Assembly: GCA_903882905.1 (NCBI GenBank)
Contig: CAIRYW010000019.1
Location: 1,406-65,405 of the forward strand
From: an uncultured bacterium
GTDB lineage: Bacteria > Patescibacteriota > Minisyncoccia > Phycocordibacterales > CAIRYW01
Length of the DNA: 64,000 nucleotides
Reading direction: 5' to 3'
This document shows, one piece after another, positions 1-64,000 of the stretch. The position numbers and the translations under genes are program-made. How positions within the stretch are numbered: position 1 is the first letter of the stretch; the number at the start of each line of letters is the position of its first letter. The notes under the pieces are model-generated. The model saw only the letters and a program-made list of their open reading frames with translations, did no database searches and was not told where the DNA came from.

Positions 1-91
1 ATTCCTCTAAGAAGCCGTCCTATACCTATAGGCGGCTTTTCTTTTGGATAATTTTTTAAAATATTTTTTAAAACAGGTTATAATTTCAAGT

Positions 92-790
92 ATGAAAGCT
101 TCAATTATCATTCCGGCTTACAACGAAGAAAAATATATAGAAAAAACTCTTGAACTTGCTTTAAAACAAAATTATCCAGATTTTGAAATTATTGTTGTTG
201 ATAATAATAGTACTGATAAGACAAATGAATTAGCAAGAAAATTTGACGTAAAAGTTTTTCTAGAAAAAAACAAAGGCACTCTATGGACTAGGGAAAGGGG
301 AAGGAAAGAAGCAAGCGGAGAGGTTTTGGCTTTTCTAGATGCAGATTGTCTACCTGATTCCGACTGGCTTAGAGAAGGAGTGAAATGGTTCGAGTTCGAT
401 AAAAATGTTGTAGCGGTTACAGGCCCTTATGATTATTTTGATAGTTCTTCGTGGTATCGATTTTTTTCTATGTTTTTGCAAAAAAATATTTATTCCTTTT
501 TTAATATTTTTTTGCAAAGGATTCATAAAGGTGCAGTTTTAATTTTTGGAAATAGTTTTATAAGAGCATCCAGTGCAGAAAATATTGGAGGTTTTAATAC
601 TAATATTACTTTTTATGGCGATGATACGGACACAGCCAAAAGACTTTCAAAGTTTGGAAAAATTGTTTTTGATAAAAAACTTATAATAAAATCCTCATCG
701 AGAAGATTGAAAAAAGAAGGAATGATAAAAATACCACTTCTCTATGTTCTAACTTTTTTTAAAATATTAATTCTAGGCGAGAGAAAGTAG
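92..790 (+). CDS. Glycosyltransferase family 2
   Basis: SIIIPAYNEE, VVDNNSTD and FLDAD GT-A motifs; start moved to ATG 92, 7 nt after TATAAT (79-84). Confidence 0.9.
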   Translation: MKASIIIPAYNEEKYIEKTLELALKQNYPDFEIIVVDNNSTDKTNELARKFDVKVFLEKNKGTLWTRERGRKEASGEVLAFLDADCLPDSDWLREGVKWFEFDKNVVAVTGPYDYFDSSSWYRFFSMFLQKNIYSFFNIFLQRIHKGAVLIFGNSFIRASSAENIGGFNTNITFYGDDTDTAKRLSKFGKIVFDKKLIIKSSSRRLKKEGMIKIPLLYVLTFFKILILGERK

Positions 791-1108
791 TACAACTGAA
801 ATAAGAGCGAGGATAATTCCCAAAATACTCAATGTATTTAATTTTTCTCCAAATACGATAACTCCAATAAGAACTGTCAAAAGCAGACTGATGACTGACC
901 ACATTGTTCCTATAATGGATAGCTGATGTTTTTCCATAATTGCAGGCAACCAAGCAATCAAGGAAATTACATCGACTAGTAGTAAATAGAAAAGCAAACT
1001 AAAACTTGGATGCAGTGCAAATTTTTTGGAAAAGAATTCTCCAAAAGCAAAAAAAATTCCTGAGGTTATGAGCCAGACAATTGGTGGAAAGAAAAAAAGA
1101 AAATTCAT
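773..1108 (-). CDS. SMR/DMT-superfamily small membrane transporter
   Basis: 111 aa with four hydrophobic segments, Glu in TM1 (FAFGEFFSK) and a GVIVFGEKL motif. Confidence 0.7.
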   Translation of the reverse strand: MNFLFFFPPIVWLITSGIFFAFGEFFSKKFALHPSFSLLFYLLLVDVISLIAWLPAIMEKHQLSIIGTMWSVISLLLTVLIGVIVFGEKLNTLSILGIILALISVVLLSLA

Positions 1109-1237
1109 CCCGCACTAGAAAATGACCTCGCTTTCAAAAGCGCGGAAATTTTCAAAATTACTTTTAAACTCGACTTGAAATTCCATGTTGTGATCGTTTG
1201 TAAGGTTAAGCTTTTAAGGTCATTTTACAGTGACGGG
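1109..1237. mobile_element. MITE-like insertion with imperfect ~20-bp terminal inverted repeats and a 6-bp flanking direct repeat
   Basis: cccgcactagaaaatgacct (1109-1128) pairs with aggtcattttacagtgacggg (1217-1237); ATTCAT lies on both sides (1103-1108, 1238-1243). Confidence 0.6.
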
Positions 1238-1273
1238 ATTCATCATTGTTAAATTATTATAGCTCAAATAGTA

Positions 1274-1975
1274 TCATTCACCAGATCTTGCAAGAGAAAA
1301 ACATAATACATGTCGAGCGCCATTTTGTTTTAAAATCTTTTTAGCTTCATCTAAAGTTGAACCGGTCGTTGTGACGTCATCAACTAGAATGAAAAAGGAG
1401 TGCAAAAATTCCGCAGGAATTTTTGCACTAAAAGAATCTGTAAGATTGTACAATCTTTCTTTTCTAGCAAGATTAGTTTGGTGTAGTGTGTTTTTTACTT
1501 TTTTCAAAATATTTTTTTCTACAATTGAATCTAAGGGAAAATTTTTTGATAATAAATTTGAAATATCTAGAGCTTGATTGAAACCTTTTTCGTAGAGTCT
1601 TTTTTTGTGGGAGGGAATAGGGACAAAAATAATTTTTTTATTTTTTACTTCATCTGATCTAAATGACCAAATATTTTCTTCAATATACAAAGAAAGTTCG
1701 TCCGCTGAAAATTTAGCCAAAGAAGTGAGAATTTTCTTGTTTCTACTATATTTGATTTCTTTTATTGCTTCTTTAACTTCTCCGTTTTCGTAGGAGAAAA
1801 AACTAAGAATGTTGTTTTTCTCTAGAGGTGAGAAAAATTTTACCCAATCGTCTTCTGTATATTTTTCGAGCCTAGTTGTAAGCTCACTTTTTACAAATAA
1901 AAAATCTTCTACTATTTCCCACAAATATACTAAAACGTTGAGGAAATTGCTTTTTATGCGTGTTATAATATTCAT
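1274..1975 (-). CDS. comF: ComF family competence protein (PRTase domain)
   Basis: VPIP..KKRLYEKGFNQA and ILVDDVTTTGSTL motifs; ATG 1975 chosen to avoid overlap with pilM. Confidence 0.85.
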   Translation of the reverse strand: MNIITRIKSNFLNVLVYLWEIVEDFLFVKSELTTRLEKYTEDDWVKFFSPLEKNNILSFFSYENGEVKEAIKEIKYSRNKKILTSLAKFSADELSLYIEENIWSFRSDEVKNKKIIFVPIPSHKKRLYEKGFNQALDISNLLSKNFPLDSIVEKNILKKVKNTLHQTNLARKERLYNLTDSFSAKIPAEFLHSFFILVDDVTTTGSTLDEAKKILKQNGARHVLCFSLARSGE

Positions 1976-1985
1976 ATCTATATTT

Positions 1986-3101
1986 ATGAATGATTTTATT
2001 AAGAATTTATTTAATTTTAACAAGACAGATACAAATGTGATAGGGATTGATATAGGATCTTCTTCTATCAAGATTGTTCAACTTGCTAAATCAAAAGGCA
2101 AAGCAATTTTAAAGACTTATGGAAGTCTTGCTATTGGTCCATATGCTGGAGTTACGATCGGCCAAGCGGCGGTTCTCCCTGGAGAAAAATTGAGCGAGAT
2201 AATAATTGATTTAATGAAAGAAGCAAATGTTAATACAACAAATGCTGGTGTGGCTATTCCACTTCGTTCGAGTTTGGTTTCTTTAATAGAAATGCCGAAC
2301 CTCTCGCAAAGTGAACTTCAAAAAATGGTTCCACTTGAAGCAAGAAAATATATTCCAGTACCAATAAGTGAAGTAACTATGGATTGGTGGGTTATTCCAA
2401 AAGATGAGACAAGAACTTTTTCTTCACCTCAGACTGCACCAATGATTAAGGCAGATAAAGCCGAAGTATTAGTTGTTTCTATTCATAATGAAGTTTTAAA
2501 TAATTACACTTCAATAATAAAAAATGCTGGTCTGTCCACAAGTTTTTTTGAAATTGAAATGTTTGCAACGATCAGATCTCTTATAGAACATGAACTTAGC
2601 CCTGTGATGATTTTTGACATGGGAGCTTCTGCAACAAAACTTTATCTTGTTGAAAGAGGAGTCGTTAAACAGTCACACATCATTAACAGAGGTTCACAAG
2701 ATATCACAATCGCTCTTTCTCAAGGACTTCAAGTTTCAATGGAAAAAGCTGAAAAAATAAAAAGAAGTATCGGGACACTTACAAAAGAAGAAGAGAAAAA
2801 TATTTATGATATTTCTGAGCTCACCATGGATTATATTTTTTCAGAGGCTGGAAGTGTTTTACTTGCTTTTGAGAAAAAAAACCACAAGAGTGTTTCGAGA
2901 GTGTATTTGACCGGAGGAGGAATTCTAATGAAAGGTTTTCTTGATATTGCAAAATCAAAGTTTCAAACAGACGTTGTAATAGGGGATCCTTTTACAAAAA
3001 TAGAGGTTCCAGCTTTTCTTTCGGAGATTCTTAAGGAAAGCGGATTAGATTTCGCTGTAGCTACAGGACTTGCTTTACGTAAGTTACAGGAATTTTTGTA
3101 G
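1986..3101 (+). CDS. pilM: Type IV pilus assembly protein PilM
   Basis: Actin-like IGIDIGSSSIKIV, EARKYIP, FDMGAS and YLTGGG; first gene of the pil cluster. Confidence 0.9.
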   Translation: MNDFIKNLFNFNKTDTNVIGIDIGSSSIKIVQLAKSKGKAILKTYGSLAIGPYAGVTIGQAAVLPGEKLSEIIIDLMKEANVNTTNAGVAIPLRSSLVSLIEMPNLSQSELQKMVPLEARKYIPVPISEVTMDWWVIPKDETRTFSSPQTAPMIKADKAEVLVVSIHNEVLNNYTSIIKNAGLSTSFFEIEMFATIRSLIEHELSPVMIFDMGASATKLYLVERGVVKQSHIINRGSQDITIALSQGLQVSMEKAEKIKRSIGTLTKEEEKNIYDISELTMDYIFSEAGSVLLAFEKKNHKSVSRVYLTGGGILMKGFLDIAKSKFQTDVVIGDPFTKIEVPAFLSEILKESGLDFAVATGLALRKLQEFL

Positions 3102-3107
3102 GAGGAA

Positions 3108-3391
3108 CCCAGCACCTTTTTATGCACTATGTGTATGTAATACAAAGCATTATTGATAAAAGTTTATATTTTGGCATTACTAATGATCTAAGCCGTCGCC
3201 TGTTAGAGCATAATGATAAGAAAAATTTTTCCACGAGTTATAAAGGTCCATGGAGGTATGTGTACATTGAAGGATATTTAAGTAGGAAAGATGCTGCTTT
3301 GAGAGAAAAAATTTTTAAGCATTACGGTAATGCACGGACTTATGTTAAACGTCGATTGAAAAATAGTTTAAGTGCATAAGAAGGTGCTGGG
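3108..3391. mobile_element. CCCAGCAC-family inverted-repeat element carrying a GIY-YIG nuclease gene
   Basis: cccagcacctt (3108-3118) and aaggtgctggg (3381-3391) tightly enclose ORF 3122-3379, between pilM and pilN. Confidence 0.7.
3122..3379 (+). CDS. Small GIY-YIG nuclease family protein
   Basis: YVYVIQS...LYFGITNDLSRRLLEHN...ALRE. Confidence 0.85.
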   Translation: MHYVYVIQSIIDKSLYFGITNDLSRRLLEHNDKKNFSTSYKGPWRYVYIEGYLSRKDAALREKIFKHYGNARTYVKRRLKNSLSA

Positions 3392-3462
3392 AAAAGATAT
3401 TAACACCATTCTCACTTTAGGCATTCGCATATTTTTCTAATAAGCGCTAAAATATAAGTAAG

Positions 3463-4185
3463 ATGGAAACAAAGTTTCAAAATACATTTATACCAAAATC
3501 AGCTCTTGATACTCCAAGTATTACTCCTAATAGACAAGCGAACTTTTTGACTTTTGTTTCAATGATTATTTTTCTTTTGAGTTGTGTTTTGGCGGGTGGT
3601 GTATTTCTTTGGGGACAGTATCTTGCAGGTCAGGTGAGTTCACTAAATCAAAGTCTAGAAATAAATAAAAATGCTTTTGAACCAGGCACGATTGAACAAT
3701 ATTCTAGATTAAATAGTCGATTCGATAGTGCAAGAGGTCTTCTATCAAGTCATGTCGCAGCTTCTGCATTCTTTGATTTGCTCAACAAAGATACTTTGAA
3801 AACAATTCAATTTTCAGATTTGAAGTATTCACAAGACGGAAGCGGCCTTATTTCTATCAAAATGTCTGGTAAAGCAAAGTCATATAACTCAGTTGCTTAT
3901 CAAGCCAAAATTTTTTCAAACGAAGTAGCTTTCAAGAACGCAGTATTTTCAAATCTAGATCTTGATCAGTCTGGAAATGTGATTTTTGAATTTGATACAC
4001 AAGTTAATCCAAGTCTCGTAACCTATCAAAATAATATTGCAGCCTATAAAAATCTTTCAAATAATGTACCTCAGACTTTAAGTATTCCAGATCAAAATTC
4101 AGTTTCAAGCAGTAGTAGCGTAGGAGGTTTATCTTTTCCACCAGTAACGTCTACAAGTTCAAATGTTAAATCTATAAAAAAATAA
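3463..4185 (+). CDS. PilN-like pilus assembly protein
   Basis: N-terminal TM plus coiled coil plus ferredoxin-like pattern; sits between pilM and pilO. Confidence 0.65.
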   Translation: METKFQNTFIPKSALDTPSITPNRQANFLTFVSMIIFLLSCVLAGGVFLWGQYLAGQVSSLNQSLEINKNAFEPGTIEQYSRLNSRFDSARGLLSSHVAASAFFDLLNKDTLKTIQFSDLKYSQDGSGLISIKMSGKAKSYNSVAYQAKIFSNEVAFKNAVFSNLDLDQSGNVIFEFDTQVNPSLVTYQNNIAAYKNLSNNVPQTLSIPDQNSVSSSSSVGGLSFPPVTSTSSNVKSIKK

Positions 4186-4743
4186 ATGAAAGCAACAATT
4201 TTTCCAATATTATTAATAGCCGGTGCAATAGGACTTTTTGTCTTAGTAACAAATCCTCAGTATCAAGCGGCCAAAGATGTACAGACTCAAGTAGGTAGTC
4301 TAAGTGAAGCTTTGGGTAAGTCCGAGCAAATTCTTGCAAAAAGATCCGAATTACAAATACAATATAATAATTTTTCTTCCAAAGATATTACCTCGATTGA
4401 CAAACTTCTTCCTGACAATGTCGATAACGTCCAATTGGTACTTGATATGAATGGAATCGCAAGAAATCATGGTATGGTTCTTAGAAATATAAAAATTCAG
4501 GATCAGGGCGGTTCTGGAAACGCTAGTGCGCAAGGAACTCAAGCTTTAGGTCCAAATAATAGTCCAGTTGGCTCTTTGTCGCTCTCTTTTGATGTAACAG
4601 GAGATTACCAAAGCTTCACAGGTTTTCTAAAGGATTTGGAACAAAGTCTTAGGATCGTTGATGTTACTGGAATTAGTTTTAAATCGACAGATAAGGGTAT
4701 CTACGATTATGTAGTAAATATAAAAACCTATTGGTTAAAATAA
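4186..4743 (+). CDS. pilO: Type IV pilus assembly protein PilO
   Basis: TM, LLPD, GDYQSFTGFLKDLEQSLRIVDV. Confidence 0.8.
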   Translation: MKATIFPILLIAGAIGLFVLVTNPQYQAAKDVQTQVGSLSEALGKSEQILAKRSELQIQYNNFSSKDITSIDKLLPDNVDNVQLVLDMNGIARNHGMVLRNIKIQDQGGSGNASAQGTQALGPNNSPVGSLSLSFDVTGDYQSFTGFLKDLEQSLRIVDVTGISFKSTDKGIYDYVVNIKTYWLK

Positions 4744-4746
4744 AAT

Positions 4747-5157
4747 ATGAAAGATTTATACGAAAAATTTAAATTACCAATCATTATCATAGCCCTCTTG
4801 GGTTTGGCTTTTGTTTTTTACAACATGTTTTTTAAAACTACAGCCGACTCCTCTGCACTTGTTAGTAATCCTGTTTCAGGTAACTCTGTTTCTGCAGATT
4901 TTTTGCCACTCCTACTTAAAATTCAGGATATCAAATTTGATCAAGGTTTTTTTGCAAATAGTACATACACTTCACTTAAAGATTTTGGTCAAACAATAAT
5001 TACTGAAGATAAACAAAGGAATGATCCATTTTCTCCTGTCTCTGGAGTAAATGTTTCTTCTTCTACTGTCGAAGGTTTAGGATTTACTGTGCAAACTGTT
5101 ACAGGAACATCAACTACTTCTTCTTCAAATTCTACAGCAACAGTTAAGACTAAATAA
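4747..5157 (+). CDS. Membrane-anchored pilus-cluster protein (PilP position)
   Basis: N-terminal TM, RNDPF motif, Ser/Thr-rich tail; gene order. Confidence 0.5.
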   Translation: MKDLYEKFKLPIIIIALLGLAFVFYNMFFKTTADSSALVSNPVSGNSVSADFLPLLLKIQDIKFDQGFFANSTYTSLKDFGQTIITEDKQRNDPFSPVSGVNVSSSTVEGLGFTVQTVTGTSTTSSSNSTATVKTK

Positions 5158-5160
5158 AAT

Positions 5161-6882
5161 ATGGATTTAATTACGATTCTTTCAAAAAAAGGAGTACTTT
5201 CTTCTGGAGATGCTGATAGAGCAAGATCTGAATCAAAATCCCCAGAGGATATCGAGGAGATTTTGAAATCATATGGTATCAGCAAAACTGATATTCTTTC
5301 TGCAAAAGGAGAAGAGATGAACATTCCTACAAAAGAGATTGAAAATCCAAATATACCGATGGAGACGCTTAAGTATATTCCAGAGGATTCTGCTAATTAC
5401 TATCAAGTTATTCCACTCGGTTTAAATAAGGGTGCCCTTGAAGTTGGGATTGTTGATCCGGAAAATATAGAGGCTAGAGATGCTATAAGCTTTATTGCTT
5501 CAAAAAATAACGTTCCTTATAAAATATTTTTAATTTCTAAAGAAGATTTTGATAAAGGAATACTTGCTTACAAAGGACTTTCTGGAGAAGTGACCAGAGC
5601 TCTTTCTGAACTGGAAGAAGACCTTACCGACGAAGAGAAGGAAATGATCAGTCTTAAAGATGAAAATATAAACAGAAAGATCAATTCTGTGAATATTATC
5701 GAGGATGCGCCGGTAAAAAAAATAGTTGCGACGATTTTACGATACGCTATTGAAGGTGAGGCTTCTGATGTCCACATAGAACCAATGGTTGATAAGGTCA
5801 GAGTACGTTTTAGACTCGATGGAGCATTGCATACATCACTTATTTTGCCTATAAAAGTATTAAATACTGTAGTAGCGAGAATAAAAATTCTTTCGGATAT
5901 GAAACTTGATGAAAAAAGAAAACCACAAGATGGTCGTTTTAGTGCACGTATAGATGGCAGAAAAATTGATTTTCGTGTTTCAACTTTCCCAACTTACTAT
6001 GGAGAAAAAGTGGTTATGAGAATTCTTGACCAAGCTAAGGGGGTTAAACCCCTTGATGATCTGGATATTTCAGAGAGGGATTTAAAAATGATTAAAGAGG
6101 CTATACACAAACCATACGGATTGATTTTAATTTCTGGTCCTACGGGTTCTGGAAAGACAACTACTCTATATTCTATGCTTGGTGAAGTTGATAAAGAATC
6201 AAACAATGTACTCTCACTTGAAGATCCTGTTGAATACAACGTAGAAGGAATGAGTCAATCACAAATCAGACCTGAGATCGATTATACTTTTGCTAACGGA
6301 CTTAGAACTACTCTGAGACAAGACCCAGATATTATTATGGTGGGAGAAATTAGAGATAAAGAAACTGCTGCTCTTGCGATTCAAGCAGCACTTACAGGAC
6401 ACCTTGTGTTCTCAACTATTCACACAAATGATGCAATCGGGGTAATACCAAGATTGGTAGATATGGGTGTTGATCCGTACCTTATTGCTCCAACCTTGAT
6501 TTTATCAATGGCCCAAAGATTAGTCGCAAAAATTGCTCCAGGAGGAGGAAAAGAAATGCCAATAGAAGGAAGTATTCAAGTCATGATAGATAAACAATTT
6601 GTAGATTTACCTGAAGAATTTAAGAGTTCAATTCCAAAAGGAAATACTGTAGTTGAGGCGATCCCTACGAGCGAGTTTCCAAAAGGTACTCACGGAAGAA
6701 TAGGTGTGTTTGAAGTCTTTAAGATGGATAGGGAATTAGAAAATATTATTCTCACAAATCCAATAGAGACGGAAATTTGGAAAGTTGTTAGAAAACAAGG
6801 AATGTTTACTATGAAAGAAAACGCTATTGTTAAAGCCATAAAGCATGAAATTCCTTTTGAAGAAATAAGTGGTCTTGCTTAA
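5161..6882 (+). CDS. pilB: Pilus extension ATPase PilB (GspE/PulE family)
   Basis: ASDVHIEP, PQDGRF, GPTGSGKTTT, EDPVEY, LRQDPDIIMVGEIRD. Confidence 0.95.
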   Translation: MDLITILSKKGVLSSGDADRARSESKSPEDIEEILKSYGISKTDILSAKGEEMNIPTKEIENPNIPMETLKYIPEDSANYYQVIPLGLNKGALEVGIVDPENIEARDAISFIASKNNVPYKIFLISKEDFDKGILAYKGLSGEVTRALSELEEDLTDEEKEMISLKDENINRKINSVNIIEDAPVKKIVATILRYAIEGEASDVHIEPMVDKVRVRFRLDGALHTSLILPIKVLNTVVARIKILSDMKLDEKRKPQDGRFSARIDGRKIDFRVSTFPTYYGEKVVMRILDQAKGVKPLDDLDISERDLKMIKEAIHKPYGLILISGPTGSGKTTTLYSMLGEVDKESNNVLSLEDPVEYNVEGMSQSQIRPEIDYTFANGLRTTLRQDPDIIMVGEIRDKETAALAIQAALTGHLVFSTIHTNDAIGVIPRLVDMGVDPYLIAPTLILSMAQRLVAKIAPGGGKEMPIEGSIQVMIDKQFVDLPEEFKSSIPKGNTVVEAIPTSEFPKGTHGRIGVFEVFKMDRELENIILTNPIETEIWKVVRKQGMFTMKENAIVKAIKHEIPFEEISGLA

Positions 6883-6950
6883 AAAATGTTACAATAATGC
6901 TAAAGATTACTGGTTAGGAATTTAAAAAGTAAATTTTAAATTAAAAAAAC

Positions 6951-7343
6951 ATGGAAGAGGATAAAAACAAAAAAAAATTCAGTGTAGTATTGGTTGACGA
7001 CGACAAATTCCTTTTGAATATGTATGCGATGAAATTTACGAAAGAAGGTTATGGTATTACCGCTTTTCAATCTTCAGAAGAAGCATTAGAAAAATTTAGA
7101 CTAGGACTTAGTCCAGACGTAGTTCTTTTGGATGTTGTAATGCCTGGTATGGATGGACTTTCTTTGTTAAAAATATTACGTGATGAAAAACTTATACTAA
7201 ACTCAGCTGTTGTCATACTTTCAAATCAAGGAGCTCAAAGCGATATAGATAATGCAAAGGCCTTAAAAATTGATGGATATATTGTGAAAGCAACAACTAT
7301 TCCATCAGAAGTTTTGAGAGAAGTCTCTAGAATTGTCGAATAA
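6951..7343 (+). CDS. Single-domain response regulator receiver
   Basis: LVDDD, LLDVVMPGMDG, YIVK. Confidence 0.9.
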   Translation: MEEDKNKKKFSVVLVDDDKFLLNMYAMKFTKEGYGITAFQSSEEALEKFRLGLSPDVVLLDVVMPGMDGLSLLKILRDEKLILNSAVVILSNQGAQSDIDNAKALKIDGYIVKATTIPSEVLREVSRIVE

Positions 7344-7369
7344 AAAAAAGCAAATAATTTATAAAAAAT

Positions 7370-8431
7370 ATGGATTACGACAAAGAAATCAAAGAATTAC
7401 TCGAAACTGTCATAAGAGAGGGAGCGTCCGATTTACATATTTCAGAAAAAAGACACCCAACTATTAGGGTTTCAGGTAATTTAATTCCGCTTGTGAAAAA
7501 AGAAGCATTTTCAACACAAGATACCAGAGGAATACTTCGAAAATTGGTTAAACCAGAACTTGAAGATGCTTTTGAAAAAAATAAAGAAATAGATTTTTCA
7601 TATGAATTTGAAGGAAAAGCACGTTTTAGAGGAAATGCTTTTTTCCAACAAGGGCATATTTCAATTGCCCTACGATTAATTCCTAAAATAATTCAATCCC
7701 TTGAAGAATTAAAACTTCCAGCAATTTTGGGTGATTTTGCAAAGAAGAAGCAGGGATTCTTTTTGGTTGTTGGTCCCGTTGGGCAAGGAAAGACTACAAC
7801 TCTTGCCTCGATGGTTGAATTAATAAACCAAGAAAGAGCCGAACACATTGTGACAATTGAAGATCCTATCGAATATGCTTATGATCAAAAAAAATCAATC
7901 ATCGATCAGCGCGAAGTAAGAATTGATACAAAAGATTTTCACTCTGCTCTTATTTCAACTCTCAGAGAAGATATGAATGTGATCATGGTAGGAGAGATGA
8001 GAGACCCTGAGACAATGTCAGCTGCTGTAACAGCGGCAGAAACAGGTCACTTGGTATTTTCTACACTACATACAAATAATGCCGCTCAGACTATTGATAG
8101 AATTATTGACTCATTTCCTCCAGGACAGCAGGAACAAATTAGAATTCAACTTGCGGGATCTCTCATTGGAGTATTTTCACAAAGACTTATTCCTAGAATT
8201 TCAGGTGGAAGAATTCCTGCTTATGAATTAATGATTGCGAATGATGCAGTAGCAAACTTGATTCGTGAAAAAAGAGTTCATGAAATTGATACTGTAATTG
8301 AGACAAGCTCAGAGCAGGGAATGATTGATATGAATAGATGTTTGGCTGATTTGGTGCGTGCTGGGGAAATCACAATCGAAAATGCTTATAAGTTTGCATT
8401 TAAACCAAAGTCGCTTGAGAAGATGTTGTAG
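7370..8431 (+). CDS. pilT: Pilus retraction ATPase PilT
   Basis: ASDLH, GPVGQGKTTT, EDPIEY, GEMRD, AAETGHLVFSTLHT, AVANLIRE. Confidence 0.95.
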   Translation: MDYDKEIKELLETVIREGASDLHISEKRHPTIRVSGNLIPLVKKEAFSTQDTRGILRKLVKPELEDAFEKNKEIDFSYEFEGKARFRGNAFFQQGHISIALRLIPKIIQSLEELKLPAILGDFAKKKQGFFLVVGPVGQGKTTTLASMVELINQERAEHIVTIEDPIEYAYDQKKSIIDQREVRIDTKDFHSALISTLREDMNVIMVGEMRDPETMSAAVTAAETGHLVFSTLHTNNAAQTIDRIIDSFPPGQQEQIRIQLAGSLIGVFSQRLIPRISGGRIPAYELMIANDAVANLIREKRVHEIDTVIETSSEQGMIDMNRCLADLVRAGEITIENAYKFAFKPKSLEKML

Positions 8432-8464
8432 AAATTAAGGAGCAAAGCGACTATAATTTCAAAA

Positions 8465-8590
8465 CCCAGTACTAACTTTTCGGAACAATTTAAAAAAAAT
8501 GAGAATTAATAAATTACATAACATATTGAAAATAAAAATCAGTCAGACGACTGATTTTTGTGGTAAATTATCAGAAAAGTTAGTGCTGGG
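8465..8590. repeat. CCCAGCAC-family inverted-repeat element (non-coding)
   Basis: cccagtactaacttttc (8465-8481) and gaaaagttagtgctggg (8574-8590), with an internal hairpin aaaaatcagtc-agac-gactgattttt. Confidence 0.75.
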
Positions 8591-8630
8591 TGGCGATTTT
8601 AATACTCGCTTCACTCGTTAAAAATCAGCC

Positions 8631-9830
8631 ATGCTCTTCAACTACAAAGCCATAGATCCAAAAGGTACTCAAATAAGCGGATCAGTAGATGCCGTTTCTA
8701 CTGATAGTGCTATTTCCTCAATTCAAAAAAGAGGACTTGTAATTGTTAGTATCAATGAAGCAAAAAAAGGATTTAATCAGACTTTCAGTTTTTTAAACCG
8801 AGTAAAAAATAAAGATATAGTTATCCTTTCAAGACAAATTGCCACTCTTTTCACCGCTCAAGTTTCAGCTCTTAGAGTCTTTAGAATGCTTTCTGACCAA
8901 ACAGATAATCCAGCACTTGGTGTAGTGCTTGTTGAAGTTGCAAGTGATTTGCAAGGGGGAACCTCTATATCAAAAGCTCTATCAAAACATCCAAAAGTTT
9001 TTTCAAATTTCTATGTAAATATGGTTAAAGCAGGGGAGGAGTCTGGGAAACTTGATCTTACTTTTACATACTTGGCAGATTATCTAGATAGAAATTTTGC
9101 AGTAACATCAAAAGCAAAAAATGCTCTGATTTATCCAGCTTTCGTAATTTTTACTTTTATTGTTGTTATGGCTGTGATGTTTACAGTTGTTATCCCTCAG
9201 ATAACTTCGATTATTACTGATGCTGGTCAAGCTATTCCTTTATCTACTCAAATAGTTATCGGTATTAGTAATTTCCTGAGAGATTACGGAATATTTTTAG
9301 TTATTGCAATATTAATTGCAGGTTTTTTTGTTATCAAATACAGCAGAACCGAAAAAGGTTCTTACGCCTTATCCGAATTTCAGTTGCTAGTTCCATATGT
9401 TGGGACTTTATATAAAAAACTTTATCTTTCAAGAATTGCAGATAATATGAACACCTTACTTACTTCTGGAGTACCTATGGTCCGTGCACTTGAACTTACA
9501 GCAGATGTTGTTGATAACAGGGTTTATCAAACGATTCTTCTTGCTTCATTAGAAGCCGTGAAAGCTGGTAGCACTCTTTCTGATGCTTTTTCAAAATATG
9601 AGCAAATTCCGGGGATTATTGTTCAAATGGTAAAAGTTGGAGAGGAGACAGGGGAACTCGGAAAAATTTTGGAAACTTTAGCAAAGTTTTACGAAAGAGA
9701 GGTAGTAAATGCTGTTGATACTCTTGTTGATTTAATTGAACCTGTCATGATTGTTGTGTTAGGTTTGGGTGTCGCCTTTTTGCTTGTTTCTGTGCTTATG
9801 CCTATCTACAACTTGTCCTCGTCAATTTAA
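8631..9830 (+). CDS. pilC: Type IV pilus platform protein PilC (T2SSF family)
   Basis: MVKAGEESGKLD, ALIYP, MVKVGEETGEL, LIEP. Confidence 0.95.
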   Translation: MLFNYKAIDPKGTQISGSVDAVSTDSAISSIQKRGLVIVSINEAKKGFNQTFSFLNRVKNKDIVILSRQIATLFTAQVSALRVFRMLSDQTDNPALGVVLVEVASDLQGGTSISKALSKHPKVFSNFYVNMVKAGEESGKLDLTFTYLADYLDRNFAVTSKAKNALIYPAFVIFTFIVVMAVMFTVVIPQITSIITDAGQAIPLSTQIVIGISNFLRDYGIFLVIAILIAGFFVIKYSRTEKGSYALSEFQLLVPYVGTLYKKLYLSRIADNMNTLLTSGVPMVRALELTADVVDNRVYQTILLASLEAVKAGSTLSDAFSKYEQIPGIIVQMVKVGEETGELGKILETLAKFYEREVVNAVDTLVDLIEPVMIVVLGLGVAFLLVSVLMPIYNLSSSI

Positions 9831-9852
9831 GGAGAAAAAACTTAGAGGCTTA

Positions 9853-9907
9853 AAAACCTGCGAGGCTAAGCCTCAAGGATTTTAAGAGGCTTAGCCTCGC
9901 AGGTTTT
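9853..9907. repeat. 22-bp inverted repeat made of two AGG-N5-CCT mini-palindromes (REP-like)
   Basis: aaaacctgcgaggctaagcctc and gaggcttagcctcgcaggtttt. Confidence 0.75.
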
Positions 9908-9921
9908 CACTACAAAATTTG

Positions 9922-9961
9922 CCCAGCACCTTCTTTTGCTGCAGCAAAAGAAGGTGCTGGG
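9922..9961. repeat. Perfect 40-bp palindrome; minimal CCCAGCAC-family element
   Basis: cccagcaccttcttttgctg|cagcaaaagaaggtgctggg. Confidence 0.85.
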
Positions 9962-10127
9962 TTTTCCACACCCTATTTTTTTTAAAAAGTATTTAATGTA
10001 TAATTACAGGACAATTAAAAACAAATTCGCTCGGGTCGAATCGAGCAGAAATTAATTTAAAAGTTATTAGCGTGCCCTCTCAAGTTTTTTGAAGAAAAAT
10101 TTGTTAGGGTTATAAATTACTAAAAAA

Positions 10128-10496
10128 ATGAATAAACAAAAAGGTTTTACACTGATCGAACTTTTGGTTGTTATTGCAATCATTGGTATTTTGTCTGCAG
10201 TTGTTCTTACATCATTGACTGGAGCAAGAACGAAGGCTCAAACAGCAGCATATAAAGCAGAACTAGCTGGTTTGCAACCTGCATTGATTAGCGATTGTGA
10301 TACTGGAGCTTTAACAACTGGTGCTGGTGATTTAATTGCGAATGGTCAACATTCTCTTGGAACCGTAAGTGCTCAGACTTGTGCTACAAATGGAGGAACA
10401 TTTACTGTTGGTTTCACTGTCGGTACGGGTAAATCAGGAGGTACTTGTACAGCTGGCCAGATAACAGATTCTGCTGTAACGTTTACTGGTTGTTAA
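10128..10496 (+). CDS. Type IV pilin (probable major pilin)
   Basis: KG|FTLIELLVVIAIIGIL; has its own upstream TATAAT and a downstream terminator. Confidence 0.9.
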   Translation: MNKQKGFTLIELLVVIAIIGILSAVVLTSLTGARTKAQTAAYKAELAGLQPALISDCDTGALTTGAGDLIANGQHSLGTVSAQTCATNGGTFTVGFTVGTGKSGGTCTAGQITDSAVTFTGC

Positions 10497-10524
10497 AAGA
10501 AGATCTAAGACTCACTACATAAGT

Positions 10525-10563
10525 AAAAAAACAGAATTCCTTAATTGGAGTTCTGTTTTTTTT
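10525..10563 (+). terminator. Intrinsic terminator after the first pilin
   Basis: acagaattcc-ttaatt-ggagttctgt followed by a T-run. Confidence 0.75.
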
Positions 10564-10616
10564 GAGTTGATTATATTCCTAAAAAAGTTGTATAATCTAT
10601 ATATAAATATATTAAA

Positions 10617-11030
10617 ATGAATAAACAAAAAGGTTTTACACTTATCGAACTTTTGGTTGTTATCGCAATCATTGGTATTTTGTCTGCAGTTGTTCTTACA
10701 TCATTGACTAGTGCGAGAACAAAAGCAAGGAGGGGGGCTGCTATTTCGACTATGCAAGGTATTATGCATGAATTCTTAATTTGTGATATTGATGGTGGAT
10801 ATGGTCTAACAACTGCAATCACTGCTGGTACATCATATGTCTGTGTAAGTGCATCAGGAGGCACAACTGCCATGGCTGGTCATACAATCACTTGGCCAAG
10901 CATAGCAAACACTGGTTATGCTTATGCAACTCCTGCAGGTCTTCTTTCTGCTGGAACATATCAATATACTGCAACTATTTCTGGTGGACCCACAATTACA
11001 TGTACTCCCTCGACAAACGTCTGTAGTTAA
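10617..11030 (+). CDS. Type IV pilin
   Basis: KG|FTLIE class III signal; C-terminal Cys pair. Confidence 0.9.
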   Translation: MNKQKGFTLIELLVVIAIIGILSAVVLTSLTSARTKARRGAAISTMQGIMHEFLICDIDGGYGLTTAITAGTSYVCVSASGGTTAMAGHTITWPSIANTGYAYATPAGLLSAGTYQYTATISGGPTITCTPSTNVCS

Positions 11031-11120
11031 AATTGTCTGGATAAAATTTACAGTCCTATTAAAATAAAATAATTGTCCTCGATCACTATAATTAATATTT
11101 TTTCGTGTTAAAATATTTAC

Positions 11121-11486
11121 ATGAAAAAAGGTTTTACACTTATCGAACTTTTAGTTGTTATTGCAATAATTGGTATTTTGTCTTCTGTGGTTCTTACGTC
11201 TTTGAATGGTGCGAGAGACAAAGCAAAAATTTCTGCTTTCAAGTCTGAACTTTCTTCTCTTCAGTCTGGGTTGGTAAGTATTTGTGATTCTAGAGATATT
11301 GATGTTGCAACTGATACTCCAGCAATTGGTGCCCATAGCGCAGCTGATATTGCGAGTTTTGCACAAAGTTGTGCCGATGACACCGACCCGGTTTATACAT
11401 TTAGTGTTACATTCACTCCAACAAATGGTGCTGCCTGCACTGATGGGACTATCACTGATTCTACTACTACGTACACTGGTTGCTAA
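11121..11486 (+). CDS. Type IV pilin (paralog of 10128)
   Basis: MKKG|FTLIE; C-terminus TYTGC. Confidence 0.9.
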   Translation: MKKGFTLIELLVVIAIIGILSSVVLTSLNGARDKAKISAFKSELSSLQSGLVSICDSRDIDVATDTPAIGAHSAADIASFAQSCADDTDPVYTFSVTFTPTNGAACTDGTITDSTTTYTGC

Positions 11487-11536
11487 TAAAAATAGTTTTA
11501 TAGTACTTGTTGGTGATACTAAGTGATTTTCAAAAT

Positions 11537-12019
11537 ATGAAAAAAGGTTTTACCCAGCACCAAGTTTTCACAAAACAAGAGTTAATCAAGCGTAAGTTTT
11601 CTATTAGAAAACTTAGTGCTGGGTTTACACTTATCGAACTTTTAGTTGTTATTGCAATAATTGGTATTTTGTCTTCTGTGGTTCTTACGTCTCTAAGTGG
11701 GGCACAAGATAAAGCTAGAAAAGCTGCGGTGATTTCAAGCTTGCAGAGTATTATGCACGAACTTACAATGTGTGATATTGATGGTGGTTTTGGTAGAACG
11801 GAAAACCCTATAGTAGCTGGCGATTATATATGTGTCACTCCAAGTGGAACTGTTAATACTCCTATGACAAATCATACGGCTACTTGGCCAAACATTACAG
11901 GTATTGGTGGTACATATGGGAGTGCTAGGAATGCATTTTCAACTGGAACCTATTCTTATATAGCGACAGTTAATGGTGCAACCATAACTTGTACTTACTC
12001 AACCCAAGTTTGTAGTTAA
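11537..12019 (+). CDS. Type IV pilin (paralog of 10617) with a 25-codon insertion in the leader
   Basis: MKKGFT[QHQVF...KLSAGFT]LIELL; ATG 11537. Confidence 0.9.
   Translation: MKKGFTQHQVFTKQELIKRKFSIRKLSAGFTLIELLVVIAIIGILSSVVLTSLSGAQDKARKAAVISSLQSIMHELTMCDIDGGFGRTENPIVAGDYICVTPSGTVNTPMTNHTATWPNITGIGGTYGSARNAFSTGTYSYIATVNGATITCTYSTQVCS
11553..11623. mobile_element. CCCAGCAC-family MITE inserted in frame in a pilin leader, with TTTA target-site duplication
   Basis: 17-bp IR cccagcaccaagttttc / gaaaacttagtgctggg; TTTA at 11549-11552 and 11624-11627; the empty site is visible in paralog 11121. Confidence 0.85.
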
Positions 12020-12056
12020 AAACTTTTAGTATAGATAATTGTGTTAAAATGTTCTT

Positions 12057-12509
12057 ATGGAAAAAGGATTTTCATTAATGGAACTCATGGTTGCTGTTGC
12101 GGTCATCGGTATTTTGACTGCTGTGGTTATTCCTTCATATTTGTCTTCAAAAGCAAGGTCTAGAGATGCTATTCGTCTCGGAGACTTAAAGAGTATTTCT
12201 TTGGCTATACAAAATTCTTGGCAAGAAAGTGGTTATACAACTTGGCCACAAAGTTTATCCGATATTTCCTCATATTTTAATGGCGTAATACCCACTGATC
12301 CGTCTGATCATTCACAATATTTATATACTCCCTATAGTCTTGATAGGGCAACTCAGATTGGCAATGATCCAAGTACTCAGAAAAAAGATTTTTGTCTTGG
12401 AACGAAAATGGAAGTAATATCGGCAACAACTACTTGCAATATGCAGGATGCTTATGCCCAAGGTAAAAGTTATCCAACTGGTTACAATTATACTTATGTA
12501 GGGCCGTAG
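12057..12509 (+). CDS. Pilin/pseudopilin (GspG-like)
   Basis: KG|FSLMELMV, ARSRDAIRLGDL, IPTDP. Confidence 0.85.
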   Translation: MEKGFSLMELMVAVAVIGILTAVVIPSYLSSKARSRDAIRLGDLKSISLAIQNSWQESGYTTWPQSLSDISSYFNGVIPTDPSDHSQYLYTPYSLDRATQIGNDPSTQKKDFCLGTKMEVISATTTCNMQDAYAQGKSYPTGYNYTYVGP

Positions 12510-12534
12510 TTTTTCATTATGTTATAATTTACAT

Positions 12535-13356
12535 ATGTTTTATTATCTTTCAGCAGTAATTTTTGTTGTCGGTACGATTATTGGCAGTTTTCTTAATGTC
12601 GTCGCTCTTAGAATCAATACTGGTAAGGGCTTAATGGGTAGGTCTTTTTGCATGTCTTGTGGAAAGACAATAAAATCATATGATCTTTTTCCTATCTTGA
12701 GTTTTCTATCTCTGGGTGGAAAATCCCGTTGTTGCAAGACAAAAATTTCTTGGCAGTATCCTTTGGTTGAATTTATCACAGGACTAATTTTTCTTTCAGT
12801 TTTTTTAAAGTTTTATAGTCTTGCATACGTTCCAGTTTTGGTTCCAACTTTTTGGTATTTAGCTTTTTGTATTTTGATTGTTATCACGATTTATGATGTA
12901 AGACATCAGATTATTCCAGATTTTCTTTCATATACTTTTGCATTTTTATCTGTTTTATATTTTGTTGGAGATAAAAGTCTTACAAGTATTTTTTCTTATC
13001 CAGAAATTTTAAATTTTTTGGCTGGCCCAATTATTTTTGCTGTGTTCTCTTTGGTTTGGTTTGTTTCAAAAGGGAGATGGATTGGTTTTGGAGATGGAAA
13101 ACTAGCCCTTGGAATGGGGTTTGCATTAGGATTTTCAGAAGCTCTTTCGGCAATTGCTTTTGCCTTTTGGATCGGGGCAATCTGGAGTATTTTTATACTA
13201 CTTTTTCAAAAACTTGGTATTGCAAAAAGTAAATTTAATTTTAAGAGCGCTGTGCCGTTTGCACCATTTATGATTGCGGGATTTCTTTTGGCTTTTATTT
13301 TGAGCGCTGATGTTTTTAGTTTAAATATGTTAATTTTTGGCCCAGCACCTTTTTAA
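12535..13356 (+). CDS. pilD: Prepilin peptidase (A24)
   Basis: GSFLNV, RSFCMSC, YD...IIPD, GFGDGKL, VPFAPF. Confidence 0.92.
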   Translation: MFYYLSAVIFVVGTIIGSFLNVVALRINTGKGLMGRSFCMSCGKTIKSYDLFPILSFLSLGGKSRCCKTKISWQYPLVEFITGLIFLSVFLKFYSLAYVPVLVPTFWYLAFCILIVITIYDVRHQIIPDFLSYTFAFLSVLYFVGDKSLTSIFSYPEILNFLAGPIIFAVFSLVWFVSKGRWIGFGDGKLALGMGFALGFSEALSAIAFAFWIGAIWSIFILLFQKLGIAKSKFNFKSAVPFAPFMIAGFLLAFILSADVFSLNMLIFGPAPF

Positions 13357-13440
13357 TTTGTTAAAATCATGAGTTTAATTAAAATAATAAAAAAATATTT
13401 TTCAAAAAAAAATCTTAATGAAGTACAAAAAGGTGCTGGG
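13341..13440. mobile_element. CCCAGCAC-family element spanning the pilD stop and the next pilin's start and leader
   Basis: Perfect 14-bp IR cccagcaccttttt / aaaaaggtgctggg. Confidence 0.75.
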
Positions 13441-14076
13441 TTCACCCTCGTCGAAATGATGGTGGTCGTGGCTATTGTAATTGTCATGACTTCTATTTTG
13501 CTTTTGAAACAATCAAAGTTTTCAAGTGATATTTTGGTTACAAACGCTGCTTACGAAGTAGCCCTCTCAATCCGAGAAGCTCAAGTTTATGGTATTAGTT
13601 CCAAACAAACTTCCACAAATTTAAATGTTGGATATGGAATATATTTAGACAATTCATCCACAAATTCTTTTACTATTTATTCTGATGGCGGCTATTCTAG
13701 TAGTAATACATATAATTACACTTTTAATTACGGAGATACTGGCGAATCTTATGTTTCAATAGAAAATCCTCAACTTACACAAGGTCAGACAATAAAAAAA
13801 ATTTGCGTTGCTTCGACAATGAATAATATTAGTTGTTCTGATACTGATTCAACGCTCACAAAACTTAATATAGGTTTTATAAAGCCAAACCCTGAAGCTT
13901 TAATATATAAAAATGGTACTACTGGTACATCAAATAGGCTAAATGAAGCTTTTATAGTCGTTGCATCTGTTCTTGGAGATAAATGTAGAGTCGTCCGAAT
14001 AACTTCTATTGGACAAATATCAGTTGATACTCCTCGTCCTCTAGGTGACGAATGTACCGCTTTACCAACATTATGA
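13369..14076 (+). CDS. Minor pilin (FimT/GspH-like)
   Basis: KGAG|FTLVEMMVVVAI. Confidence 0.85.
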   Translation: MSLIKIIKKYFSKKNLNEVQKGAGFTLVEMMVVVAIVIVMTSILLLKQSKFSSDILVTNAAYEVALSIREAQVYGISSKQTSTNLNVGYGIYLDNSSTNSFTIYSDGGYSSSNTYNYTFNYGDTGESYVSIENPQLTQGQTIKKICVASTMNNISCSDTDSTLTKLNIGFIKPNPEALIYKNGTTGTSNRLNEAFIVVASVLGDKCRVVRITSIGQISVDTPRPLGDECTALPTL

Positions 14077-14639
14077 TAATAAAAAAAATAAAACAAAAAA
14101 ATATTGATGGTTTTACACTTATCGAATTAATGGTTTCTGTTAGTATTTTCGCTATTGTCGTTTTGGTTTCTATAACTGCAATCCTTGCAATTGTTGAAGC
14201 AAATAAAAAAGCTCAAGCTTTGGATGACGTAATAAACAATATGAATTTTAGTGTTGAAAGTATGGTAAGAGATTTAAGGACAGGCTATAACTATACTTGT
14301 TATATAAATGGAAGTTATGGAGCTTGTCCTTCTAATTCGGCAGTAAGCTCGATTACTTTTTTTTCTAGTATCTCTGGTTGTAATGTTACATATCATTTGG
14401 CTAGTAATGCGATTTATAAAAATATTTCATGTAACGGCGGAACTGACATGTCTCTTACTCCAAGTAATATTAATGTCAGTCGGTTTGATCTTTATGTTTC
14501 AAACCCTGCTTATGTTGCTCCTAATTACACACAACCAATTATTCTTATGGTTCTTCAAGCTAAAGCAAGTGTAGGAAAGCAATCAACTGAATTTGATTTG
14601 CAAACTTTAATTTCACAAAGGAGATTAAATATCCAATAA
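14073..14639 (+). CDS. Minor pilin (PilW/GspJ-like)
   Basis: DG|FTLIELMVSVSIF, MVRDLRTG; ATGA overlap with the previous gene. Confidence 0.85.
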   Translation: MIIKKIKQKNIDGFTLIELMVSVSIFAIVVLVSITAILAIVEANKKAQALDDVINNMNFSVESMVRDLRTGYNYTCYINGSYGACPSNSAVSSITFFSSISGCNVTYHLASNAIYKNISCNGGTDMSLTPSNINVSRFDLYVSNPAYVAPNYTQPIILMVLQAKASVGKQSTEFDLQTLISQRRLNIQ

Positions 14640-14645
14640 TATGAA

Positions 14646-14743
14646 CCCAGCACCTTTATCTTTTCAAAATCATGAACTTCATAAATAAAACAAAAAAATA
14701 TTTTTTAAAGAAAAATTTATACAAAGCACATAAAGGTGCTGGG
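14646..14743. mobile_element. CCCAGCAC-family element supplying the start codon and leader of a minor pilin
   Basis: cccagcacctttat / ataaaggtgctggg; interior homologous to 13341-13440. Confidence 0.75.
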
Positions 14744-15292
14744 TTCACATTAATTGAAACTATGGTTGCAATTACCATCCTTCTTGTAACTATTGTTGGA
14801 CCGATGGAGATCGCTTCGAAAGCTTTATTTTCTGCTTTTTATGCTAGAGATCAAATAACTGCATATTATTTAGCACAAGAGGGTATAGAGTCTTTAAGAA
14901 ACTTCAGAGATGTTTATTATTTAAATGGCTTTACTGGTTGGCCTTCTTTTGTGACAGATTGTTCATATGACGGGATAAGTAAGTATGGGTGTAAAGTTGG
15001 TGCTTCTAGTGGTGCGAATCCTGTTTATAGTGTATTAAAATGTACTGCTAAATGTGATACACCTAGTGATGCCCTATATTACAATAGTGGGAATGGTATA
15101 TATTCTTATATTACTGATTCTGGTAATACCAAATCAAAATATACTAGATTAGTGAAAGTTACCCCAGATGCAACAAATCCTAATGATGCCGCGCTCGTTG
15201 AATCGACAGTTTATTGGACAGGAAGTTATCTATCGAGCGGTACAAAATCTTTTACAATAAAAGAAATGCTTTATAACTGGCAGACGAAATAA
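14672..15292 (+). CDS. Minor pilin (PilV-like)
   Basis: KGAG|FTLIETMVAI, AYYLAQEGIE. Confidence 0.85.
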   Translation: MNFINKTKKYFLKKNLYKAHKGAGFTLIETMVAITILLVTIVGPMEIASKALFSAFYARDQITAYYLAQEGIESLRNFRDVYYLNGFTGWPSFVTDCSYDGISKYGCKVGASSGANPVYSVLKCTAKCDTPSDALYYNSGNGIYSYITDSGNTKSKYTRLVKVTPDATNPNDAALVESTVYWTGSYLSSGTKSFTIKEMLYNWQTK

Positions 15293-15301
15293 ATAAGAAT
15301 T

Positions 15302-15838
15302 ATGACAAAAGATTTAAGATTTAAGAATAAAAAAGAAAATGTAGGGTTTACACTCCTGTATGCCTCAATGATTGCAGGTCTTTTACTCGCTATTGGAGCA
15401 GCGATACTTAGTATTACTGTAAAACAAATTTCACTTTCTGCCGCTGGGAGAGAGTCGCAGTTTGCATTTTACAATGCAGATACAGGAACAGAATGTGCAG
15501 TTTATTGGTATAGAACGTCAAAAACCGGTATTTGTCCAGCTGGCCTTTTTCCACCAAAAAGTGATAGTACAAACGATCAGTCTTGCACTAATATAAGCTC
15601 AAATCCACCTAAATGTTTAGGATTGGCTTTGACTGACAAATATGGCGGGCAAATAACATCTTTTGCACAAACTGGGTTATATTCTTTTAGCATCACTTCT
15701 CAGGGTGCAAATAATATTTGCTTTGATGTAACAATTGACAAGAATACTGACCCAAGTAAAACTATAATAACCTCTAGAGGGTACAATACTTGTGATAAGG
15801 GGAACAGATTCGAGAGAGCAATTGAAGTTGATTTCTAG
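15302..15838 (+). CDS. Minor pilin (PilX-like, lacks Glu5)
   Basis: VG|FTLLYASMI, ESQFAFYNADTGTECA, IITSRG. Confidence 0.75.
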   Translation: MTKDLRFKNKKENVGFTLLYASMIAGLLLAIGAAILSITVKQISLSAAGRESQFAFYNADTGTECAVYWYRTSKTGICPAGLFPPKSDSTNDQSCTNISSNPPKCLGLALTDKYGGQITSFAQTGLYSFSITSQGANNICFDVTIDKNTDPSKTIITSRGYNTCDKGNRFERAIEVDF

Positions 15839-15849
15839 AACTGATTTAA

Positions 15850-17889
<2,040 letters not shown>

Positions 17890-17912
17890 CCTTTATTTGC
17901 TATACTCATTCC

Positions 17913-18191
17913 ATGATTTCTAAAGATGATATTAAAAAATTGGCTACCTTGTCTCGGCTCCAAATATCGGATTCTGAGCTTGAAAGTGTCTCAAAAGAGA
18001 TAGGTTCAATTCTTGAATATGTTGGAACTATTAATTCTGCTATTGCAGGTGAAGAAGAAAATTCTCCAGAGATTTATAACAATTTGCGGGAAGATGAAAA
18101 CCCAAATGACACAGGGGCACAAACCGAGACCCTTTTGTCATCAGCACCAAAGAGAGAAGAGAATTTTGTAAAAGTAAAACAAGTAATGTAA
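17913..18191 (+). CDS. gatC: Asp/Glu-tRNA amidotransferase subunit C
   Basis: IKKLATLSRL, LRED, AP..E..FVKV; directly upstream of gatA. Confidence 0.9.
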   Translation: MISKDDIKKLATLSRLQISDSELESVSKEIGSILEYVGTINSAIAGEEENSPEIYNNLREDENPNDTGAQTETLLSSAPKREENFVKVKQVM

Positions 18192-19603
18192 TGGATTTAA
18201 AAACTCTTACAATAAAACAAGCACGTAAAGATCTAGATGCTAAAAAATACACAGCTGTTGATTTAGTATCCGCATATCTTGAGGCGATCAAAGAAAAAAA
18301 TTCAAATCTAAATGCATATCTAGAAGTTTATAATGACGTCATTGCTCAAGCGGAAGCAGCTGATAAAAGAATCCAGAATGGTGAAAAAGGCGAACTTTTA
18401 GGAATACCTCTTGCGCTCAAAGATAATATTTTAGTTAAAGGCAGAATTGCATCTGCAGCATCAAAAATTTTAGAAAATTATGTCGCAACATATGATGCAA
18501 CCGCTATAGAGAAACTCAAAAAAAGCGGAGCTATTTTCTTAGGAAGATGCAATATGGACGAATTTGCTATGGGAGGTTCAACCGAAAATTCTGCATTTGG
18601 CCCAACAAAAAACCCTTATGATACTTCACGTGTGGCAGGAGGCTCTTCTGGTGGCTCAATAGCTACAGTAGCCTCAGATATAGCTCTTGGCGCCCTAGGA
18701 TCTGATACAGGGGGTTCTATTAGGCAACCAGCAGCCTTTTGTGGGGTAGTAGGAATGAAGCCGTCTTATGGAAGAGTTTCTCGTTATGGTCTTATGGCTA
18801 TGGGATCTTCTTTGGATCAAATTGGACCTGTAGCAAAAACGATTGAAGACGCAGAAATTATTTTTAAAGTTATAGAAGGGAAAGATAATTTTGATTCAAC
18901 TTCGAAAGAGTCTCCAATCGAAAAAAGACAAAATAAAAAAATAATTGGAGTGCCTAGAAAAATTCTAGAAGAGAAGGGAATTTCCGAAGAAGTCTTGAAA
19001 AATTTTAACGAATCAATTGAAAAATTTAAATCTGCTGGATATGAAATCCTAGACATAGAACTTCCAAGAATTTCATATTCTCTTTCAGTTTATTATATTT
19101 TGATGCCGGCAGAAGTTTCCTCAAACATGGCACGTTTTGATGGTGTTAAATTTGGAACTCTTGCTGAGGGAGAAACTTTGACTGAGGATTATATGAAAAC
19201 TAGAGGTACACTTTTGGGTAAAGAAGTCAGAAGGAGAATTTTGCTTGGGACATATGTTTTGTCGGCTGGATATTATGATGCTTATTATGGAAAAGCTACA
19301 AAAGTGAGATCCTTGATAAAAAAAGATTTTGATGAAGCCTTTAAAAAAGTTGATGCAGTCTTGATGCCTGTCTCTCCAACGCCAGCTTTTAAAATTGGTG
19401 AAAAAACATCGGATCCAATAGAAATGTATTTGGCAGACATTTTTACAGTGACGGCAAATTTAATCGGAACGCCAGCTATATCAATTCCTTCTGGGTTTAC
19501 TACGGGCGAATTACCACTACCTCTAGCAATTCAATTAATTGCTCCTTATATGCAAGACGAAATTCTTTTTGAAATTGGAAAAGATTTTGAAAAGTTGAAA
19601 TAG
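18191..19603 (+). CDS. gatA: Asp/Glu-tRNA amidotransferase subunit A
   Basis: KDNI, NMDEFAMG, GGSSGGS, GSDTGGSIRQPA. Confidence 0.97.
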   Translation: MDLKTLTIKQARKDLDAKKYTAVDLVSAYLEAIKEKNSNLNAYLEVYNDVIAQAEAADKRIQNGEKGELLGIPLALKDNILVKGRIASAASKILENYVATYDATAIEKLKKSGAIFLGRCNMDEFAMGGSTENSAFGPTKNPYDTSRVAGGSSGGSIATVASDIALGALGSDTGGSIRQPAAFCGVVGMKPSYGRVSRYGLMAMGSSLDQIGPVAKTIEDAEIIFKVIEGKDNFDSTSKESPIEKRQNKKIIGVPRKILEEKGISEEVLKNFNESIEKFKSAGYEILDIELPRISYSLSVYYILMPAEVSSNMARFDGVKFGTLAEGETLTEDYMKTRGTLLGKEVRRRILLGTYVLSAGYYDAYYGKATKVRSLIKKDFDEAFKKVDAVLMPVSPTPAFKIGEKTSDPIEMYLADIFTVTANLIGTPAISIPSGFTTGELPLPLAIQLIAPYMQDEILFEIGKDFEKLK

Positions 19604-19769
19604 TTTACCCTTTAAAGTTTTTACCTATACTAGTTTTTCTACTGAAAAACTAGCTAAAAATTGCTTTTTAAGATTATCGAGTGTGATAGAATTTATATAT
19701 GTTCAGTTTATAGTTTTGTGCAAAATTAGCTAAGCAATTTTTAATAGGTAAAAATTTTCTAGGGTATAT

Positions 19770-20456
19770 ATGGCAGACGCACATAAAGAAGAATCACATA
19801 GTAGCGGAAGTACTGAAGGAGCTGGAGGGGCCTTAGATGCTTTATTTTGGTTACTTTTTGTTTTGGTTGTTTTAATGATTCTAGGAGCATTTTTCAAGAT
19901 GTTTGGAGTAGATTTTTCTACATTCCCAAGTATTTCATCCGTATTTGAGTTAATCTTTAATAAGATTCAAGTCTTTTCAGTCTTTTTATCTTTAGTGTTT
20001 TTTTCTGCTTCAATTTATTTTAGCGTAAAAGTTACAGAGCTTTTTCATGGAGCGCACAGTCATGGACATGATCACGGAGGACATGAACATCACAAGGACG
20101 AAGGAGAACAAGTTCATGATTTAAATATCCAAAATCATGGGCCAAATAAAAAATGGTTGAAGATTGAAGAAAAAATGAATTCTCAGAATGAGCAGGATTG
20201 GAGGATTGCAATTGTTGATGCGGATATAATTCTTGAAGAAATGCTTGGACGCATGGGTTATGTTGGAGAGGGGATTGCAGAAAAATTAAAGCAAGTTGAT
20301 AAAGCTGATTTTAAAACAATCCAAAATGCTTGGAATGCACACAAACTTAGAAACAGAATTGCCCACGAAGGAAGTAATTTCCACCTATCTAGAACAGAGG
20401 CTGAAATAGCGATTGATGATTTCAAAAAAGTTTTCGAAGAGTTCTACTTTATTTAA
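19770..20456 (+). CDS. Membrane protein with His-rich linker and C-terminal HEPN-like domain
   Basis: Two TM segments, HGAHSHGHDHGGHEHH, RNRIAH (Rx4H). Confidence 0.6.
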   Translation: MADAHKEESHSSGSTEGAGGALDALFWLLFVLVVLMILGAFFKMFGVDFSTFPSISSVFELIFNKIQVFSVFLSLVFFSASIYFSVKVTELFHGAHSHGHDHGGHEHHKDEGEQVHDLNIQNHGPNKKWLKIEEKMNSQNEQDWRIAIVDADIILEEMLGRMGYVGEGIAEKLKQVDKADFKTIQNAWNAHKLRNRIAHEGSNFHLSRTEAEIAIDDFKKVFEEFYFI

Positions 20457-20458
20457 TG

Positions 20459-20531
20459 TGTCGGAGGTGGGGATCGAACCCACGACCCCAGGCTTATGAG
20501 TCCTGTGCTCTACCGACTGAGCTACCCCGAC
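20459..20531 (-). tRNA. tRNA with CAT anticodon (elongator Met or Ile2)
   Basis: Full cloverleaf gtcgggg...ct CAT aa...ttcgatc...ctccgac a; CCA not encoded. Confidence 0.9.
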
Positions 20532-20628
20532 AAATTCTCAATTTGTTATTTATACTACAAACCGGTATTTAAATAAAGATTTGACTTGAAATAGCTTTAA
20601 AATAAGAGTAAGATACTTGAACTTATAT

Positions 20629-20699
20629 AGCGGGATGGAGGAGTAGTACCTCGTCAGGCTCATAACCTGAAGACATCGGTGCAAGTCCGGTTCCCGCAA
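20629..20699 (+). tRNA. Initiator tRNA-fMet(CAT)
   Basis: 1:72 mismatch, gcggga/tcccgc acceptor stem, tcagg-ctcataa-cctga; T-loop TGCAAGT. Confidence 0.85.
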
Positions 20700-20784
20700 C
20701 ACGTAATACAATTTAAGCTTTCTTTTCTATTTTTTTTCTAAATATAGGTTAGCATAATTTCCTGTCACGGTATATAATTATATT

Positions 20785-21474
20785 GTGCCAATATATAAGG
20801 AAGTAAACAAAAAATTTTTCAAAAAATGGAATCCTGAGATGGCTTACGTTTTGGGTTTTTTTGCTGCTGATGGATATATAACGATAAATAAAAGAGGTGG
20901 TCATTTTTGGTCGATTCAAATTACAGATGAAGATTTACTTAATAATATAAGAAGAGTTATTAGATCAAATCATAAAATCAGTTCAAGAAAAAAAATCGGT
21001 AATAAGAAAATTAGTTATAGATTACAAATAGGAAGTATGGAAATGTGTGAGGATTTGTCCCAATTAGGATTTAGCGAAAGAAAAACGAAAAATCTTTCTA
21101 TCCCAAATGTTCCTGAAAAGTATTTCAAAGATTTTGTTAGGGGATATTTTGATGGAGATGGGAATGTTTGGGTTGGTTACACGCATAAAAAAAGTAAAAA
21201 TCCGCTTAATGTTGTTAGAACAGTCTTTACTTCTTGTGCTTTAGAGTTTCTTAGCACTTTAGGAAAAAGACTTGAAAAATTTTCAATATACAAAGGTGTA
21301 GTTAGTAAAGGAAAGGGAAATTACTACAGACTTACGTATAGTGTTCACGGTTCTTTAAAATTATATGATTTTATGTATAATGGTCTAAAATCAGATTTAT
21401 TTCTTAATAGAAAGAAAATGGTTTTTGATAGGTTTATCGAAAGTAGAAGAGTTGCGGCTGTAGCTCAACGGTAG
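20785..21474 (+). CDS. Free-standing double-motif LAGLIDADG homing endonuclease
   Basis: AYVLGFFAADG and FVRGYFDGDG; GTG start 6 nt after TATAAT; stop codon lies within tRNA-Asp. Confidence 0.85.
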   Translation: MPIYKEVNKKFFKKWNPEMAYVLGFFAADGYITINKRGGHFWSIQITDEDLLNNIRRVIRSNHKISSRKKIGNKKISYRLQIGSMEMCEDLSQLGFSERKTKNLSIPNVPEKYFKDFVRGYFDGDGNVWVGYTHKKSKNPLNVVRTVFTSCALEFLSTLGKRLEKFSIYKGVVSKGKGNYYRLTYSVHGSLKLYDFMYNGLKSDLFLNRKKMVFDRFIESRRVAAVAQR

Positions 21475-21742
21475 AGCACTCCCCTGTAGAATACTGCAGC
21501 TTTCTGTCGAAATGGCAGATTGAAACTCTCTGGGATATCGGTGAAGGCTAAGTTTACAAACTGTAAATATGCGAATACCGAGGGAACCCCTTTGTTTAAA
21601 ACTTTGGGGGCGCCGTAGAGACTAGATACCAGAGCACCTAAACCTTGATTTATCAGGCACGGTGAAGATATAGTCCACGCCTTTATGAAAATATTGGATA
21701 AGTGCACGGGAGAGGTCGAGGGATCATCACCCTTCAGCCGCG
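21454..21742 (+). tRNA. tRNA-Asp(GTC) split by a group I intron (exons 21454-21487 and 21705-21742)
   Basis: Acceptor gcggctg/cagccgc, G73; spliced loop ct GT|C ac; stem ctccc/gggag. Confidence 0.85.
21488..21704 (+). ncRNA. Group I intron (217 nt) at anticodon position 35/36
   Basis: P1 ctgt|ag-aata-ctgcag with U.G at the splice site; core gtagagacta / aagatatagtcc; terminal G. Confidence 0.88.
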
Positions 21743-21774
21743 CAAGAAAAAAACGCCTAAAGGCGTTTTTTTTT

Positions 21775-21922
21775 GTGGCTGAGAAAGGTGTGGGACACCT
21801 TTCGCAAGGGCGATGATGGGCGCAACGATGTTTTGTCAGCAGACAAAACAGTGAGCTGGGATAGCAAAATTTCCGAGCGACGGCGAAGAAATATTTGTGA
21901 TCATCACCCTTCAGCCGCGCAA
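21775..21922 (+). repeat. tRNA-linked structured element (Asp copy) ending in a 24-bp duplicate of the tRNA 3' end
   Basis: gatcatcacccttcagccgcgcaa at 21722-21745 and 21899-21922; split antisense copy at 21775-21817. Confidence 0.75.
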
Positions 21923-21923
21923 T

Positions 21924-21948
21924 AAAAATCCCCGAAAGGGGATTTTTT
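21924..21948 (+). terminator. Intrinsic terminator
   Basis: aaaaatcccc-gaaa-ggggattttt. Confidence 0.75.
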
Positions 21949-22029
21949 CGTGGTCAATAAAAGCATAAGTAACGAAATAGATAAACCTACGTCTTTTGTG
22001 TTGTCTAAATCTGGTATAATTTTCTACAT

Positions 22030-23067
22030 ATGAAAAACTCTCAAAAAGGATTTATTGGTAAATTAGTTCTAATTATTATCGCAATCCTAATTATAGGTGG
22101 TTTATTTTTATACTATCAAAATAATAATCAATCAAAAGTAAATAATAATGTGGTCGATAATTTTTTATCGAAATGTGGTTTTAAAGTAACTTCAATTACT
22201 CCAAATGAAAAAGTAAATTTTCCTTTAATTGTGAAAGGTGTGATCGATAATTCAAATGCAAAAACTCTTGGGTGCTCTTGGCAAATGTTTGAAGGTGAAG
22301 CTGGTGTAGCGCAATTATATTTCAATAATAATCAAAGTTGGAATCCGATTGGTGTCGGTGTACCAATAAATGTTGCTGATTGGATGACTACGTCGACTAC
22401 CTTTTCCGTATTACTTAACTTTAATAATGACGGAATTGGGTTGTCTACAGGAACTCTAATGAAAATTACTTTCACAGAAGAAAATCCATCAGGACAAGGA
22501 ATAACTGATTCAATAGATCTTCCTATTATATTCGGTAACATTTCCTCTGTCTCAGAAAATGCAGTCTATGAAAATAAGCTAAACGGTTTTTCTTTTTCCT
22601 ATCCAAGTAAATTTAGTCTCGCAGATAATGAAACTATTTTAAATCAACCTTGGGAATACAATACAACAGATACTGGAAATTTAATTGCAAGAGTTGTGAT
22701 CCCAAGAACTATTCAGCCGAAAACAAATTTTGGTGAAGCTTATTTCGATGTCGGTGTGAGCACGAGTACAGATTCAATAAAAAATTGTCTTATATCTTCA
22801 GGTGTTAATACAACAGATGTATCTAGTATAAGTATAAATGACCAGAGTTTTGAAGTTTTTCATTACAACGACGCAGGAGCTGGAAATTTTTATGATGTAA
22901 CAAGTTATCATACAGTCAAGAATGGAAAATGTTTTGTGCTGGAATCTTTTGTTCATTCGTCAAATATAGGGAATTATTCACCGGACCAAGGAATAAAAGA
23001 ATTCGATAAAATTTTAGTAAATAATATTTTGAAAAATATAGTTGAATCATTCCAGTTTTTAAATTGA
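22030..23067 (+). CDS. Surface protein with a pilin-like (class III) N-terminus
   Basis: MKNSQKG|FIGKLVLIIIAILII; FEGE motif and FSFSYP...GAG PsbP-like C-terminal region. Confidence 0.6.
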   Translation: MKNSQKGFIGKLVLIIIAILIIGGLFLYYQNNNQSKVNNNVVDNFLSKCGFKVTSITPNEKVNFPLIVKGVIDNSNAKTLGCSWQMFEGEAGVAQLYFNNNQSWNPIGVGVPINVADWMTTSTTFSVLLNFNNDGIGLSTGTLMKITFTEENPSGQGITDSIDLPIIFGNISSVSENAVYENKLNGFSFSYPSKFSLADNETILNQPWEYNTTDTGNLIARVVIPRTIQPKTNFGEAYFDVGVSTSTDSIKNCLISSGVNTTDVSSISINDQSFEVFHYNDAGAGNFYDVTSYHTVKNGKCFVLESFVHSSNIGNYSPDQGIKEFDKILVNNILKNIVESFQFLN

Positions 23068-23082
23068 TTTAAATAAAAATAT

Positions 23083-23502
23083 ATGGAAGAAAAAGAATTT
23101 AGAGTTGGTGTCGGCGTGATGATTTTTAAAGAAAATAAGATTCTACTTGGCAAGAGAAAGGGAAGTCATGGGTCAGGAGAATTTTCTTTCCCAGGAGGAA
23201 AAATGGAATACAAAGAATCTTTCAAAGATTGTGTTTTACGAGAAATTAAGGAAGAGTGTGGAGTAGAAATCGATAATATTGAATTTTTGATTGTCGCAAA
23301 TATAAAACAATATTTACCAAAACATCATGTCCTTGTGGGCTTTAGAGCGACATGGAAATCGAGTGAGCCTGCAGTATTGGAGCCAGAAAAATGTGAAGGC
23401 TGGGGTTGGTACGACTTAGATAAACTACCTGAACCACTTTTTGAAGCATCAAAAATAATGATTGATGCTTATAAAGATAAAAGATCTTTCCTAGATAGCT
23501 AA
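23083..23502 (+). CDS. NUDIX hydrolase (NUDT15-like)
   Basis: PGG....ESFKDCVLREIKEECG; EPEKCEGWGW. Confidence 0.9.
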   Translation: MEEKEFRVGVGVMIFKENKILLGKRKGSHGSGEFSFPGGKMEYKESFKDCVLREIKEECGVEIDNIEFLIVANIKQYLPKHHVLVGFRATWKSSEPAVLEPEKCEGWGWYDLDKLPEPLFEASKIMIDAYKDKRSFLDS

Positions 23503-24011
23503 ATAATCTTTCCTTTTAATATTTTCATTACGTCTTTTCTAACTGCCGGGATTTTTTTGTTTGCATCTATAAAAATTGCATCTTTAAACTTTGGCGCTGA
23601 ATAGCGTAAGCAATTTTTTTTGATATCTCTTATTGTTCTACATTTTTTTCTACTTCTAGCTCTTTTAATACTATTTTCTAATTTAGTTTTTAAAAAAAGA
23701 TGAATATAATTTATTTTTCCTATTTTTATTTTTAATTCCTTTATTAATACTACTGTCCATGAACTACTTATTACAACATTTATATTTTTTGCAATATAGG
23801 AATTAATCATGTCAATCATCACACGTCTTGTGAGATTGTGATAAGAAATATTTTTCTGAAATGAATTAATAAAATATTTTATTATATCCATATCCAAAAA
23901 AACTGTTTTATTTGGAAGTTTTTTCTTTAGGTAACTAGCAAGAGTTGTTTTACCGGCACCTATAGGCCCATTTATTAGTAAAACAAAAGGTTTTACTTTA
24001 TGAGTTTTCAT
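23499..24011 (-). CDS. P-loop kinase / AAA family protein
   Basis: INGPIGAGKTT; very AT-rich. Confidence 0.7.
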   Translation of the reverse strand: MKTHKVKPFVLLINGPIGAGKTTLASYLKKKLPNKTVFLDMDIIKYFINSFQKNISYHNLTRRVMIDMINSYIAKNINVVISSSWTVVLIKELKIKIGKINYIHLFLKTKLENSIKRARSRKKCRTIRDIKKNCLRYSAPKFKDAIFIDANKKIPAVRKDVMKILKGKII

Positions 24012-24084
24012 ATCTTCATTATATCACACTTTATAATAAAGAGCAATTAGCTAATAATAAGATAGTCTGTAGAATTATAAAACT

Positions 24085-24780
24085 ATGAGCAAGACTTTTT
24101 GGGAAAAAGAATATAAAGATCCAAGACATTTAGCGATGTCAGATGAGCCTGCAGAAGACTTAATTCATTTTGCTAAGTGGACAGTTAGGAATGCAGAATG
24201 GAATCCATTTCCAAAAGATGGCTTTACACTTGATATTGGTTGTGGAAATGGAAGGAATATTATAAATCTTTGTGAAGAATACAATATGCATGGATTAGGT
24301 ATAGATATTTCGTCTACTGCAATTGAACAAGCTACAAACAAGACAAAAACAAAAAATTTAAAAATTAATTACGTAATAATGGAGGTAAAGGATCGGCTAC
24401 CAATCGAAGATGCAACTTGTGACGTCGTTTTAGATATGATGACTTCACATTTTTTGAATGAAGCAGATAGAAAATCTTTGGCGTTAGAGATTGCAAGAGT
24501 TACAAAGCCCTATGGTTGGGTAATGTTTAAAACTTTTATTATGGATGGAGATAGTCATGCGAAAAGATTGATTAAAGAATTTCCAGCCGGAGAAGAGGGA
24601 AGTTATATTCATCCAAAAATAAAGGTTGCTGAACATGTTTTTACTGAACAAGAAATTTATGATTTATTTTCTCCGAATTTTAAAATATTTAAGATGTTGA
24701 AAAGTTATAAGCATGTTCTTGATGGCAAACCACACAAGAGGAGAACAGTTTCTGTTTATCTAGAAAGAAAGAGAGATTAA
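24085..24780 (+). CDS. Class I SAM-dependent methyltransferase
   Basis: LDIGCGNGRN, GIDIS. Confidence 0.88.
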   Translation: MSKTFWEKEYKDPRHLAMSDEPAEDLIHFAKWTVRNAEWNPFPKDGFTLDIGCGNGRNIINLCEEYNMHGLGIDISSTAIEQATNKTKTKNLKINYVIMEVKDRLPIEDATCDVVLDMMTSHFLNEADRKSLALEIARVTKPYGWVMFKTFIMDGDSHAKRLIKEFPAGEEGSYIHPKIKVAEHVFTEQEIYDLFSPNFKIFKMLKSYKHVLDGKPHKRRTVSVYLERKRD

Positions 24781-24796
24781 TAATTAATAAAAAAAT

Positions 24797-25228
24797 ATGC
24801 AATCAAAAGATTTAACAAAAGAAGCCCCAAGAAGTCCTTATGAATTAATTAATGGTTTTACTATCTTAGCAAGGACAATAGATAAGTGCAGAGCTGTTAT
24901 TGCTGAAACAAATGGAGAATACCACTTTGATTGTCCTTTGGATAAAGCTTTATTTGGTTTTAAAGGAATCGATGCAAACGAGTTTAAGGATTTTGTTGCA
25001 TCAGGTAGTAGTGATGAAGAAATCGGAGAGTGGGTTTTTGAACATGGAACTCAAAAAACAGTTGATGAAATAAAAACTTGGAGTAAACATTTTCATTCTG
25101 ATTTCTCTTACTCAACAGATCCAAATAAAAGCACTTGGTTTAAAGGTGAATGCGAAAGACTTGGACTTGATCCAATGAAAACAACCCTTTTTGATTATCT
25201 AGAAGTAGACGATAAGGCAAGTTTTTAA
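24797..25228 (+). CDS. DUF5069-like protein
   Basis: PRSPY, LARTIDKCRA, GEYHFDCPLD. Confidence 0.7.
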   Translation: MQSKDLTKEAPRSPYELINGFTILARTIDKCRAVIAETNGEYHFDCPLDKALFGFKGIDANEFKDFVASGSSDEEIGEWVFEHGTQKTVDEIKTWSKHFHSDFSYSTDPNKSTWFKGECERLGLDPMKTTLFDYLEVDDKASF

Positions 25229-25285
25229 AATACTTTTTTTAAATTGAAAATACTGTCCGATTATAATAGTATGTGCTGACAACTT

Positions 25286-25552
25286 GCCGTTGTAGCTCAG
25301 TTGGTAGAGCACGTCATTGGTTAGTTAAATAGCCCATCATTTTGGAAACGAAATGATGAATCCCGAATTACGGTTAAAGTCCACGCAAGTGGGTAAGACC
25401 GTGGCGAGAAATCGCCCGAACGACTGACAAGGGACGCTAAACCGAAAAGGTATGTGTAAGATACAGTCTAATCCTTTTATAAGTCATTGCGGCGAAATAA
25501 AGGTAGGAAATGAATGACGAGGTCTCCGGTTCAATCCCGGACAACGGCTCCA
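25286..25552 (+). tRNA. tRNA-Thr(GGT) split by a group I intron (exons 25286-25321 and 25513-25552)
   Basis: Acceptor gccgttg/caacggc plus TCCA; spliced loop tt GGT|aa; exons sum to 76 nt. Confidence 0.88.
25322..25512 (+). ncRNA. Group I intron (191 nt) at position 36/37
   Basis: P1 ggt|ta-gttaaa-tagcc with U.G; P7 gactg/cagtc (aacgactga, aagatacagtc); terminal G. Confidence 0.85.
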
Positions 25553-25553
25553 T

Positions 25554-25589
25554 TTAAAAACCACCAGCAAATTTGCTGGTGGTTTTTAA
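25554..25589. terminator. Bidirectional terminator (perfect palindrome)
   Basis: ttaaaaaccaccagcaaatttgctggtggtttttaa between convergent genes. Confidence 0.75.
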
Positions 25590-25613
25590 TTTCCATAGAA
25601 TCAGATATCACAT

Positions 25614-25838
25614 TTAGGCAGATATTTTTGAAGATGAAACGCACGCTTTGCAAGTTTTTTTGTGAATTACAACTTCAACGATTGCAGCAACACCGACAAG
25701 AATGTAGACAATATTTGCTAAAGTACTTCCTGCTCCAAAAGCCATTGCGACTAAGTCCCATCCTCCAATTCCTACCAAAAGCCAGTTAAGGCCTCCAATA
25801 ATAAGAAGGATGAAAGAAATCATGTGAATAGTTTTCAT
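25614..25838 (-). CDS. DUF378 family membrane protein
   Basis: LLIIGGLNWLLVG...DLV...VYILVG. Confidence 0.85.
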   Translation of the reverse strand: MKTIHMISFILLIIGGLNWLLVGIGGWDLVAMAFGAGSTLANIVYILVGVAAIVEVVIHKKTCKACVSSSKISA

Positions 25839-26033
25839 AGAGTTTTGAAATTAAATTGTTAATTTCGACCTCGAGTCTGACACTTAAATTATAACACTTT
25901 ATTTAGAGTTATAGACACCTAAGAGAATAATGTTTGAGCCTTTGCAACAATTAATAAGGTTTGATGACTTTCATCTTGATTTAGAGACCATATTGAAATG
26001 TAATGGTACATTATCAAATTCGTCATATAGGTT

Positions 26034-26477
26034 GTGAGGAACATACCAAAAAAATATTTAATTGTGATTGGGGTTTTTGTTGTTGTTGTCTTGGTGTCAC
26101 TTTTTATTATATTTAATCCATTCAATCATCTCGATAGCGCCACACTTGCCGCAAGAAGAGGAGCTACCGAACTCTTATCAGTCACCATCATGACTGATTT
26201 AGTTAGTTACTATAATGTTGAGAGTAATTTTTTGGACTTCTCAAAAAGTCTTGCAGTAAAACAAAAAATTGCGGGGGAGATTTTAGATCTAAAAACAAAA
26301 TACGGAGGAGACTATGATTATAAAATTTTTGAAATATCAGAAAGGGGATTGTCTATTAAGACAGTCGAGAAAACTACGGGGACTTATTATTGTATCGATA
26401 ACGCAACCTATGTTCCTGTTGAAATTAAAAGCGATCAATTTACTGTAAATTCAGATTGTACTGGAAAAAGATTGTGA
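26034..26477 (+). CDS. Hypothetical membrane-anchored protein
   Basis: N-terminal TM; C-terminal YYCID..C resembling pilin globular ends. Confidence 0.55.
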   Translation: MRNIPKKYLIVIGVFVVVVLVSLFIIFNPFNHLDSATLAARRGATELLSVTIMTDLVSYYNVESNFLDFSKSLAVKQKIAGEILDLKTKYGGDYDYKIFEISERGLSIKTVEKTTGTYYCIDNATYVPVEIKSDQFTVNSDCTGKRL

Positions 26478-26532
26478 TTTTTTTAAATTAAGTAATTGAT
26501 TTATTCGGTGCTATGTAATATCTTTTCTTAGT

Positions 26533-26608
26533 GCCGATGTAGCTCAGTTGGTAGAGCAGGCGCTTCGTAAGCGTCAGGTCGACAGTTCGATTCTGTCCAT
26601 CGGCTCCA
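26533..26608 (+). tRNA. tRNA-Thr(CGT)
   Basis: Canonical 76-nt cloverleaf, loop tt CGT aa, CCA encoded. Confidence 0.95.
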
Positions 26609-26676
26609 TAAATATAGAATATCTATATTTAGAGAATCGAAAAGCGCAGATATATTTTTCTGGTAATATTGTATTA

Positions 26677-27549
26677 ATGAAAGAAGAAAAAGAGAAAAGA
26701 ATATTAGAAATAGAACAACTTATGACAGGCTCGGATTTTTGGGCTGATAAAGAAAAAGCTCAACTTTTGATTAAAGAATTACAGGAGTTAAAGACTACTG
26801 TTGAGGGCGGAAGTCCCTTTGATAGCGGAGATGCTATTTTGACGATTTTTTCTGGAGCAGGGGGAATTGATTCTGAAGATTTTGCCTCAATGCTTCTTTC
26901 GATGTACCAAAAATATGTTGCAAAGAGAGGATGGGGAACGTACTTGGTTCATGAAAATAAAAATGATCATGGTGGAATTCGCAATACTACTTTTGAAATA
27001 AAAGGAAAGAACGCGTATGGAATTTTAAAAAATGAATCAGGTGTTCATCGTCTTGTGCGACTTTCTCCGTTTAATTCAAAAAGTTTGAGACATACCTCAT
27101 TTGCAATGGTTGAAATAATTCCAAAGTTTGAAAAAAAAATGAATATAGAGGTACCAGAATCTGAACTTAAAATTGAATTTTCAAAATCTAGTGGTCCAGG
27201 AGGACAAAATGTAAACAAAAGAGAAACAGCTGTGAGGATTGTTCATGTTCCAACAAAAATTTCGGTGCATGTAGATTCTCAGAGGAGTCAGGGACAAAAT
27301 AAAGAAAAAGCACTTGAGATTTTAAAAGGCAAACTCTACACGATTTTTGAGGCAGAAAGAATTGCTCGAGAAAAGGGAATGCAAATATCTAAGACCACAG
27401 ATGTGGAGTGGGGAAATCAGATTCGCTCTTATGTTTTGCATCCATATAAGATGGTTAAGGACCATAGAACGAATGTTGAGACCGCAAATACAGAAGCTGT
27501 TTTAAATGGAGATATCGAAAAATTCTTAGAAGCCGAAAAATTTCTGTGA
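26677..27549 (+). CDS. prfB: Peptide chain release factor 2 (shortened N-terminus)
   Basis: GAGG, RLSPF, GGQ, WGNQIRSY; ATG 26677 chosen because the longer ORF start lies inside a tRNA. Confidence 0.9.
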   Translation: MKEEKEKRILEIEQLMTGSDFWADKEKAQLLIKELQELKTTVEGGSPFDSGDAILTIFSGAGGIDSEDFASMLLSMYQKYVAKRGWGTYLVHENKNDHGGIRNTTFEIKGKNAYGILKNESGVHRLVRLSPFNSKSLRHTSFAMVEIIPKFEKKMNIEVPESELKIEFSKSSGPGGQNVNKRETAVRIVHVPTKISVHVDSQRSQGQNKEKALEILKGKLYTIFEAERIAREKGMQISKTTDVEWGNQIRSYVLHPYKMVKDHRTNVETANTEAVLNGDIEKFLEAEKFL

Positions 27550-27561
27550 AGAAATTTTGAG

Positions 27562-27666
27562 GCCCAGCACATAGTTTTTCTGATTTCGTGCCATGTTGGT
27601 CTAATTTTGATATAATTAATACACATTGAGTTTTAATTTTCTACCCAGAAAAACTATGTGCTGGGC
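27562..27666. repeat. CCCAGCAC-family element upstream of ftsE
   Basis: Perfect 21-bp IR gcccagcacatagtttttctg / cagaaaaactatgtgctgggc; encloses TGATATAAT. Confidence 0.8.
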
Positions 27667-27705
27667 ATTAATTTCTAAAACTCATTTCATTCGTTAAGAA
27701 ATTAT

Positions 27706-28386
27706 ATGATCTACTTTGATAAAGTTTCAAAAAAATATTCTGATACATCTACTGCTCTTGAAGAGATAACAATTTCTGTGGAACCAAAAGAGTTTGTTTC
27801 TATTGTGGGCCACTCTGGTGCAGGAAAAACGACGCTTCTTAAAATGATTTTAGGTGAAGAATCACCGTCACAGGGAAGTGTCTATTTTGAATCAGTAAAC
27901 ATTCATAAATTAGGGAAGCACGATATAAACAAATATCGCAGAAGAATTGGTACTGTTTTTCAAGATTTCAGACTTTTACCCCACTTAACAGTTTTTGAAA
28001 ATATAGCTTTTGCTATGGAAGCCTCAGGAAGAAGTGAAGAAGATATTGCTTCTGATGTTCCTCATGTTCTTGAATTGGTAAATCTTTCAGACAAGATCAT
28101 GTCTTTTCCAAGACAACTTTCTGGTGGAGAAAAACAAAGAGTTGCTATTGCGCGTGCGATTGTAAATCAACCAGATATTATTATTGCTGACGAGCCGACT
28201 GGAAACCTAGATCCAATTTCAAGTAGAGAAATTATTGATATCCTTCAAAAAATAAATGAATTAGGAACAGTAGTCATTCTTGCAACTCATAATAAAGAAA
28301 TTGTTGATTCACTTGGAAAGAGAGTCATTACTATGGAAAAAGGAAAAATTATTAGAGACAACAAGAAAGGTAAATTTGTGATGTAA
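27706..28386 (+). CDS. ftsE: Cell division ATP-binding protein FtsE
   Basis: GHSGAGKTT, VFQDFRLL, LSGGE, ADEPTGNLD; followed by ftsX. Confidence 0.93.
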   Translation: MIYFDKVSKKYSDTSTALEEITISVEPKEFVSIVGHSGAGKTTLLKMILGEESPSQGSVYFESVNIHKLGKHDINKYRRRIGTVFQDFRLLPHLTVFENIAFAMEASGRSEEDIASDVPHVLELVNLSDKIMSFPRQLSGGEKQRVAIARAIVNQPDIIIADEPTGNLDPISSREIIDILQKINELGTVVILATHNKEIVDSLGKRVITMEKGKIIRDNKKGKFVM

Positions 28387-28390
28387 AAAT

Positions 28391-29311
28391 ATGTTTTGGA
28401 TTAATACAAAAAGAATAGTCAGACTTGGTTTTATAAATTTTGCTAGAAATATTTCTGTTTCTATTGCAGCTGTTTTAATTACAACTGTTGCTTTATTGGT
28501 TATAGCTTCACTTATGTTTTCAAGAGCTGTTCTTGATTCAACTTTGTCTCAAATACAAAATGCCGTTGATATAAGAGTTTATCTTTCAAATTCTGCAAAC
28601 AATGATGAAATTGCATCGCTCCAAAAAAGAATAGAAGCCTTGCCTGAAGTTGCCCAAGTTTCATTATCGACAAATGATCAAGAGTTGGCTGATTTTACAA
28701 GCAGACATCAAAATGATCAGCTTACCCTTCAAGCTATAGAAGAGATTGGTGCAAATCCTTTTGGATCAGCGTTTAGTATCAAAGCAAAAGATATTTCTCA
28801 ATATTCAGGTATCGCATCATTTTTAGATGCAGAACAAAATCAGACTCAAAGTAGTATTATCGACCGTGTAAACTATTCAAGAAATAAACAAGCAATCGAC
28901 GTTATAAATAAAATGATTGCCTCATCAAAAAAACTTGGAATTACAGGAGTAATATTTTTCTCATTGATTTCACTTTTGATAACCTTCAACACAATTAGCC
29001 TTGCAATATATATGGCAAGAGAAGAGATATCTGTGATGAGACTTGTCGGCGCAAGTACGCGTTATATTCGAGGGCCATTTATAGTGAGTGGTTTGATTTA
29101 TGGTCTGTGTGCATCAATACTTTCACTAATAATTATCCTTCCTATTACTTATTGGGTGGGGCCAAAAATCTATGATTTAGGAACCGGAATAAACCTATTT
29201 AACTTTTATCTATCAAATATAGTTATGTTTATTGGTGTTATCACTGCTTCAGGTCTTGCTATCGGAGCTTTGTCTAGCTATTTGGCCGTAAGAAAGTATT
29301 TAAAAGTCTAA
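28391..29311 (+). CDS. ftsX: Cell division permease FtsX
   Basis: REEISVMRLVGA..YIRGPF. Confidence 0.92.
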   Translation: MFWINTKRIVRLGFINFARNISVSIAAVLITTVALLVIASLMFSRAVLDSTLSQIQNAVDIRVYLSNSANNDEIASLQKRIEALPEVAQVSLSTNDQELADFTSRHQNDQLTLQAIEEIGANPFGSAFSIKAKDISQYSGIASFLDAEQNQTQSSIIDRVNYSRNKQAIDVINKMIASSKKLGITGVIFFSLISLLITFNTISLAIYMAREEISVMRLVGASTRYIRGPFIVSGLIYGLCASILSLIIILPITYWVGPKIYDLGTGINLFNFYLSNIVMFIGVITASGLAIGALSSYLAVRKYLKV

Positions 29312-29385
29312 AAAACCAATTAGGTCATATCAAATATGCTCTGTAAATAGAGCATATTTTTTTATTTTCGATACAATAGAAAGCA

Positions 29386-31020
29386 ATGAAAAAGTCACAT
29401 AAATACATTTTTGTAGTTGGAGGAGTGATGTCTGGAGTAGGAAAAGGAGTGACAACTTCTTCAATCGGAATGCTTCTTCAGTCCTGCGGTTACAAAGTAA
29501 ATATTGTAAAAGTAGATCCTTATCTAAACGTTGATGCTGGTACAATGAATCCAACAGAGCACGGAGAAGTTTTTGTGCTCGACTCTGGATTAGAGACCGA
29601 TCAAGACATGGGAAACTATGAAAGATTTTTAAACCGTGATATTTCGTCTAATTGTTATATGACCAGTGGAATGGTTTACAAATCTGTAATCGAAAAAGAA
29701 AGATCTCTTGGATATGGAGGTAAATGTGTTGAAGCGATTCCGGATATTCGAGATGAAATTATCAAACGTTTCAATTTTGCAGGAGATAAAGCTCATTCTG
29801 ATATTTCTATAATTGAAATTGGAGGAACAGTTGGTGATTACCAAAACATAATGTTCATCGAAGCGGCTCGAGTAATGAAAATCAGAAATCCCAAAGATGT
29901 TATTTTCATAATGGTCTCCTATCTTCCAGTTCCAGGAAAATTAGGAGAAATGAAATCAAAGCCGACACAAAACGCAATGCGAATGCTTAATTCCTATGGA
30001 GTTCAAGCAGATGTTTTGATTGCAAGAAGTGAAGTTGGAATGGACGATAAGAGAAGAGAAAAAATTGCTATTTCATGCAGTATTCCAAAAGACTATGTCA
30101 TTTCTGCACCAGATGTTGATGTTATTTATGAAGTTGCAGAAAATTTTGAAAAAGGAAATTTAAGTAAAATTATTTTGAATTTGATTAGTCTTCCTAAAAA
30201 GCCATTAGATCTAACTCCTTGGAAAAACTTTATTTCAAAAGTTAAAAATGTAAAAAAAGAAGTAAAAATCGCTGTGGTAGGAAAATATTTTGATACAGGA
30301 GATTTTACACTTTCTGATGCATATCTTTCTGTTATTGAAGCAGTCAAGTTTTCTGCATACCACAGTGGCGCAAAAGCAAAGCTTACATGGCTTAATTCAA
30401 AAGAATTTGAAAAAGATTCAAGTAAATTAAATTCTCTCAAAAATTTTGATGGAATCATTGTTCCAGGAGGATTTGGAGAAACAGGAATCGAAGGAAAGCT
30501 TTCTGCTATTAAATTTGCAAGAGAAAATAAAATTCCATATTTTGGACTATGTTACGGTATGCAACTCATGGTAATTGAATACGCACGCAATGTTTTAGGC
30601 TGGAAAGATGCAAATACATCCGAAATTACAAAAAAATCTGATCATTTGGTGATTGATATAATGCCAGACCAAGAGAAAAAACTTTTGGAAAAGGATTTTG
30701 GTGGATCAATGAGACTCGGTGCTTACCCAGCTGTTCTAAAGAAGGGAACAGTCGCATTTGCAAGTTACGATATAGATAAAATTTCTGAACGTCATCGACA
30801 TCGATACGAAGTAAATCAGGAGTTTATAAAAGATTTAGAAAATGCTGGTTTGGTTTTTTCTGGAACATCTCCAGACGGAAAATTAATGGAAATTGCCGAA
30901 CTTCCAAAATCAAAACATCCATTTTTCCTAGGAACTCAATTTCATCCAGAATTTAGAGCACGACCTCTTTCACCGCACCCACTCTTTTCAGCTTTCATAA
31001 AAGCTGCGCTAAAGAAATAA
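29386..31020 (+). CDS. pyrG: CTP synthase
   Basis: GGVMSGVGKG, DPYLNVDAGTMNP, GLCYGMQ, QFHPE. Confidence 0.97.
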   Translation: MKKSHKYIFVVGGVMSGVGKGVTTSSIGMLLQSCGYKVNIVKVDPYLNVDAGTMNPTEHGEVFVLDSGLETDQDMGNYERFLNRDISSNCYMTSGMVYKSVIEKERSLGYGGKCVEAIPDIRDEIIKRFNFAGDKAHSDISIIEIGGTVGDYQNIMFIEAARVMKIRNPKDVIFIMVSYLPVPGKLGEMKSKPTQNAMRMLNSYGVQADVLIARSEVGMDDKRREKIAISCSIPKDYVISAPDVDVIYEVAENFEKGNLSKIILNLISLPKKPLDLTPWKNFISKVKNVKKEVKIAVVGKYFDTGDFTLSDAYLSVIEAVKFSAYHSGAKAKLTWLNSKEFEKDSSKLNSLKNFDGIIVPGGFGETGIEGKLSAIKFARENKIPYFGLCYGMQLMVIEYARNVLGWKDANTSEITKKSDHLVIDIMPDQEKKLLEKDFGGSMRLGAYPAVLKKGTVAFASYDIDKISERHRHRYEVNQEFIKDLENAGLVFSGTSPDGKLMEIAELPKSKHPFFLGTQFHPEFRARPLSPHPLFSAFIKAALKK

Positions 31021-31027
31021 TTCGGAG

Positions 31028-31070
31028 GACTTGTAGGTAATTCCTCCTGTGGAGGTTTTTCCTCTAAGTC
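31028..31070. repeat. 43-bp REP-like doublet; inverted copy of 50402-50444
   Basis: 37/43 identity to the reverse complement of 50402-50444; two AGG-N5-CCT units. Confidence 0.75.
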
Positions 31071-31141
31071 TTTTTATTTTGATTTTTTGGTTAAAAAAAG
31101 CTAAAGTAATTGAGCTTTTAGTATTTCTATAAGCAATAAAT

Positions 31142-31296
31142 TGCGGGTTCGTCTAATGGTAGGACGTTCACTCTGAGGAGCTATTGGGGTGAGCTTGGGA
31201 TAAGGGACCCAAGTGCAAGACCGGAATCCGCGTAGGCGGATGAGGAGGGGTCGCGAAATTTTTCAGCAGAAAAATATTTGTGACCGAGTCCCTGAC
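31142..31296 (+). pseudogene. Degenerate tRNA-Gln copy interrupted in the T-loop by a structured element (31191-31284)
   Basis: tgcgggttcgtctaatggtaggac is identical to the start of the intact gene at 31307; tRNA sequence resumes as cgagtccctgac after aaatatttgtgac. Confidence 0.75.
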
Positions 31297-31306
31297 AAAA
31301 AAATAT

Positions 31307-31380
31307 TGCGGGTTCGTCTAATGGTAGGACATCTCCCTCTGGAGGAGGCTATTGGGGTTCGAGTCCCTGACCCGCAGCCA
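31307..31380 (+). tRNA. tRNA-Gln(CTG)
   Basis: tgcgggt/acccgca, loop ct CTG ga, GCCA end. Confidence 0.93.
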
Positions 31381-31455
31381 GCGCTTTAAAATTTTGATTA
31401 TTCTACTTCCGGTTAACTAAGTTAACCAAAGGTTTGAAATTGGAGTTTATAAAAA

Positions 31456-32154
31456 ATGAAAACAGAACCAAATGACGAAGTAATTAAGAATAGTAAATAT
31501 TATTTTTATGTTGCTATTTTATTTGTTGCAACCTTAATGATCTCAAATACGGTTGCGGTTAAGTTGGTCGGATTAGGACCGATGGTTTTTTCTGGTGCTT
31601 TTATAATTTTTCCTGTTGTTTATATTTTTGGAGACATTCTTACAGAAGTTTATGGATATAAAGCAACAAGAAGAATAATTTGGGCTGGATTTTTTAGTCA
31701 AATATTGATGGTGCTCTGTTATTGGTTGGTGCAAATTATGCCATCTGCAGATGTTTGGCCAAATCAAAATGCGTATGAATTAATTCTTGGATCTGTTCCA
31801 AGAATTGTATTTGCATCATTGATTGCCTATTTCATAGGTGAATTTGCTAATTCATATGTTATGTCAAAAATGAAGATTTTTACTAACGGTAAATATCTTT
31901 GGACAAGGACTATTGGTTCTACTGTTGTTGGCCAGTTGCTAGACACCATTATTTTTACAACAATTGCTTTTGGAGGGACAGTTCATGTATCTGTTTTATT
32001 TGTAATTATTGTATTTGAATATTTCGGTAAAGTTTTTTATGAGACAATCTTGACTCCTGTGACATATTTTGTGATTAAGAAATTGAAAAAAGCCGAAGGT
32101 CTAGATGTTTATGATAGGGGTATAGACTATAATCCTTTTGGTTTTGAGGAATAA
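31456..32154 (+). CDS. Queuosine precursor transporter (YhhQ/VUT family)
   Basis: ISN..AVK, FP..YIFGDILTEVYGY, RTIGSTVVGQLLDT. Confidence 0.88.
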   Translation: MKTEPNDEVIKNSKYYFYVAILFVATLMISNTVAVKLVGLGPMVFSGAFIIFPVVYIFGDILTEVYGYKATRRIIWAGFFSQILMVLCYWLVQIMPSADVWPNQNAYELILGSVPRIVFASLIAYFIGEFANSYVMSKMKIFTNGKYLWTRTIGSTVVGQLLDTIIFTTIAFGGTVHVSVLFVIIVFEYFGKVFYETILTPVTYFVIKKLKKAEGLDVYDRGIDYNPFGFEE

Positions 32155-32230
32155 ATTTTTAATTGAGTAGCCTTTAGGCAAGGTGAGTCCTTGCCGAAGG
32201 GTGAGGATTGATAACTGAGGTTTAAATGTT

Positions 32231-32743
32231 ATGAATAAAAAAATTTTTGTTAGTGACAAAATGCAGAAAAAATATACTTATGTTCTTTCTCAACCTGTAG
32301 GGGAAAATTTTGACCCTGAATTTAAACCAGATTTAACTCCAAAAGAAATGCTTGAGCTTGGGGTTTTTGGCGGTAGATATCTTCGTGATTGCAGAGATGA
32401 ATTTCCAAAAGAATGGTTTAGTAAAGCAAAATTGTATGAAGGTATTAAGGGACACAATAAAAAACTAAACTATTTTGGTGTTGATGCTTCACAGTCTTTG
32501 TCAGAATGGCTGAAGAAAGGTTGGATATATAAAGATGATCCTCGTGGATGGTTTGAGTGGTATTGTCGTTACTATATGGGGCGGCGCATACCAGATGAGG
32601 ATAAAAGGCAGATTAAAAGATGGAAAGCTATGAGAAGACATATTTCTCAGTTGAAAAATAATTGTAGAGAAGGGGATATTTTCTGTCGTCCTAGACAACG
32701 CCAGGCGCTGTTACATTGGGCATATGATAGTCGGCTGATATAA
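32231..32743 (+). CDS. Conserved hypothetical protein
   Basis: FKPDLTPKEMLELGVFGG, DPRGWFEWYCRYY, RQALLHWA resemble a conserved family of unknown function. Confidence 0.7.
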   Translation: MNKKIFVSDKMQKKYTYVLSQPVGENFDPEFKPDLTPKEMLELGVFGGRYLRDCRDEFPKEWFSKAKLYEGIKGHNKKLNYFGVDASQSLSEWLKKGWIYKDDPRGWFEWYCRYYMGRRIPDEDKRQIKRWKAMRRHISQLKNNCREGDIFCRPRQRQALLHWAYDSRLI

Positions 32744-32774
32744 TTATTAGGTTGATAATTAATAAATTGAAAAT

Positions 32775-33011
32775 ATGAAAAATAAAAATTGCGAAAGTTG
32801 CATGATGCCATTTGCAAAAGACCCTGGGGTGAGAGAGTCAGAGAAGTCTTGTAGCTATTGTTTTAATAACGGAAAGCTTTGCTACGAAGGGAATGATTTG
32901 AAAGTCTTTCAAGAGGCAAGTTATGATGCAATGGTTAAAAAGGGAATGAACAAATATAAAGCAAAATTCTTTACATTTTTAATTAGATTTGCTCCAAGGT
33001 GGAAAAAATAA
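32775..33011 (+). CDS. Putative zinc-ribbon protein
   Basis: CESCMMP...CSYC...PRWK. Confidence 0.7.
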   Translation: MKNKNCESCMMPFAKDPGVRESEKSCSYCFNNGKLCYEGNDLKVFQEASYDAMVKKGMNKYKAKFFTFLIRFAPRWKK

Positions 33012-33136
33012 AAGCAATTATTTAATTTATCCATCTATAAAATTTTTTTTAAAAATATGTAATTTTGCTCTGAAAATAGATATCCACAGGTTGTTTCGTA
33101 AACAAAAATGTATGTGTTACAATTTGTCCAATTTAC

Positions 33137-34111
33137 ATGAATAATCCTTGGAATCTAAAAGAACAATTTCTTAATGAAGTGAATGAAAAAGGAGGATTTG
33201 TTAATTGTCACGGACACTTTGACAAGGCTTTTTATATTACCAAGGATGGTCTCGATAAGACCATGGTGGATATGGAAACCAAGTGGAGAATGAGCGATGA
33301 CATAAAAAGGAATTCCACTGAAGATGAAATCGCCACTCGAATCAGAACAGCATTGGATATATTAGTGTCGCAGGGAGTAAAACTCACTGCGACTTTTGTT
33401 GATGCCTACGATGCAGTAGGACATAAAGCAATTGATGCTGCCCTGAAAGTAAAAGAAGAATATAAAGATAAGATAAAACTGCTTATTGCTACTCAACCAC
33501 TCGGAGGGCTTGTTGATAAAAACGCTCGCGAACTTTTTGAAGCAATTTCGGCCAAGGCGGATATTGTTGGAGGGCTACCTTCAAAAGATCGACCAAATGA
33601 TGACGAGAATTTTGATTTACTTTTTGAAATTGCAAAAAAATTAAATAAGCCACTTCATGTACACATTGATCAAGAAAATAATCCAAATGAAAGAGATACT
33701 GAAAGATTGATTGAGTATACGATAAAGCATGGTTATCAAGGAAGGGTAGTTGCAGTTCATGCTATTTCAGTCTCGGCACAAAACAAAGAGTACAGAAAAG
33801 AAATATATAAAAAATTAGCAGATGCAAAAATCGCAGTGATTGTTTGTCCTTCCGCTGCGATTTCAATGAGACAGCTTGATCAATTTTCATCTCCGATACA
33901 CAACTCAATTGCAAACGTTTCTGAGATGCTTGAAGCTGGAGTTTTAGTTGGCCTCGGTGTAGATAATATTTCTGATTTCTATCAGCCATTTATTGATGGT
34001 GATATGTGGACTGAAGTTAGAATGCTTCAGGAAGCTTGCAGGTATTATAACTTTGAGAATTTAGTAGACATTGCGTCGGTAAATGGTAAAAAGATTTTAG
34101 AAATTAAATAA
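33137..34111 (+). CDS. Cytosine-deaminase-like metal-dependent amidohydrolase
   Basis: HGHFDK, HVHIDQ, VAVHA, GLGVDNISDFYQP. Confidence 0.85.
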   Translation: MNNPWNLKEQFLNEVNEKGGFVNCHGHFDKAFYITKDGLDKTMVDMETKWRMSDDIKRNSTEDEIATRIRTALDILVSQGVKLTATFVDAYDAVGHKAIDAALKVKEEYKDKIKLLIATQPLGGLVDKNARELFEAISAKADIVGGLPSKDRPNDDENFDLLFEIAKKLNKPLHVHIDQENNPNERDTERLIEYTIKHGYQGRVVAVHAISVSAQNKEYRKEIYKKLADAKIAVIVCPSAAISMRQLDQFSSPIHNSIANVSEMLEAGVLVGLGVDNISDFYQPFIDGDMWTEVRMLQEACRYYNFENLVDIASVNGKKILEIK

Positions 34112-34119
34112 AAAATTTT

Positions 34120-35406
34120 ATGGCAAAACTTTGGCAGACAAAATCAACATCGCTTCATCCGCTAGTAGAGAAATATACTGTAGGTAATGATTATATTCTT
34201 GATACAAAGCTTTTGCCTTTTGATATTGAAGCTTCAAAGGCGCACGCCCAGGCTTTGGTGAAAATGAAAATTTTGACACAAGCAGAATTTGAAAAATTAA
34301 AAACTGGATTAAATGAAATTTTAAAACTATATAAAGAAGGGAAGTTTGAAATAAAACAATCTGATGAGGATTGCCATACAGCTATCGAAAATTATTTAAC
34401 CGAAAAATACGGAGTGCTTGGAAAAAAGATTCACACATGCAGATCAAGAAATGATCAGGTTTTGGTTGCAACAAGACTTTATACAAAAAATGAGCTCAAA
34501 GAAATAAGTCGTGAACTTATTAATGCTCAAAAAGTATTTTTAAAAATCGCAAAAAAATATGAGTTTGTTCCTATGCCTGGATATACACATACAAGAAGGG
34601 CGATGCCTTCAAGTGTAGGGCACTGGGCAGCTGCTTATGTTGAGGAATTGATTAACGACCACATGATCCTTGAATCGGCGTATAAGTTGAATGACCAAAA
34701 CCCTCTTGGCGCAGCCGCTGGTTTTGGAATAAATATGCCACTCGATAGAAAGCTTACAACTAAATTGATGAAGTTTGATAGAGTTCAGGTCAATACGCTT
34801 TATTGTGTTAACAGTAGAGGGCCTTCAGAAAGTTTTATTCTTTCCGTTATGACAAAAATTATGATGACTTTGGGACGTTTAGCGGGGGAGATGATTTGGT
34901 TTTCGACTCCAGAGTTTGGATTTTTTAATTTGCCAAATGAATTTACGACAGGTTCTTCAATAATGCCCCAGAAGAAAAATCCAGACGTTTTTGAAATTTT
35001 GAGAGGAAATGTAAATGTGGTTGTATCGCTTCAGAGTCAGATTAGAGATATTTCTAAAAATTTAATTTCTGGGTACAACAGAGATACACAACTTACAAAA
35101 GAGTCTTTGATTGAAGGCTTAGAAATTACAAAAAAAAGTTTGGAGATCGTATCTCTAGTAATGGAAAAAGTTACTCCTAACAAAGAAAATCTAATGAAAT
35201 CTATTGCACCAGAATTTTTAGCTGTAAATGAAGCTAATAAATTGGTGAAAGGCGGTATGGCTTTCCGAGATGCATATCAAAATGTAAAAGAAAACCTAGA
35301 CAAGCTTACTGTAGGAGATCCAGTAAAAGTTATAAAAGAAATAAATTCACTTGGTGCTCCAGGTAATTTAAGACTTCAGGACTATAAAGTAAGTAAACCG
35401 CTTTAA
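34120..35406 (+). CDS. argH: Argininosuccinate lyase family protein
   Basis: EDCH, HTCRSRNDQV, MPGYTH, GSSIMPQKKNPD, SGYNRD, FRDAY. Confidence 0.9.
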   Translation: MAKLWQTKSTSLHPLVEKYTVGNDYILDTKLLPFDIEASKAHAQALVKMKILTQAEFEKLKTGLNEILKLYKEGKFEIKQSDEDCHTAIENYLTEKYGVLGKKIHTCRSRNDQVLVATRLYTKNELKEISRELINAQKVFLKIAKKYEFVPMPGYTHTRRAMPSSVGHWAAAYVEELINDHMILESAYKLNDQNPLGAAAGFGINMPLDRKLTTKLMKFDRVQVNTLYCVNSRGPSESFILSVMTKIMMTLGRLAGEMIWFSTPEFGFFNLPNEFTTGSSIMPQKKNPDVFEILRGNVNVVVSLQSQIRDISKNLISGYNRDTQLTKESLIEGLEITKKSLEIVSLVMEKVTPNKENLMKSIAPEFLAVNEANKLVKGGMAFRDAYQNVKENLDKLTVGDPVKVIKEINSLGAPGNLRLQDYKVSKPL

Positions 35407-35464
35407 TTGAAAGAAAGAAGTTATTTTGAGATTAAGTTACTTAGCCTGAAAAAGTAAATATATT

Positions 35465-36538
35465 ATGTTATATCAACCTTTCTACAATCCAGAAAAATCA
35501 TACGAAGAAAATTTTAAGGAAGGACCGTATGGAATTTTTTCTGATAAAGAAATTTTTCTTGAAGAAGGTGAGCCTCAATATGATTTTTTGGGACACAAAG
35601 TTTATTCACCATTTGGAATTCCTGCTGGCCCTTTAATAAATGGGAATTTTGTAGAAGCTGCGCTTGATAAAGGTTTTGATATTGTGACGTACAAAACAGT
35701 GCGAACAAAAAAATATCCATGCCATCCTTGGCCAAATGTTTTAGCAGTACATTTAGAGGGCGATCTAACTATCGAAAAGGCAAATAATAAACTTGCGGCG
35801 GATGGTGATTATAAAGAACCGCTTTCTATTACTAATTCTTTTGGTGTACCTTCTTTTGAGCCAGAGTTTTGGCAAAAGGACATAGAACAGGTTGTAAAAA
35901 ATACCCGAAAAGGTCAAATAATTGTTGGAGCTTTTCAGGGAACTAAAACAGAAGACGGAAATGTAGAAAATTATATAAAAGATTTTTGCTTGGCGGCTCG
36001 AGTATTAAAAGAGAGTGGAGTAAAAGTATTTGAAGTAAATTTTAGTTGTCCAAATGAAGGGACTACAAATTTACTTTGTTTTGATGTGGATAGAAGTGAA
36101 CTCGTTGCTAAGGCTATAAAAGAAGAAATTGGGGAGCTTCCTTTGATTGTGAAGATTGCTTACTTTAAAGAGGAAGAAATACTTAAAAATTTTGTAAAAA
36201 AAGTTGGTCCTGTTGTTCAAGGAATTTCAGCAATCAACACAATTTCAGCTGAAATAATAGACAAAGATGGAAATCAGGCGCTTCCGGGGGAAGGAAGAAT
36301 TAGAAGTGGGGTTTGCGGACATTCTATTAAGTGGGCAGGACTTGAGATGGTGAAGAGGCTAAAGAAACTTCGTACAGAGTTTGGATATTCTTATACTATA
36401 ATAGGCGTAGGAGGTGTAAACGAAGTAAAAGATTTTATTGAATACAGAGAACAAGGTGCAGATATTGTGATGTCTGCAACTGGTGCGATGTGGAATCCTT
36501 ATTTAGCAAAAGAAATTAAAGAACAATTACAGAAATAA
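35465..36538 (+). CDS. pyrD: Dihydroorotate dehydrogenase-like flavoenzyme (class 1 type)
   Basis: FMN barrel motifs KT, NSFG, EVNFSCPN, VKI, INT, IIGVGG; precedes pyrE. Confidence 0.75.
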   Translation: MLYQPFYNPEKSYEENFKEGPYGIFSDKEIFLEEGEPQYDFLGHKVYSPFGIPAGPLINGNFVEAALDKGFDIVTYKTVRTKKYPCHPWPNVLAVHLEGDLTIEKANNKLAADGDYKEPLSITNSFGVPSFEPEFWQKDIEQVVKNTRKGQIIVGAFQGTKTEDGNVENYIKDFCLAARVLKESGVKVFEVNFSCPNEGTTNLLCFDVDRSELVAKAIKEEIGELPLIVKIAYFKEEEILKNFVKKVGPVVQGISAINTISAEIIDKDGNQALPGEGRIRSGVCGHSIKWAGLEMVKRLKKLRTEFGYSYTIIGVGGVNEVKDFIEYREQGADIVMSATGAMWNPYLAKEIKEQLQK

Positions 36539-36542
36539 ATTT

Positions 36543-37169
36543 ATGAGTGATGTAATAGAAATTTTAAAAAAAGTTGGTGCACTAATTCCAAATGATCATT
36601 TTGTTGGTACTTCTGGAATGCATATTGATACGTATATAAATAAAGATGCACTCTATCCGCACACCAAAGAAACCTCAGAAGTCGGAAAATTATTTGCAGA
36701 AAAATATAAAGATAAAAATATTGATGTTGTAGTTGCTCCCGCGCTTGGGGGTATTATTTTGTCTGTTTGGACCGCATACCACTTGAGCGAGTTGAATTCA
36801 AAAGATGTTTTGGGAGTTTATACAGAAAAAACTCCAGAAGGGAATCAAATTTTTACTAGAGGTTATGATAAATATGTAACTGGAAAAAATATTTTAATAG
36901 TTGAAGATTTAACAACCACTGGTGGATCGGTTTTGAAAGTTGTAAATACTGTAAAAGAGAAAAGAGGAAATATTATTGGAGTTTGCGTGATGGTGAACAA
37001 AAATCCAAAATTAGTTAATAGCGAAACTTTAGACATTCCTTTTGATTCGCTCGCCGAATATCCTGTGGAGGCATTCGATGCAAAGGACTGTCCACTTTGT
37101 AAGACTGGAGTTCCGGTGAATGTCACTGTTGGTCATGGAAAAAAATTTGTTGAGAGTCAGAAAATATAA
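36543..37169 (+). CDS. pyrE: Orotate phosphoribosyltransferase
   Basis: HF..TSG.H...Y, APALGG, IVEDLTTTGGS. Confidence 0.85.
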   Translation: MSDVIEILKKVGALIPNDHFVGTSGMHIDTYINKDALYPHTKETSEVGKLFAEKYKDKNIDVVVAPALGGIILSVWTAYHLSELNSKDVLGVYTEKTPEGNQIFTRGYDKYVTGKNILIVEDLTTTGGSVLKVVNTVKEKRGNIIGVCVMVNKNPKLVNSETLDIPFDSLAEYPVEAFDAKDCPLCKTGVPVNVTVGHGKKFVESQKI

Positions 37170-37178
37170 AATAAAAAA

Positions 37179-37988
37179 ATGAATCCTATAGAAAAATATA
37201 ATATTAGAGCAAGAAAAATTAATTCTCTTGTCTGTGTTGGGCTTGATGCAGATTTTGATAAGATGCCAGAAAAATTTAAAAGTCTCGGAGGTAGTGAAGC
37301 TCAGTTTCAATTTAATAAATATATTATTGATTCCACAAATGAATTTGCATCTGCCTTCAAACCAAATGCAGCATTTTATGAGGCAAGAGGAGTTGAGGGA
37401 ATGGAAGCCTTGAAAAAGACTATGGATTACATCCACGAGTTTTATCCAGATGTTTTTACAATTTTTGACGCCAAGCGTGCAGATATTGGAAATACAAATA
37501 ATGGCTATATTACATCGATTTTTGATTGGTTTGGATTTGATGCTGTAACACTTCATCCATATTTAGGACAAGAAGCCCTACAACCTTTTTTTGATAGAAA
37601 TGATAAATGTTCAATAATTTTGGCTCGTACCTCAAATCCCGGAGCTCCAGAATTTCAAGATTTAATTTTGAAAGATTCAGATGAGCCTCTTTGGCAAAAT
37701 GTTGCAAAAAAAGTAAGTAGTGAATGGAATGAAAATAAAAATCTAATGATCGTGCTTGGGGGCACCTATCCAGAAGAAATTGGAAAAGCTCGTCAGATTA
37801 CTGGTGAGATGACTTTTTTGGTTCCTGGGATTGGTGCTCAAGGTGGAGAAGTAAAAGATGTTATTATCAAAGGGAAAAATAGTGAGGGTTTAGGTTTGAT
37901 AATAAATTCCTCACGAGGAATTATTTTTGCCGAAAATCCGGCGGAAGAAGCACAAAAACTCAGAGATGAAATTAGAAAATATCTGTAA
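37179..37988 (+). CDS. pyrF: Orotidine-5'-phosphate decarboxylase
   Basis: CVGLD, FKPNAAFY, DAKRADIGNT, LVPGIGAQGG, NSSRGI. Confidence 0.95.
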   Translation: MNPIEKYNIRARKINSLVCVGLDADFDKMPEKFKSLGGSEAQFQFNKYIIDSTNEFASAFKPNAAFYEARGVEGMEALKKTMDYIHEFYPDVFTIFDAKRADIGNTNNGYITSIFDWFGFDAVTLHPYLGQEALQPFFDRNDKCSIILARTSNPGAPEFQDLILKDSDEPLWQNVAKKVSSEWNENKNLMIVLGGTYPEEIGKARQITGEMTFLVPGIGAQGGEVKDVIIKGKNSEGLGLIINSSRGIIFAENPAEEAQKLRDEIRKYL

Positions 37989-38002
37989 TTAATAAAAATA
38001 AT

Positions 38003-39256
38003 ATGAAAATTTTAATTGTAGGGAGCGGAGGCAGAGAACACGCACTAGCATGGAAAATCAAACAATCATCAAAGGTTGAAGAACTTTTTATTGCGCCAGG
38101 AAATCCTGGAACTGCAAAATTAGGAACAAATATTTCAATTACAAAAACTGAAGAAATAATTGATTGGCTAAAAGAAAATGAAGTGGATTTGGTTTTGATA
38201 GGGCCTGATAATTATTTGGCTGATGGAATCGTTGATGAAATTCAGAAAATGGAGATTGCGGTTTTCGGCCCAACAAAAGATGCATCAGAAATAGAATGGT
38301 CAAAATCTTTTGCAAAACAGTTTATGCAGGAAGAAGGAATCCCAACTGCTCGATTTAAAGTTTTTAATAGTTTTGAAGAAGCAAATAAATATATTGAGAC
38401 ACAAAACTTTCCGCTAGTTATAAAGGCTAGTGGTCTGGCTTTGGGAAAAGGAGTCATAATTGCCCAAACTTTCGAAGAAGCAAAAAAAACTCTCGAGGAA
38501 ATCATGACCACAAAAATATTTGGTGATGCTGGTGATGAAGTGGTTATTGAAGAATTTTTAGTAGGAAAGGAAATTTCAACGCATGCATTCTGTGATGGAG
38601 AAAATGTTTCAATGTTTCCAGCCTCACAAGACCACAAGACAATTTTTGAAGGCGATAAAGGCCCAAATACAGGCGGTATGGGCACAATTGCGCCAGTGCC
38701 TTGGGTCACAGAAGAACACATGAAAGCTATCGAAAATCAGATTGTTAGACCTACAATTAATGCTCTCAAAAAAAGAGGCAGACCTTTTAAGGGAGTGTTA
38801 TTTCCTGGAATAATGATTACCGAAAGTGGTCCAAAAGTTATTGAATTTAATGCTCGTTTTGGTGATCCTGAAACTGAATCTTATATGAGAATTCTTAAAA
38901 CTGATTTGGTTGATATTCTTTTGACTTGTGTAGATGGAAAATTAAATGAGCAGAAAATTGAATGGGAAAATTTTAGTGCTTGTACTGTAATGTGTGCCTC
39001 AGGTGGATATCCTGGAAGTTATGAAAAGGGAAAGGTGATTGGCGGTTTGGATAATTTAGAAAAAGATGTGGTTGTTTTTCATGCAGGCACAAAAGAAATT
39101 AATGGAGAAATTGTTACAAACGGAGGAAGGGTTTTAGGTATAAGTGCTATTGGAAGTGATTTGAACGAAGCTCTTTCAAAAGCTTATGGCTCGATCGAAA
39201 AAGTTTCCTTTGATGGAATGCAGTTTAGGAAAGACATAGGAGCTAAATCAATTTAA
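38003..39256 (+). CDS. purD: Phosphoribosylamine-glycine ligase
   Basis: GSGGREHA, APGNPG, QDHK, GPNTGGMG, EFNARFGDPE. Confidence 0.96.
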   Translation: MKILIVGSGGREHALAWKIKQSSKVEELFIAPGNPGTAKLGTNISITKTEEIIDWLKENEVDLVLIGPDNYLADGIVDEIQKMEIAVFGPTKDASEIEWSKSFAKQFMQEEGIPTARFKVFNSFEEANKYIETQNFPLVIKASGLALGKGVIIAQTFEEAKKTLEEIMTTKIFGDAGDEVVIEEFLVGKEISTHAFCDGENVSMFPASQDHKTIFEGDKGPNTGGMGTIAPVPWVTEEHMKAIENQIVRPTINALKKRGRPFKGVLFPGIMITESGPKVIEFNARFGDPETESYMRILKTDLVDILLTCVDGKLNEQKIEWENFSACTVMCASGGYPGSYEKGKVIGGLDNLEKDVVVFHAGTKEINGEIVTNGGRVLGISAIGSDLNEALSKAYGSIEKVSFDGMQFRKDIGAKSI

Positions 39257-39259
39257 AAT

Positions 39260-40069
39260 ATGAAATTAATTTCTCTAAATATTGAGCTCAATAAGCACAG
39301 AGAAGTTGTTTTAAATTTCTTTAAAAAAGAAAATCCAGATGTTATTTGCGTCCAAGAACTTTTAGAAGAAGATTTTTTAAGATTTAAAAAAGAATTAGGG
39401 ATGGAAGGAGTACTTGGAATGTGGGATTACATAACCGATCTTCATCGTCCAGAATGCAGAGGTAAAAGGCACGGAGTTGCAATTTTTTCAAAAAATATTC
39501 TAAGTTCGGGTTCTAATTTTTATATGGGTAAAGAGGAGGATATTTTAAAACCTTTTGAGGAATATTTACTTGATAATAAAAGACAAGCTAATAGTGTTTT
39601 GCTTTGGATTGAAACAAAAAACAACAAAGGAGAGAAATTTAAATTTGCGACAACCCATTTACCTGTAACAAAAGAAGGGGAGGTAACAGATTATCAGCTT
39701 CAGATTGTCAGTTCTCTTTTGAAAGAACTTAAGAAAATTCCAGAATTTATTGTGTGTGGTGATACAAATGCCCCAAGAGGAAGAGAAGCCTTTGATCGGA
39801 TTGCTCGAATATACAAAGATAATATTCCTCTAGAATATAAAACAAGTCTTGATCAGAATCTCCATAGAGTCAAAGGTCTTATTCATATGGTTGATGCACT
39901 TTTTACGACATCAGGTTACAAAGCTTCAAATGTAAAATTAGTTGACGGAGTTAGTGACCATATGGCAATCGTTGCGGATATAGAAAAGGCCAAAAAAATA
40001 TCAAACAAGTTACTTGGCTTTCCGGTAAAGGTAGTAAAAAGACTTTCTATTCTCTCTAAAATGAAGTAG
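39260..40069 (+). CDS. Endonuclease/exonuclease/phosphatase family protein
   Basis: SLNIE, DVICVQE, THL, GDTNA, SDH. Confidence 0.85.
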   Translation: MKLISLNIELNKHREVVLNFFKKENPDVICVQELLEEDFLRFKKELGMEGVLGMWDYITDLHRPECRGKRHGVAIFSKNILSSGSNFYMGKEEDILKPFEEYLLDNKRQANSVLLWIETKNNKGEKFKFATTHLPVTKEGEVTDYQLQIVSSLLKELKKIPEFIVCGDTNAPRGREAFDRIARIYKDNIPLEYKTSLDQNLHRVKGLIHMVDALFTTSGYKASNVKLVDGVSDHMAIVADIEKAKKISNKLLGFPVKVVKRLSILSKMK

Positions 40070-40078
40070 TCTTGTTGG

Positions 40079-41578
40079 ATGGCAAAAGATGAAGTCATTC
40101 TACGCTTTGAAAAACTCAGTTTTGAGTATGGTCATACCAAACCTATTTTAGATGAGGTTGATTGTTCAATTCGGAGAGGAACAAAAACCACAATCATGGG
40201 ACAAAACGGTGCTGGAAAAAGCACTATTTTTCAACTTATTACAGGAGGACTCAAACCCGAATCTGGAAGAGTAATTGTTTCAAATGGACCGACTATTGCT
40301 ATTTCTAGACAAGTTATTCCTCGAAACGAATTAGACCTGACAGTAAGAGAATTTTTTCTAAAAGCTTTTGAAGATTCTGTACAAGCAGGACTCAGGAAAG
40401 ATACAGGAAGAATTTATGATATTGATCCAAAAATTGATGATGTACTTGAAGTGGTGAATTTGAAAGGTCACATAAAAATGCACGAAAGGATTGTGAGGAG
40501 TTTTTCTGGCGGGCAGCAGGCGAGATTACTTTTGGCCTCTGCGCTTATTCAAGATCCAGATCTTTTGCTTTTGGATGAACCAACAAATAATCTTGATAAA
40601 GCAGGCATAGAACACCTAACAAAATTTCTTAAGGATTACAAAAAAACAGTAATTGTTATTTCCCATGAGGCAGATTTTCTAAACTCTTTTACTGATGGAG
40701 TTTTATATTTGGATATTTTCACAAAAAAGCTTGAGCAGTATGTCGGAAACTATTTTGATGTGTCAGAGCAAATTTTAGCAAGACTTGAAAAAGAAAATAG
40801 AAAAAATGCTTTGCTTGCAAAAGAAATTCAAGAGAACAAAGACAAGGCAAACTTTTTTGCGATGAAGGGAGGTCAGATGAGAATGGTTGCGAAAAGAATG
40901 CGTGAAAAAGCAGAAGAGCTTGAAGAAGAAAAAGTTGATATTAGAAGAGAAGATAAAACTATTCGTTCTTTTGTCATTCCACACCAGCCGGATTTGATTG
41001 GAGATATCATTAGCCTTACGGGATTTAGTGTTATGAATCCAAAGACCCATAAAATTGTAAAAAGAAAAACAAATATAATTTTGAGAAAAAATCAGCATTT
41101 ACTCTTAAAGGGTCCAAATGGAATCGGAAAGAGTACTTTGCTTGAATCTATTGCAAAGGGGACGGCAGATGGAATTGTTATTCCAAAAGATGTAAAGGTT
41201 GGATATTACAGACAGGATTTTTCCACATTAAATTTTGATGACACAGTTTATGATTGTTTGCTTCAGGTGATGGATAAGCATGTGGAAGAAACTATGCGCG
41301 GGGTGGCCGCAGGATTTTTAATTACTGGAGATATGATTCGTACCAGAATTGGAAATCTATCAGAAGGTCAAAAAGGTTTAGTGGCTTTTGCAAGACTGGT
41401 ACTTGAAAGACCGGGGCTGTTAATTTTGGATGAGCCGACAAACCATATAAATTTTAGGCACATTCCAATTATTGCTGAGGCACTAAATAAATATCAAGGC
41501 GCTATGATTTTGGTTAGTCATGTTCCAGACTTCGTAGAAAAAATTAGAATTGATGATGTCCTCGATTTAGAGCAATAA
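40079..41578 (+). CDS. ABC-F family ATPase
   Basis: Two ABC domains (GQNGAGKS, GPNGIGKS, LDEPTN) and no TM segments. Confidence 0.9.
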   Translation: MAKDEVILRFEKLSFEYGHTKPILDEVDCSIRRGTKTTIMGQNGAGKSTIFQLITGGLKPESGRVIVSNGPTIAISRQVIPRNELDLTVREFFLKAFEDSVQAGLRKDTGRIYDIDPKIDDVLEVVNLKGHIKMHERIVRSFSGGQQARLLLASALIQDPDLLLLDEPTNNLDKAGIEHLTKFLKDYKKTVIVISHEADFLNSFTDGVLYLDIFTKKLEQYVGNYFDVSEQILARLEKENRKNALLAKEIQENKDKANFFAMKGGQMRMVAKRMREKAEELEEEKVDIRREDKTIRSFVIPHQPDLIGDIISLTGFSVMNPKTHKIVKRKTNIILRKNQHLLLKGPNGIGKSTLLESIAKGTADGIVIPKDVKVGYYRQDFSTLNFDDTVYDCLLQVMDKHVEETMRGVAAGFLITGDMIRTRIGNLSEGQKGLVAFARLVLERPGLLILDEPTNHINFRHIPIIAEALNKYQGAMILVSHVPDFVEKIRIDDVLDLEQ

Positions 41579-41580
41579 AT

Positions 41581-42294
41581 TTAATTCATTCCTAAATCCC
41601 CAAGGAATTTTTTTAATTCCTCACCCTCAATATTTCTGTGAGCTCCTTCGCTAAGTGAGTCCAATTTAATATTCATTATTCTTATGCGCTTCAGGTCGTC
41701 TACTTCTTGAAAGAGGGCAGAGCACATTCTGCGGATTTGGTGTTTTTTTCCTTCAGTTAGAATTACTTTAAATTTTCTTTCATCTAAAATTTGAACTTTG
41801 CAGGGAGCTGTTTTTTCAGCTTCTATCTGAACACCAGCCTCCATCTTTTCTTTAAAATTTGATCTCAGATCATTTTTGGTTGTTACGATGTATTCTTTCT
41901 CGTGGAAATATTTTGGACCAAGTAATCTTTCGGTAATTCTTCCATCATTTGTAAGAATAATTAGGCCATGAGAATCTTTGTCTAGTCTGCCGATAGGGTA
42001 CACATCTTTTAGTGCAAAAACATTCTTGATTTCTTTTTCTCCTTTTTGGGCGCTGTGAGTGACGATTCCTCTAGGTTTATTGTAAGCAATGTACATGTAA
42101 GGCTTTTGTTTGCCTCTAAAACTTACTTTAACTAGGTCGCTTTCACTTACCTTGTCTCCTAAAACCGCTTGTTTGCCATTAATAAATACCTGACCTTTTT
42201 CAATCAGTTCATCAGCCCCTCTTCGGGTCGAATGACCTTTTAAGGCTAAATATTTGTTGATTCTCATTGGGTAAAGTGGTTTTTGGATTTCCAT
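41581..42294 (-). CDS. rRNA pseudouridine synthase (RsuA/RluF family)
   Basis: S4 domain RINKYLA, GRLDKDSHGL, EGKKHQIRRM. Confidence 0.92.
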   Translation of the reverse strand: MEIQKPLYPMRINKYLALKGHSTRRGADELIEKGQVFINGKQAVLGDKVSESDLVKVSFRGKQKPYMYIAYNKPRGIVTHSAQKGEKEIKNVFALKDVYPIGRLDKDSHGLIILTNDGRITERLLGPKYFHEKEYIVTTKNDLRSNFKEKMEAGVQIEAEKTAPCKVQILDERKFKVILTEGKKHQIRRMCSALFQEVDDLKRIRIMNIKLDSLSEGAHRNIEGEELKKFLGDLGMN

Positions 42295-42330
42295 AATTGG
42301 CAGTATAGCATTTCGCGATAGAATATCAGT

Positions 42331-42576
42331 ATGGCTTATTACGTTTATATTCTTGAATGCAAAGATAAAACTTTATATACAGGTTCAACTAATGATCTTC
42401 AAAAAAGAGTTTTTACCCATAATAATTCGAAAACAGGTGCAAAATATACAAAAGCACGCAGGCCAGTCGTATTAAAATATTCTGAAAAATTTAGAACGAA
42501 AAGTAAGGCTATGAAAAGGGAGTGCACAATAAAAAATTTAACAAGAAAAGAAAAATTGAAGCTAATTAAGTTATAA
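42331..42576 (+). CDS. GIY-YIG nuclease family protein (UPF0213-like)
   Basis: YYVYILEC..TLYTGST, GAKYTKARRP. Confidence 0.9.
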   Translation: MAYYVYILECKDKTLYTGSTNDLQKRVFTHNNSKTGAKYTKARRPVVLKYSEKFRTKSKAMKRECTIKNLTRKEKLKLIKL

Positions 42577-42583
42577 TTAAAAA

Positions 42584-43672
42584 ATGGTTGTAAGCAAACT
42601 CAAAAATTTTTACCACAGGTATGAGAGGCATATTGGTACTCTGACTATAGTTATTGGTTTTGTTTTTGATAATCTCACTCTTCGAAATGCTTCAATTAAT
42701 ACTCAGACACAAGTTTTTCTTCTTTACCTAGTCCTTTCGGCAGTCTCAATACTTTTTCTTCATTTTCTTGAAAGTAAAGATGGAAGAAAAGAAAAATCAG
42801 AGACATTATATTTTTGGGTTTTTCTTTTGATGCAATTTTCGATTGGGGCACTTTTCAGTATGTTTTTTGTTTTTTACTCTCGTGGGTTTGCTCTTTCGGC
42901 ATCATGGCCATTTCTTTTACTTCTTTTTGCGAACTTAGTTGGAAATGAACTTTTTAAAAAATATTACACAAGACTTAGTTTGCAGGTGTCACTTTTTTTC
43001 CTCGGAATTTTTTCTTTCTTTATCTATTACATACCAGTGATTCTCCATGAGATGAGTGATAAAGTCTTTATCTATAGTGGACTTGCTAGCTTGCTGTCGT
43101 GGTTTATTTTTATGAGACTGCTTGATTTGGTTTCTTTTAAAAAAACAAACAAATCCAGAATAAGAATTATAATTGGAGTTTTATCTGTTTATGTTTTGAT
43201 AAATATTTTTTATTTTACGAATCTTATTCCTCCTGTGCCTCTTGTGATGAAAGATGGAGGTGTTTATCACAATTTTTCTATAAATGATCAAGGTGATTAT
43301 ATTGTTTATCATGAGCCAACAACCCTTTGGGAAAATTTATTGAATGAGTATCCTGTTTACCACAGAGTTTTCGGTGAAAGTGTTTATGTAGTTACTTCTG
43401 TTTATGCACCTTCTGAATTAGGCACTCAAATAATTCATGATTGGCAATATTACGATACAGCTTCAAAAAAATGGATTAGTGCTAGCAAAATAGTTGTACC
43501 TATTGTTGGTGGTAGGGAAGGAGGATATAGATTTTATTCGTTGAAACAAAATTTAACCGCAGGAAATTGGAGAGTAGATGTTGAAACGCTTCGAGGGCAA
43601 AATATTTCAAGAATAAAGTTTGAGATTGTTGATGCAACCTCTACTCCAAATCTCGAGCAGGTTACGTATTAA
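42584..43672 (+). CDS. Membrane protein with DUF2914-like C-terminal domain
   Basis: Several TMs; IPPVPL, GGREGGYR, GNWRVDVET. Confidence 0.7.
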   Translation: MVVSKLKNFYHRYERHIGTLTIVIGFVFDNLTLRNASINTQTQVFLLYLVLSAVSILFLHFLESKDGRKEKSETLYFWVFLLMQFSIGALFSMFFVFYSRGFALSASWPFLLLLFANLVGNELFKKYYTRLSLQVSLFFLGIFSFFIYYIPVILHEMSDKVFIYSGLASLLSWFIFMRLLDLVSFKKTNKSRIRIIIGVLSVYVLINIFYFTNLIPPVPLVMKDGGVYHNFSINDQGDYIVYHEPTTLWENLLNEYPVYHRVFGESVYVVTSVYAPSELGTQIIHDWQYYDTASKKWISASKIVVPIVGGREGGYRFYSLKQNLTAGNWRVDVETLRGQNISRIKFEIVDATSTPNLEQVTY

Positions 43673-43756
43673 CCACATACCTGTGGATAAAGTTGGGTAG
43701 GTCGGTCCTACGGTAAAAAAAAGAATACAGAACATGGTTGTTGTGTATTCTTGGGT

Positions 43757-43999
43757 TCAAATAGACTCGCTCTGAGGGTCTTCTGAAGACGTCTCTTTGA
43801 TGTCGATGATTTCATCTGGATCGATCTTGTCGATCTCGGCACGCTCTACATCGGACAATTCGGCGACGATAAGTAGTTCGCCTTTGTCATTTGTGCTCGG
43901 TTTTACATCCCTTTCAATAAGGAACTTGATGACTTTTCCATAATCACGACACGAACAAGGACGGATTGTGTAGGGTTTCTTCGTATCTTGCTTATTCAT
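43757..43999 (-). CDS. Hypothetical protein
   Basis: 80-aa ORF filling an intergenic gap; no recognised motif. Confidence 0.45.
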   Translation of the reverse strand: MNKQDTKKPYTIRPCSCRDYGKVIKFLIERDVKPSTNDKGELLIVAELSDVERAEIDKIDPDEIIDIKETSSEDPQSESI

Positions 44000-44061
44000 A
44001 AAATCTCAATTTAGGTTGGCTCCTGTGAGCGGGTGGACTTTTCAACGAAATAGTACTCCCA

Positions 44062-45324
44062 TTACACGTTCTTTTCAATGCAGTGGGTACCTGCAACAAA
44101 ACCTGTTGTCCAGCAAAGTTGTAAACTATAACCACCAGAAGGGCGGTCAATGTTTAAAATATCGCCGACTAAATAAAGGTTAGAAAATTTTCTCGAGCGC
44201 ATGGTTTTAAAATCCACTTCAGAAAGATCAACTCCGCCGCTTGAGATAATGGCTTTGTCTACTCCTAAAAGCTTATCTATATGAATTGGAATATCTTTTA
44301 ACAATTTTATAAAATTTAATCTTTCTTCTCTGGTAACGCTGTTTGATTTTTTTTCGGGATCAATTTTTGAAAGTTCTAACACGACAGGAACTATTGCGGA
44401 GGGAATAAGTTCACTCAAAGAATTTTTAAATTTCGTATTACTTTTTTCTGAGAAAACTTCTTGGAGCTTTGTGTTAAGTTGACTGTAATCAAATGTTGGT
44501 AATAAATCTAATGAAACTGTTACTTCGCCATATTTCAAAAGTTCCCCAATATCTTTACTCATATTTAAAATTGTTGGTCCGCTTACTCCAACGTGTGTAA
44601 AAAGAATCTTTCCTTTTTTTATTTGTCTTTTTTCTCCATTCTGAATTACTGTTAATTTGATATCTGATAAGCTCACTCCTGCGAGTCTATGAGTCCAAAC
44701 ATCTTTTGTTGCAAGTGGAACAAGTGATGGTGTCGGTTCTGTTACAGTATGTCCAATATCTTTTAGCCATTTAAATCCATCACCAGTTGAACCTGTTTCT
44801 GGGTGTGATGTTCCCCCTGTGGCCATGACAACTGATTTGGCTAAAATTATTTTTTTATTTTTTAATTTAACACCAGTAACTTTTTTCTTATCATCAGATA
44901 AAATAATTTCAGTGACAGGTGAATTTGCTAGGATTGTGACACTTTTTTCTCTAATATATTTTTCTAAAACATTTAAAACAGACTGTGACATATTACTTGT
45001 AGGGAAGACTCGGAGTCCTGGTTCTACTTTTGTTTCCATCCCTTTTGAATTAAAAAAATCTAATGTTTCTTTTACTCCATATTGGGAAAAAGCTGAAAAT
45101 AAAAATTTTCCATCATCTTTAAATTTTTCTAAAAGTTTTCGTGTATCAAATTCGGCATTAGTTACATTACATCTTCCTCCGCCGGTGATTAAAAGTTTCT
45201 TACCTAGTGTTTCATTTTTTTCAATCAAAATAACCTCACCGCCTAGTCCTGCAGCCCTGCCGGCAGCCATCATTCCAGCTGGTCCGCCTCCAACCACCAA
45301 TACATCAAAGATTTTTTCTTCCAT
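44062..45324 (-). CDS. HI0933/YhiN-family flavoprotein
   Basis: GGGPAG, GKKLLITGGGRCNVTN, ATGG, GSTGDG, FTH.GVSGP, GGY. Confidence 0.92.
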   Translation of the reverse strand: MEEKIFDVLVVGGGPAGMMAAGRAAGLGGEVILIEKNETLGKKLLITGGGRCNVTNAEFDTRKLLEKFKDDGKFLFSAFSQYGVKETLDFFNSKGMETKVEPGLRVFPTSNMSQSVLNVLEKYIREKSVTILANSPVTEIILSDDKKKVTGVKLKNKKIILAKSVVMATGGTSHPETGSTGDGFKWLKDIGHTVTEPTPSLVPLATKDVWTHRLAGVSLSDIKLTVIQNGEKRQIKKGKILFTHVGVSGPTILNMSKDIGELLKYGEVTVSLDLLPTFDYSQLNTKLQEVFSEKSNTKFKNSLSELIPSAIVPVVLELSKIDPEKKSNSVTREERLNFIKLLKDIPIHIDKLLGVDKAIISSGGVDLSEVDFKTMRSRKFSNLYLVGDILNIDRPSGGYSLQLCWTTGFVAGTHCIEKNV

Positions 45325-45444
45325 TAGCCAATATTATCATAAGATGCCTAGTTTCTAGGTAATTTGAGTTGGCTCGGGACGGCATCATAAAGTAAGACAA
45401 GTAAGATATAAAACCAAAATTATTACTAGAACGTAATATAGCAA

Positions 45445-46245
45445 GTGATAAATATGCCAGCTTTAGTTAAAAAAATATTTAATAATGTTTTACTTGAACC
45501 TATTCTTTTAGGTGTTCTTTTGTTTGCGATTGTCTCGTCTGTTTTGTTTTCATCTATGAATAACAAAAGTTTTTCTAATCAAAATATTGTTCCATCAACA
45601 ACTTCCAAACTAAGTAATAATGCCGGAGTGTTAGTTGTTCCAAAAGTAAATACAACAACGATTCAGACAAAAGTTTTGTTGATAGTTCCATATACTGATG
45701 AAGTGCCCACAAATACTTGGACTGGACCATGGAAAAACGCCTGTGAGGAAGCTTCAATCACGATGGTAGAAAAATTCTACAAAGGACAAAAAACGATAAT
45801 TAAATCTGAAGCAGCGACATTTATGCAAATGCTGTTTGATGCAGAAAATAAACTTTATGGATCAAATGCAAATTCTGATGCTCCTAGAAGTAATTATTTA
45901 GTAAATAATTACACTTCTTTTCTTGGAGTAATCAAAACAAACCCAACTCTTGAAGATATTAAAGCTGAGCTTAGAGCAGGTCATCCTGTCATTGCTTTTC
46001 ATAACGGCTTTGATCTTAGTAATAAAGATATTCCTTTTTTGCCAACAGGTTCTGCTTACCATTCAACTGTAATTGTTGGTTACGATGACAACCAGAAAGC
46101 ATTTATTGTTAATGATCCGGGAGATACAACTTTAGGGAAAGATCATGTTTATGGTTACGACTTATACATGAACTCTCTTCATGACTATAACTACACAGAT
46201 AAAAAAGCGGATGGTCCTGCAAGAGTAATTTTTACCTCCAAGTAA
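45445..46245 (+). CDS. C39-like peptidase, membrane-anchored
   Basis: VPY, NACEEAS, YH..VIVGYD, NDPG. Confidence 0.75.
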   Translation: MINMPALVKKIFNNVLLEPILLGVLLFAIVSSVLFSSMNNKSFSNQNIVPSTTSKLSNNAGVLVVPKVNTTTIQTKVLLIVPYTDEVPTNTWTGPWKNACEEASITMVEKFYKGQKTIIKSEAATFMQMLFDAENKLYGSNANSDAPRSNYLVNNYTSFLGVIKTNPTLEDIKAELRAGHPVIAFHNGFDLSNKDIPFLPTGSAYHSTVIVGYDDNQKAFIVNDPGDTTLGKDHVYGYDLYMNSLHDYNYTDKKADGPARVIFTSK

Positions 46246-46301
46246 TTATTTCTATCATTATTCGTCTTAGGTATATATAATTATCAATTAAAATTAAATT
46301 T

Positions 46302-46454
46302 ATGCTCACAACAATTGCAATCGTACTTGTGCTTCTATGGGTTCTCGGTGTTATTGGAGTCTATTCAATAGGGTGGTTTATTCACATTCTTTTGGTAATC
46401 GCAGTTATCTTAATTCTTATTAGAGTAATTCGCGGAGAAAATCCTTTTAAGTAG
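46302..46454 (+). CDS. Small membrane protein (lmo0937/DUF5670-like), not in the ORF track
   Basis: MLTTIAIVLVLLWVLGVIGVYSIGWFIHILLVIAVILILIRVIRGENPFK*. Confidence 0.8.
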   Translation: MLTTIAIVLVLLWVLGVIGVYSIGWFIHILLVIAVILILIRVIRGENPFK

Positions 46455-46676
46455 ATAAGAAAGAGCGAACTTGGAGTTATTTACCAAGTTCGCTTTTCCT
46501 TGACTAAACTCTATTTTTGATATATTATACAAAAGTAAGTTAATCTCATTGGTTTTGTTCGGGTATTTCCGAATTCAAGGACTAAAAATCTTTAAAAACT
46601 GGCGAGAACACTAATCGCCTTACACTCAATTAAAGATTAGATAAGACGCGGTAAAACCGTGTTGTAAAAGAAATAT

Positions 46677-47936
46677 ATGTTTAATAAAAGTAGCGGAAGT
46701 CATTCCGCAAGCAGAGGATCTTTTAGAGGTCCTGCAAGAAGTAGTTCATCAAGAGGTCCTTCAAGAGGAGGGCGTTCTTTTGGTGGTGGTAGCCGAGGTG
46801 GAGGAGGTGGTCGTGGAAGAAGTTTTAAGAGATCAATTGATCCTTCTAAATTTATAAACAAAGCTGTCATTACAGAAGAGGTAGTGCATTTTGTGCCAGA
46901 GCACAATTTCATCGATTTTGATATTGATCCTCGTCTTAAAGATAATATTGTAAAGAAGGGATATAAAACTCCAACACCTATTCAAGATAGAGCTATTCCT
47001 TATGTACTCAAGGGAGTGGATGTTGTGGGTATTGCAAATACAGGGACAGGAAAAACCGCTGCCTTTTTAATTCCATTAATTAATAAAGTTTTAAAAGATC
47101 CAAAAGAAAGAATTCTTGTTGCAGTTCCAACTCGCGAACTTGCTCAACAAATTGAAATGGAGCTTCTGGGATTTGCAAAATATCTTCCGATATTTTCAGT
47201 CTGTGCAGTGGGTGGAGCCCCGATCGCTAAGCAGATGGCTGGACTTCGCAGACAACATAGTTTTGTAATTGGAACACCAGGAAGAATTAAAGATCTTATT
47301 GAAAAAAGATGTTTGGATCTCTCAATGTTTAAAACTGCAGTGCTTGATGAAGCAGACAGAATGCTTGATATGGGATTCGTAAATGATATGAGATTTTTTA
47401 TGGCGAAGATGCCAAAAGATCGTCATACACTTTTCTTTTCAGCAACAATGTCTCGTGAAGTTGAAACTTTGATCAAAGAATTTTTGAAGGAACCAGTTTC
47501 TATTTCTGTTAAGACAGGAGATACAGCAAAAGGAGTTGAACAAGATGTTATTAAAGTTGAAAAAGGAAAAAATAAAGTCGATGTGTTACAACAACTTCTT
47601 TCTTCTGAAGGATTTAGCAAAGTGTTAATTTTTGGAGAAACAAAACACGGTGTTGAGAGACTAAGTAAAGATTTGATTGCGAGAGGTTTTAAAGCAGAGT
47701 CTATTCATGGAAATAAAAATCAATCAAAGAGACAAAGAGCTTTAGGACTTTTCAAAGATAACCATATCCAAGTGCTAGTTGCGACTGATGTTGCGGCTCG
47801 TGGAATTGATGTAAATGACATAAGTCATGTTATCAACTACGATATTCCTGCAACTTACGACGATTATATTCACCGTATCGGAAGAACAGGCAGAGCTGGT
47901 AAAAAAGGAAAGGCTTTGACTTTCATCAACGGATAA
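46677..47936 (+). CDS. DEAD-box RNA helicase with RGG-rich N-terminus
   Basis: TPIQ, GTGKT, PTRELA, DEAD, SAT, HRIGRTGRAG. Confidence 0.95.
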   Translation: MFNKSSGSHSASRGSFRGPARSSSSRGPSRGGRSFGGGSRGGGGGRGRSFKRSIDPSKFINKAVITEEVVHFVPEHNFIDFDIDPRLKDNIVKKGYKTPTPIQDRAIPYVLKGVDVVGIANTGTGKTAAFLIPLINKVLKDPKERILVAVPTRELAQQIEMELLGFAKYLPIFSVCAVGGAPIAKQMAGLRRQHSFVIGTPGRIKDLIEKRCLDLSMFKTAVLDEADRMLDMGFVNDMRFFMAKMPKDRHTLFFSATMSREVETLIKEFLKEPVSISVKTGDTAKGVEQDVIKVEKGKNKVDVLQQLLSSEGFSKVLIFGETKHGVERLSKDLIARGFKAESIHGNKNQSKRQRALGLFKDNHIQVLVATDVAARGIDVNDISHVINYDIPATYDDYIHRIGRTGRAGKKGKALTFING

Positions 47937-47976
47937 AAGTCAGTTTGTAGGAAAAAGTTTCAGTGAACAGAAAATC

Positions 47977-48014
47977 AACAAAGCCCGCAAGACGAAGTCT
48001 TGCGGGCTTTGTTT
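47977..48014 (+). terminator. Intrinsic terminator
   Basis: aacaaagcccgcaagac-gaa-gtcttgcgggctttgtt. Confidence 0.8.
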
Positions 48015-48096
48015 TGACTTAGAAATTGAAATCACTATTTATGATACAATTAGTTTGTTAGTAGGAGTTTTAAACTAAAATAATCAAAAAAATATT

Positions 48097-48609
48097 ATGC
48101 CTAAATTTATTGGATATATGCTTATGGGAGTCGCTGGTATTTGGCATGGAATGTTCGGTGCACATGTACCGGTAAATAATAACGCACAGTATGGAGGACA
48201 ATATGGCCAAAATTCAATGCAAAATCGTCCTGTTAATCCAAATGGAACAAGTATTATGGGTACTGTATCAAGTATTAATGGGACAACAATTATTATTCAA
48301 GCTCTTCAGAGACCAGATCCAACTTTAGCAACTACTACTTCTGTTGATTTTACTGTTGATGCATCCAATGCAAGAATCATTAAATCAGGATCAACAACCA
48401 CTGCTACTGTTGCAAATATCGGAGTTGGCGACAGAGTAATCGCACAAGGTACTGTTGATGGAAATTCAATTACTGCAAGACTTATTATTGATACATTACC
48501 TCCAGAGCAGATTCAAAAGCCTGCAACAAAAGCTCCAGCAAAGAATCCAGTAAAAGCTCCAACAAAAGTTACTAAACCATCTTCAACCAAAACTCCTGTC
48601 AAGAAATAG
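48097..48609 (+). CDS. Secreted protein with DUF5666-like OB domain and Lys/Pro tail
   Basis: GTVSSING, VGDRV..QG...ITA. Confidence 0.6.
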   Translation: MPKFIGYMLMGVAGIWHGMFGAHVPVNNNAQYGGQYGQNSMQNRPVNPNGTSIMGTVSSINGTTIIIQALQRPDPTLATTTSVDFTVDASNARIIKSGSTTTATVANIGVGDRVIAQGTVDGNSITARLIIDTLPPEQIQKPATKAPAKNPVKAPTKVTKPSSTKTPVKK

Positions 48610-48619
48610 TATAAGAATT

Positions 48620-48653
48620 AAAACCGGCGGGCTTCGAGCCCGCCGGTTTTTTT
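48620..48653 (+). terminator. Intrinsic terminator
   Basis: aaaccggcgggct-tcg-agcccgccggttttt. Confidence 0.8.
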
Positions 48654-48680
48654 ATTAAGATAGTGTTAAAATATTATCAC

Positions 48681-50342
48681 ATGAATTCACAATTAAATTT
48701 AAAATCGGAGTTACAAAAAGTTATAAAAGGTGAAGTTTTTGATGATGCAGAAACTATAAAAAAATATAGTCACGATGCGAGTTTACTTGAGGTTTTGCCA
48801 TCATTTGTCATATTTCCAAAAGATAAAGAAGATATAAAAAACATCGTCAAGTTTGTAAATGAAAATAAATTCCAATATCCAGAATTATCAATAACAGGCA
48901 GATCGGCAGGGTCTGATATGACTGGAGGACCTCTCAGTGAATCTATAATTCTTGATTTTACGAAATATTTTAAAAGAGATGAAATAAATTTTGAAAAATT
49001 AGAAGCAGTAGTCGAACCTGGAGTTTTTTATCGGGATTTTGAAAAAGAAACCTTGTTAAAAAGAATTTCTTATCCTTCGTATCCTGCTTCAAAAATGCTT
49101 GCAGCTTTTGGAGGAATGGTAATGAATAATTCCGCAGGAGAAAGAACTCTTCGTTATGGCCAGACCAGAGACTATGTTGAAGGACTAAAGATAGTTCTCT
49201 CTGACGGTAACGAATATGAAATTAAGCCATTAAGTTTAAATGAACTTAGAGAAAAGATTTCCCAAGGAGACTTTGAAGGTGAGTTGTATAGAAAGACATT
49301 CGAATTAATTGAAAAAAATTACGAGAATATAAAAGAAGCTAAACCAAAAGTTTCAAAAAATTCTTCTGGCTATGCGCTCTGGAGAGTAATAGATAAAGAA
49401 AAAGGTATTTTTGACCTTACGCAGCTTTTTGTTGGCTCTCAAGGAACTCTTGGAATTTTGACAGAAGCTAAAGTTAAACTAATAAGAGAAAAATCTTTTA
49501 GGAAAATGATTGTGGTATTTTTTAATAGTTGGAATGATTTGCCTGCAGTTGTAAACGAAGTTCTACCATATGATCCAGAAAGTATGGAAACGTTTGATGA
49601 TGCCACCTTAAAATTAGGAATTCGTTTTATGCCAGAGATTGCAAAAAAAGCTCATATTAGTTTTTTTAAATTCGCTTTACAATTTTTACCAGAAGTTTGG
49701 ATTGGAATAAAGATGCTTAGGTTACCTAAACTAATTGTAATGATTGAACTGACTGAGGATAGTGAACAAGAAATAAAAAGAAAAACAAATGAAATTGTAA
49801 CAAGGTTAAAAAAATTTAGTGGAATACAATATAGAATTTTAAAAAACGAGAAAGAAGAAGATAAATATTGGGTAATGAGAAGAGAAAGTTTTAATTTACT
49901 TCGTCAGCATGTCAAAGGGAAGAGAACTGCACCTTTTGTGGAAGATTTTTGCATACTGCCCGCACGAATGCCAGAGTTTTTGCCAAAGCTTTTGAAAATT
50001 CTCAAAGATAACAAAATCAAAGCAAATATTGCTGGACATGCAGGGGATGGAAATTATCACATAATTCCTTTGATGGATTTAACTAAAGAAAGTGAGCGAG
50101 CAAAAATTGTACCTGTAGCTGAAAAAGTTTTTGCCTTAATTAAAGAATATGGAGGAACAATTACTGCCGAGCACAATGATGGAATTATTCGAACCCCGTT
50201 TCTTAGAGAAATGTTTGGTGAAAAAATTTATGGCTTATTTGAAGAGATAAAAAACATTTTTGATCCTAAGAATATTTTTAATCCTGGTAAAAAAGTGGGA
50301 GGAAGCAAAGAGTATATAAATAAGCATATTTCGAAGCAGTAA
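48681..50342 (+). CDS. FAD-linked oxidase (GlcD/D-lactate dehydrogenase-like)
   Basis: RSAGSD, GSQGTLG, GHAGDGNYH, AEHNDG, DPKNIFNPGK. Confidence 0.88.
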   Translation: MNSQLNLKSELQKVIKGEVFDDAETIKKYSHDASLLEVLPSFVIFPKDKEDIKNIVKFVNENKFQYPELSITGRSAGSDMTGGPLSESIILDFTKYFKRDEINFEKLEAVVEPGVFYRDFEKETLLKRISYPSYPASKMLAAFGGMVMNNSAGERTLRYGQTRDYVEGLKIVLSDGNEYEIKPLSLNELREKISQGDFEGELYRKTFELIEKNYENIKEAKPKVSKNSSGYALWRVIDKEKGIFDLTQLFVGSQGTLGILTEAKVKLIREKSFRKMIVVFFNSWNDLPAVVNEVLPYDPESMETFDDATLKLGIRFMPEIAKKAHISFFKFALQFLPEVWIGIKMLRLPKLIVMIELTEDSEQEIKRKTNEIVTRLKKFSGIQYRILKNEKEEDKYWVMRRESFNLLRQHVKGKRTAPFVEDFCILPARMPEFLPKLLKILKDNKIKANIAGHAGDGNYHIIPLMDLTKESERAKIVPVAEKVFALIKEYGGTITAEHNDGIIRTPFLREMFGEKIYGLFEEIKNIFDPKNIFNPGKKVGGSKEYINKHISKQ

Positions 50343-50401
50343 TGAGCAAGGGTGACCCTTGCTCAATTTGCCTAGCCATGAAAAATGGTCTTGATAAGGA
50401 A

Positions 50402-50444
50402 GGCTTGGAGGAAAAACCTCCGCGGGAGGAATTACCTCCAAGCC
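50402..50444. repeat. 43-bp REP-like doublet
   Basis: ggcttggagg-aaaaa-cctcc gcg ggagg-aatta-cctccaagcc. Confidence 0.75.
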
Positions 50445-50481
50445 CATTTGATTTTCCTTCTTTTCTGTATATAATGTTTAA

Positions 50482-51126
50482 ATGGTAACAATTACAGTAA
50501 AAAAGAGAGATTCTAAAGAAAGCCTTTCAAGACTTAGGTCAAATGGCAGTATCCCTGCAGTATTTTATGGTCCAAAGCAGGATTCTACACCTATTTCTTT
50601 GGACTATATTCAATTTAATAAAGTTTTGAGCGAAAACGGTGAATCATCAGTTATTTCTCTGATTGGAGATGCTGGTGAACACGACGCTCTCATTCATGAT
50701 ATTTCAAGAGAACCTGTCACAGGTAAAATTGTTCACGTTGACCTTTATGTTATGGAAAAAGGTAAGAAAGTTAAGGTTAATGTTCCTGTTGAATACGTTG
50801 GAGTTTCTGCTGCTGTTAAAGACATGGGAGCAATTCTCGTTAAAGTTATGCATGAAATTGAAGTTGAGGCTATGCCAAAAGATCTTCCTCATAATCTTGA
50901 AGTAGATATTTCAAAGATTGTTGACCTGGATTCACATGTTTCTGCAGGAGATATTAAACTACCCCATGGTGTTCTATTAGTTACTGGAGCAGAAGAAATT
51001 GTCGCTTTAGCTAAGATGGCTAAAGAAGAAGTTGAGGAAACAACCCCAATCGACCTTTCATCGATTGAAGTAGAGAAGAAAGGAAAGGAAGAAACCGAGG
51101 AAGGGGTAGAGGAAGCAAAGAAATAA
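50482..51126 (+). CDS. rplY: 50S ribosomal protein L25 (Ctc form)
   Basis: LR..G.IPAVFYG, HVDLY, P.DLP. Confidence 0.93.
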   Translation: MVTITVKKRDSKESLSRLRSNGSIPAVFYGPKQDSTPISLDYIQFNKVLSENGESSVISLIGDAGEHDALIHDISREPVTGKIVHVDLYVMEKGKKVKVNVPVEYVGVSAAVKDMGAILVKVMHEIEVEAMPKDLPHNLEVDISKIVDLDSHVSAGDIKLPHGVLLVTGAEEIVALAKMAKEEVEETTPIDLSSIEVEKKGKEETEEGVEEAKK

Positions 51127-51166
51127 TTTTCTTTGCTTTTTAAATTTGTTTTTTACTTAATTCTAA

Positions 51167-52519
51167 ATGATAAAAAATTTTAAAGGTTCTTTCGCAATTT
51201 TTTTTATCCTAATTTTACTTATAGGAGGTTTTTTGTTTTTATATAAAAAAAGTGAAGCTCAGATTGTAACTGATCCAGCCCAAAGAGCTGTTTTGCAGTC
51301 TCAACTTAATGAAATAGAAGCCGAGATAGCACAACAACAAGCTATTCTCGCCCAAAAACAAACAGAAGGATCTTCTATCTCACGAGACATTGCAATTCTT
51401 GATGCAAAAATCAAAGCATCACAATTAAAAATCAAAGCATACGATATTCAAATCAATCAACTTGGACAAGATATAACAGTTAAAACAAAAACTATTCAGA
51501 CTTTGGATGGTCAAATTTCTTCAGGCCAAGATTCTCTTGGACAAATTTTAAGACAAACTAAAGCACTTGATGATGTATCTCTTCCAGAGGTTTTGCTTTC
51601 GGGTCAAGATATTTCTTCTTTTTTTGTTGATTTAGATTCTTTTGATGCTGTTAAAACTTCACTATCAGATACTTTCAATAATCTTCGAGATGCAAAACAG
51701 GAAAACCAAAATCAGAAAGCAGATTTGAGTAAAAAACAAAATGCTACAATAGATACAAAGACCAATGTTCAAAAAGAACAAGCTCTTATCAAACAAAATC
51801 AAGCCGAAAAACAAAGACTTCTTTCTTTAAACAAGACAGAGCAGGCAGGATACCAGGCGGTGATTGCATCAAAATCTGCTCAAGCAGCAAAAATCCGTGC
51901 AGCACTTTTTTCCTTGGCTAACACTGCAGCAATTCCATTCGGGACAGCTCTTGAGTATGCTCAGGCTGTTCAAAAAATTACAAGCGTTGATCCAGCTTTT
52001 CTATTGGCTATTGTTACTCAAGAATCAAATCTTGGATCAAATGTTGGAGCTTGCTATTTAACTAACACGACAACTGGTGCAGGAGTGAATGTAACGAGTG
52101 GAAGAGTTTGGTCAAATCTTATGAAGCCGTCAAGAGATGTCGCTCCTTTTCTTGCAATAACTAGTGCTATTGGAAGAGATCCAATGAAGACAAAAGTTTC
52201 TTGTCCAATTGCTGGTGCTGGAGGATACGGAGGGGCAATGGGTCCAGCGCAATTTATTCCTTCAACTTGGGTTTTATTTGAGGACAGAATTAAATCTGGA
52301 TTGGGTGTGCAAAATACTGATCCATGGAATCCTGAACAAGCCTTTTTAGCCTCAGCACTTTATTTGTCTGATCTTGGAGCTGTAAATGGAAGTTATACTG
52401 GAGAAATAAAAGCCGCATGTAAATATTATGGTTCAGGCGGATCAACTTGTACTTACGGAAAACAAGTGATGGCGAAAGTGGCACAAATACAGGCTAATAT
52501 AAATATACTTAATAATTAG
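51167..52519 (+). CDS. Coiled-coil lytic transglycosylase-like cell wall hydrolase
   Basis: Signal/TM, long coiled coil, QESNLG, GAMGPAQFIPSTW. Confidence 0.8.
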   Translation: MIKNFKGSFAIFFILILLIGGFLFLYKKSEAQIVTDPAQRAVLQSQLNEIEAEIAQQQAILAQKQTEGSSISRDIAILDAKIKASQLKIKAYDIQINQLGQDITVKTKTIQTLDGQISSGQDSLGQILRQTKALDDVSLPEVLLSGQDISSFFVDLDSFDAVKTSLSDTFNNLRDAKQENQNQKADLSKKQNATIDTKTNVQKEQALIKQNQAEKQRLLSLNKTEQAGYQAVIASKSAQAAKIRAALFSLANTAAIPFGTALEYAQAVQKITSVDPAFLLAIVTQESNLGSNVGACYLTNTTTGAGVNVTSGRVWSNLMKPSRDVAPFLAITSAIGRDPMKTKVSCPIAGAGGYGGAMGPAQFIPSTWVLFEDRIKSGLGVQNTDPWNPEQAFLASALYLSDLGAVNGSYTGEIKAACKYYGSGGSTCTYGKQVMAKVAQIQANINILNN

Positions 52520-52579
52520 TTTAGATTCTCTGCCAAAAAGTTGCCTTTTTGAAGGTTTTTTTGTAGTATGTACGAACAT

Positions 52580-52849
52580 ATGAAAAAAGATATACATCCA
52601 GCAAATTACAGAAAAGTAGCTTTTGAAGATACCTCAAATAAGGAGATTTTTCTTATTTCCTCAACTGTTGCTACAAAAGAAACTACAAAAGTAGATGGTA
52701 AAGAATATCCACTATACAAAGTTGAAATTTCAAGTGCCTCACATCCTTTTTATACAGGAAACGACAATGTCGTTGACTCAGCAGGAAGAGTGGAAAGATT
52801 CAAAGCAAGAGCAACTAAAACTGGAGCTAAGAAAGAAAGTAAAAAATAA
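52580..52849 (+). CDS. rpmE: 50S ribosomal protein L31 type B (Cys-free)
   Basis: MKKDIHP, EISSASHPFYTG, GRVERF. Confidence 0.93.
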   Translation: MKKDIHPANYRKVAFEDTSNKEIFLISSTVATKETTKVDGKEYPLYKVEISSASHPFYTGNDNVVDSAGRVERFKARATKTGAKKESKK

Positions 52850-52891
52850 CTTCTCCTTTTAAAACCCAAGGCATACTTGGGTTTTTATTTT

Positions 52892-53899
52892 ATGGAACCT
52901 TCAAATTTCGATTTATCAAAATATAAAGAAAATAACAAAACTCGCTTTTTAGCAGAGGATTTTGAGCGTCTTTTGAAAGAAGAAATTGAAATCAAAGATA
53001 TCATTGCAAAAGAGCCAAGTATGAAAGAACTTTCAGAGGAAGAACTTGAAACAATTGAAAAACAAAAAAAAGAAATTGTCATACAAATGGAATCTATTTT
53101 GAAAGAGGAAGAAGTAGAAGAAGAATTTCCAAATGAAATAGTTCTTGAAGTGCGCGCTGGAGCTGGAGGCGAAGAAGCTTCACTTTTTGCAGAATCACTT
53201 GCAAAGATGTATGAGGGATATGCAAACATCGAAGGATTTGAATGGAGACCAGTAGATGAATCACAAAGTCAGATTGGAGGTTTTAAAGAAGCATCATTTG
53301 AGGTTAGAGGTAGAGATGTCTATAAAAAACTTAGGTATGAGACGGGTGTGCACAGAGTCCAAAGAATTCCAGCTACAGAAAAATCTGGAAGAGTACACAC
53401 ATCAACTGCTTCTGTTGCAATTTTGCCCATTAGAAAGAAAACAAAATTAGAAATTAAAGAAAGTGATCTTTTGATTGAGACTTCAAGATCAGGAGGAAAA
53501 GGGGGTCAAAATGTGAACAAAGTGGAAACAGCAGTGAGAATAGTTCACAAGCCAACTGGTATCGAAGTTAGAAGTACTTCACAGCGAAGTCAGCTGAAAA
53601 ATAAAGAAATGGCAATGTCTATTCTTTTTGCAAAGCTTGAAGCTCTTAAAGAAGAAACTGAAAACAAAAAATTTGCAAAAGACAGAAAAGCACAAATTGG
53701 GACAGGAGATCGTTCGGAAAAAATCCGAACTTATAATTATCTCCAGGATAGAATTACAGACCATAGAATAAAAGAATCTTGGCATAATTTACCTCAAATA
53801 ATGTTTGGTAACATAAAACCGATCATAGATGCTATTGCCGAGAAAGTAGAAAGTGGAAATGTTTCAGAAAACTCGTCCGGTGAGGATTTAGAGGATTAA
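52892..53899 (+). CDS. prfA: Peptide chain release factor 1
   Basis: [16 protein letters not shown] (PxT), [12 protein letters not shown]. Confidence 0.95.
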
Positions 53900-53905
53900 T
53901 TTTTT

Positions 53906-53944
53906 AAAGGACCGACCTTAAATCTTCAAAAAGGTCGGTCCTTT
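53906..53944. terminator. Hairpin after prfA built from two AGG-N5-CCT units
   Basis: aaaggaccgacctt...aaggtcggtccttt followed by a T-rich tract. Confidence 0.6.
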
Positions 53945-54010
53945 TGTTTTTAAAAAACCTCCCCTGGGGTATAATTAAATTACTATTAATTAATCGGTTA
54001 ATTATAAACA

Positions 54011-55516
54011 ATGAAAAAATATCTTTCTCTTCTCGGTGTTGGTTTGCTTTCTTTAGCAGTTTTTTCTCCAACGTTTGCTCAAAGTACAAGTACATCCTCA
54101 ACTGATTTAAACGTAACTACTCAAGCTTTAATAAAAGTATTAACCCAACTTCTTCAACAACTTGAATTGCAGTTGCAAACTTTGTTGGCAGAGCGGGGGA
54201 ATAATACTAATATCAATATGTCTGGTGGTAATTGCTCTTCTGGGCAAACGTGGAGTGGTTTAAATGGTGGTTGTATATCTCAAACACAAAATCAATCCTC
54301 ATCAATCACAGTTACTTCACCAAATGACGGAGACAGCTTAGTTATTGGTCAGAGTTATCAAATTAAGTGGATTCCTAATTCCACAAAAGTAAATATATTC
54401 TTAAACACATACGATCAAAACGGAAATCAGATCGGAAACGGACAACTTCAATGGATTGCTCAGGCAATAGATAATACTGGAATTTATAACTGGACACCGT
54501 CAACATCTGCCTTGACTCTCAGTACTGCATATAAATATAAAATAAGAATCACAAAGGCAAATGATTTGTCTTATGGTGTAAGTGATATGGGAGAATCTGC
54601 AGGGTTCTTTACTCTCAGAAATAGTTCAACACAAAATCAACCTTTCACAATTACTTTTCCAACACAGGGAGCAAGTCTTCAGGCTGGGCAGACTTATAAC
54701 GTAAGTTGGACGGGTTCTGATACAAATGTTAATAGCTATGCTGTGTATTTAAGTGGAGGAAAGCTTGGATCAAATGGTAGTAGTTTTATTGGTACAGCAT
54801 ATCCTCGCGGTGCTGGAAATGTTGGAACATTTTCTTGGGCAATTCCTGCTGACTTAACTTCAGCTTCAAATTACCAAATTCAATTTAGTGGAGCAGGTGC
54901 TACGGGTGGAAATAGTGGGACATTTAGTATTTCTGGTTCAACACAAAATCAACCTTCAATAACGATCAATTCACCGGGATCAGGTAAAATGTATAATCAA
55001 GGTGATACTTTAAACATTTCTTGGATAGCAAATGGTGTTAGTGGTGTTGGCTTAGGTCTAGACCATACCGATGGAACTTTCGCATCAATTATTGCTGTAG
55101 GTCTTCCTACTTCAGGAAATTATTCTTGGCAAATACCATCTAACTTTCCAACAGGTTCTTATGTAATTGTTGGTTCAGTTAATAATAATGGTAATCTAAT
55201 TTACAGTAATGGCCCTACTATTTCTATTGGTTCAGCGCAAAATCAAACAGTTTATCCGCCAAATATAGAAAGTGTTGGGTCGTCAGCCAATCCAGCAAAT
55301 TCATTTTATCCAGGTGATAATGTAAAGATTGTTGGAAGTAATTTTCCTCAAAATCCAACTATAATGATAGGTAATGCGTATGTTCTAGGACAGACAAATT
55401 CAAGTGGAATGAATATAAATTTTATAGCCCCATCACTTTCAGCAGGAACTTACAGTTTAAGTATTGCAGCAAAAGGTGGAGGTAATACTGTTCAAGTCAC
55501 AGTTTTATCTAGATAG
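54011..55516 (+). CDS. Secreted Ser/Thr-rich protein with three Ig-like repeats and an IPT/TIG-like domain
   Basis: Signal peptide; repeats ITVTSPN.G..., ITFPTQG..., ITINSPG... each preceded by TQNQ. Confidence 0.7.
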   Translation: MKKYLSLLGVGLLSLAVFSPTFAQSTSTSSTDLNVTTQALIKVLTQLLQQLELQLQTLLAERGNNTNINMSGGNCSSGQTWSGLNGGCISQTQNQSSSITVTSPNDGDSLVIGQSYQIKWIPNSTKVNIFLNTYDQNGNQIGNGQLQWIAQAIDNTGIYNWTPSTSALTLSTAYKYKIRITKANDLSYGVSDMGESAGFFTLRNSSTQNQPFTITFPTQGASLQAGQTYNVSWTGSDTNVNSYAVYLSGGKLGSNGSSFIGTAYPRGAGNVGTFSWAIPADLTSASNYQIQFSGAGATGGNSGTFSISGSTQNQPSITINSPGSGKMYNQGDTLNISWIANGVSGVGLGLDHTDGTFASIIAVGLPTSGNYSWQIPSNFPTGSYVIVGSVNNNGNLIYSNGPTISIGSAQNQTVYPPNIESVGSSANPANSFYPGDNVKIVGSNFPQNPTIMIGNAYVLGQTNSSGMNINFIAPSLSAGTYSLSIAAKGGGNTVQVTVLSR

Positions 55517-55725
55517 TGTTATAGAAATAGTCATAAAACATAAGGAGGCATCCTAACAGAGGATGGTCTCTTTATGTAGAAAGTTGCAAAAGGCCTAATA
55601 AGCTGATAATATAGCCCTCACATACGTGTCCCGTTAGAAATCAAACGGGGGAGGAAAAGACGTTAAATATATATAGATATCAACATATTTTATTAAAAAA
55701 TTATAGAAAATAAATTCTAACTGGG

Positions 55726-56445
55726 ATGGCAAAAACAGACAAAGAAATACCAAAAACAATCCAAGAAATGTTCGACGCAGGGGTGCATTTTGGCCTAATT
55801 AAGAGCCGAAGAGATCCTTCAACAAAGTCTTATATTTTTGGACAAAAAGGAAGTATGGAGATTTTTGATCTCGAAAAGACTAGTGGAATGCTAGAAAAAG
55901 CATTGGAACAAGTTAGCAAACTCGGAACAGAAAAGAAAACAATTCTTTTTGTCTCAAGTAAGAATGAATCAAAATCTTTAGTAAAATCTGCGGCTGAAAG
56001 ACTAAGTATGCCTTTTATTGCTGGACGTTGGATTGGAGGACTTCTTACTAACTTTAACGAAATAAAAAAGCGTTCAAGTAGACTTGTTGATTTAGAATCA
56101 AAAAAAGAAAAAGGAGAACTTATAAAATATACAAAAAAAGAAAGATTGCTTCTTGATAGAGAAATGGCAAACTTGAATGAACTTTTTGGAGGCATAAGAA
56201 CTCTTACAAAAATTCCAGATGCAATTTTTGTTGTTGATTCAAGAAAAGAATCAATTGCAGTTTTGGAAGCAAAAGGAATGAAGGTTCCAGTGATTGCACT
56301 TGCTTCAAGTGATTGCAATCTTAAAGAAGTTACTTTTCCAATTCCAGGGAATGATGCTTCAAGATCAAGTATTGAATATATTTTGAAGAGAGTAACTGAT
56401 GCATATCAGAGTGCGCCTGTTGCAGCCCCAGCGCCCACAGTTTAA
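55726..56445 (+). CDS. rpsB: 30S ribosomal protein S2
   Basis: AGVHFG, RWIGGLLTN, PIPGND. Confidence 0.96.
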   Translation: MAKTDKEIPKTIQEMFDAGVHFGLIKSRRDPSTKSYIFGQKGSMEIFDLEKTSGMLEKALEQVSKLGTEKKTILFVSSKNESKSLVKSAAERLSMPFIAGRWIGGLLTNFNEIKKRSSRLVDLESKKEKGELIKYTKKERLLLDREMANLNELFGGIRTLTKIPDAIFVVDSRKESIAVLEAKGMKVPVIALASSDCNLKEVTFPIPGNDASRSSIEYILKRVTDAYQSAPVAAPAPTV

Positions 56446-56478
56446 TTAAATTTAAAAATTAATTTTGTTCATTTAACT

Positions 56479-57069
56479 ATGATTACTACAGAACAAGTAA
56501 AAGAACTTCGTGATAGAACAGGAATCTCTATTATGCAATGCAAAAAAGCCCTTGAGGATGCAGGAGGTGATGCAGAAAAGGCATTAGTACTACTACAGAA
56601 AAAAGGAGCAGAAGTCGCAGATAAAAAATCAGATAGAAGCCTAGGGGCAGGTGTTGTTGTGTCATATATTCACAATACAGGCACTGTAGGTACATTAATT
56701 GAACTTTGGTGCGAAACAGATTTCGTGGCTAAAAATGAAGAGTTTAAGGCCCTTGCAAAGGATATCGCTATGCACATTGCCGCTACAAATCCCGCATATC
56801 TTTCTGTAGAGGATATTCCAGAAGCTGACAGAGCAACTGCTAAAGAAGTGTTTGCAAAGGAAGTCGAAGGAAAGCCAGAAGCAATGAAACAACAAATTCT
56901 TGATGGAAAAATTGCTGCTTATTTCAAAGACAAAGTTCTTTTAGAACAGGAATATATAAAGGATCCATCACTTACAATTTCCACACTGCTAAAAAATGCT
57001 ATTCAGAAGTTTGGTGAAAAGACTGTCATTGGAAAATTCGTAAGATTTTCTACAGTAGCAAAGTTCTAA
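56479..57069 (+). CDS. tsf: Elongation factor Ts (short form)
   Basis: VKELRDRTG, CKKAL, CETDFV. Confidence 0.96.
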   Translation: MITTEQVKELRDRTGISIMQCKKALEDAGGDAEKALVLLQKKGAEVADKKSDRSLGAGVVVSYIHNTGTVGTLIELWCETDFVAKNEEFKALAKDIAMHIAATNPAYLSVEDIPEADRATAKEVFAKEVEGKPEAMKQQILDGKIAAYFKDKVLLEQEYIKDPSLTISTLLKNAIQKFGEKTVIGKFVRFSTVAKF

Positions 57070-57081
57070 TTTATTTCAACT

Positions 57082-57462
57082 ATGTTTGCAACATCTATTA
57101 CAGTTTTTTTGGTCTCATTTATTGGAGCTATTTTTCTTGTAATAAATAGAGCAAGATTTAGTGACGGAAGAGTTGCTTATGTTAGTTTTCCAAAAGAATG
57201 GGATAAACTCCTTTCAGGGTTTTATCATGCTTCAAAAGTTCTTTTTACTGAATTACCAAAACATGTTGCCATCAATGTTTATCATTTTTTTGTCATTACA
57301 TTTGTTGATGCATCAAAGAAGACAAAACTCTTGATTTATCCAAAGATTTCACATATTGTAGAGACAGTTAAAGGAACGAATTTGCCGGAACAGAAGAAGC
57401 CGGCATCAGAGTTTTTGAAAGCGATCGTGAAGGAAGAAGTAGATAGTGAAAAAACAATATAA
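57082..57462 (+). CDS. Hypothetical membrane protein
   Basis: N-terminal TM; follows tsf. Confidence 0.6.
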   Translation: MFATSITVFLVSFIGAIFLVINRARFSDGRVAYVSFPKEWDKLLSGFYHASKVLFTELPKHVAINVYHFFVITFVDASKKTKLLIYPKISHIVETVKGTNLPEQKKPASEFLKAIVKEEVDSEKTI

Positions 57463-57464
57463 AC

Positions 57465-57540
57465 GCCGCCTTAGCTCAGTTGGTAGAGCGCCACTTTTGT
57501 AAAGTGGATGTCCTCAGTTCAAATCTGAGAGGCGGCTCCA
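57465..57540 (+). tRNA. tRNA-Thr(TGT)
   Basis: Canonical 76-nt cloverleaf, loop tt TGT aa, TCCA end. Confidence 0.95.
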
Positions 57541-57572
57541 GAAAAAAGTCCCTTATGGGGACTTTTTTATTT

Positions 57573-57809
57573 GCCACCTCAGAACTCAATGGGTATTGAG
57601 TTCATTCAGATTTGAAAGGCGCAGCTAGGTTTTTCAGCAGAAAAACCAGCGAGTCGGGTGAGAAGCGAAGACTTGAAGCTTCGCAAGACCTTTTCAGATT
57701 TTTTATGAGATTTGCGAAATAAAAATCGAAAAGGTGTACTGAAACTGTAAGTTTCGAGAAATTTTGAAAGCGACGGCTTTCAAAATATTCGTGACCAAAT
57801 CTGAGAGGC
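57573..57809 (+). repeat. tRNA-linked structured element (Thr copy) ending in a duplicate of the tRNA 3' part
   Basis: Split antisense gccacctc..tcagatttgaa; aaatattcgtgac fused to caaatctgagaggc (57796-57809). Confidence 0.75.
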
Positions 57810-57837
57810 TTAAAGTAACTCGTGACTAAATCCCTTT

Positions 57838-58548
57838 TTACTTCTTCGTACTCGTTGCAGTACTACTTGCAACGCTAGCAGCTTTAAGGTCGGCTTTTGT
57901 CTCAGCTGGATATTGTTCAGTTAGGATTTTTTCCAAAACTTCTTTTTCTTGAAAGCCGTTAATTGTTTTGTCTCCGATGACAATAGCGGGAAGATTATTT
58001 TTGATGTCAAAGATTTGAATGATAGTTGATATTGCAGAAAGATCTAATCCGTAATCGAATGAATAAACACGTAGGTCTGGATATTTTTGTCGAAGATATG
58101 TTAGTGCGTAACTTGCTTTGTCACACTCAGGACATTTTGTTCCTTGGTCGTAGAAATAAAGGGCGAACATAAATTTTTTACCACATTTATCAGAAACCTG
58201 TCTCATCAAAAGATAATCCTTTATCTCAAGTAATGAGTAGTATTTTTTTAGTTGAATAATTTCTGAAGCATTGCTACCAGAATTATTTTCGCTATAACTA
58301 ATTTTTTCTCCAAGGTCTGAAATTTCTGATGATAATAGGGAATTGCCGGCTTCTTTGCATGAAAGTTCTGATAGCAGTGAAAATTGAGTTTCAGATGAAA
58401 GTATGTCTGTTGAAACTGTATCTTGAATAGATTTGATTTCGGTGATGCGCTTACTATTGATCGCATTGCTTATGTAAATTGCAGTGACAAAAATCGTACC
58501 TGTTATCAAAAACACTAATAAATATTTTTTCCAGTCTGTTTTTTTCAT
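57838..58548 (-). CDS. Membrane-anchored thioredoxin-fold-like protein
   Basis: N-terminal TM; YFYD...CPEC; LPAIVI. Confidence 0.6.
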   Translation of the reverse strand: MKKTDWKKYLLVFLITGTIFVTAIYISNAINSKRITEIKSIQDTVSTDILSSETQFSLLSELSCKEAGNSLLSSEISDLGEKISYSENNSGSNASEIIQLKKYYSLLEIKDYLLMRQVSDKCGKKFMFALYFYDQGTKCPECDKASYALTYLRQKYPDLRVYSFDYGLDLSAISTIIQIFDIKNNLPAIVIGDKTINGFQEKEVLEKILTEQYPAETKADLKAASVASSTATSTKK

Positions 58549-58573
58549 TCGAATGTTTTTATTTTAAATTAAT

Positions 58574-59794
58574 TTAACGCCAAGAAGCATCTTTAGTAGT
58601 CACTGTATTATATATTGCTTTTGTAATCCAGAAAGGTGAAATAATTATGTAAACAGTTAAAAAGTAAATTACTTCAAATGAAAAATGCCATTTACCAGTC
58701 GAAATTTTATGTCCGAGCCATACTGTAAATATAGTAACAGCAATGAGAGAAAGTCCTAATATTGAAACTGCGCTTGTATCAAAATAGAACCAATCAAAAT
58801 TTGGTGCATGAAAATAGAAACCTCCAAAATATATTTTTTCAAATTCCATCCACAATGAATTAAATAAACTAACAACACCTTTGATAAAAACGAAAAAACT
58901 AAGAAATACTCCAAATGCTGCAAAAGGTAAAACTATTAAGCCAAGGTCGCCGTATTTTTTATTGAAAACCATTCCTTTGTAGTCAATAAGGTTTGCCAAA
59001 AAACCGCTAACCCAACGTACTCTTTGTTTGTATAATTTTTTGATACTGTTTGGTCCAACTGTATAAACCAAGGCTCTTGGTTCGTTAACAATTTTATAAC
59101 CATTTTTTTGAAGGCGCATAGCCATTTCCATATCCTCAGTATTATGAGCCTTACGGTACATTCCAACTTTTTCAAAAACTGATTTTCTATAAAAAGAAAA
59201 AGGTCCAGGGGCAATGTGAATAGCTCCAATAGCGCAAAAAGCTTTTCTGACAAAATTTCCGTATTGATATTCGGCTTTTTGAGTTTTACGAATAATATTG
59301 TTTGCATCATCAATTACCACAGAAGGTGTTACAGCCATCACATTTTCATTTCTAAATCTCTGAACAATCAATTTCAATGCTTCTCTATCAACAAAAGAAT
59401 CAGCATCAAGACAACCGATAAATTCTGCTTTTGAAGTTTGAATGCCAAGATTTAATGCAGTATGTTTCCCACCATTTTCTTTTGAAAGGACAATAATATT
59501 TTTTTTATCTTCAAATTTTTTTAGAACCTCAAGTGTGTTGTCTGTGGAGCCGTCGTTGATTGCAAAAATATTATATTTATCTTTAGGATAATCAAGGGCT
59601 AAAAGGGAATGTAGGGTTTTTGATATAGTAGTTTCTTCGTTAAAAATTGGGACAATGATGTCTACAAATGGAAAGTAGTCCCCGTCTTTTTTTTCATCGT
59701 CTGAACCATCCATAAGAGACATTAATAAAAATACCTCGAAGTAAAGCGAGACGAAAATGAAGATATAGTTCGTTAAACCTATGAGTCCAGTCAT
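58574..59794 (-). CDS. Processive membrane glycosyltransferase family 2
   Basis: IVPIFNEE, NDGSTD, LDAD, TED, QRVRW; start moved to avoid overlap with pheS. Confidence 0.88.
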   Translation of the reverse strand: MTGLIGLTNYIFIFVSLYFEVFLLMSLMDGSDDEKKDGDYFPFVDIIVPIFNEETTISKTLHSLLALDYPKDKYNIFAINDGSTDNTLEVLKKFEDKKNIIVLSKENGGKHTALNLGIQTSKAEFIGCLDADSFVDREALKLIVQRFRNENVMAVTPSVVIDDANNIIRKTQKAEYQYGNFVRKAFCAIGAIHIAPGPFSFYRKSVFEKVGMYRKAHNTEDMEMAMRLQKNGYKIVNEPRALVYTVGPNSIKKLYKQRVRWVSGFLANLIDYKGMVFNKKYGDLGLIVLPFAAFGVFLSFFVFIKGVVSLFNSLWMEFEKIYFGGFYFHAPNFDWFYFDTSAVSILGLSLIAVTIFTVWLGHKISTGKWHFSFEVIYFLTVYIIISPFWITKAIYNTVTTKDASWR

Positions 59795-59861
59795 TAGGTA
59801 GCATTTTACCGCATTTTGGGTTTTTTGGGAATAATTACCTATATTTGATATAATCTTTTGA

Positions 59862-60566
59862 ATGCAAGACAAAAATGAAAAAACAGGGCATTTACACCCA
59901 ATAACTTTAGCAATAGACGAAATCAGACGAATCTTTAAGGAAGTTGGCTTTTCTGTGGCTGAGGGACCTGAAATTGAAAAAGAATATTACAATTTTGATG
60001 CATTAAATATGCCAGCTGATCATCCTGCCCGCGATATGCAAGATACTTTTTGGGTAGCGCCACTAAGTGAAAAAAAAGTTTTGCGTACACATACTTCTCC
60101 TGTACAGATTCATTATATGGAAAATCACAAACCGCCGATTGCAATTATTGTGCCAGGTAAGGTTTATCGAAATGAAGCTACTGATGCGACTCACGGAGCG
60201 GAATTTTATCAAGTTGAAGGACTTTATATAAACAAAAAAGTTTCGATGGCAGATTTAAAGGGAGTGCTTTCACATTTTTTCAAGGAATTTTTTGGACCTG
60301 ATGTTGAAATTAGATTTCGACCAAGTTTTTTTCCTTTTACCGAACCTTCTGTAGAAATTGATATGAAGTACAAAGATAAGTGGCTTGAGATGATGGGAGC
60401 TGGGCTTGTGCATCCAAAAGTTTTGGAAGCAGGAGGAATTGATTCAAAAGAATACAGTGGTTTTGCTTTTGGTGGCGGAATCGACAGAATGGTGATGCTT
60501 AAATATGGCATTGAAGATTTACGTTTGCTTTATTCAGGAGATTTGAGGGTAATTAATCAGTTTTAA
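59862..60566 (+). CDS. pheS: Phenylalanine-tRNA ligase alpha subunit (no N-terminal coiled coil)
   Basis: GHLHP, NFDALN, HPARDMQDTF, LRTHTS, FPFTEPS. Confidence 0.95.
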   Translation: MQDKNEKTGHLHPITLAIDEIRRIFKEVGFSVAEGPEIEKEYYNFDALNMPADHPARDMQDTFWVAPLSEKKVLRTHTSPVQIHYMENHKPPIAIIVPGKVYRNEATDATHGAEFYQVEGLYINKKVSMADLKGVLSHFFKEFFGPDVEIRFRPSFFPFTEPSVEIDMKYKDKWLEMMGAGLVHPKVLEAGGIDSKEYSGFAFGGGIDRMVMLKYGIEDLRLLYSGDLRVINQF

Positions 60567-60570
60567 TTTT

Positions 60571-62520
60571 ATGTTAGTTTCATACAAATGGCTTCAGACT
60601 TATTTCAAAGACCCACTTCCAAGTGTGGAAGATTTGGCTGAGTTGATTACTTTTAGTTCTTTTGAAATTGAAAACATTGAAAAAAAAGCCAATGATTTTG
60701 TTTTGGATGTAAAAGTTTTGCCAGACCGCGCTTGTTATGCATTAAGTCACCAAGGAATTGCAAAAGAAATTTCTGCGGTTTTGACTGACAATGTATTTAC
60801 TCCACGCGACACAAGTTTTTCTTCAAAATCTGAATTTAAAACTCCAGAAGTCCTTATTCAGAATATAGATATTTGCAAAAGATATGTGGCAACAAAAGTT
60901 ATAAATATTTCTCATGAATCGCCTTTGTGGCTGAAAGAAAGATTAAATTCTGTAGGACAGCGTTCAATAAGTTTGCTTGTTGATCTAACAAACTTTGTGA
61001 TGCTTGATATTGGTGAGCCGATGCATGTTTTTGATGCTGAAAAAATTGTGGAAAAAATAGTTGTACGTGATTCAGAAAAAGATGAAAAAATTGAACTGCT
61101 AGATGGAAAAGAAGTTGCTCTGCCTGAGGGAACTCTTTTGATTTGTGATGAAAAAGGACCACTTGCTGTGGCTGGTATTAAAGGCGGAAAGAAAGCAGAA
61201 GTTGGAGCACATACCGAGTCAGTTATTGTTGAAGCAGCAAATTTTGATTCTACTGCTATTAGAAAAACTTCTACAAAAATTGGTATAAAAACAGATTCAT
61301 CAAAAAGATTTGAAAACAATCTCTCTTCAGAGAAAGCTATTGAAGGTATGAAATATTTTCTAAAGCTTTTGAAAAAGGAAGATTCTTTGATTTCAGTTAG
61401 TGAAATAAATGACCAGAATTTTTCAAATGAGACTGAAAAAATGCTTGAGGCTCCTTTTGAAAAAGTTAGAGAAATGCTTGGAGTGGATATTTCAAATGCT
61501 GAAATAATTAATTGTCTAAATAGAGTTGGTCTTATATCTGAGATGGCTGGAGACAAAATCTTGTTGAGAGTTACTCAAGAAAGAAAAGATATAAATATTG
61601 CAGAGGATGTTGCAGAAGAGGTAGGACGCATTTACGGGTATAACAAAATTATAGGTACATTTCCCGAAATTAAAAATCTATATTCAGCAAACAAAAATTT
61701 TTCAGTTCAAAACAAAATTAGAAACTTTTTAGTAGAAAAAGGATTTTCAGAAATAATTACTTATTCATTGAATGAATTAGGGGAAGTAAAGTTAGCAAAT
61801 CCGCTTGCTTCAGATAAGGGGCAACTTAGAACAAATTTGTCTGATTCAATCGAGGAAAAACTGGCATTTAATCTTCATTCTTCAGATCTGTTAAATACAA
61901 ATGAGATAAGAATTTTTGAGATCGGAACAATTTTTCTAAAAGATGGTGAAAGGAAATCACTTGCGATTGGCGTTGCATATAAAAAAACAAAAGGTAAAAC
62001 TCGTCCTAACGATGAAATTAAAATCGTCCGAGATGAACTTTTTGAAGCACTTAATTTGAATCTAAATACTGTATGCACAATTGATGATTCTGGTGGGTTA
62101 ATTATGGAAGGTTCAAAACAAATTGGGACAATTAATAACAAAGATGGAATCTTTGAAATAGATTTAGATTTTATTACTGGTTTAGTGAATGAAAATGAAG
62201 ATACTTTCATCGAGACGAAAAGTATACTTGAGAAATATCAACCATTTTCTGTTTATCCTTTCGTTGTCCGTGATATTGCCGTTTTTGTTCCAAGCGAAGT
62301 TAAACAGGAAGAAATTTTGAAGATTATTAAAATTCAAGCGGGAGAACTTTTGGTAAAGACAAATCTTTTCGACGTGTTTTCTAAAGATGGAAAGACTTCA
62401 TATGCTTTTAGATTGATTTTCCAGTCTTTTTATAAAACCCTTGTTGAAAAAGAAGTTGAAGAAATAATGTATAGAATTACATCAGTTTTGAATTCCAGAG
62501 AAAATTGGAAAGTTAGATAA
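60571..62520 (+). CDS. pheT: Phenylalanine-tRNA ligase beta subunit (short)
   Basis: SYKWL, DLTNFVML, SSKRFE, EDVAEEVGRIYGY, RDIA. Confidence 0.93.
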   Translation: MLVSYKWLQTYFKDPLPSVEDLAELITFSSFEIENIEKKANDFVLDVKVLPDRACYALSHQGIAKEISAVLTDNVFTPRDTSFSSKSEFKTPEVLIQNIDICKRYVATKVINISHESPLWLKERLNSVGQRSISLLVDLTNFVMLDIGEPMHVFDAEKIVEKIVVRDSEKDEKIELLDGKEVALPEGTLLICDEKGPLAVAGIKGGKKAEVGAHTESVIVEAANFDSTAIRKTSTKIGIKTDSSKRFENNLSSEKAIEGMKYFLKLLKKEDSLISVSEINDQNFSNETEKMLEAPFEKVREMLGVDISNAEIINCLNRVGLISEMAGDKILLRVTQERKDINIAEDVAEEVGRIYGYNKIIGTFPEIKNLYSANKNFSVQNKIRNFLVEKGFSEIITYSLNELGEVKLANPLASDKGQLRTNLSDSIEEKLAFNLHSSDLLNTNEIRIFEIGTIFLKDGERKSLAIGVAYKKTKGKTRPNDEIKIVRDELFEALNLNLNTVCTIDDSGGLIMEGSKQIGTINNKDGIFEIDLDFITGLVNENEDTFIETKSILEKYQPFSVYPFVVRDIAVFVPSEVKQEEILKIIKIQAGELLVKTNLFDVFSKDGKTSYAFRLIFQSFYKTLVEKEVEEIMYRITSVLNSRENWKVR

Positions 62521-62545
62521 TCTTTTAATTAATAATTAATAAAAT

Positions 62546-63058
62546 ATGAATATACATCCAATTTTTGTTCACTTTCCAATTGCTTTACTTACAGTTTATG
62601 CAATTTTAGAGATGATTCATTTTAGAAAACTTATTTATAAGATTGAATTTTTTTATATTAAATTTTTATTACTAATTATAGGAACACTCGGCGCTTTTAT
62701 ATCTCTTGCGACAGGGGATAGCGCTTCAAGATTACATCGAGATGTTCGAGCTCTTGTTCATCTGCATAGTAATTTTGCATCTGCAACAACAATAATTTTT
62801 GGAGTACTTCTTCTTGTTTATATTTTTGATTGGGTGCACCTTGTATTCGGTGAAAAACTTTCCAGTTCAAAATTTTCAAAAATTTGGAGTCTTAAAAAAC
62901 TTGTAGTTCATAAAGTATTTAGTGGGCCAGTTATTATTCTTCTGGCTATTTTAGGATTAATTGCCTTATTGATAACTGGTGCTCTTGGGGGAGCGATTGT
63001 GTATGGTGTAAGCGGCGATCCATTTACTGCCTTTGTTTATAAAATTTTCTTTCCGTAA
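62546..63058 (+). CDS. DUF2231-like membrane protein
   Basis: IHPIFVHFPIAL, TG..GG..VY. Confidence 0.75.
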   Translation: MNIHPIFVHFPIALLTVYAILEMIHFRKLIYKIEFFYIKFLLLIIGTLGAFISLATGDSASRLHRDVRALVHLHSNFASATTIIFGVLLLVYIFDWVHLVFGEKLSSSKFSKIWSLKKLVVHKVFSGPVIILLAILGLIALLITGALGGAIVYGVSGDPFTAFVYKIFFP

Positions 63059-63166
63059 GAAGTTCACTCTCTTTTTAGACTGAAAAAAGCACCAAAATAA
63101 AGGTTTTTAGCGTATCAATGCATGTGAGGTTTTACACAATTACAACAACCAAAATAAAAATTCAAA

Positions 63167-63757
63167 ATGAAAAAATACATAATTTCTACACTGACCGTGC
63201 TAACCTTTGCTGTTTATGTGCTCTACCAAAGAGTCAGTGGAAGTCCTGTTGTTCTTCCAAATAATCAATTAGCAACAAATACGACGTCGGACGTTACGTC
63301 TCAAAGTTCTTCTTCTGGAGATGGAGGAAATAATATTTTTTCTAATATTTTAAATTCAGTTACAACTTCATCGCCTACTCCAGCTCCGATAACAACTAAA
63401 AAAACTACAACAGTAAAAACTACACCAGTTGTTGTTAAACCAACACCAGTGCCAGTCGCACAACAACAAGGTAAATATAAAAATGGTACGTACACAGGAA
63501 GTGTTGGGGATGCGTATTATGGAAATGTTCAGGTCCAAGCTGTAATTCAAAATGGTGCGTTAGCAAATGTAGTTATTCTTGATTATCCACAAGATCGAAG
63601 TCGATCAGTTTCTATAAATACCAGAGTGATGCCAATTTTAGTTAGTGAAGCGATTCAAGCTCAGAGTGCAAACGTTAACACAGTCTCTGGAGCAACAGAT
63701 TCAAGTGGAGCTTTTAGGCAGTCTCTAGATGCTGCATTGTCACAAGCTTTAATTTAA
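63167..63757 (+). CDS. Extracytosolic FMN-binding domain protein
   Basis: YKNGTYTG, YGNVQV, flavinylation motif VSGATDSS. Confidence 0.88.
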   Translation: MKKYIISTLTVLTFAVYVLYQRVSGSPVVLPNNQLATNTTSDVTSQSSSSGDGGNNIFSNILNSVTTSSPTPAPITTKKTTTVKTTPVVVKPTPVPVAQQQGKYKNGTYTGSVGDAYYGNVQVQAVIQNGALANVVILDYPQDRSRSVSINTRVMPILVSEAIQAQSANVNTVSGATDSSGAFRQSLDAALSQALI

Positions 63758-63764
63758 ATTAAAA

Positions 63765-64000
63765 ATGAAAGAAACTCGCATAATGATGGGGATGACGATT
63801 ACAGTTGAAATAGCTGATAAAGTTTTTGATCCTAAAATTTTTAAAAAAGTTTTTGATTATTTTGAGTATGTAGATCAAAAATTTAGTATGTACAAACCAA
63901 CAAGTGAAATTTCACACATAAATAAAAAACAAATTAAAAAAGAGGAATATAGCCACGATATGCAGGAAGTTTTGAATTTATCAGAAGAAACAAAAAAAGT
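63765..64000 (+). CDS. apbE: FAD:protein FMN transferase, 5' part (runs off the window)
   Basis: MKETRIMMGMTITVEI...FSMYKPTSEISHIN; adjacent to the FMN-binding gene. Confidence 0.75.
   Translation, partial: MKETRIMMGMTITVEIADKVFDPKIFKKVFDYFEYVDQKFSMYKPTSEISHINKKQIKKEEYSHDMQEVLNLSEETKK

Follow-up and report, generated by a model that had tools for sequence, protein, structure and literature searches.

Small palindrome-ended mobile elements in Patescibacteria with a single-domain GIY-YIG nuclease in their full-length form

Seven short inverted-repeat elements, one of them enclosing a nuclease gene, are scattered over the window (the whole 64,000-nt stretch of DNA analyzed here), raising the question of whether they are copies of one mobile element and, if so, which enzyme moves them. 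The exact terminal motif CCCAGCAC was found at 14 sites in the window, whereas shuffled windows average 0.49 such sites and never exceed 3. Thirteen of these sites are arms of the seven elements (Table 1), and the remaining one (8358-8365) is unpaired and lies within pilT. All seven elements of the initial annotation were recovered at the positions given there. Its claim that they share identical 8-bp termini holds for 13 arms but not for the left arm of E2, which carries one mismatch. The two arms of a copy match at 20/21 (E1), 16/17 (E2), 20/20 (E3), 16/17 (E4), 14/14 (E5 and E6), and 20/20 (E7) positions. The proposal that arms vary between copies and yet pair within a copy was borne out by the 16 copies present in this genome, for which an average of 7.7 of the 8 arm positions 9-16 match within a copy vs. 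5.0 between copies. The nesting observed for E2 recurs in other genomes. Contigs of run X1, which may represent the source sample, cover E1, E2, E5, and E6 with zero differences.

Table 1. Coordinates of the inverted-repeat elements and associated features in the window
Feature	Position	Strand	Description
E1	3108..3391	.	full-length, 284 bp; follows pilM; arms of 21 bp (one mismatch); flanks GGAA/AAAA, not duplicated
GIY-YIG nuclease gene of E1	3122..3379	+	85 aa, single domain
Older degenerate outer palindrome	8436..8620	.	E2 sits in its loop
E2	8465..8590	.	gene-less, 126 bp; left arm CCCAGTAC; pilT-like gene on one side, pilC on the other
E3	9922..9961	.	perfect 40-bp palindrome; arm nearly identical to E1 right arm
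E4 with TTTA duplication	11549..11627	+	E4 proper 11553-11623, 71 bp; duplications 11549-11552 and 11624-11627
pilD, prepilin peptidase gene	12535..13356	+	Pfam PF01478 and PF06750
E5	13341..13440	+	100 bp; overlaps pilD end and start of pilin 13369-14076
E6	14646..14743	+	98 bp; interior homologous to E5; start of pilin 14672-15292
E7	27563..27665	.	103 bp; between release-factor gene and ftsE
Promoter-like site in E7 loop	27588-27616	+	

The ORF of E1 (protein P0001) matches PF01541 only (E 1e-13), in agreement with its annotation as a GIY-YIG nuclease. The spacing proposed between gene and arms, 3 nt on the left and 1 nt on the right, is correct for the 11-bp perfect core only, as the complete arms reach into the gene at both ends and include its start and stop codons. 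The gene thereby forms the loop of one palindrome and is not placed between two hairpins. As for the supposed interruption of a pilM-pilN junction, the gene lies between pilM and a downstream gene that matches no Pfam family and is pilN by position only. Residues Y5, Y16, G18, R26, H30, and E62 are invariant, and eleven invariant residues were counted across 29 nuclease sequences. The fold is Slx1/UPF0213-like: the structure model fits Slx1 with an rmsd of 1.2, and the nearest solved folds (PDB 7cq3, 6seh, and 1zg2) are Slx1 and UPF0213 GIY-YIG proteins, although Slx1 structures are larger chains with Slx4. The UPF0213-like gene of this genome is not flanked by inverted repeats.

The elements behave as mobile DNA. 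The search for element-free orthologous sites, suggested by the initial annotation, was successful: E1 is missing from all 15 readable orthologous pilM-pilN junctions (G003 has approximately 45 unrelated bases at this place and thus no clean empty site), E2 from 10 relatives, and E3 from 9, and the copy at C27:27809 has a near-clean empty site in G003. E7 is common to this genome and G001 and is absent from G002, G003, and G008. Nine short copies are present in this genome, none in three congeners, and five in G018. In G043, one gene-less 105-bp element occurs twice, once in a pilin gene and once, flanked by TAAA duplications, at an unrelated locus. Full-length CCCAGCAC elements were detected in only 7 of 151 genomes and short copies in 30, the association between the two being weak (p 0.09). 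No contig joint skips an element or is inverted across one; since contigs lose rare variants, such joints are uninformative on element movement.

Exact 4-bp duplications flank 29 of 133 distinct elements (24 non-palindromic), the expectation from shuffling being 4.6 and the maximum 13. Duplications of 2, 3, 5, 6, and 7 nt were found for 13, 5, 1, 0, and 0 elements, respectively. The remaining 104 elements have no exact 4-bp duplication; among them is the nuclease copy E1, and only 2 of the 16 copies in this genome possess one. The duplicated sequences differ (TTTA, TAAA, TTGA, TTCA, and TGAA). General targeting of pre-existing hairpins was rejected as a rule of insertion, since the trend was weak (15 of 133 elements below the 5% level, p 0.015). 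Copies are thus gained and lost among related genomes, often with flanking 4-base duplications, and therefore the enzyme encoded by the full form likely moves them. The family is widespread in Patescibacteria and includes the seven inserts of the window. These are probably copies of a small mobile element with palindromic ends, the full form of which carries a single gene, for an Slx1-like GIY-YIG nuclease, the likely mobilizer.

The nuclease genes and their repeats are inherited together. A homolog search yielded four relatives. Among the closest homologs, all from the same order, 22 of 29 lie within inverted repeats (0 of 108 shifted controls), a check that the initial annotation had proposed; among more distant homologs this applies to only 5 of 16, three of these being identical copies, and no such homolog was found in G002 and G003. 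When the left arm plus gene start alone served as a query, a matching right arm was present in 41 of 43 GIY-YIG genes. Arm type follows the nuclease tree, another check proposed there, with 29 label changes vs. a shuffled minimum of 41, and so does target class (13 vs. 27); such clustering shows co-inheritance, not co-evolution. The nucleases inserted at pilin sites (11 proteins) form one clade with support 98/88, and those of RNase P and tRNA target groups form clades as well. The E1 nuclease falls outside the pilin-inserted clade, and three of the five other members of its own clade (L088, L090, and L439, with Rfam matches for the first two) reside in 16S rRNA genes.

Nuclease clades that coincide with target classes, along with nearly identical inserts in two neighboring pilin genes of G001, speak for a homing-like process, in which the nuclease would cut empty alleles (pilin Gly-Phe-Thr codons, rRNA, RNase P RNA, or tRNA starts) and recombination with incoming DNA would copy the element, the hairpin only rendering the insertion harmless. 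We consider this improbable: homing predicts no new duplications and a single site per lineage, yet varied duplications are observed and one nuclease clade occupies unrelated loci. Homing endonucleases are hosted in self-splicing introns or inteins with one cognate site; here, no intron family was present among the Rfam matches of the loci scanned. The three 16S rRNA insertions belong to the non-intron rRNA insertions with GIY-YIG ORFs described for CPR bacteria, which PMC11270868 treats as sparse rRNA insertions and judges to be outside spread by homing; the term "inverted repeat" is absent from its main text, and no link to genome-wide palindromes or other targets is made.

A different enzyme acting in trans was considered as well. 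Enzymes of the DDE, DEDD, HUH, or serine/tyrosine type move standard insertion sequences, and DDE enzymes give terminal repeats with 4-bp duplications. The palindromes might accordingly be REPIN- or MITE-like sequences moved by a RAYT-like Y1 protein or an unseen DDE transposase, with the GIY-YIG gene as loop cargo. Two Y1 genes occur in this genome and Y1 in 91 of 151 genomes, including 30 of the 38 element-bearing ones (p 0.007), and the enrichment with elements persists among GIY-positive genomes (25/28, p 0.03). GIY-YIG genes, for their part, occur in 28 of the 38 (p 0.0003), and five have neither. We nonetheless find this explanation unlikely, as all four inspected Y1 genes carry their own, different repeats, arm type tracks nuclease clade, and the catalytic residues are invariant. 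In the order sample, 31 of 41 arm sites are paired within 200 bp, and none brackets a transposase-sized interval within approximately 1.5 kb. A DDE or HUH gene with the same termini, which the initial annotation had named as evidence of a passenger nuclease, was not found, nor was any DEDD or serine/tyrosine transposase with these ends, in this genome (92% complete) or the examined loci by searches with three Pfam families; of the DDE families, IS1595 and rve were searched, with no match in the genome. None of the three refuting observations listed in the initial annotation was made.

Descent of the six gene-less copies from E1, as proposed by the initial annotation, is not supported, and that annotation was partly supported overall. 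Elements fall into length classes of approximately 30-45, 95-107, and 250-310 bp, the first two being gene-less. Most mid-size elements (32/43) are 95-107 bp long, and 39 elements of this size split into 28 unrelated interior families. The interiors of the six gene-less window copies have no similarity to GIY-YIG elements, and their several arm sub-types are elsewhere tied to different nuclease clades, in addition to the position of the E1 nuclease outside the pilin-inserted clade. These copies probably are remnants of several sub-lineages and did not all arise from E1. Several origins of the interiors were rejected: deleted GIY-YIG genes (no nhmmer match for E2 and E4-E7), captured genome fragments (only E2, at C27:39479-39523, and E5, in E6, match elsewhere, and one G123 interior matched only itself in five genomes), and promoter carriage (-10 boxes in 9 of 39 vs. 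10.8 in shuffled interiors). The promoter-like site of E7 is weak because it is one of three found vs. 1.6 expected. Phage carriage was also dismissed: viral contigs contain 19 distinct left-arm sites, of which only one is paired (13/16 over 1327 bp), and this pairing was taken as chance.

Known repeat families share some of these features. Prokaryotic MITEs and their parent IS likewise have terminal inverted repeats, short target duplications, and gene-less copies next to a rarer gene-bearing form (PMC10969869, available sections), and filled/empty polymorphism is another of their traits seen here. The differences are that the only gene here is a GIY-YIG nuclease, that arms vary beyond the 8-bp core and remain paired, and that loop-less perfect palindromes coexist with a class of approximately 100 bp with unrelated interiors; GIY is not mentioned in that review. 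REP/REPIN sequences with RAYT (Y1 HUH) proteins, as generally understood, also combine palindromic repeats with a cognate nuclease gene, show stacking and nesting, and are dispersed in intergenic space, as are the present copies. Here, however, no HUH enzyme with these ends was found, and a single palindrome encloses the gene.

Ssn nucleases (cd10448) with NTS/SRM hairpins similarly pair a single-domain GIY-YIG protein of approximately 80-100 aa, a range that includes P0001, with a palindromic repeat also occurring alone in many copies, and an IS-like hairpin/GIY-YIG origin of Ssn was raised as a hypothesis by Chenal et al. (2025; PMC11893778), whose main text does not mention Patescibacteria. 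Complete hairpins flank Ssn genes, whereas here each flank is half of one palindrome, and duplications and empty sites are seen. P0001 scored 27 bits against a proxy profile built from a narrow set of seven GIY-YIG proteins (71-100% identical) with SRM matches in their flanks, the members scoring 196-211, vs. 113 bits against the inverted-repeat set, and forms a separate clade (support 100); judged by this proxy set, it does not belong to cd10448. An NTS scan yielded one nuclease only among 80 loci examined. One could still suppose a domesticated Ssn-like system, in which the host keeps nuclease and hairpins for filtering incoming single-stranded DNA during transformation and copies stem from template switching and gene conversion rather than transposition. 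In favor of this view, the type IV pilus locus hosts six of the seven window copies, SsnA has a modulating effect on Neisseria transformation (PMC11893778, main text), E5 and E6 share an interior without duplications, and E7, with its promoter-like site, is also present in G001. This supposition appears very unlikely given that the gene is missing at the locus in 15/15 relatives, that G002 and G003 have no inverted-repeat-flanked homolog, that duplications and unit transfers exist, and that no SRM motif occurs within 150 nt of E1 or 29 homologs, compared with 7/7 proxies.

We return to mobilization by the nuclease, which we infer to be its role. GIY-YIG domains hydrolyze DNA, and none is known to perform strand transfer. 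Both the base of the paired ends and T-N-N-A target sites are likely cut by the enzyme, which may recognize its own arms in hairpin, cruciform, or synapsed form, and host repair likely completes the insertion, leaving the 4-bp duplication seen on approximately one-fifth of copies. The duplication could result from staggered cuts with host fill-in and ligation or from a circular intermediate recombining through the 4-mer. The gene-less class of approximately 100 bp may reflect the shortest loop with which double-stranded ends can meet, perfect palindromes needing none. Copies would persist where harmless: between genes, in variable RNase P and rRNA hairpins, nested in older palindromes, and at Gly|Phe codons of prepilins, whose cleavage glycine may be restored by GGG of the arm, with PilD then expected to cut away the foreign peptide. 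More tentatively, and with slightly less than even confidence, these elements may represent a new class of bacterial transposon of approximately 280 bp, with a lone 85-aa Slx1-like GIY-YIG protein as the transposase. Each nuclease lineage would then be specific for its hairpin ends and favor a particular target, e.g., prepilin cleavage codons, where the host peptidase would make insertion harmless like a protein-level intron. On this reading, the class of approximately 100 bp would mark the minimal loop for end synapsis or circle formation. Transposition by a GIY-YIG nuclease would be a route not described in the literature searched, in which, subscription journals being outside its coverage, no description of this palindrome/GIY-YIG family was found. 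If true, such an element would bring a new transposition chemistry, based on a very small mobilizer, and account for much of the palindromic repeat content of Patescibacteria, their long pilin leaders, and their unexplained rRNA insertions with GIY-YIG genes. An IS-like origin of Ssn could then be put to the test, and the many nuclease/hairpin pairs found in nature could be used as compact tools that act on DNA in a structure-specific manner.

The insertions in pilin genes illustrate the proposed tolerance. In the pilin starting at 11537, E4 with its duplication adds 25 codons in frame at Gly|Phe, and the uninterrupted sequence is seen in the paralogous pilin at 11121. E5 ends the pilD gene, contributing its last codons and stop, and begins the next pilin gene with its ATG, a 24-aa leader, and the cleavage Gly; E6 contributes the same ATG-to-Gly segment to its own pilin. 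Three copies here rebuild the prepilin cleavage glycine. Judging from the sequence, PilD is predicted to cut off the element-encoded leaders. Rickettsia palindromic elements also occur in frame within coding genes (PMC10969869, available sections), but those described here sit at prepilin cleavage codons, are predicted to be removed, and have a candidate mobilizing gene. In the G001 ortholog, the codons that hold E6 here are occupied by a different palindromic element.

All seven palindrome-ended elements of the window (E1–E7) were confirmed as real, with the correction that the left core (the shared 8-bp terminus) of E2 has one mismatch; exact core sites number 14 in the window against 0.49 expected. 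The paired arms are 14–21 bp long and, past the core, match at 7.7 of 8 positions within a copy and at 5.0 of 8 between copies, i.e., pairing is kept while the sequence varies. The window copies lie within the type IV pilus locus, except for E7, which precedes ftsE. A scan of the whole genome (G000) for paired copies yielded 16, the nine outside the window all being 37–43 bp long. Of 151 genomes, 30 contain short palindromes, but only 7 have a full GIY-YIG element with these ends.

Elements of 57–156 bp are mostly 95–107 bp long (32/43, spread over 11 of 17 genomes, which are not independent), and E5, E6, and E7 belong to this ~100-bp class. Sorted by interior, the 39 elements of 90–112 bp make up 28 families unrelated to one another. 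A length that is kept while the content varies freely suggests a physical constraint, which would most simply be the shortest double-stranded loop letting both ends meet.

The anticipated empty orthologous sites were partly borne out: E1 is absent at all 15 readable junctions (19 relatives), but the congener G003 offers no clean empty site, since ~45 unrelated bases stand at this position. Relatives without the element number 10 for E2, 9 for E3, and 6 each for E5 and E6, whereas E7 is common to G000 and genome G001 and absent in three relatives. E4 interrupts a pilin gene in frame, with TTTA duplicated on either side, and a neighboring pilin presents the empty sequence. Another palindrome family lies between TTTA duplications in two pilins of G001, one of which is empty in G000, and genome G043 carries one 105-bp element at two places, a pilin and an unrelated site. 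Exact 4-bp duplications flank 29 of 133 distinct elements (4.6 in shuffled data); 4 bp is the only length to stand out, with a T..A bias in the outward 4-mer. Most copies, including E1, are without duplication. The RNase P RNA gene of other genomes also harbors gene-bearing and ~100-bp elements.

The E1 nuclease, P0001 (85 aa), consists of a single GIY-YIG domain. Its residues Y5, Y16, G18, R26, H30, and E62, which we take to be catalytic, are invariant across 29 aligned sequences, and its structure model (pLDDT 90) best matches UPF0213 and Slx1 (7cq3, rmsd 1.2 over 74 columns). Homologs (E threshold 1e-8) were detected in 72 of 150 genomes of the order. For the best match from each of the top 29 genomes, 22 genes lie inside inverted repeats (IRs), as expected from the initial annotation, compared with 0 of 108 shifted controls; among more distant homologs the proportion is only 5/16, three of the five being identical copies. 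Independently, metagenomes were queried by the left arm and gene start only, and 80 of 121 stretches were examined, 73 with enough sequence: the right arm is present for 41 of 43 GIY-YIG genes vs. 3 of 30 other stretches, apparently deletion derivatives. This architecture is also seen outside Patescibacteria, in a Desulfobacula genome with three identical IR-flanked GIY-YIG elements (L010–L012) whose flanks are identical too.

On the nuclease tree, which has few columns and omits seven rows (two identical, five long branches), arm type clusters (29 changes vs. a shuffled minimum of 41), as does target class (13 vs. 27). Because kin share labels, this clustering indicates that gene and arms travel together rather than that they co-evolve. 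The E1 nuclease clade (support 99/97) includes three members inserted in 16S rRNA genes and two located between genes; thus, the unit has changed locus. Related elements stand at tRNA 5′ ends (L092, L094, L098, and L108), where ~6–7 nt repeated on both sides rebuild the tRNA start.

In E4, E5, and E6, the GGG of the arm is the codon for the glycine preceding Phe-Thr-Leu-x-Glu, and these pilin codons hold 12 of 37 distinct metagenome elements. The nuclease frame continues into the pilin at 10 of 13 pilin-linked loci, and 11 pilin-site nucleases form one clade (98/88), with P0001 outside. In class III signal peptides, the leader is cut off by the prepilin peptidase PilD, which is predicted to remove the element-encoded pilin leaders. 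The interiors of E5 and E6 are alike (score 81 vs. a shuffled maximum of 61), and their left ends stand in place of the host leader, through either adjacent deletion or gene conversion.

The family is real, widespread, and, as initially proposed, mobile; that the nuclease mobilizes it is an attribution we infer as likely. No transposase with the same ends was found in G000 or the loci examined, IS1595 and rve profile searches of G000 gave no match, and the additional arm pairs within 5 kb reveal no separate unit (four combine arms of different known copies, and one, on C28, is weak, matching at 12/14). Other enzymes, e.g., HUH transposases (Y1), may act on the elements in trans, given that Y1 is enriched in element-bearing genomes (30/38) and 5 of 38 have neither Y1 nor GIY-YIG; however, GIY-YIG is similarly enriched (28/38), and the four inspected Y1 genes (two in G000, two beside elements elsewhere) each have their own repeats.

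The ends and duplications resemble those of IS/MITE elements, which differ in that no known transposase is present here. The nearest published system, judging by the accessible part of its description (PMC11893778), is Ssn/SRM, likewise a small GIY-YIG paired with hairpin DNA, for which an IS-like layout was hypothesized. In contrast, the E1 nuclease fails the clade and SRM-motif tests (judged on a proxy set of GIY-YIG proteins with SRM matches in their flanks), and the gene in E1 is flanked by half-arms that do not form hairpins individually. No Ssn-like gene was found in G000 despite its NTS/SRM doublets, and G001 has 97-aa GIY-YIG genes between SRM repeats (L457 and L460). Family members carried in rRNA genes correspond to the non-intron GIY-YIG insertions in the accessible part of PMC11270868. 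The family was undescribed in the literature searched; the Ssn supplements, outside that literature, may include such proteins.

G000 has four short GIY-YIG genes, listed below with other features. The composite on C27 indicates that arm exchange is possible within a single composite. One end type of the 117–190 bp families brackets a GIY-YIG gene located at a start codon in genome G093 (L105).

Features of genome G000 (window and contigs C10–C28)
Feature	Location	Observation
GIY-YIG gene of E1	within window 3108-3391	near-perfect arms
GIY-YIG gene	C21:20132-20433	near-perfect arms, sequence unlike E1's
GIY-YIG gene	C10	gapped arms
UPF0213-like GIY-YIG gene	window 42331-42576	no IR; natural control
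Element copy	C27:27809	40-nt insertion relative to G003
Palindrome in RNase P RNA gene	C28:5222-5264 (L073:1523-1565)	CCCAGCAC, in place of variable hairpin
Composite	C27:39390-39600	outer palindrome same as E2's, interior related, inner arms different
Palindrome, other family	window 9853-9907	55 bp, directly upstream of E3
Further IR families	C10:10153, C10:51129, C12:3903, C22:9919, C28:31746; C17:46038, C27:47825	117-190 bp
NTS/SRM doublets	C17:40032-40106, C19:75577-75648, C19:76005-76079	
RAYT-like Y1 genes	C21:27090-27995, C27:67300-68010	palindrome family of each also dispersed in genome
LAGLIDADG-domain gene	window 20785-21474	stand-alone, 229 aa, ligA-gatCA neighborhood

Follow-up and report, generated by a model that had tools for sequence, protein, structure and literature searches.

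A 71-bp insert in a type IV prepilin gene of the window (the whole stretch of 64,000 nucleotides that was analysed) is probably a nuclease-less short copy of inverted-repeat elements of about 280-330 bp, which would be driven by a GIY-YIG nuclease, prefer TTNA-type targets, and be kept by selection where their end rebuilds a 5′ edge with a disposable upstream part. Judged from the sequences compared, the occurrence of such inserts at pilin junctions is real, recurrent, and under frame selection, and the GIY-YIG element family is likely mobile. Coordinates in the window are listed in Table 1.

The first 16 nt of gene 11537 were common to its paralog 11121; the 71 bp and a second TTTA then intervened, and past the boundary of this second TTTA the gene rejoined the paralog (70 of 71 nt matched). 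This comparison agreed with an earlier note on this DNA, which had described a 71-bp inverted-repeat insert with a TTTA duplication, in frame and stop-free. The 71 bp plus TTTA made up 75 bp (25 codons), without an in-frame ATG, GTG, or TTG; since these 75 nt contain neither a stop nor an in-frame start, the leader of 11537 has 29 residues and ends in Ala-Gly before FTLIE. The rebuilding of A-G|F-T-L-I-E at the right end, also claimed there, was confirmed, and the paralog and congener pilins were without the insert. Without 32 extra bases that follow its left 8-mer, the element would be a perfect hairpin of 39 bp, and none of 200 shuffles folded as well, either as RNA (-28.5 kcal/mol, z -4.45) or as DNA (-16.5, z -5.30).

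Both Pfam N_methyl (PF07963, 25-50) and TIGR02532 (28-50) were placed, above cut-off, at the second G|F of 11537. The first G|F persists, but is followed by polar residues and no hydrophobic tract. As in a class III signal peptide, the 29-aa leader is basic, ends in Gly29, and precedes FTLIE and a hydrophobic run. Because the terminal GGG of the element re-encodes Gly(-1), the 25 foreign residues would likely be lost with the leader when prepilin peptidase cuts; removal from the pilin would thus be a trimming by the peptidase, not splicing. The comparison with an intron at the protein level, drawn in the earlier note, does not hold in that the native MKKG is discarded with the insert and nothing is rejoined. 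According to the available text of a review, prepilins are cleaved after Gly on the cytoplasmic side by a peptidase that is promiscuous and tolerates non-canonical leaders, and leaders have 6-26 aa (PMC4471445); the 29-aa leader of 11537 slightly exceeds this range, and nuclease-fused leaders (see below) reach ~90-110 aa.

The window holds a type IV pilus gene cluster comprising a pilin array, with four tandem major-type pilins (10128-12019), and an A24 prepilin peptidase. Gene 11537 resembled 11121 in its 5′ DNA and was nearer to 10617 in its C-terminal part (59% protein identity), and recombination between paralogs is suggested as the origin of this mosaic. The main pilins of three congeners carry short K-K-G|F leaders, and their orthologous pilins were empty, except for three in congener G001, where a second, different arm family occupies three pilin junctions, all in frame. 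Six DNA sequencing runs and no RNA run were listed as containing this DNA; in four of them, taken as contigs, no joint across the element was found among the joints listed, and no strain-level footprint was obtained.

Table 1. Features of the window discussed in the text.
Feature	Position	Strand	Remarks
Full-length member, 284 bp	3108..3391	+	Terminal arms as in the 11553 element, enclosing 85-aa GIY-YIG gene 3122-3379; candidate autonomous element
126-bp intergenic copy, slightly degenerate	8465..8590	.	Between pilT-like and pilC-like genes
40-bp intergenic perfect hairpin	9922..9961	.	Upstream of pilin array
Paralogous pilin with empty site	11121..11486	+	
Type IV prepilin gene	11537..12019	+	160 aa; 29-aa leader, 25 residues insert-derived; predicted cut after Gly29
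Left TTTA copy	11549..11552	+	4-nt duplication (old Phe-Thr codons)
71-bp nuclease-less element	11553..11623	.	17-bp terminal arms, 16/17 complementary
Right TTTA copy	11624..11627	+	First mature-pilin codons
Prepilin peptidase (A24)	12535..13356	+	Both Asp-containing motifs present; adjoins pilin array
100-bp copy	13341..13440	.	Extends to G|F of pilin-like 13369 and contains its start codon
98-bp copy	14646..14743	.	Extends to G|F of pilin-like 14672 and contains its start codon; homologous to 13341 copy in its interior
103-bp intergenic copy	27563..27665	.	

The insert belongs to a CCCAGCAC…GTGCTGGG family with 16 copies in this 746-kb genome (G000), in which 38 CCCAGCAC sites paired as 14 exact and 2 degenerate copies. 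Most are hairpins of 37-43 bp, and 6 of the 16 lie in the pilus region (window 3100-14750). A pilin G|F marks the end of four copies: those at 11553, 13341, and 14646, and a fourth on contig C27. By a rough masking of ORFs, eleven others are mainly intergenic; the remaining copy is in frame within another protein. The gene enclosed by the copy at 3108, which was absent from the earlier note, contains PF01541 (E 1.1e-13) as its sole Pfam domain. A duplication was found neither at this cassette nor at the 13341 and 14646 copies; the left arm at 13341 extends into the final codons of the peptidase gene, and there is no TTTA on its left. Two more GIY-YIG genes of the genome are each bracketed by their own, different arms. 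In this genome, 4 of 13 pilin-type GGN-TTY-A(C/G) sites (one of the 13 probably not being a pilin) followed an element end, compared with 0 of 274 in other coding and 0 of 41 in non-coding DNA.

Inspected by eye, four copies are followed directly by a -35-like TTGAC, itself normally spaced from a -10-like box; the copies preceding -35-like boxes are at C21:20513, C24:741, C27:27809, and C10:47419 of G000, one with a TTGA duplication. A 38-bp hairpin (G000 C24:22730-22767) also keeps the frame, close to the C-terminal end of a long ORF that is not a pilin, and would therefore be kept in the protein. Several other palindrome families, among them TCCCGTTAGA-, ACCCTGTTA-, AAGGACCG-, and ACTTGGAG-ended ones, occur genome-wide in G000, and a 130-bp CCCGCACT palindrome family has one copy near the start of the window (about 1108-1237); some of these other families match the arms of nuclease cassettes elsewhere. 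Derivation of the 71-bp interior from the nuclease gene of the window was rejected, since beyond the arms no similarity above shuffles was found; L147 and L150, by contrast, are such remnants. attC sites and DNA uptake sequences have required cores. A reading as either was dropped because the flanks were without these cores and only 38 motif sites occur in 746 kb.

Homologs of the nuclease gave 646 matches in 258 of the 401 genomes of the class. From these matches, the best 69 non-own loci were taken, and one at a contig end was dropped. Inverted repeats bracketed 57 of the 68 nucleases (shuffle maximum 10 against a cut-off of 13), giving 54 distinct cassettes after removal of three duplicates, and the nuclease was the only gene in the cassettes examined. 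Direct repeats of at least 4 nt flanked 28 of the 54 (null mean 1.7, maximum 7), and none of this length was found in the other 26. The repeat changed with the insertion site (TTGA/TTGA, TTTA/TTTA, TGAA/TGAA) and is therefore target-derived; the reading of TTTA as part of the element, which arose from one-sided YTNA flanks in 31 of 77 short hairpins, was accordingly rejected for full-length cassettes. Duplication length depended on the family (from 4 to about 7-9 nt). Of the landing sites, twelve were tRNA 5′ ends, about ten start codons, and one a pilin junction; in all three types of site, the element end supplied the first bases of the target motif. The earlier idea of pilin leaders as a special haven cannot be kept in this form: insertions were also found at -35-like boxes, start codons, and tRNA 5′ ends, and at one site within a protein.

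At the tRNA 5′ ends (L288, L289, L302, L305, L311, L314, L320, L331, L332, L338, L340, and L344), duplications were longer and the first G bases came from the element end; as a parallel at the RNA level, we infer that trimming of the pre-tRNA leader would remove the upstream part. A 321-bp GIY-YIG cassette (283/321 identical) is shared by this genome (G000 contig C10 2349-2104) and congener G001 (locus L487); the two genes at whose start codons it lies are unrelated, and its last base rebuilds the ATG. L262 and L325 are insertions at the first codons of a gene that, judged from a motif, is presumably thymidylate-kinase-like, with TTYA on both sides. Mapped on the nuclease tree, five arm families required 9 changes against 24.9 when shuffled (0 of 200 as low), in a tree of 87 columns with many open forks and with near-copies that inflate the clustering of arm families. 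The nuclease of the window grouped (99/96) with two same-arm nucleases of other host families. Small GIY-YIG genes that are more distantly related occur in other phyla (L038, L039, L041, L044, and L045), in alternation with tRNA-like direct repeats and not with inverted arms. Neither the nuclease nor the short hairpin had a match in the near-complete congener G002; at the site of the nuclease cassette, the flanking genes of G002 aligned on both sides of a shorter gap, their divergence precluding a base-level footprint. A PDB sequence search with the nuclease returned only two UPF0213 proteins, and no NCBIfam model scored above cut-off.

Short hairpins were found at about 199 sites in 103 of the 401 genomes, and 77 that had not been selected for pilins were analysed. 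None of the 77 was at a pilin junction, and an exact 4-nt duplication was present in only three. YTNA stood 5′ of one arm in 31 of them (null 6.3) and was duplicated in only 3 of the 31.

Pilin junctions were searched with a pattern consisting of the element end and FTLxE, in the 401 genomes and in a partial metagenome scan. There were 25 matches in 21 of the 401 genomes (none with a reversed control) and 124 loci in the metagenome scan; the distinct matches numbered 139, 128 of them pilin-like. These samples are pattern-selected, and kin among them are not independent. The excess of upstream complementary arms that the earlier note had predicted was found: among the 127 pilin ends with at least 200 nt upstream, 64 had an arm scoring at least 9, against 1 of 127 after shuffling. 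Among the non-own matches exactly at G|F, only 10 of 22 had arms with this score. In the 401 genomes, the element end lay exactly at G|F in 25 matches and 1-30 nt further upstream in 5, the former count being raised because the Gly codon belongs to the search pattern; one of the five has arms and, by eye, itself rebuilds G|F. The same note had suggested inserts as a possible origin of long xxGAGFTLIE leaders, and they account for many long xxGAG- and SAG-FT leaders, with half of the GAG/SAG-FT ends having no detectable arm.

The left TTYA was present in 56 of the 64 armed pilin inserts (consensus GGN-TTY-A), and its left and right copies were identical in 46 of the 56 and differed at the third base in 10. 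The predicted preference for lengths in multiples of three was also borne out: 38 of 56 inserts, or 31 of 47 after clustering of similar interiors, were in frame. For unselected hairpins, with which the clustered count was compared, the figure was 22 of 77 (Fisher p 7e-5). For inserts of 50-200 nt, the pilin frame was open throughout in 26 of 29, and the other sense frames in 2 and 6. An ATG-led open frame ran into the pilin in 50 of 56 cases, and two of the six without it are at contig ends. Out-of-frame inserts persist too, mostly via an internal ATG; in L053, L067, L069, and L047, a stop lies near or overlaps this ATG, which suggests translational restart. Net charge was at least 0 in all 29 in-frame insert peptides. 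Nested and tandem inserts, in which the rebuilt junction was reused, also occur, and in three loci (L099, L152, and L349), a whole GIY-YIG nuclease, in frame with the pilin, precedes G|F and forms the prepilin leader. Among unselected pilins, the event was uncommon: 1 of 56 pilin starts (29 loci of relatives).

In the mechanism that we propose, the sole gene of the ~280-330-bp elements, the 85-residue GIY-YIG nuclease, would move them, recognising their hairpin ends and, in the target, a short TTNA-type sequence. The target duplication would result from staggered nicks repaired by the host, and the only insertions kept by selection would be those at the 5′ edge of a feature whose upstream part is disposable: a prepilin leader, pre-tRNA leader, start codon, or -35 box. 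Pilin junctions, which match the motif and tolerate the insert, would therefore be doubly favoured. More tentatively, and with slightly less than even confidence, the elements may constitute a new class of bacterial insertion sequences of less than 300 bp, whose sole protein, an 85-aa GIY-YIG nuclease, would serve as transposase. In each subfamily, the end sequence and the target duplication would together restore a conserved motif at its 5′ edge, be it a start codon, a -35 box, a tRNA 5′ end, or the Gly-Phe of prepilins, so that host processing erases the damage, and pilin fusions would release free cytoplasmic nuclease via the host peptidase. We know of no strand-transfer activity in an 85-aa single-domain nuclease.

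Terminal inverted repeats and short target duplications are the usual footprint of DDE transposases. The arms and short duplications described here resemble it, and the one-sided pyrimidine-T-N-A of 31 of the 77 hairpins, seldom duplicated, recalls REP/IS200-type flanks. The element may thus be a MITE that depends for its movement on an unrelated transposase of DDE or HUH (Y1/RAYT) type acting in trans, with the GIY-YIG gene as cargo or a selfish maintenance nuclease. However, the arm family tracks the nuclease tree across host families, cassettes carry no gene but the nuclease, and the duplications are of family-dependent length (4 to about 7-9 nt), and we consider this explanation unlikely. 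Gene conversion (homing) between paralogs, triggered by the nuclease and using the conserved N-terminal coding DNA, may have spread the inserts among pilins without fresh transposition. Near-identical elements in two or three pilin genes per contig (L191, L137/L138, L052/L069, and G001), the 69 identical nt after G|F common to 11121 and 11537, and the use of GIY-YIG domains by homing endonucleases, as given in the available text of PMC11893778, are in its favour. On the other hand, the left flanks of near-identical copies differ up to the Gly codon, and neither the duplications at tRNAs, start codons, and promoters nor one cassette at two unrelated genes need paralogy. As a full account, homing is quite unlikely; in addition to transposition, it may occur.

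It is very improbable that gene 11537 is simply a disabled duplicate with an in-frame length by luck. A single insert is in frame by chance in one of three cases, a hairpin of -28 kcal/mol begins 16 nt after the ATG, and three other major-type pilins exist, but the mature part of 133 aa is intact and the bias in frame and stops is family-wide. The least probable alternative, to which we give hardly any weight, is that the hairpins are host-domesticated signals for regulation or recombination (comparable to Ssn/NTS of Neisseria and acting in the expression or variation of pilins), retained as useful. It has in its favour the 6 of 16 copies in the pilus region, the four adjoining -35-like boxes, and the modulation of transformation by Ssn/NTS reported in the available part of PMC11893778; it is opposed by patchy occupancy, with orthologous pilins of congeners empty or bearing another arm family, and by the lack of a nuclease or short-hairpin match in the near-complete congener G002.

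The preferred reading, movement by the GIY-YIG nuclease with retention at rebuilt 5′ edges, would account for a common oddity of pilin leaders in small-genome bacteria, and would show abundant mobile DNA in streamlined, gene-dense genomes (nuclease homologs in 258 and short hairpins in 103 of 401). If it is true that an 85-aa nuclease moves the element, its transposition chemistry is undescribed in the literature searched and the autonomous unit is very small. Pilin leaders and start sites are at risk of mis-annotation at such inserts. The GIY-YIG mini-element family is apparently widespread and undescribed: our literature search, made mainly in open papers, found no description of it.

Several known systems are similar in part. 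Like a MITE, the 71-bp copy is short, has terminal inverted repeats (16/17), and contains no transposase gene; the TTTA duplication at 11537 with its empty paralog is also MITE-like, and family-wide this likeness is partial (28 of 54 full-length cassettes, 3 of 77 short hairpins). The 16 copies in this genome share their ends, with interiors that differ, save for 13341/14646, and so lack the conserved interior of a MITE. The element sharing ends with the 71-bp copy encodes a GIY-YIG protein. IS200/IS605 elements are not known to make target duplications. In REP/BIME with RAYT, the partner is HUH; here it is GIY-YIG, and full-length copies often have duplications. These systems and IS200/IS605 otherwise resemble the present family in combining hairpin repeats with a small nuclease-type protein and in the preferred tetramer 5′ of the hairpin (PMC11893778, available text). 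Rickettsia palindromic elements are also short, non-autonomous palindromes, often in frame in genes; their peptides stay in the protein, whereas the favoured site here is predicted to be cut away (PMC10969869, available text). From both these elements and MITEs, the family differs in its candidate autonomous partner, a GIY-YIG gene and not a transposase; GIY is unmentioned in the available text of that review of prokaryotic MITEs (PMC10969869). Inteins and self-splicing introns share site-preferring insertion and an intact final product, but here there is no splicing or ligation, and removal would need N-terminal or 5′ trimming by the host; the 25-residue insert has no Pfam splicing domain, and the flank upstream of it belongs to the leader and would be discarded with it.

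The closest likeness is to Ssn, nucleases that cut single-stranded DNA sequence-specifically (cd10448, with NTS/SRM hairpins), also encoded by a small single-domain GIY-YIG gene with palindromic repeats that flank it and occur solo. Here, however, the left and right arms form one long inverted repeat around the gene, with target duplications and another arm sequence, and the family does not have the self-contained SRM hairpins of 20-50 nt with an NTS-like core. The nuclease of the window scored 31.9 bits on a profile of one NTS-adjacent nuclease (three other NTS-adjacent ones: 109-112) and 119.8 on that of its own family; conversely, four NTS-adjacent nucleases, from 135 viral-contig loci, scored 45-60 bits on the family profile, on which members scored 109-136, and one placed in the tree fell outside the family. 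By this proxy, in which NTS-adjacent nucleases stood in for SsnA, the nuclease would lie outside the Ssn clade cd10448; its own family may correspond to cd10449 (SLX1-like). NTS-ssnA-NTS has itself been likened to a mobile element (Chenal et al. 2025, PMC11893778), in a paper whose main text does not mention Patescibacteria or CPR. Given the placement by proxy outside the Ssn clade and the differing architecture, we therefore regard the present family as one that would work like Ssn, and do not file it as Ssn.

Follow-up and report, generated by a model that had tools for sequence, protein, structure and literature searches.

Palindromic repeat elements holding the start codons and leaders of two minor pilins in the type IV pilus locus of an uncultured Patescibacteriota bacterium

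The pilus locus and its two palindromic elements

The stretch of DNA analysed here (the window, 64,000 nucleotides) comes from the genome of an ultra-small bacterium (746 kb, 35% GC) and contains a type IV pilus locus with five major-type pilins, pilD, four minor pilins and three genes that, from their sequences, we take to be pilB, pilT and pilC. The named homologs of the pilins of the window belong to Candidatus Paceibacterota or Patescibacteria. The features are collected in table 1, where the start of minor pilin 2 (the ATG overlapping the stop codon of pilin 1) is our own reading, the list of open reading frames beginning it at 14052, and where the name of the ftsE-like gene is likewise assumed from its sequence. 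Minor pilin 4 has no match in Pfam or NCBIfam and presumably occupies a PilX-like position. The Rfam scan of 8300-16000 gave nothing near a gathering score, and both the promoter scan (12 vs 14.9) and the terminator scan (2 vs 1.9) were at chance level.

Table 1. Genes of the pilus locus and members of the repeat family, in window coordinates
Feature	Position	Strand	Remarks
284-nt member enclosing GIY-YIG gene	3108..3391	+	gene 3122-3379
126-nt member between pilT and pilC	8465..8590
40-nt hairpin member between pilC and major pilins	9922..9961
71-nt member, in frame in major pilin leader	11553..11623	+	TTTA duplicated on both sides, native start kept
pilD, prepilin peptidase A24	12535..13356	+	PF06750 aa 11-93, PF01478 aa 109-219
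E1, palindromic element, 100 nt	13341..13440	+	left arm 13341-13354, right arm 13427-13440
Minor pilin 1	13369..14076	+	24-aa leader within E1; PF07963
Minor pilin 2	14073..14639	+	without element
Old pilin-3 start ORF, 15 codons	14641..14688	+	crosses E2 left arm, passes new ATG
E2, sister element, 98 nt	14646..14743	+	stem 14642-14659 pairs with 14730-14747
Minor pilin 3	14672..15292	+	24-aa leader within E2; likely loop donor
Minor pilin 4	15302..15838	+	GFTLLY start, without element
103-nt member before ftsE-like gene	27563..27665		orthologous copy in G001

The class III signal peptide of type IV prepilins consists of a basic leader, Gly in position -1, Phe in position +1, Glu in position +5 and a hydrophobic helix, and it is cut by an A24 peptidase. 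Minor pilins 1 and 3, both above the cut-offs of PF07963 and TIGR02532, have Gly-1, Phe+1, Glu+5 and the hydrophobic stretch, and their G/F-x-x-x-E signal is intact. They share with other type IV prepilins the canonical cleavage signal and an adjoining A24 peptidase gene, but differ in that the 24-aa leader sits within a hairpin element. These motifs predict that PilD cuts off the leader, which would leave the mature pilins unchanged.

The arms of E1 and E2 are of the form CCCAGCAC...GTGCTGGG and finish at the G/F cleavage site; both elements have CCCAGCACC at the 5' end and GGTGCTGGG at the 3' end, the final codon being the Gly of G/F. The stem comprises 14 Watson-Crick pairs (plus two G-U pairs) in E1 and 18 Watson-Crick pairs in E2, with folding z values of -2.6 and -6.8, and the loops hold the ATGs at 13369 (E1) and 14672 (E2). 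Because an in-frame stop precedes each ATG (+13 in E1, -4 in E2), neither gene has any other in-frame ATG within reach. The left arm of E1 also supplies the last PilD codons and the stop (PAPF-stop), so that the protein ends in FGPAPF here and in FGNVI or FSNVQ in congeners; the PilD Pfam domains are intact and the E1-derived tail falls outside them. The reading frames of two pilins and of the PilD tail thus run through the elements. There is no target-site duplication at E1 or E2. Both elements are bridged by contigs of public runs without any difference; the runs possibly derive from the source sample itself, so that the contigs argue only against mis-assembly.

The loops of E1 and E2 are identical in 52 of 72 positions. 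The alignment score of 80 compares with 34.7 +/- 6.7 in 5000 dinucleotide shuffles, none of which reaches 80, and with a maximum of 45 for 128 stretches upstream of pilins in relatives. The similarity starts exactly at the left arm and stops 5 nt past the right arm, and the mature parts of pilins 1 and 3 have no significant BLASTP similarity (best E 0.18). Ten amino-acid-changing and three silent codon differences, and no indel, were counted in the alignment of the two leaders. The initial annotation had described elements with homologous interiors holding the ATG and leader of two otherwise unrelated pilins, ending exactly at G/F, supplying the end of pilD in the case of E1, and placing each start codon in the loop of a 14-18-bp stem; this description is borne out throughout, including the leaders as quoted there. 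Its notion of a portable start and leader cassette also stands, since one unit lies on two unrelated pilins and the orthologs of pilin 1 carry unrelated leaders.

E1 and E2 are missing at these sites in all three congeners (G001, G002 and G003), relative to which the native leaders of pilins 1 and 3 are lost. The E1 junction lies two bases 5' of the old pilin-1 ATG, with the last codons of PilD replaced. The E2 junction lies two bases 3' of the old pilin-3 ATG, which persists out of frame at 14641, opens a 15-codon ORF and has the same 5' context in G001. In G003 the four minor pilins are without element, their leaders are short and mutually unrelated, and PilD overlaps the ATG of pilin 1; in G002 the pilin-3 leader is short and native. 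In G001 pilin 1 is native and a different element of 123 nt is present in pilins 2-4, in each of which the native start and the duplicated target are kept and an extra ATG lies inside. The same cleavage codons are occupied in relatives by other repeat families, with and without an internal ATG.

The repeat family, its candidate mobiliser and known systems

The genome holds 15 copies of the family (37-284 nt), namely nine hairpins of 37-43 nt, five copies of 71-126 nt and one of 284 nt. Terminal inverted repeats and several short dispersed copies are both present, as in prokaryotic MITEs, and a 4-nt target-site duplication is found at two of the 15 copies. Four copies end at a pilin G/F site; six lie inside the 12 kb of the pilus locus (binomial 8e-8), and three of the six are not in pilin genes. 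Short hairpins of the family occur in three of the 21 genomes of the host's taxonomic family and long copies in 12 of the 401 genomes of its order, the host's own being included in both counts; the right arm in front of TTYAC is found in none of the other 20 genomes of the taxonomic family. The metagenome scan returned one locus, at 52% identity, and nothing closer.

The GIY-YIG gene of the 284-nt member encodes a single-domain protein of 85 aa (PF01541, E 1e-13; NCBIfam match below the cut-off only) and shares its frame with the GAG of the right arm, and two further small GIY-YIG genes lie within other arm variants. From its position, this small nuclease is a candidate for the mobiliser of the repeat family. 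Whereas prokaryotic MITEs are mobilised in trans by a transposase with the same ends, the one gene enclosed by the shared arms here is of the GIY-YIG type. A comparable system is Ssn of Neisseria, a single-domain GIY-YIG protein of about 90 aa with dispersed NTS/SRM hairpins clustered near surface genes (PMC11893778). As far as the accessible parts of that paper show, the present family shares with Ssn/SRM the size and single domain of the nuclease and the dispersed hairpins near surface genes. It differs in that the arms do not correspond to the NTS motif and in that the gene is enclosed by one CCCAGCAC arm pair, whereas Ssn has a full hairpin on each side. Moreover, 2% of NTS are given as intragenic (PMC11893778, in the parts available), against four of 15 copies within pilin genes here, and Patescibacteria are unmentioned in the main text and in 12 of the 14 supplements of that paper. 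The 85-aa protein is 33-35% identical to NTS-flanked proteins of G001, and separate NTS-like cassettes are present in G001, L172 and L174. The small GIY-YIG clade, distinct from the described Ssn motif, is thereby flagged as a candidate mobiliser.

The Rickettsia palindromic elements (RPE) and other intragenic MITEs resemble the present family in being short palindromic repeats of non-coding size that lie in frame in, or at, genes without mutual relationship and lengthen their products by a peptide (PMC10969869, as far as its accessible text goes). Unlike in RPE, the site of the E1/E2 family is one motif, the prepilin G/F; PilD is predicted to take off the extra peptide; the loops vary, with no conserved element-encoded peptide across copies; and E1 and E2 carry the sole start codon of the gene. 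The words 'pilin' and 'start codon' have no occurrence in the accessible text of the review. Correia elements of Neisseria, according to the same review, lie upstream of genes and supply them with promoters and RNase III sites; they have in common with the present family that MITE ends form an mRNA stem and that the element may donate expression signals to a host gene, but the cargo here is a start codon and a leader. As there is neither an SRM architecture, nor a conserved RPE peptide, nor a target duplication at E1 and E2, the family is filed under neither Ssn/SRM nor RPE; by analogy, its mode of action may be that of an RPE or other intragenic MITE coupled to a nuclease resembling Ssn. The literature covered, which takes in few of the subscription journals, gave no account of hairpin elements at the sites where prepilins are cleaved.

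In-loop starts and the likely donor of the leader

A scan of GTDB genomes for arms 66-96 nt apart and followed by TTYAC gave 100 loci. By our own filter 40 of these long copies are at prepilin sites, which the pattern favours by demanding TTYAC. An in-frame ATG is present inside the element in 31 of the 40 prepilin copies versus 12 of the 60 non-pilin copies (Fisher 1e-8), and in 17 of the 18 prepilin copies without a reachable upstream ATG. The left-side TTYA is kept in 33 prepilin copies and lost in seven, as it is in E1 and E2; in five of these seven the left arm has an ATG no more than 10 nt away. Judged by their sequences, the prepilin copies read as a series, in which the native start would be kept, then the native frame broken and then the native leader deleted. 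A general duplication of the start region across the left arm by template switching was considered and rejected, because only L127 (9 nt) and E2 (5 nt) have one, and the longest shared stretch overall is 6.3 against 5.9 in the null.

Among the matches listed, the loops of 80 loci score 38 at most against E1/E2, and no loop pairing exists between E1/E2 and any other of the 100 loci. The proposal that a long loop is always native sequence is not borne out by the copy at 8465-8590 or by the ftsE-like copy, at both of which the spacers of congeners without the element are short and unrelated. That the loop is left over from the nuclease gene was also rejected, since genome-wide BLAST gave no match between the two. 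Native pilin-3 leaders begin like the loop, which makes the ATG and leader probably host cargo, and we hold with fair confidence that the loop would be host pilin DNA and not an invention of the element.

Pilin 3 appears as the likeliest donor. When the ten residues after Met are scored against starts hand-picked as native (10 of pilin 3, 7 of pilin 1), the means for E1, E2 and P0090 are 8.6, 4.3 and 3.8 against pilin-3 starts and -10.6, -7.9 and -7.1 against pilin-1 starts; in leave-one-out the classifier is correct in 14 of 17 cases. The top three matches of E1 among the proteins compared are pilin-3 orthologs. P0090 is itself a pilin-3 ortholog (53% identity), whose leader, compared as protein only, matches that of E2 in 16 of 24 positions. 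It is one of the 11 nearest pilin-3 orthologs, two others of which carry a native start followed by a short GAG/SAG element. On the pilin-1 side, an E-type leader is present in none of the eight nearest orthologs with a leader, four of which have an LVCG/LVTG-type end (protein level), and by inspection in none of 70 homolog leaders. Taken together, the pilin-3-like loop starts, the P0090 leader and the lack of such leaders among the 70 pilin-1 homologs suggest that the unit was likely formed at pilin 3 and copied to pilin 1. The donor call is nevertheless weak because the leaders are rich in A/Lys and of low complexity; whole-leader local alignment does not separate the pilin classes, E2 shares an exact match of 20 nt with the leader of pilin 2 and INKTK with pilin 1 of G001, and the tree of pilin-3 orthologs leaves the key node without resolution and does not place P0090 as sister to pilin 3.

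The account that we regard as probable is that a mobile palindrome, likely moved by the small GIY-YIG nuclease, settled on cleavage codons, its loop was captured from pilin 3 and copied to pilin 1, and dependence arose by default. A member of the family would have landed on the G/F codons of pilin 3, with the right arm re-creating Gly-1. A rearrangement would then have set the left arm just 3' of the old ATG, leaving a copy of the start and leader in the loop and the old pilin-3 start out of frame. The arm-to-arm unit would subsequently have replaced the short native leader of pilin 1 together with the last codons of PilD, and the leader would have drifted as a throw-away peptide. Both pilin genes would depend on the element by default, because their sole start lies in it. 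A gain of regulation is unnecessary to account for E1 and E2. If so, a repeat can turn undeletable without being useful, by seizing the sole start codon where a host peptidase erases the extra peptide.

Conservation of the arms and competing explanations

The by-default account leaves one observation unaccounted for, namely that the arms have changed less than would be expected under drift. At the orthologous ftsE-like site the arms of the copies here and in G001 are identical in 33 of 34 positions and the loop in 47 of 71, while 36 of 83 fourfold sites of ftsE and 48 of 92 of pilD differ from G001 (43-52% diverged; for pilD this is the G001 comparison only). In six disjoint pairs of pilin copies the inner arm positions, which are those not fixed by the scan pattern, differ in 3 of 72 cases versus 13.9 expected; these pairs were hand-picked, two further pairs that overlap and two whose loops are 62-63% identical being set aside, and include L142, which the filter does not call a pilin. 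Between E1 and E2, 2 of 28 arm positions differ, as one mirrored pair (P 0.014 for all 28, 0.37 for the inner 12). Candidate causes of this conservation are host selection and repeated conversion from active copies. Self-correction of the palindrome was rejected, as it predicts mirrored drift and the ftsE-like pair has none; unmirrored changes dominate among non-pilin pairs. Arm conservation at fixed sites thus offers a testable handle on the domestication of such repeats.

Since the arms are conserved beyond the neutral expectation, they may have a role in the host. It is rather unlikely, though worth weighing, that E1 and E2 are a domesticated RNA element whose stems are under host selection and set the output of minor pilins. 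It could act through coupling to the upstream ribosome, through diversion of ribosomes by the out-of-frame 15-codon ORF, or through RNase III processing or stabilisation of the polycistronic mRNA. The geometry would suit coupling, with the PilD stop in the left arm of E1 and the pilin 2 stop and the old ATG at the left arm of E2; the genome has an RNase III family gene, and the ends of Correia elements are cut by RNase III (PMC10969869, in its accessible part). The orthologs L099 and L136 both keep an in-loop-only start, with the loop 83% identical and 21 of 29 fourfold sites different. Where the in-loop ATG is the sole start, 1 of 20 copies has it 6 nt or less from the stem, as against 6 of 13 copies in which it is spare (Fisher 0.008, Mann-Whitney 0.055; the copies are not independent). 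Since sole starts keep clear of the stem, it probably forms in the mRNA.

On the other hand, the predicted unpaired fraction at the ATG is 0.51 in E1 and 0.62 in E2, compared with 0.40-0.71 for the other eight pilin starts, and no occlusion of the new starts is thus predicted; the old ATG at E2 is the least accessible of the starts tested (0.38, predicted), which would fit an RNA element. Against such an element are also its lack at these sites in all three congeners, the different element families that take the same codons in close relatives, and the extension of arm conservation to a non-pilin site; insertions made in parallel, or conversion by copies that are active, could pass for conservation. 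The initial annotation had proposed such domestication, which may tune minor-pilin stoichiometry. The ordinary predicted accessibility of the starts gives this tuning no backing, and the congeners and the rival repeat families on the same codons likewise tell against it, whereas the conservation of the arms beyond neutral sites leaves room for it.

Also unlikely is that Patescibacteria have a hairpin system, served by a nuclease, that captures translation starts in its loop and moves them between pilins at the cleavage codon while its arms are selected for re-wiring the coupling and output of minor pilins; if this were true, it would also re-wire other genes whose loop holds a promoter, with mature proteins untouched.

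It seems distinctly improbable that the family is a DNA exchange module, in which the hairpins persist as places where the GIY-YIG nuclease nicks or recombines DNA and the start and leader, or whole pilins, are swapped at the boundary between leader and mature protein. Near-identical leaders on adjacent minor pilins in G001, G018 and G011 would agree with this, as would the copies clustered at the pilus locus, including those outside pilin genes, and the Ssn nucleases, which cut single-stranded DNA at their own hairpins and whose NTS cluster by surface genes (PMC11893778, in the parts available). However, the clustering is accounted for by local hopping and leader tolerance, the nuclease has just the identity to NTS-flanked G001 proteins given above, and four runs contain no joint or variant across the elements other than short-sided joints, contigs being prone to lose rare variants.

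Ancient gene duplication, or convergence of A-rich sequence with incidental arms, is scarcely credible: native pilin-3 leaders do resemble the loop and the leaders are of low complexity, but the mature parts are not alignable, the congeners already contradict it, the similarity is bounded by the arms with a loop score far above that of the 128 stretches, and in the orthologs, to which the initial annotation had pointed as the check on duplication, the leaders of pilin 1 are unrelated and speak against it, while those of pilin 3 go half its way in that native leaders start alike.

Capture of the leader by hairpin elements at the cleavage codons would account for the erratic and often over-long pilin leaders of Patescibacteria, which bears on start calling and annotation; the leaders of the homologs have a median length of 16-17 aa, versus the 24 aa within E1 and E2.

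Intermediate states at pilin genes

In the congener genome G001, three adjacent minor pilins (locus L036) contain near-identical copies of a 123-nt element, and each of the three genes has its native start as well as an additional internal ATG. This arrangement is the predicted intermediate state. Copies of the repeat family to which E1 and E2 belong are nested or arranged in tandem at a single site in loci L077, L105, L123, L126 and L147; in L077 an additional left arm lies directly 3' of the native ATG, which could be a snapshot of the route by which E2, the copy that holds the leader of minor pilin 3, was formed.

Family members elsewhere in the genome

Features of the repeat family in the studied genome (G000)
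Feature	Location	Counterpart
38-nt hairpin within the leader of a further pilin, read in frame	G000:C27:8182-8219	
Family hairpin within 594-codon ORF, close to its 3' end	G000:C24:22730-22767	
Family element 5' of ftsE-like gene	window 27563-27665	L159
Family element enclosing small GIY-YIG gene	window 3108-3391	
Cassette with small GIY-YIG gene	G000:C10:2137-2349	L161 (close; in G001)
Small GIY-YIG gene	G000:C21:20195-20407	

For the pilin with the 38-nt hairpin no upstream in-frame ATG is present in the stretch shown, and TTG may serve as its start. The best local candidate for domestication is the element preceding the ftsE-like gene, which encloses a TATAAT-like hexamer and is retained in G001 with 33/34 identical arms. 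A second, unrelated imperfect palindrome (window 9835-9912) lies directly upstream of the 40-nt hairpin that follows pilC.

Distribution of arms and leader extensions

The same arms form repeat families outside Patescibacteria (L057, L060, L062, L069, L134; L058, L071, L121), in hosts labelled in the records as Desulfofundulus and methane-oxidising gammaproteobacteria, at sites that are not at pilins. In the wider family (P0025-P0050, L012, L016), many minor-pilin leaders are extended by other repeat-like peptides, some of which are common to neighbouring pilins.

GIY-YIG cassettes

Each of the three small GIY-YIG genes is surrounded by a different arm variant; the right arm of one variant reads LVTG and that of another LVC-, and both are leader endings also found in relatives. 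Two G001 loci (L172, L174) carry 97-aa GIY-YIG genes flanked by hairpins that resemble NTS, the Neisseria repeats tied to Ssn nucleases, and match the Neisseria motif. Six dRS3-type palindromes are present in G000.

Follow-up and report, generated by a model that had tools for sequence, protein, structure and literature searches.

By what process does a short folded sequence come to lie behind a tRNA gene, preceded by an antisense copy of that tRNA's 3' end and followed by a spare sense copy of the same end? This arrangement is found behind tRNA-Asp and tRNA-Thr(TGT) in a 64,000-nt stretch of DNA from an uncultured member of the Patescibacteriota (the whole stretch is referred to as the window), and a relative abuts a copy of tRNA-Gln. 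The original prediction saw a small RNA-like mobile element with a guide-like antisense part, or an antisense RNA that regulates the tRNA. The loci belong to a family of multi-copy, protein-less and tightly folded inserts of 80-220 nt in one branch of ultra-small bacteria.

Architecture of the loci in the window

At the Asp locus the order is tRNA, terminator, antisense arm, folded core and sense copy:

21454..21743, + strand: host tRNA-Asp(GTC), recognized by ARAGORN with introns; unusual T-loop, with A54
21488-21704, + strand: group I intron of 217 nt splitting tRNA-Asp (Rfam Intron_gpI, 53 bits, E 1.5e-12)
21747..21774, + strand: terminator-like hairpin after tRNA-Asp (sequence and fold)
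21775..21817, + strand: arm antisense to tRNA-Asp positions 72-65 and 64-54 (fold and sequence comparison)
21818..21901, + strand: type A core (model R1, E 6.7e-8, this copy being in the R1 training set; covariation)
21902..21922, + strand: 3' end of tRNA-Asp from C56 onward, copied in sense without a mismatch over 21 nt
21924..21948, + strand: second terminator-like hairpin, after the spare tail (sequence)

The first segment of the arm (21775-21782) is complementary to the tRNA at seven of eight positions, the eighth being a G.T wobble, and the second (21807-21817) at ten of eleven. They are separated by a 9-bp hairpin (21783-21803) resembling the left-end hairpin of one subfamily of free copies. 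In the predicted fold the tRNA tail and the arm form a single long hairpin, of which 21747-21774 is the tip. The core comprises P1, with a 3-bp stem, a purine internal loop and a hairpin, and P2, a long stem with a bulged A (21893) that is closed on C56. The first and second terminators differ in sequence. The sole match in a search for tRNA-Asp orthologues was an intron within a different tRNA, and no orthologous Asp locus was obtained for a comparison of gain and loss.

The same order is found behind tRNA-Thr(TGT), and all the pieces described in the original prediction are indeed present at both loci:

57465..57540, + strand: host tRNA-Thr(TGT)
57542..57568, + strand: terminator-like hairpin after the tRNA (sequence and fold)
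57573..57616, + strand: arm antisense to tRNA-Thr(TGT) positions 72-65 and 64-54
57617..57795, + strand: type A core with the bulged A at 57787; the interruption follows 57658
57659..57754, + strand: type B element (type B census), 96 nt long and with a 5' hairpin of its own, nested in the type A core, two bases of which it replaces
57796..57809, + strand: 14-nt sense copy of tRNA-Thr(TGT) from C56
26533-26608: host tRNA-Thr(CGT)
26631..26664, + strand: truncated fourth copy behind tRNA-Thr(CGT) (sequence; unscored by R1)

The two arm segments at Thr(TGT) match at seven of eight (57573-57580) and eleven of eleven positions (57606-57616) and are again split by a 9-bp hairpin (57582-57603). The insert itself consists of two elements, type B nested within type A: model R1 detects the two halves of the type A core separately and weakly, and in the relative G003 the same tRNA carries an uninterrupted type A core, which constitutes the empty site of the type B insertion. 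The truncated copy behind tRNA-Thr(CGT) holds a segment antisense to positions 54-64 (10/11) and the beginning of a type A core.

The copy at tRNA-Gln has another form:

31142..31189, + strand: degenerate tRNA-Gln duplicate, positions 1-53, with a decayed anticodon arm
31190..31284, + strand: free-standing type A element of 95 nt with its own 5' hairpin (R1 E 2.1e-16, training copy)
31285..31296, + strand: remainder of the broken tRNA-Gln copy, 12 nt starting at C56
31307..31380, + strand: intact tRNA-Gln(CTG)

As predicted, this element ends directly against C56 of a tRNA-Gln copy. The prediction of host-matched arms at three different tRNAs, however, holds only for Asp and Thr(TGT): the Gln copy is a free-standing form within a broken duplicate tRNA and has a hairpin of its own in place of a host-matched arm. 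It stands where T54-T55 should be, and the intact tRNA-Gln, taken as the empty site, shows a 2-nt gap. A contig of run X1, possibly the source sample and one of four DNA runs compared, is identical to 30459-31280.

Fold and covariation of the core

The Asp, Thr(TGT) and Gln loci have folding z-scores of -4.1, -5.9 and -4.2, and none of 200 shuffled sequences was equally stable. The middle pair of P1, at the place of a would-be domain V triad, varies freely (AU 9, CG 5, UA 2 and GC 1 among 17 cores), and a G.T wobble is kept on one strand in 16 of 17 cores. The top strand is the better-folding one in 132 of 133 cores. Tetraloops of the RNA type are almost absent (GNRA 1/221, UNCG 0), but this comparison has a weak control, as terminator-like hairpins of the source genome are likewise poor in GNRA (5/76) and lack UNCG. 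GNA triloops number 17 of 58, versus no reverse complements, so that the loops look more like those of DNA.

A bulged A in a 3' stem, an AY end and a size of about 100 nt are features of group II domains V-VI and the group III introns of Euglena, and the original prediction had likened the terminal stem to domain VI, in which the bulged A lies 7-8 nt from the AY end. The bulged A of P2 is nearly invariant, in line with that description, but the AY end is not free: the stem (covariation helix 3) passes through the junction between element and tRNA and pairs with C56, and its end pair covaries with its partner. When the whole window (at gathering score), the Asp region (by E-value) and 15 loci were compared with Rfam, no family, Intron_gpII included, covered a core.

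Distribution among relatives and metagenomes

Model R1 has 20 matches in the source genome and 1-19 per genome in 37 of 40 relatives; phylum-wide, the family is present in 7 of 150 genomes. A tRNA or tmRNA lies within 330 nt upstream of 83 of 125 matches, of which only 79 have a full flank. Of 41 T-loop copies, 11 match the host 3' end over all 18 bases that were tested; in the rest the match is shorter. Among five relatives, tRNA-Thr(TGT) is followed by a full element in two, by a collapsed remnant in one, and by no element within the 200-330 nt inspected in two. These many copies and their gain and loss among relatives bear out the view of a small mobile element family.

No ORF-bearing copy was found among the 51 metagenome hits, and none of the longer copies with a reverse transcriptase (RT), recombinase or nuclease gene that the original prediction had proposed to look for. 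Both ends could be parsed in 27 distinct copies of 83-118 nt; the 90 nt inspected of each remaining hit showed variant cores, nested inserts or contig ends. Viral contigs gave no match to either of two patterns, and plasmids no element match. A literature search, mainly of freely available text, gave no description of the family.

Free copies and the target rule

Homologues away from tRNA tails, regarded by the original prediction as evidence against itself, do occur. Free copies with a fixed 5' hairpin occupy tRNA D-arms, 5S rRNA genes, REP-like hairpins and other copies. The family as a whole is found in the T-loop, the D-arm, the anticodon stem and the acceptor end, in 5S rRNA and within other elements. 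Their fixed hairpin does not match the target, and unrelated targets are entered. The free copies seen in tRNA genes are all in sense orientation; those in 5S rRNA genes are antisense at five loci (L087, L124, L268, L274 and L284) and sense at three (L077, L113 and L271).

A simple rule describes the sites. The base at -1 is G in 24 of 24 copies of one set and in 44 of 45 distinct metagenome copies, counted with patterns that did not force this G; the set with empty comparators, where the pattern forced it, was left out. An exact 2-nt gap was found in 14 of the 16 copies with an empty comparator (32 parsed) and in all seven metagenome copies with at most one mismatch. The lost pairs are diverse (CT, CG, AA, GT, CA, TG, TT, AC and TA). 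At the tRNA-linked copies the right junction holds the element's own pair and never repeats tRNA positions 54-55.

Together, the antisense 5S copies, the loss of two bases and the fixed hairpins of the free copies argue against a guide, a group II-like intron and reverse splicing. Removal of the insert by splicing would leave the gene two bases short. The likeness to group II and III introns also breaks down at other points: domains I-IV are lacking, the position of the triad varies freely, the stem pairs a downstream base and insertion occurs in either orientation.

The antisense arm

The arm does track the adjacent tRNA, as had been proposed. Over 41 copies it matches its own tRNA at 9.4 of 11 positions on average, compared with 7.7 +/- 0.14 (maximum 8.2) in 1000 shuffles of the hosts, even though the own tail is best or tied in only 27 of the 41. 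The two bases following the G are complemented in the arm of 50 of 54 tRNA-restoring copies, with seven different dinucleotides; this count covers restoring copies only, the rows of the class 'free' having been left out as mis-parsed. As the arm spans 54-55, the match is to an intact tRNA and not to the junction of element and copy. Among 104 tRNAs that have a type A core, complementarity extends past the tRNA end into the trailer in 26; among 134 without a recognized core it does so in 14. The mismatches (G.T 7, A.C 4, other 22) do not tell the strand of origin. Finally, arms for many different tRNAs have the 9-bp hairpin at their 64/65 junction, and part of the arm region must therefore be inherited rather than taken from the target.

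An arm that matches the target on either side of a conserved hairpin, and tracks its host so strongly, could suggest a programmable guide that, like the target loop of an IS110 bridge RNA, directs an RNA-guided recombinase to the tRNA. Against this, free copies sharing one fixed hairpin enter non-matching, unrelated targets, the arms contain locus-specific trailer bases, and the DEDD recombinase of IS110 was found in only one of 41 genomes, which is not the source genome (0 matches). We consider a guide, including the EBS-like one originally suggested, quite unlikely.

Search for a mobilizing enzyme

Searches of the 41 genomes for Y1 transposases, large serine recombinases, RTs, IS110 and GIY-YIG proteins revealed no mobilizing enzyme. 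Matches were found in 22, 30, 17, 1 and 41 genomes, respectively (the last including long frames of UvrC size), and none of the five tracks copy number. More specifically, G025 (14 copies, 99% complete) and G031 (6 copies, 100%) have no match to Y1, large serine recombinase, RT or IS110, whereas G030 has four Y1 and five recombinase matches, yet no element copy. Of 53 loci centred on a Y1, recombinase or GIY-YIG gene, only four contain a core; there is none at 11 Y1 loci of relatives, nor within the inspected flanks of the four small GIY-YIG genes of the source genome. The Y1 genes of the latter, of both types, are flanked by repeats of other kinds, into which free copies insert. An IS91 search matched nothing anywhere and, its controls being equally blank, is uninformative. 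Among 114 frames neighbouring elements (108 of 155 candidate flanking frames plus six window frames, spurious-looking ones and the last five left out) there were one resolvase, one GIY-YIG and one LAGLIDADG protein and no RT, in agreement with the earlier remark that there is no integrase nearby.

Integrative elements that target tRNA genes, CIMEs among them, use att sites in the T-loop, and in the usual layout of an island the gene is intact and a 3' piece that begins in the T-loop is displaced. The loci, which share this order of intact gene, insert and displaced piece, could thus be integrase-type scars (attL/attR) of a tiny cassette, the arm having arisen later by template-switch perfecting of the terminator palindrome. 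Large serine recombinases adjoin tRNA-Ala and tRNA-Thr in the source genome, inverted loop variants are present among the cores, and the inherited 64/65 hairpin fits a corrected rather than a newly made arm. Integrases, however, keep the crossover bases on both sides, while here 54-55 are never repeated and free copies lose two bases instead of duplicating them. In addition, the copies are unlinked to recombinase genes, measure about 100 nt, carry an antisense arm and occupy many kinds of site. This origin appears improbable to us.

An RNA retro-element, either a mini group II-like ribozyme or an RT passenger, is another candidate, and target-primed copying with a 2-bp loss is known from R2 elements. 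The bulged A, which lies 8 nt before an AY end, the wobble conserved on one strand, the preference for stable-RNA genes with only sense free copies in tRNA genes, and an RT encoded in the source genome would all suit it. The antisense 5S copies, the lack of a conserved triad and of an Rfam group II match, the pairing of the terminal stem through the junction and the scarcity of RNA-type tetraloops do not, and RT is absent from several element-rich genomes. Accordingly, we attach very little weight to this possibility.

Relation to known repeats

Precise single-strand insertion of the REPIN and IS200/IS605 type would proceed without deletion of target bases. REP/REPIN sequences with their RAYT (Y1 HUH), ORF-less IS200/IS605 elements and Ssn/SRM repeats are non-autonomous, strand-specific folded hairpins; the present family resembles them in being non-autonomous and folded, and perhaps in strand specificity. 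The accessible part of PMC11893778 describes SsnA as a nuclease that cuts ssDNA beside a hairpin. The present family has no association with the genes of these systems.

In Xer-exploiting CTX (attP+) and in integron attC sites, the partner that recombines with a duplex is a single strand of DNA, folded and carrying an extrahelical base. The examined targets of our family hold no dif-like or attC box, and exchange of a single strand would not lose two bases.

The closest resemblance is to the tRNA-linked repeats (TLRs) of E. coli. As far as described in the accessible part of PMC8144298, these repeats, first reported in 1978 and of unknown function, follow tRNA or 5S genes (the 178-bp repeats of tyrT with RttR, proK, the lys cluster and rrA/rrB/rrF), form tandem arrays and have the 3' end of the host gene repeated at their own end. 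By our own inspection, an arm antisense to the T-arm precedes a hairpin-rich core in the tyrT, proK and lysQ repeats; no such arm was found in the rrfB repeat. Thus location, host 3'-end copy, antisense arm and overall layout are alike, and the 18-19 bp of identity to the host 3' end by which TLRs are recognized compare with 21 nt at Asp. The GATGAGAA junction of the tyrT and proK repeats recurs, ending in GAGAA, in 9 of 133 cores. The core sequences, in contrast, are unrelated (R1 reached at best 5.5 bits in the tyrT region, with no hit to the repeats), and the host copy starts at C56 here versus 58-59 in E. coli. Free forms with a 2-nt target loss are seen in the present family, to which, and not to E. 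coli, the search for them was confined.

The 5S-linked TLRs are reported, in the same part of that source, to be transcribed by read-through and to bind Hfq and CsrA (PMC8144298). A host RNA controlling the processing or level of tRNA might similarly be formed here, with a read-through transcript folding the arm onto the T-arm and acceptor, and the arm does pair with the intact tail in predicted folds. Such a function fits poorly with gain, loss and collapse between close relatives and with copies that are nested, antisense or in broken duplicates. As the primary explanation it is highly unlikely; a secondary role may exist.

Proposed mechanism and implications

The interpretation we favour, with a probability of about one half, is that of a protein-less insertion element that enters after a G with loss of the next two target bases, probably moves as folded single-stranded DNA by means of an enzyme supplied from elsewhere, and has an arm that probably is the opposite strand of the target itself and not a guide. 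The sequence patterns suggest that the chemistry is that of DNA and not of RNA. The target strands would be cut in a staggered way, two bases apart (G-NN|H), leaving 2-nt 3' overhangs, a geometry typical of serine recombinases and GIY-YIG nucleases. In the free form, the 3' end of each element strand would join a recessed target end and the overhangs would be lost. In the tRNA-restoring form, the core alone would first cap the downstream half-site on its two strands; subsequent template switching at the terminator hairpin would yield the order tRNA, terminator, antisense, core and spare tail, the arm being the opposite target strand captured during insertion. Survival would be confined to events after which an intact gene remains; this would account for the intact twin of every examined broken copy adjoining an essential tRNA.

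Some observations count against this scheme. Capping predicts a duplicated terminator, while those at Asp differ. The failure to find an enzyme, the inherited 64/65 hairpin, the own tail being best or tied in only 27 of 41 copies, the weak control of the loop comparison and the uniform sense orientation of the free copies seen in tRNA genes weigh against the mechanism as a whole.

A more far-reaching version, which we regard as doubtful, is a new mode of transposition: a folded DNA core of about 70 nt would be joined to each strand of a target that is cut with a 2-base stagger, every jump writing a new host-matched arm from the target; the E. coli TLRs would stem from the same process, and the enzyme would be a common one in near-complete genomes that lack known transposases.

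The lineage combines the TLR layout with an apparently mobile form that has numerous young copies, well-defined ends, vacant sites to compare with and a precise rule. The origin of tRNA-linked repeats thereby becomes testable, and a defined substrate is available for an enzyme search. The elements shape tRNA and 5S loci and create pseudo-tRNAs that are able to mislead annotation. If true, an activity that inserts a short folded strand into a duplex at so relaxed a site would represent a new transposition chemistry.

Copies in the window and the structure of the core

All features that the original prediction had listed for the Asp, Thr and Gln copies were found in the sequence. The first host gene and two other genes of the same region are:

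20785-21474: free-standing LAGLIDADG gene, terminating within the 5' end of tRNA-Asp(GTC)
21454-21743: tRNA-Asp(GTC), host, split by a 217-nt group I intron, with an A54 T-loop
25286-25552: tRNA with a 191-nt intron, called Pro(GGG) by ARAGORN yet reading like Thr(GGT)

Odd T-loops also occur in other tRNA-Asp genes (L057, L071). DNA contigs from three runs omit exactly positions 25322-25512 of the third gene, and the Rfam group I model gave no match to its intron at E 0.01.

On the 3' side of tRNA-Asp(GTC) follow a terminator, an arm antisense to the tRNA 3' end, a core of 84 nt and a 21-nt copy, free of mismatches, of the tRNA tail from C56. The arm complements positions 72-65 and 64-54, the two segments being separated by a 9-bp hairpin. 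The layout at tRNA-Thr(TGT) is identical, with a tail copy of 14 nt. The predicted host-matched arm is present at Asp and Thr but not at Gln, where the copy has its own 5' hairpin instead and replaces T54-T55 of a decayed tRNA-Gln duplicate directly upstream of the intact gene. A fourth, truncated copy lies behind tRNA-Thr(CGT). The Asp, Thr and Gln regions fold far more stably than shuffled sequences (z-scores of -4.1, -5.9 and -4.2, respectively). In the Thr copy, a 96-nt element with a second kind of core (type B) is nested in a type A element, and the same tRNA gene of a relative (G003) provides the empty site, type A being present there without the nested type B.

The type A core consists of P1 (a 3-bp stem, a purine internal loop and a hairpin) followed by P2, a long stem. 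The bulged A noticed earlier is indeed part of P2, but this stem does not end at a free AY: its pairing continues across the junction as far as C56. Double-sided changes were found in 16 of the 23 type A pairs, and none of 500 shuffles matched the observed covariation. Pairing amounted to 91% for the type A model versus 34-45% for slid controls; the structure was derived from the same sequences, which biases these figures in its favour. Type B has a different core built on the same plan of three hairpins. The loop content leans toward folded DNA, with GNRA tetraloops in 1 of 221 cases, no UNCG, and 17 GNA triloops versus none on the opposite strand, although this leaning is weakened by the terminators of the source genome, which are likewise poor in RNA tetraloops.

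Behind tRNA-Gln and one other tRNA, the same antisense arm is followed by cores of further types, distinct from both A and B:

L263:1500 region: non-A/non-B core
G000:C4:127650-127780 (source genome): non-A/non-B core
G000:C4:159670-159800 (source genome): non-A/non-B core

Upstream of the window, the 16S rRNA contains a short insert (G000:C19:430-470) that is similar to type A cores at their 3' end. In several genomes (L065, L079, L084, L123, L130), the spare tRNA tail is interrupted near position 58 by a mini-hairpin of 12-14 nt centred on GTAC, which may be a scar or a third element of minimal size.

Distribution of the family

The family was defined by iterated search of the source genome (746 kb, 35% GC), in which the window occupies G000:C19:1406-65405, and with R1, a covariance model for type A cores that was trained on 17 copies. 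R1 gave 20 matches in that genome, and the search of relatives with such a model, as proposed in the original prediction, was productive: 1-19 matches were obtained in 37 of 40 relatives (20/20 within the family, 17/20 elsewhere in the order) and matches in 7 of 150 genomes across the phylum, where fewer candidates were scored per genome. An exact core pattern gave at least 120 loci, with some 920 stretches estimated for the genome collection, and was not matched in viral contigs. Judged by title, the 80 titled records sharing the core belong to Patescibacteria (69/80), unnamed bacteria (8/80) and other names (3/80). A tRNA or tmRNA is found within 330 nt upstream of 83 of the 125 distinct matches. 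At tRNA-Thr(TGT), two of five relatives have the full element, one has a collapsed remnant and two have none in the examined stretch.

Away from stable-RNA genes, copies and tandem arrays also lie behind ribosomal protein genes (rplK and rplL by eye; L037, L047, L049 and G000:C21:37055-37129). At L244 and L062, whole units stand in tandem via the duplicated tRNA tail, like the arrays of E. coli tRNA-linked repeats (TLRs).

Free copies and the target rule

Elements that bring a short 5' hairpin of their own, referred to as free copies, were found in tRNA D-arms, anticodon stems, 5S rRNA duplicates, other copies and the REP-like repeats flanking Y1 genes. For 16 of the 32 parsed, an empty comparator was available nearby, and exactly two target bases are gone in 14 of these; of the other two, one is ambiguous by a single base and one is a weak match. 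In metagenomes, an independent set of 51 hits (45 distinct copies) gave the two-base loss in 7/7 comparators with at most one mismatch and in 11 of all 14, the remaining three being weak. The base at -1 is G in 24/24 copies of one set and in 44/45 of the metagenome set, the base directly after the element is never G in either, and the identity of the two lost bases is almost unrestricted. In 5S genes the element is antisense at at least five loci and sense at three.

These data bear directly on the function originally proposed for the arm, that of an EBS-like guide. Since free copies enter many targets with their own hairpin, the arm is dispensable for target choice. The intron-like reading is likewise not supported: splicing could not restore a gene that has lost two bases, and RNA is not the target, considering that 5S insertions occur in both orientations. 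We assign a probability above 0.9 to the family being a mobile insertion element.

The antisense arm and a possible mechanism

The antisense arm tracks the host tRNA. In 41 of 82 parsed copies the tail begins at C56, and for these the best complement to positions 54-64 averaged 9.4/11 with the own tRNA versus 7.7 +/- 0.14 with shuffled hosts (maximum 8.2, 1000 shuffles). Taken copy by copy, the own tail is best or tied in 27/41. Among the other 41 copies, many lie at a second site, located at the acceptor end. The target is duplicated in 54 of 133 parsed cores; a G precedes the dinucleotide in 51 of the 54, the arm complements this post-G dinucleotide in 50 (spanning seven dinucleotides), and a C follows the element in 49. 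Among tRNAs with a type A core, complementarity continues past the tRNA end into the trailer in 26 of 104; among those lacking a recognised core, a group in which cores of other types are still included, the figure is 14 of 134.

Serine recombinases and GIY-YIG nucleases cut so as to leave 3' overhangs of two nucleotides. Such overhangs would arise if each target strand were cut after two variable bases. The 3' ends of the element strands, which would sit at the foot of their own-strand hairpins, could each join a recessed target end, whereby the overhangs would be lost and the free form produced. Alternatively, the core alone might be joined to the downstream half of the target on each of its two strands. 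The opposite target strand would then become the antisense arm, with the correct two bases at its end, and template switching at the hairpin of the terminator would yield the order tRNA, terminator, arm, core, spare tail. To this mechanism as a whole (staggered cut, strand joining, template switch) we give an even chance. Counting against it, searches for an enzyme came up empty, the two terminators at the Asp copy differ, and free copies in tRNA genes are sense-oriented throughout. Moreover, some part of the arm region is inherited, because arms for many different tRNAs contain the 9-bp hairpin at one and the same position, and this hairpin resembles the left-hand end of one subfamily of free copies.

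Search for a mobilising enzyme

Among the Y1 transposases, large serine recombinases, reverse transcriptases and IS110 of the genomes surveyed, no mobilising enzyme was found. Their presence does not follow the element, and two relatives with 14 and 6 copies (G025 and G031) have none of the four. A core was found at no more than 4 of the 53 loci that surround Y1, recombinase or GIY-YIG genes, the genes neighbouring cores are miscellaneous, and the small GIY-YIG genes of the source genome showed no linkage to cores. By analogy with a GIY-YIG enzyme that, according to passages of PMC11893778, cuts single-stranded DNA beside a hairpin, a helper of this type would be plausible.

The source genome also contains five large serine recombinases (G000:C3, C4, C13, C16; L174-L177), two of which end at tRNA genes, as well as:

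G000:C21:27090-27990 (L019): RAYT-like Y1 gene
G000:C27:67250-68010 (L020): RAYT-like Y1 gene
G000:C27:5400-6949 (L021): 378-aa reverse transcriptase frame, the upstream region of which resembles a diversity-generating retroelement template

Each RAYT-like gene is flanked on both sides by its own REP-like repeat, in inverted orientation. One of the two repeats is similar to a tRNA T-arm, and both types contain inserted free elements.

Comparison with known systems

Membership of the group II, IS110, REPIN and integrase-island classes was rejected, each failing a defining test. The closest layout is that of the TLRs, which passages of PMC8144298 define by 18-19 bp copied from the host tRNA or 5S gene at its 3' end, count as 22 and describe as having no known function; its passages on antisense or complementary sequence, mobility and insertion mention neither an arm nor mobility. 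According to passages of a preprint (bioRxiv 10.1101/2024.07.17.603846), it is not known how rttR acts. In the K-12 sequence, the tyrT, proK and lysQ repeats have an arm antisense to the T-arm followed by a hairpin-rich core, and no clear arm was seen in the rrfB repeat. The junction variant GATGAGAA of tyrT and proK would put tandem G.A pairs into the arm helix; arms ending in GAGAA occur in 9 of the 133 Patescibacteria cores. The arm-then-core arrangement is common to both, whereas R1 gave no match to the core of E. coli, and what is shown is therefore a shared layout and not membership. No description of the Patescibacteria family was found among the results listed by the literature searches. 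It is a real family of small insertion elements, non-autonomous and spread throughout the lineage, with a TLR-like layout.
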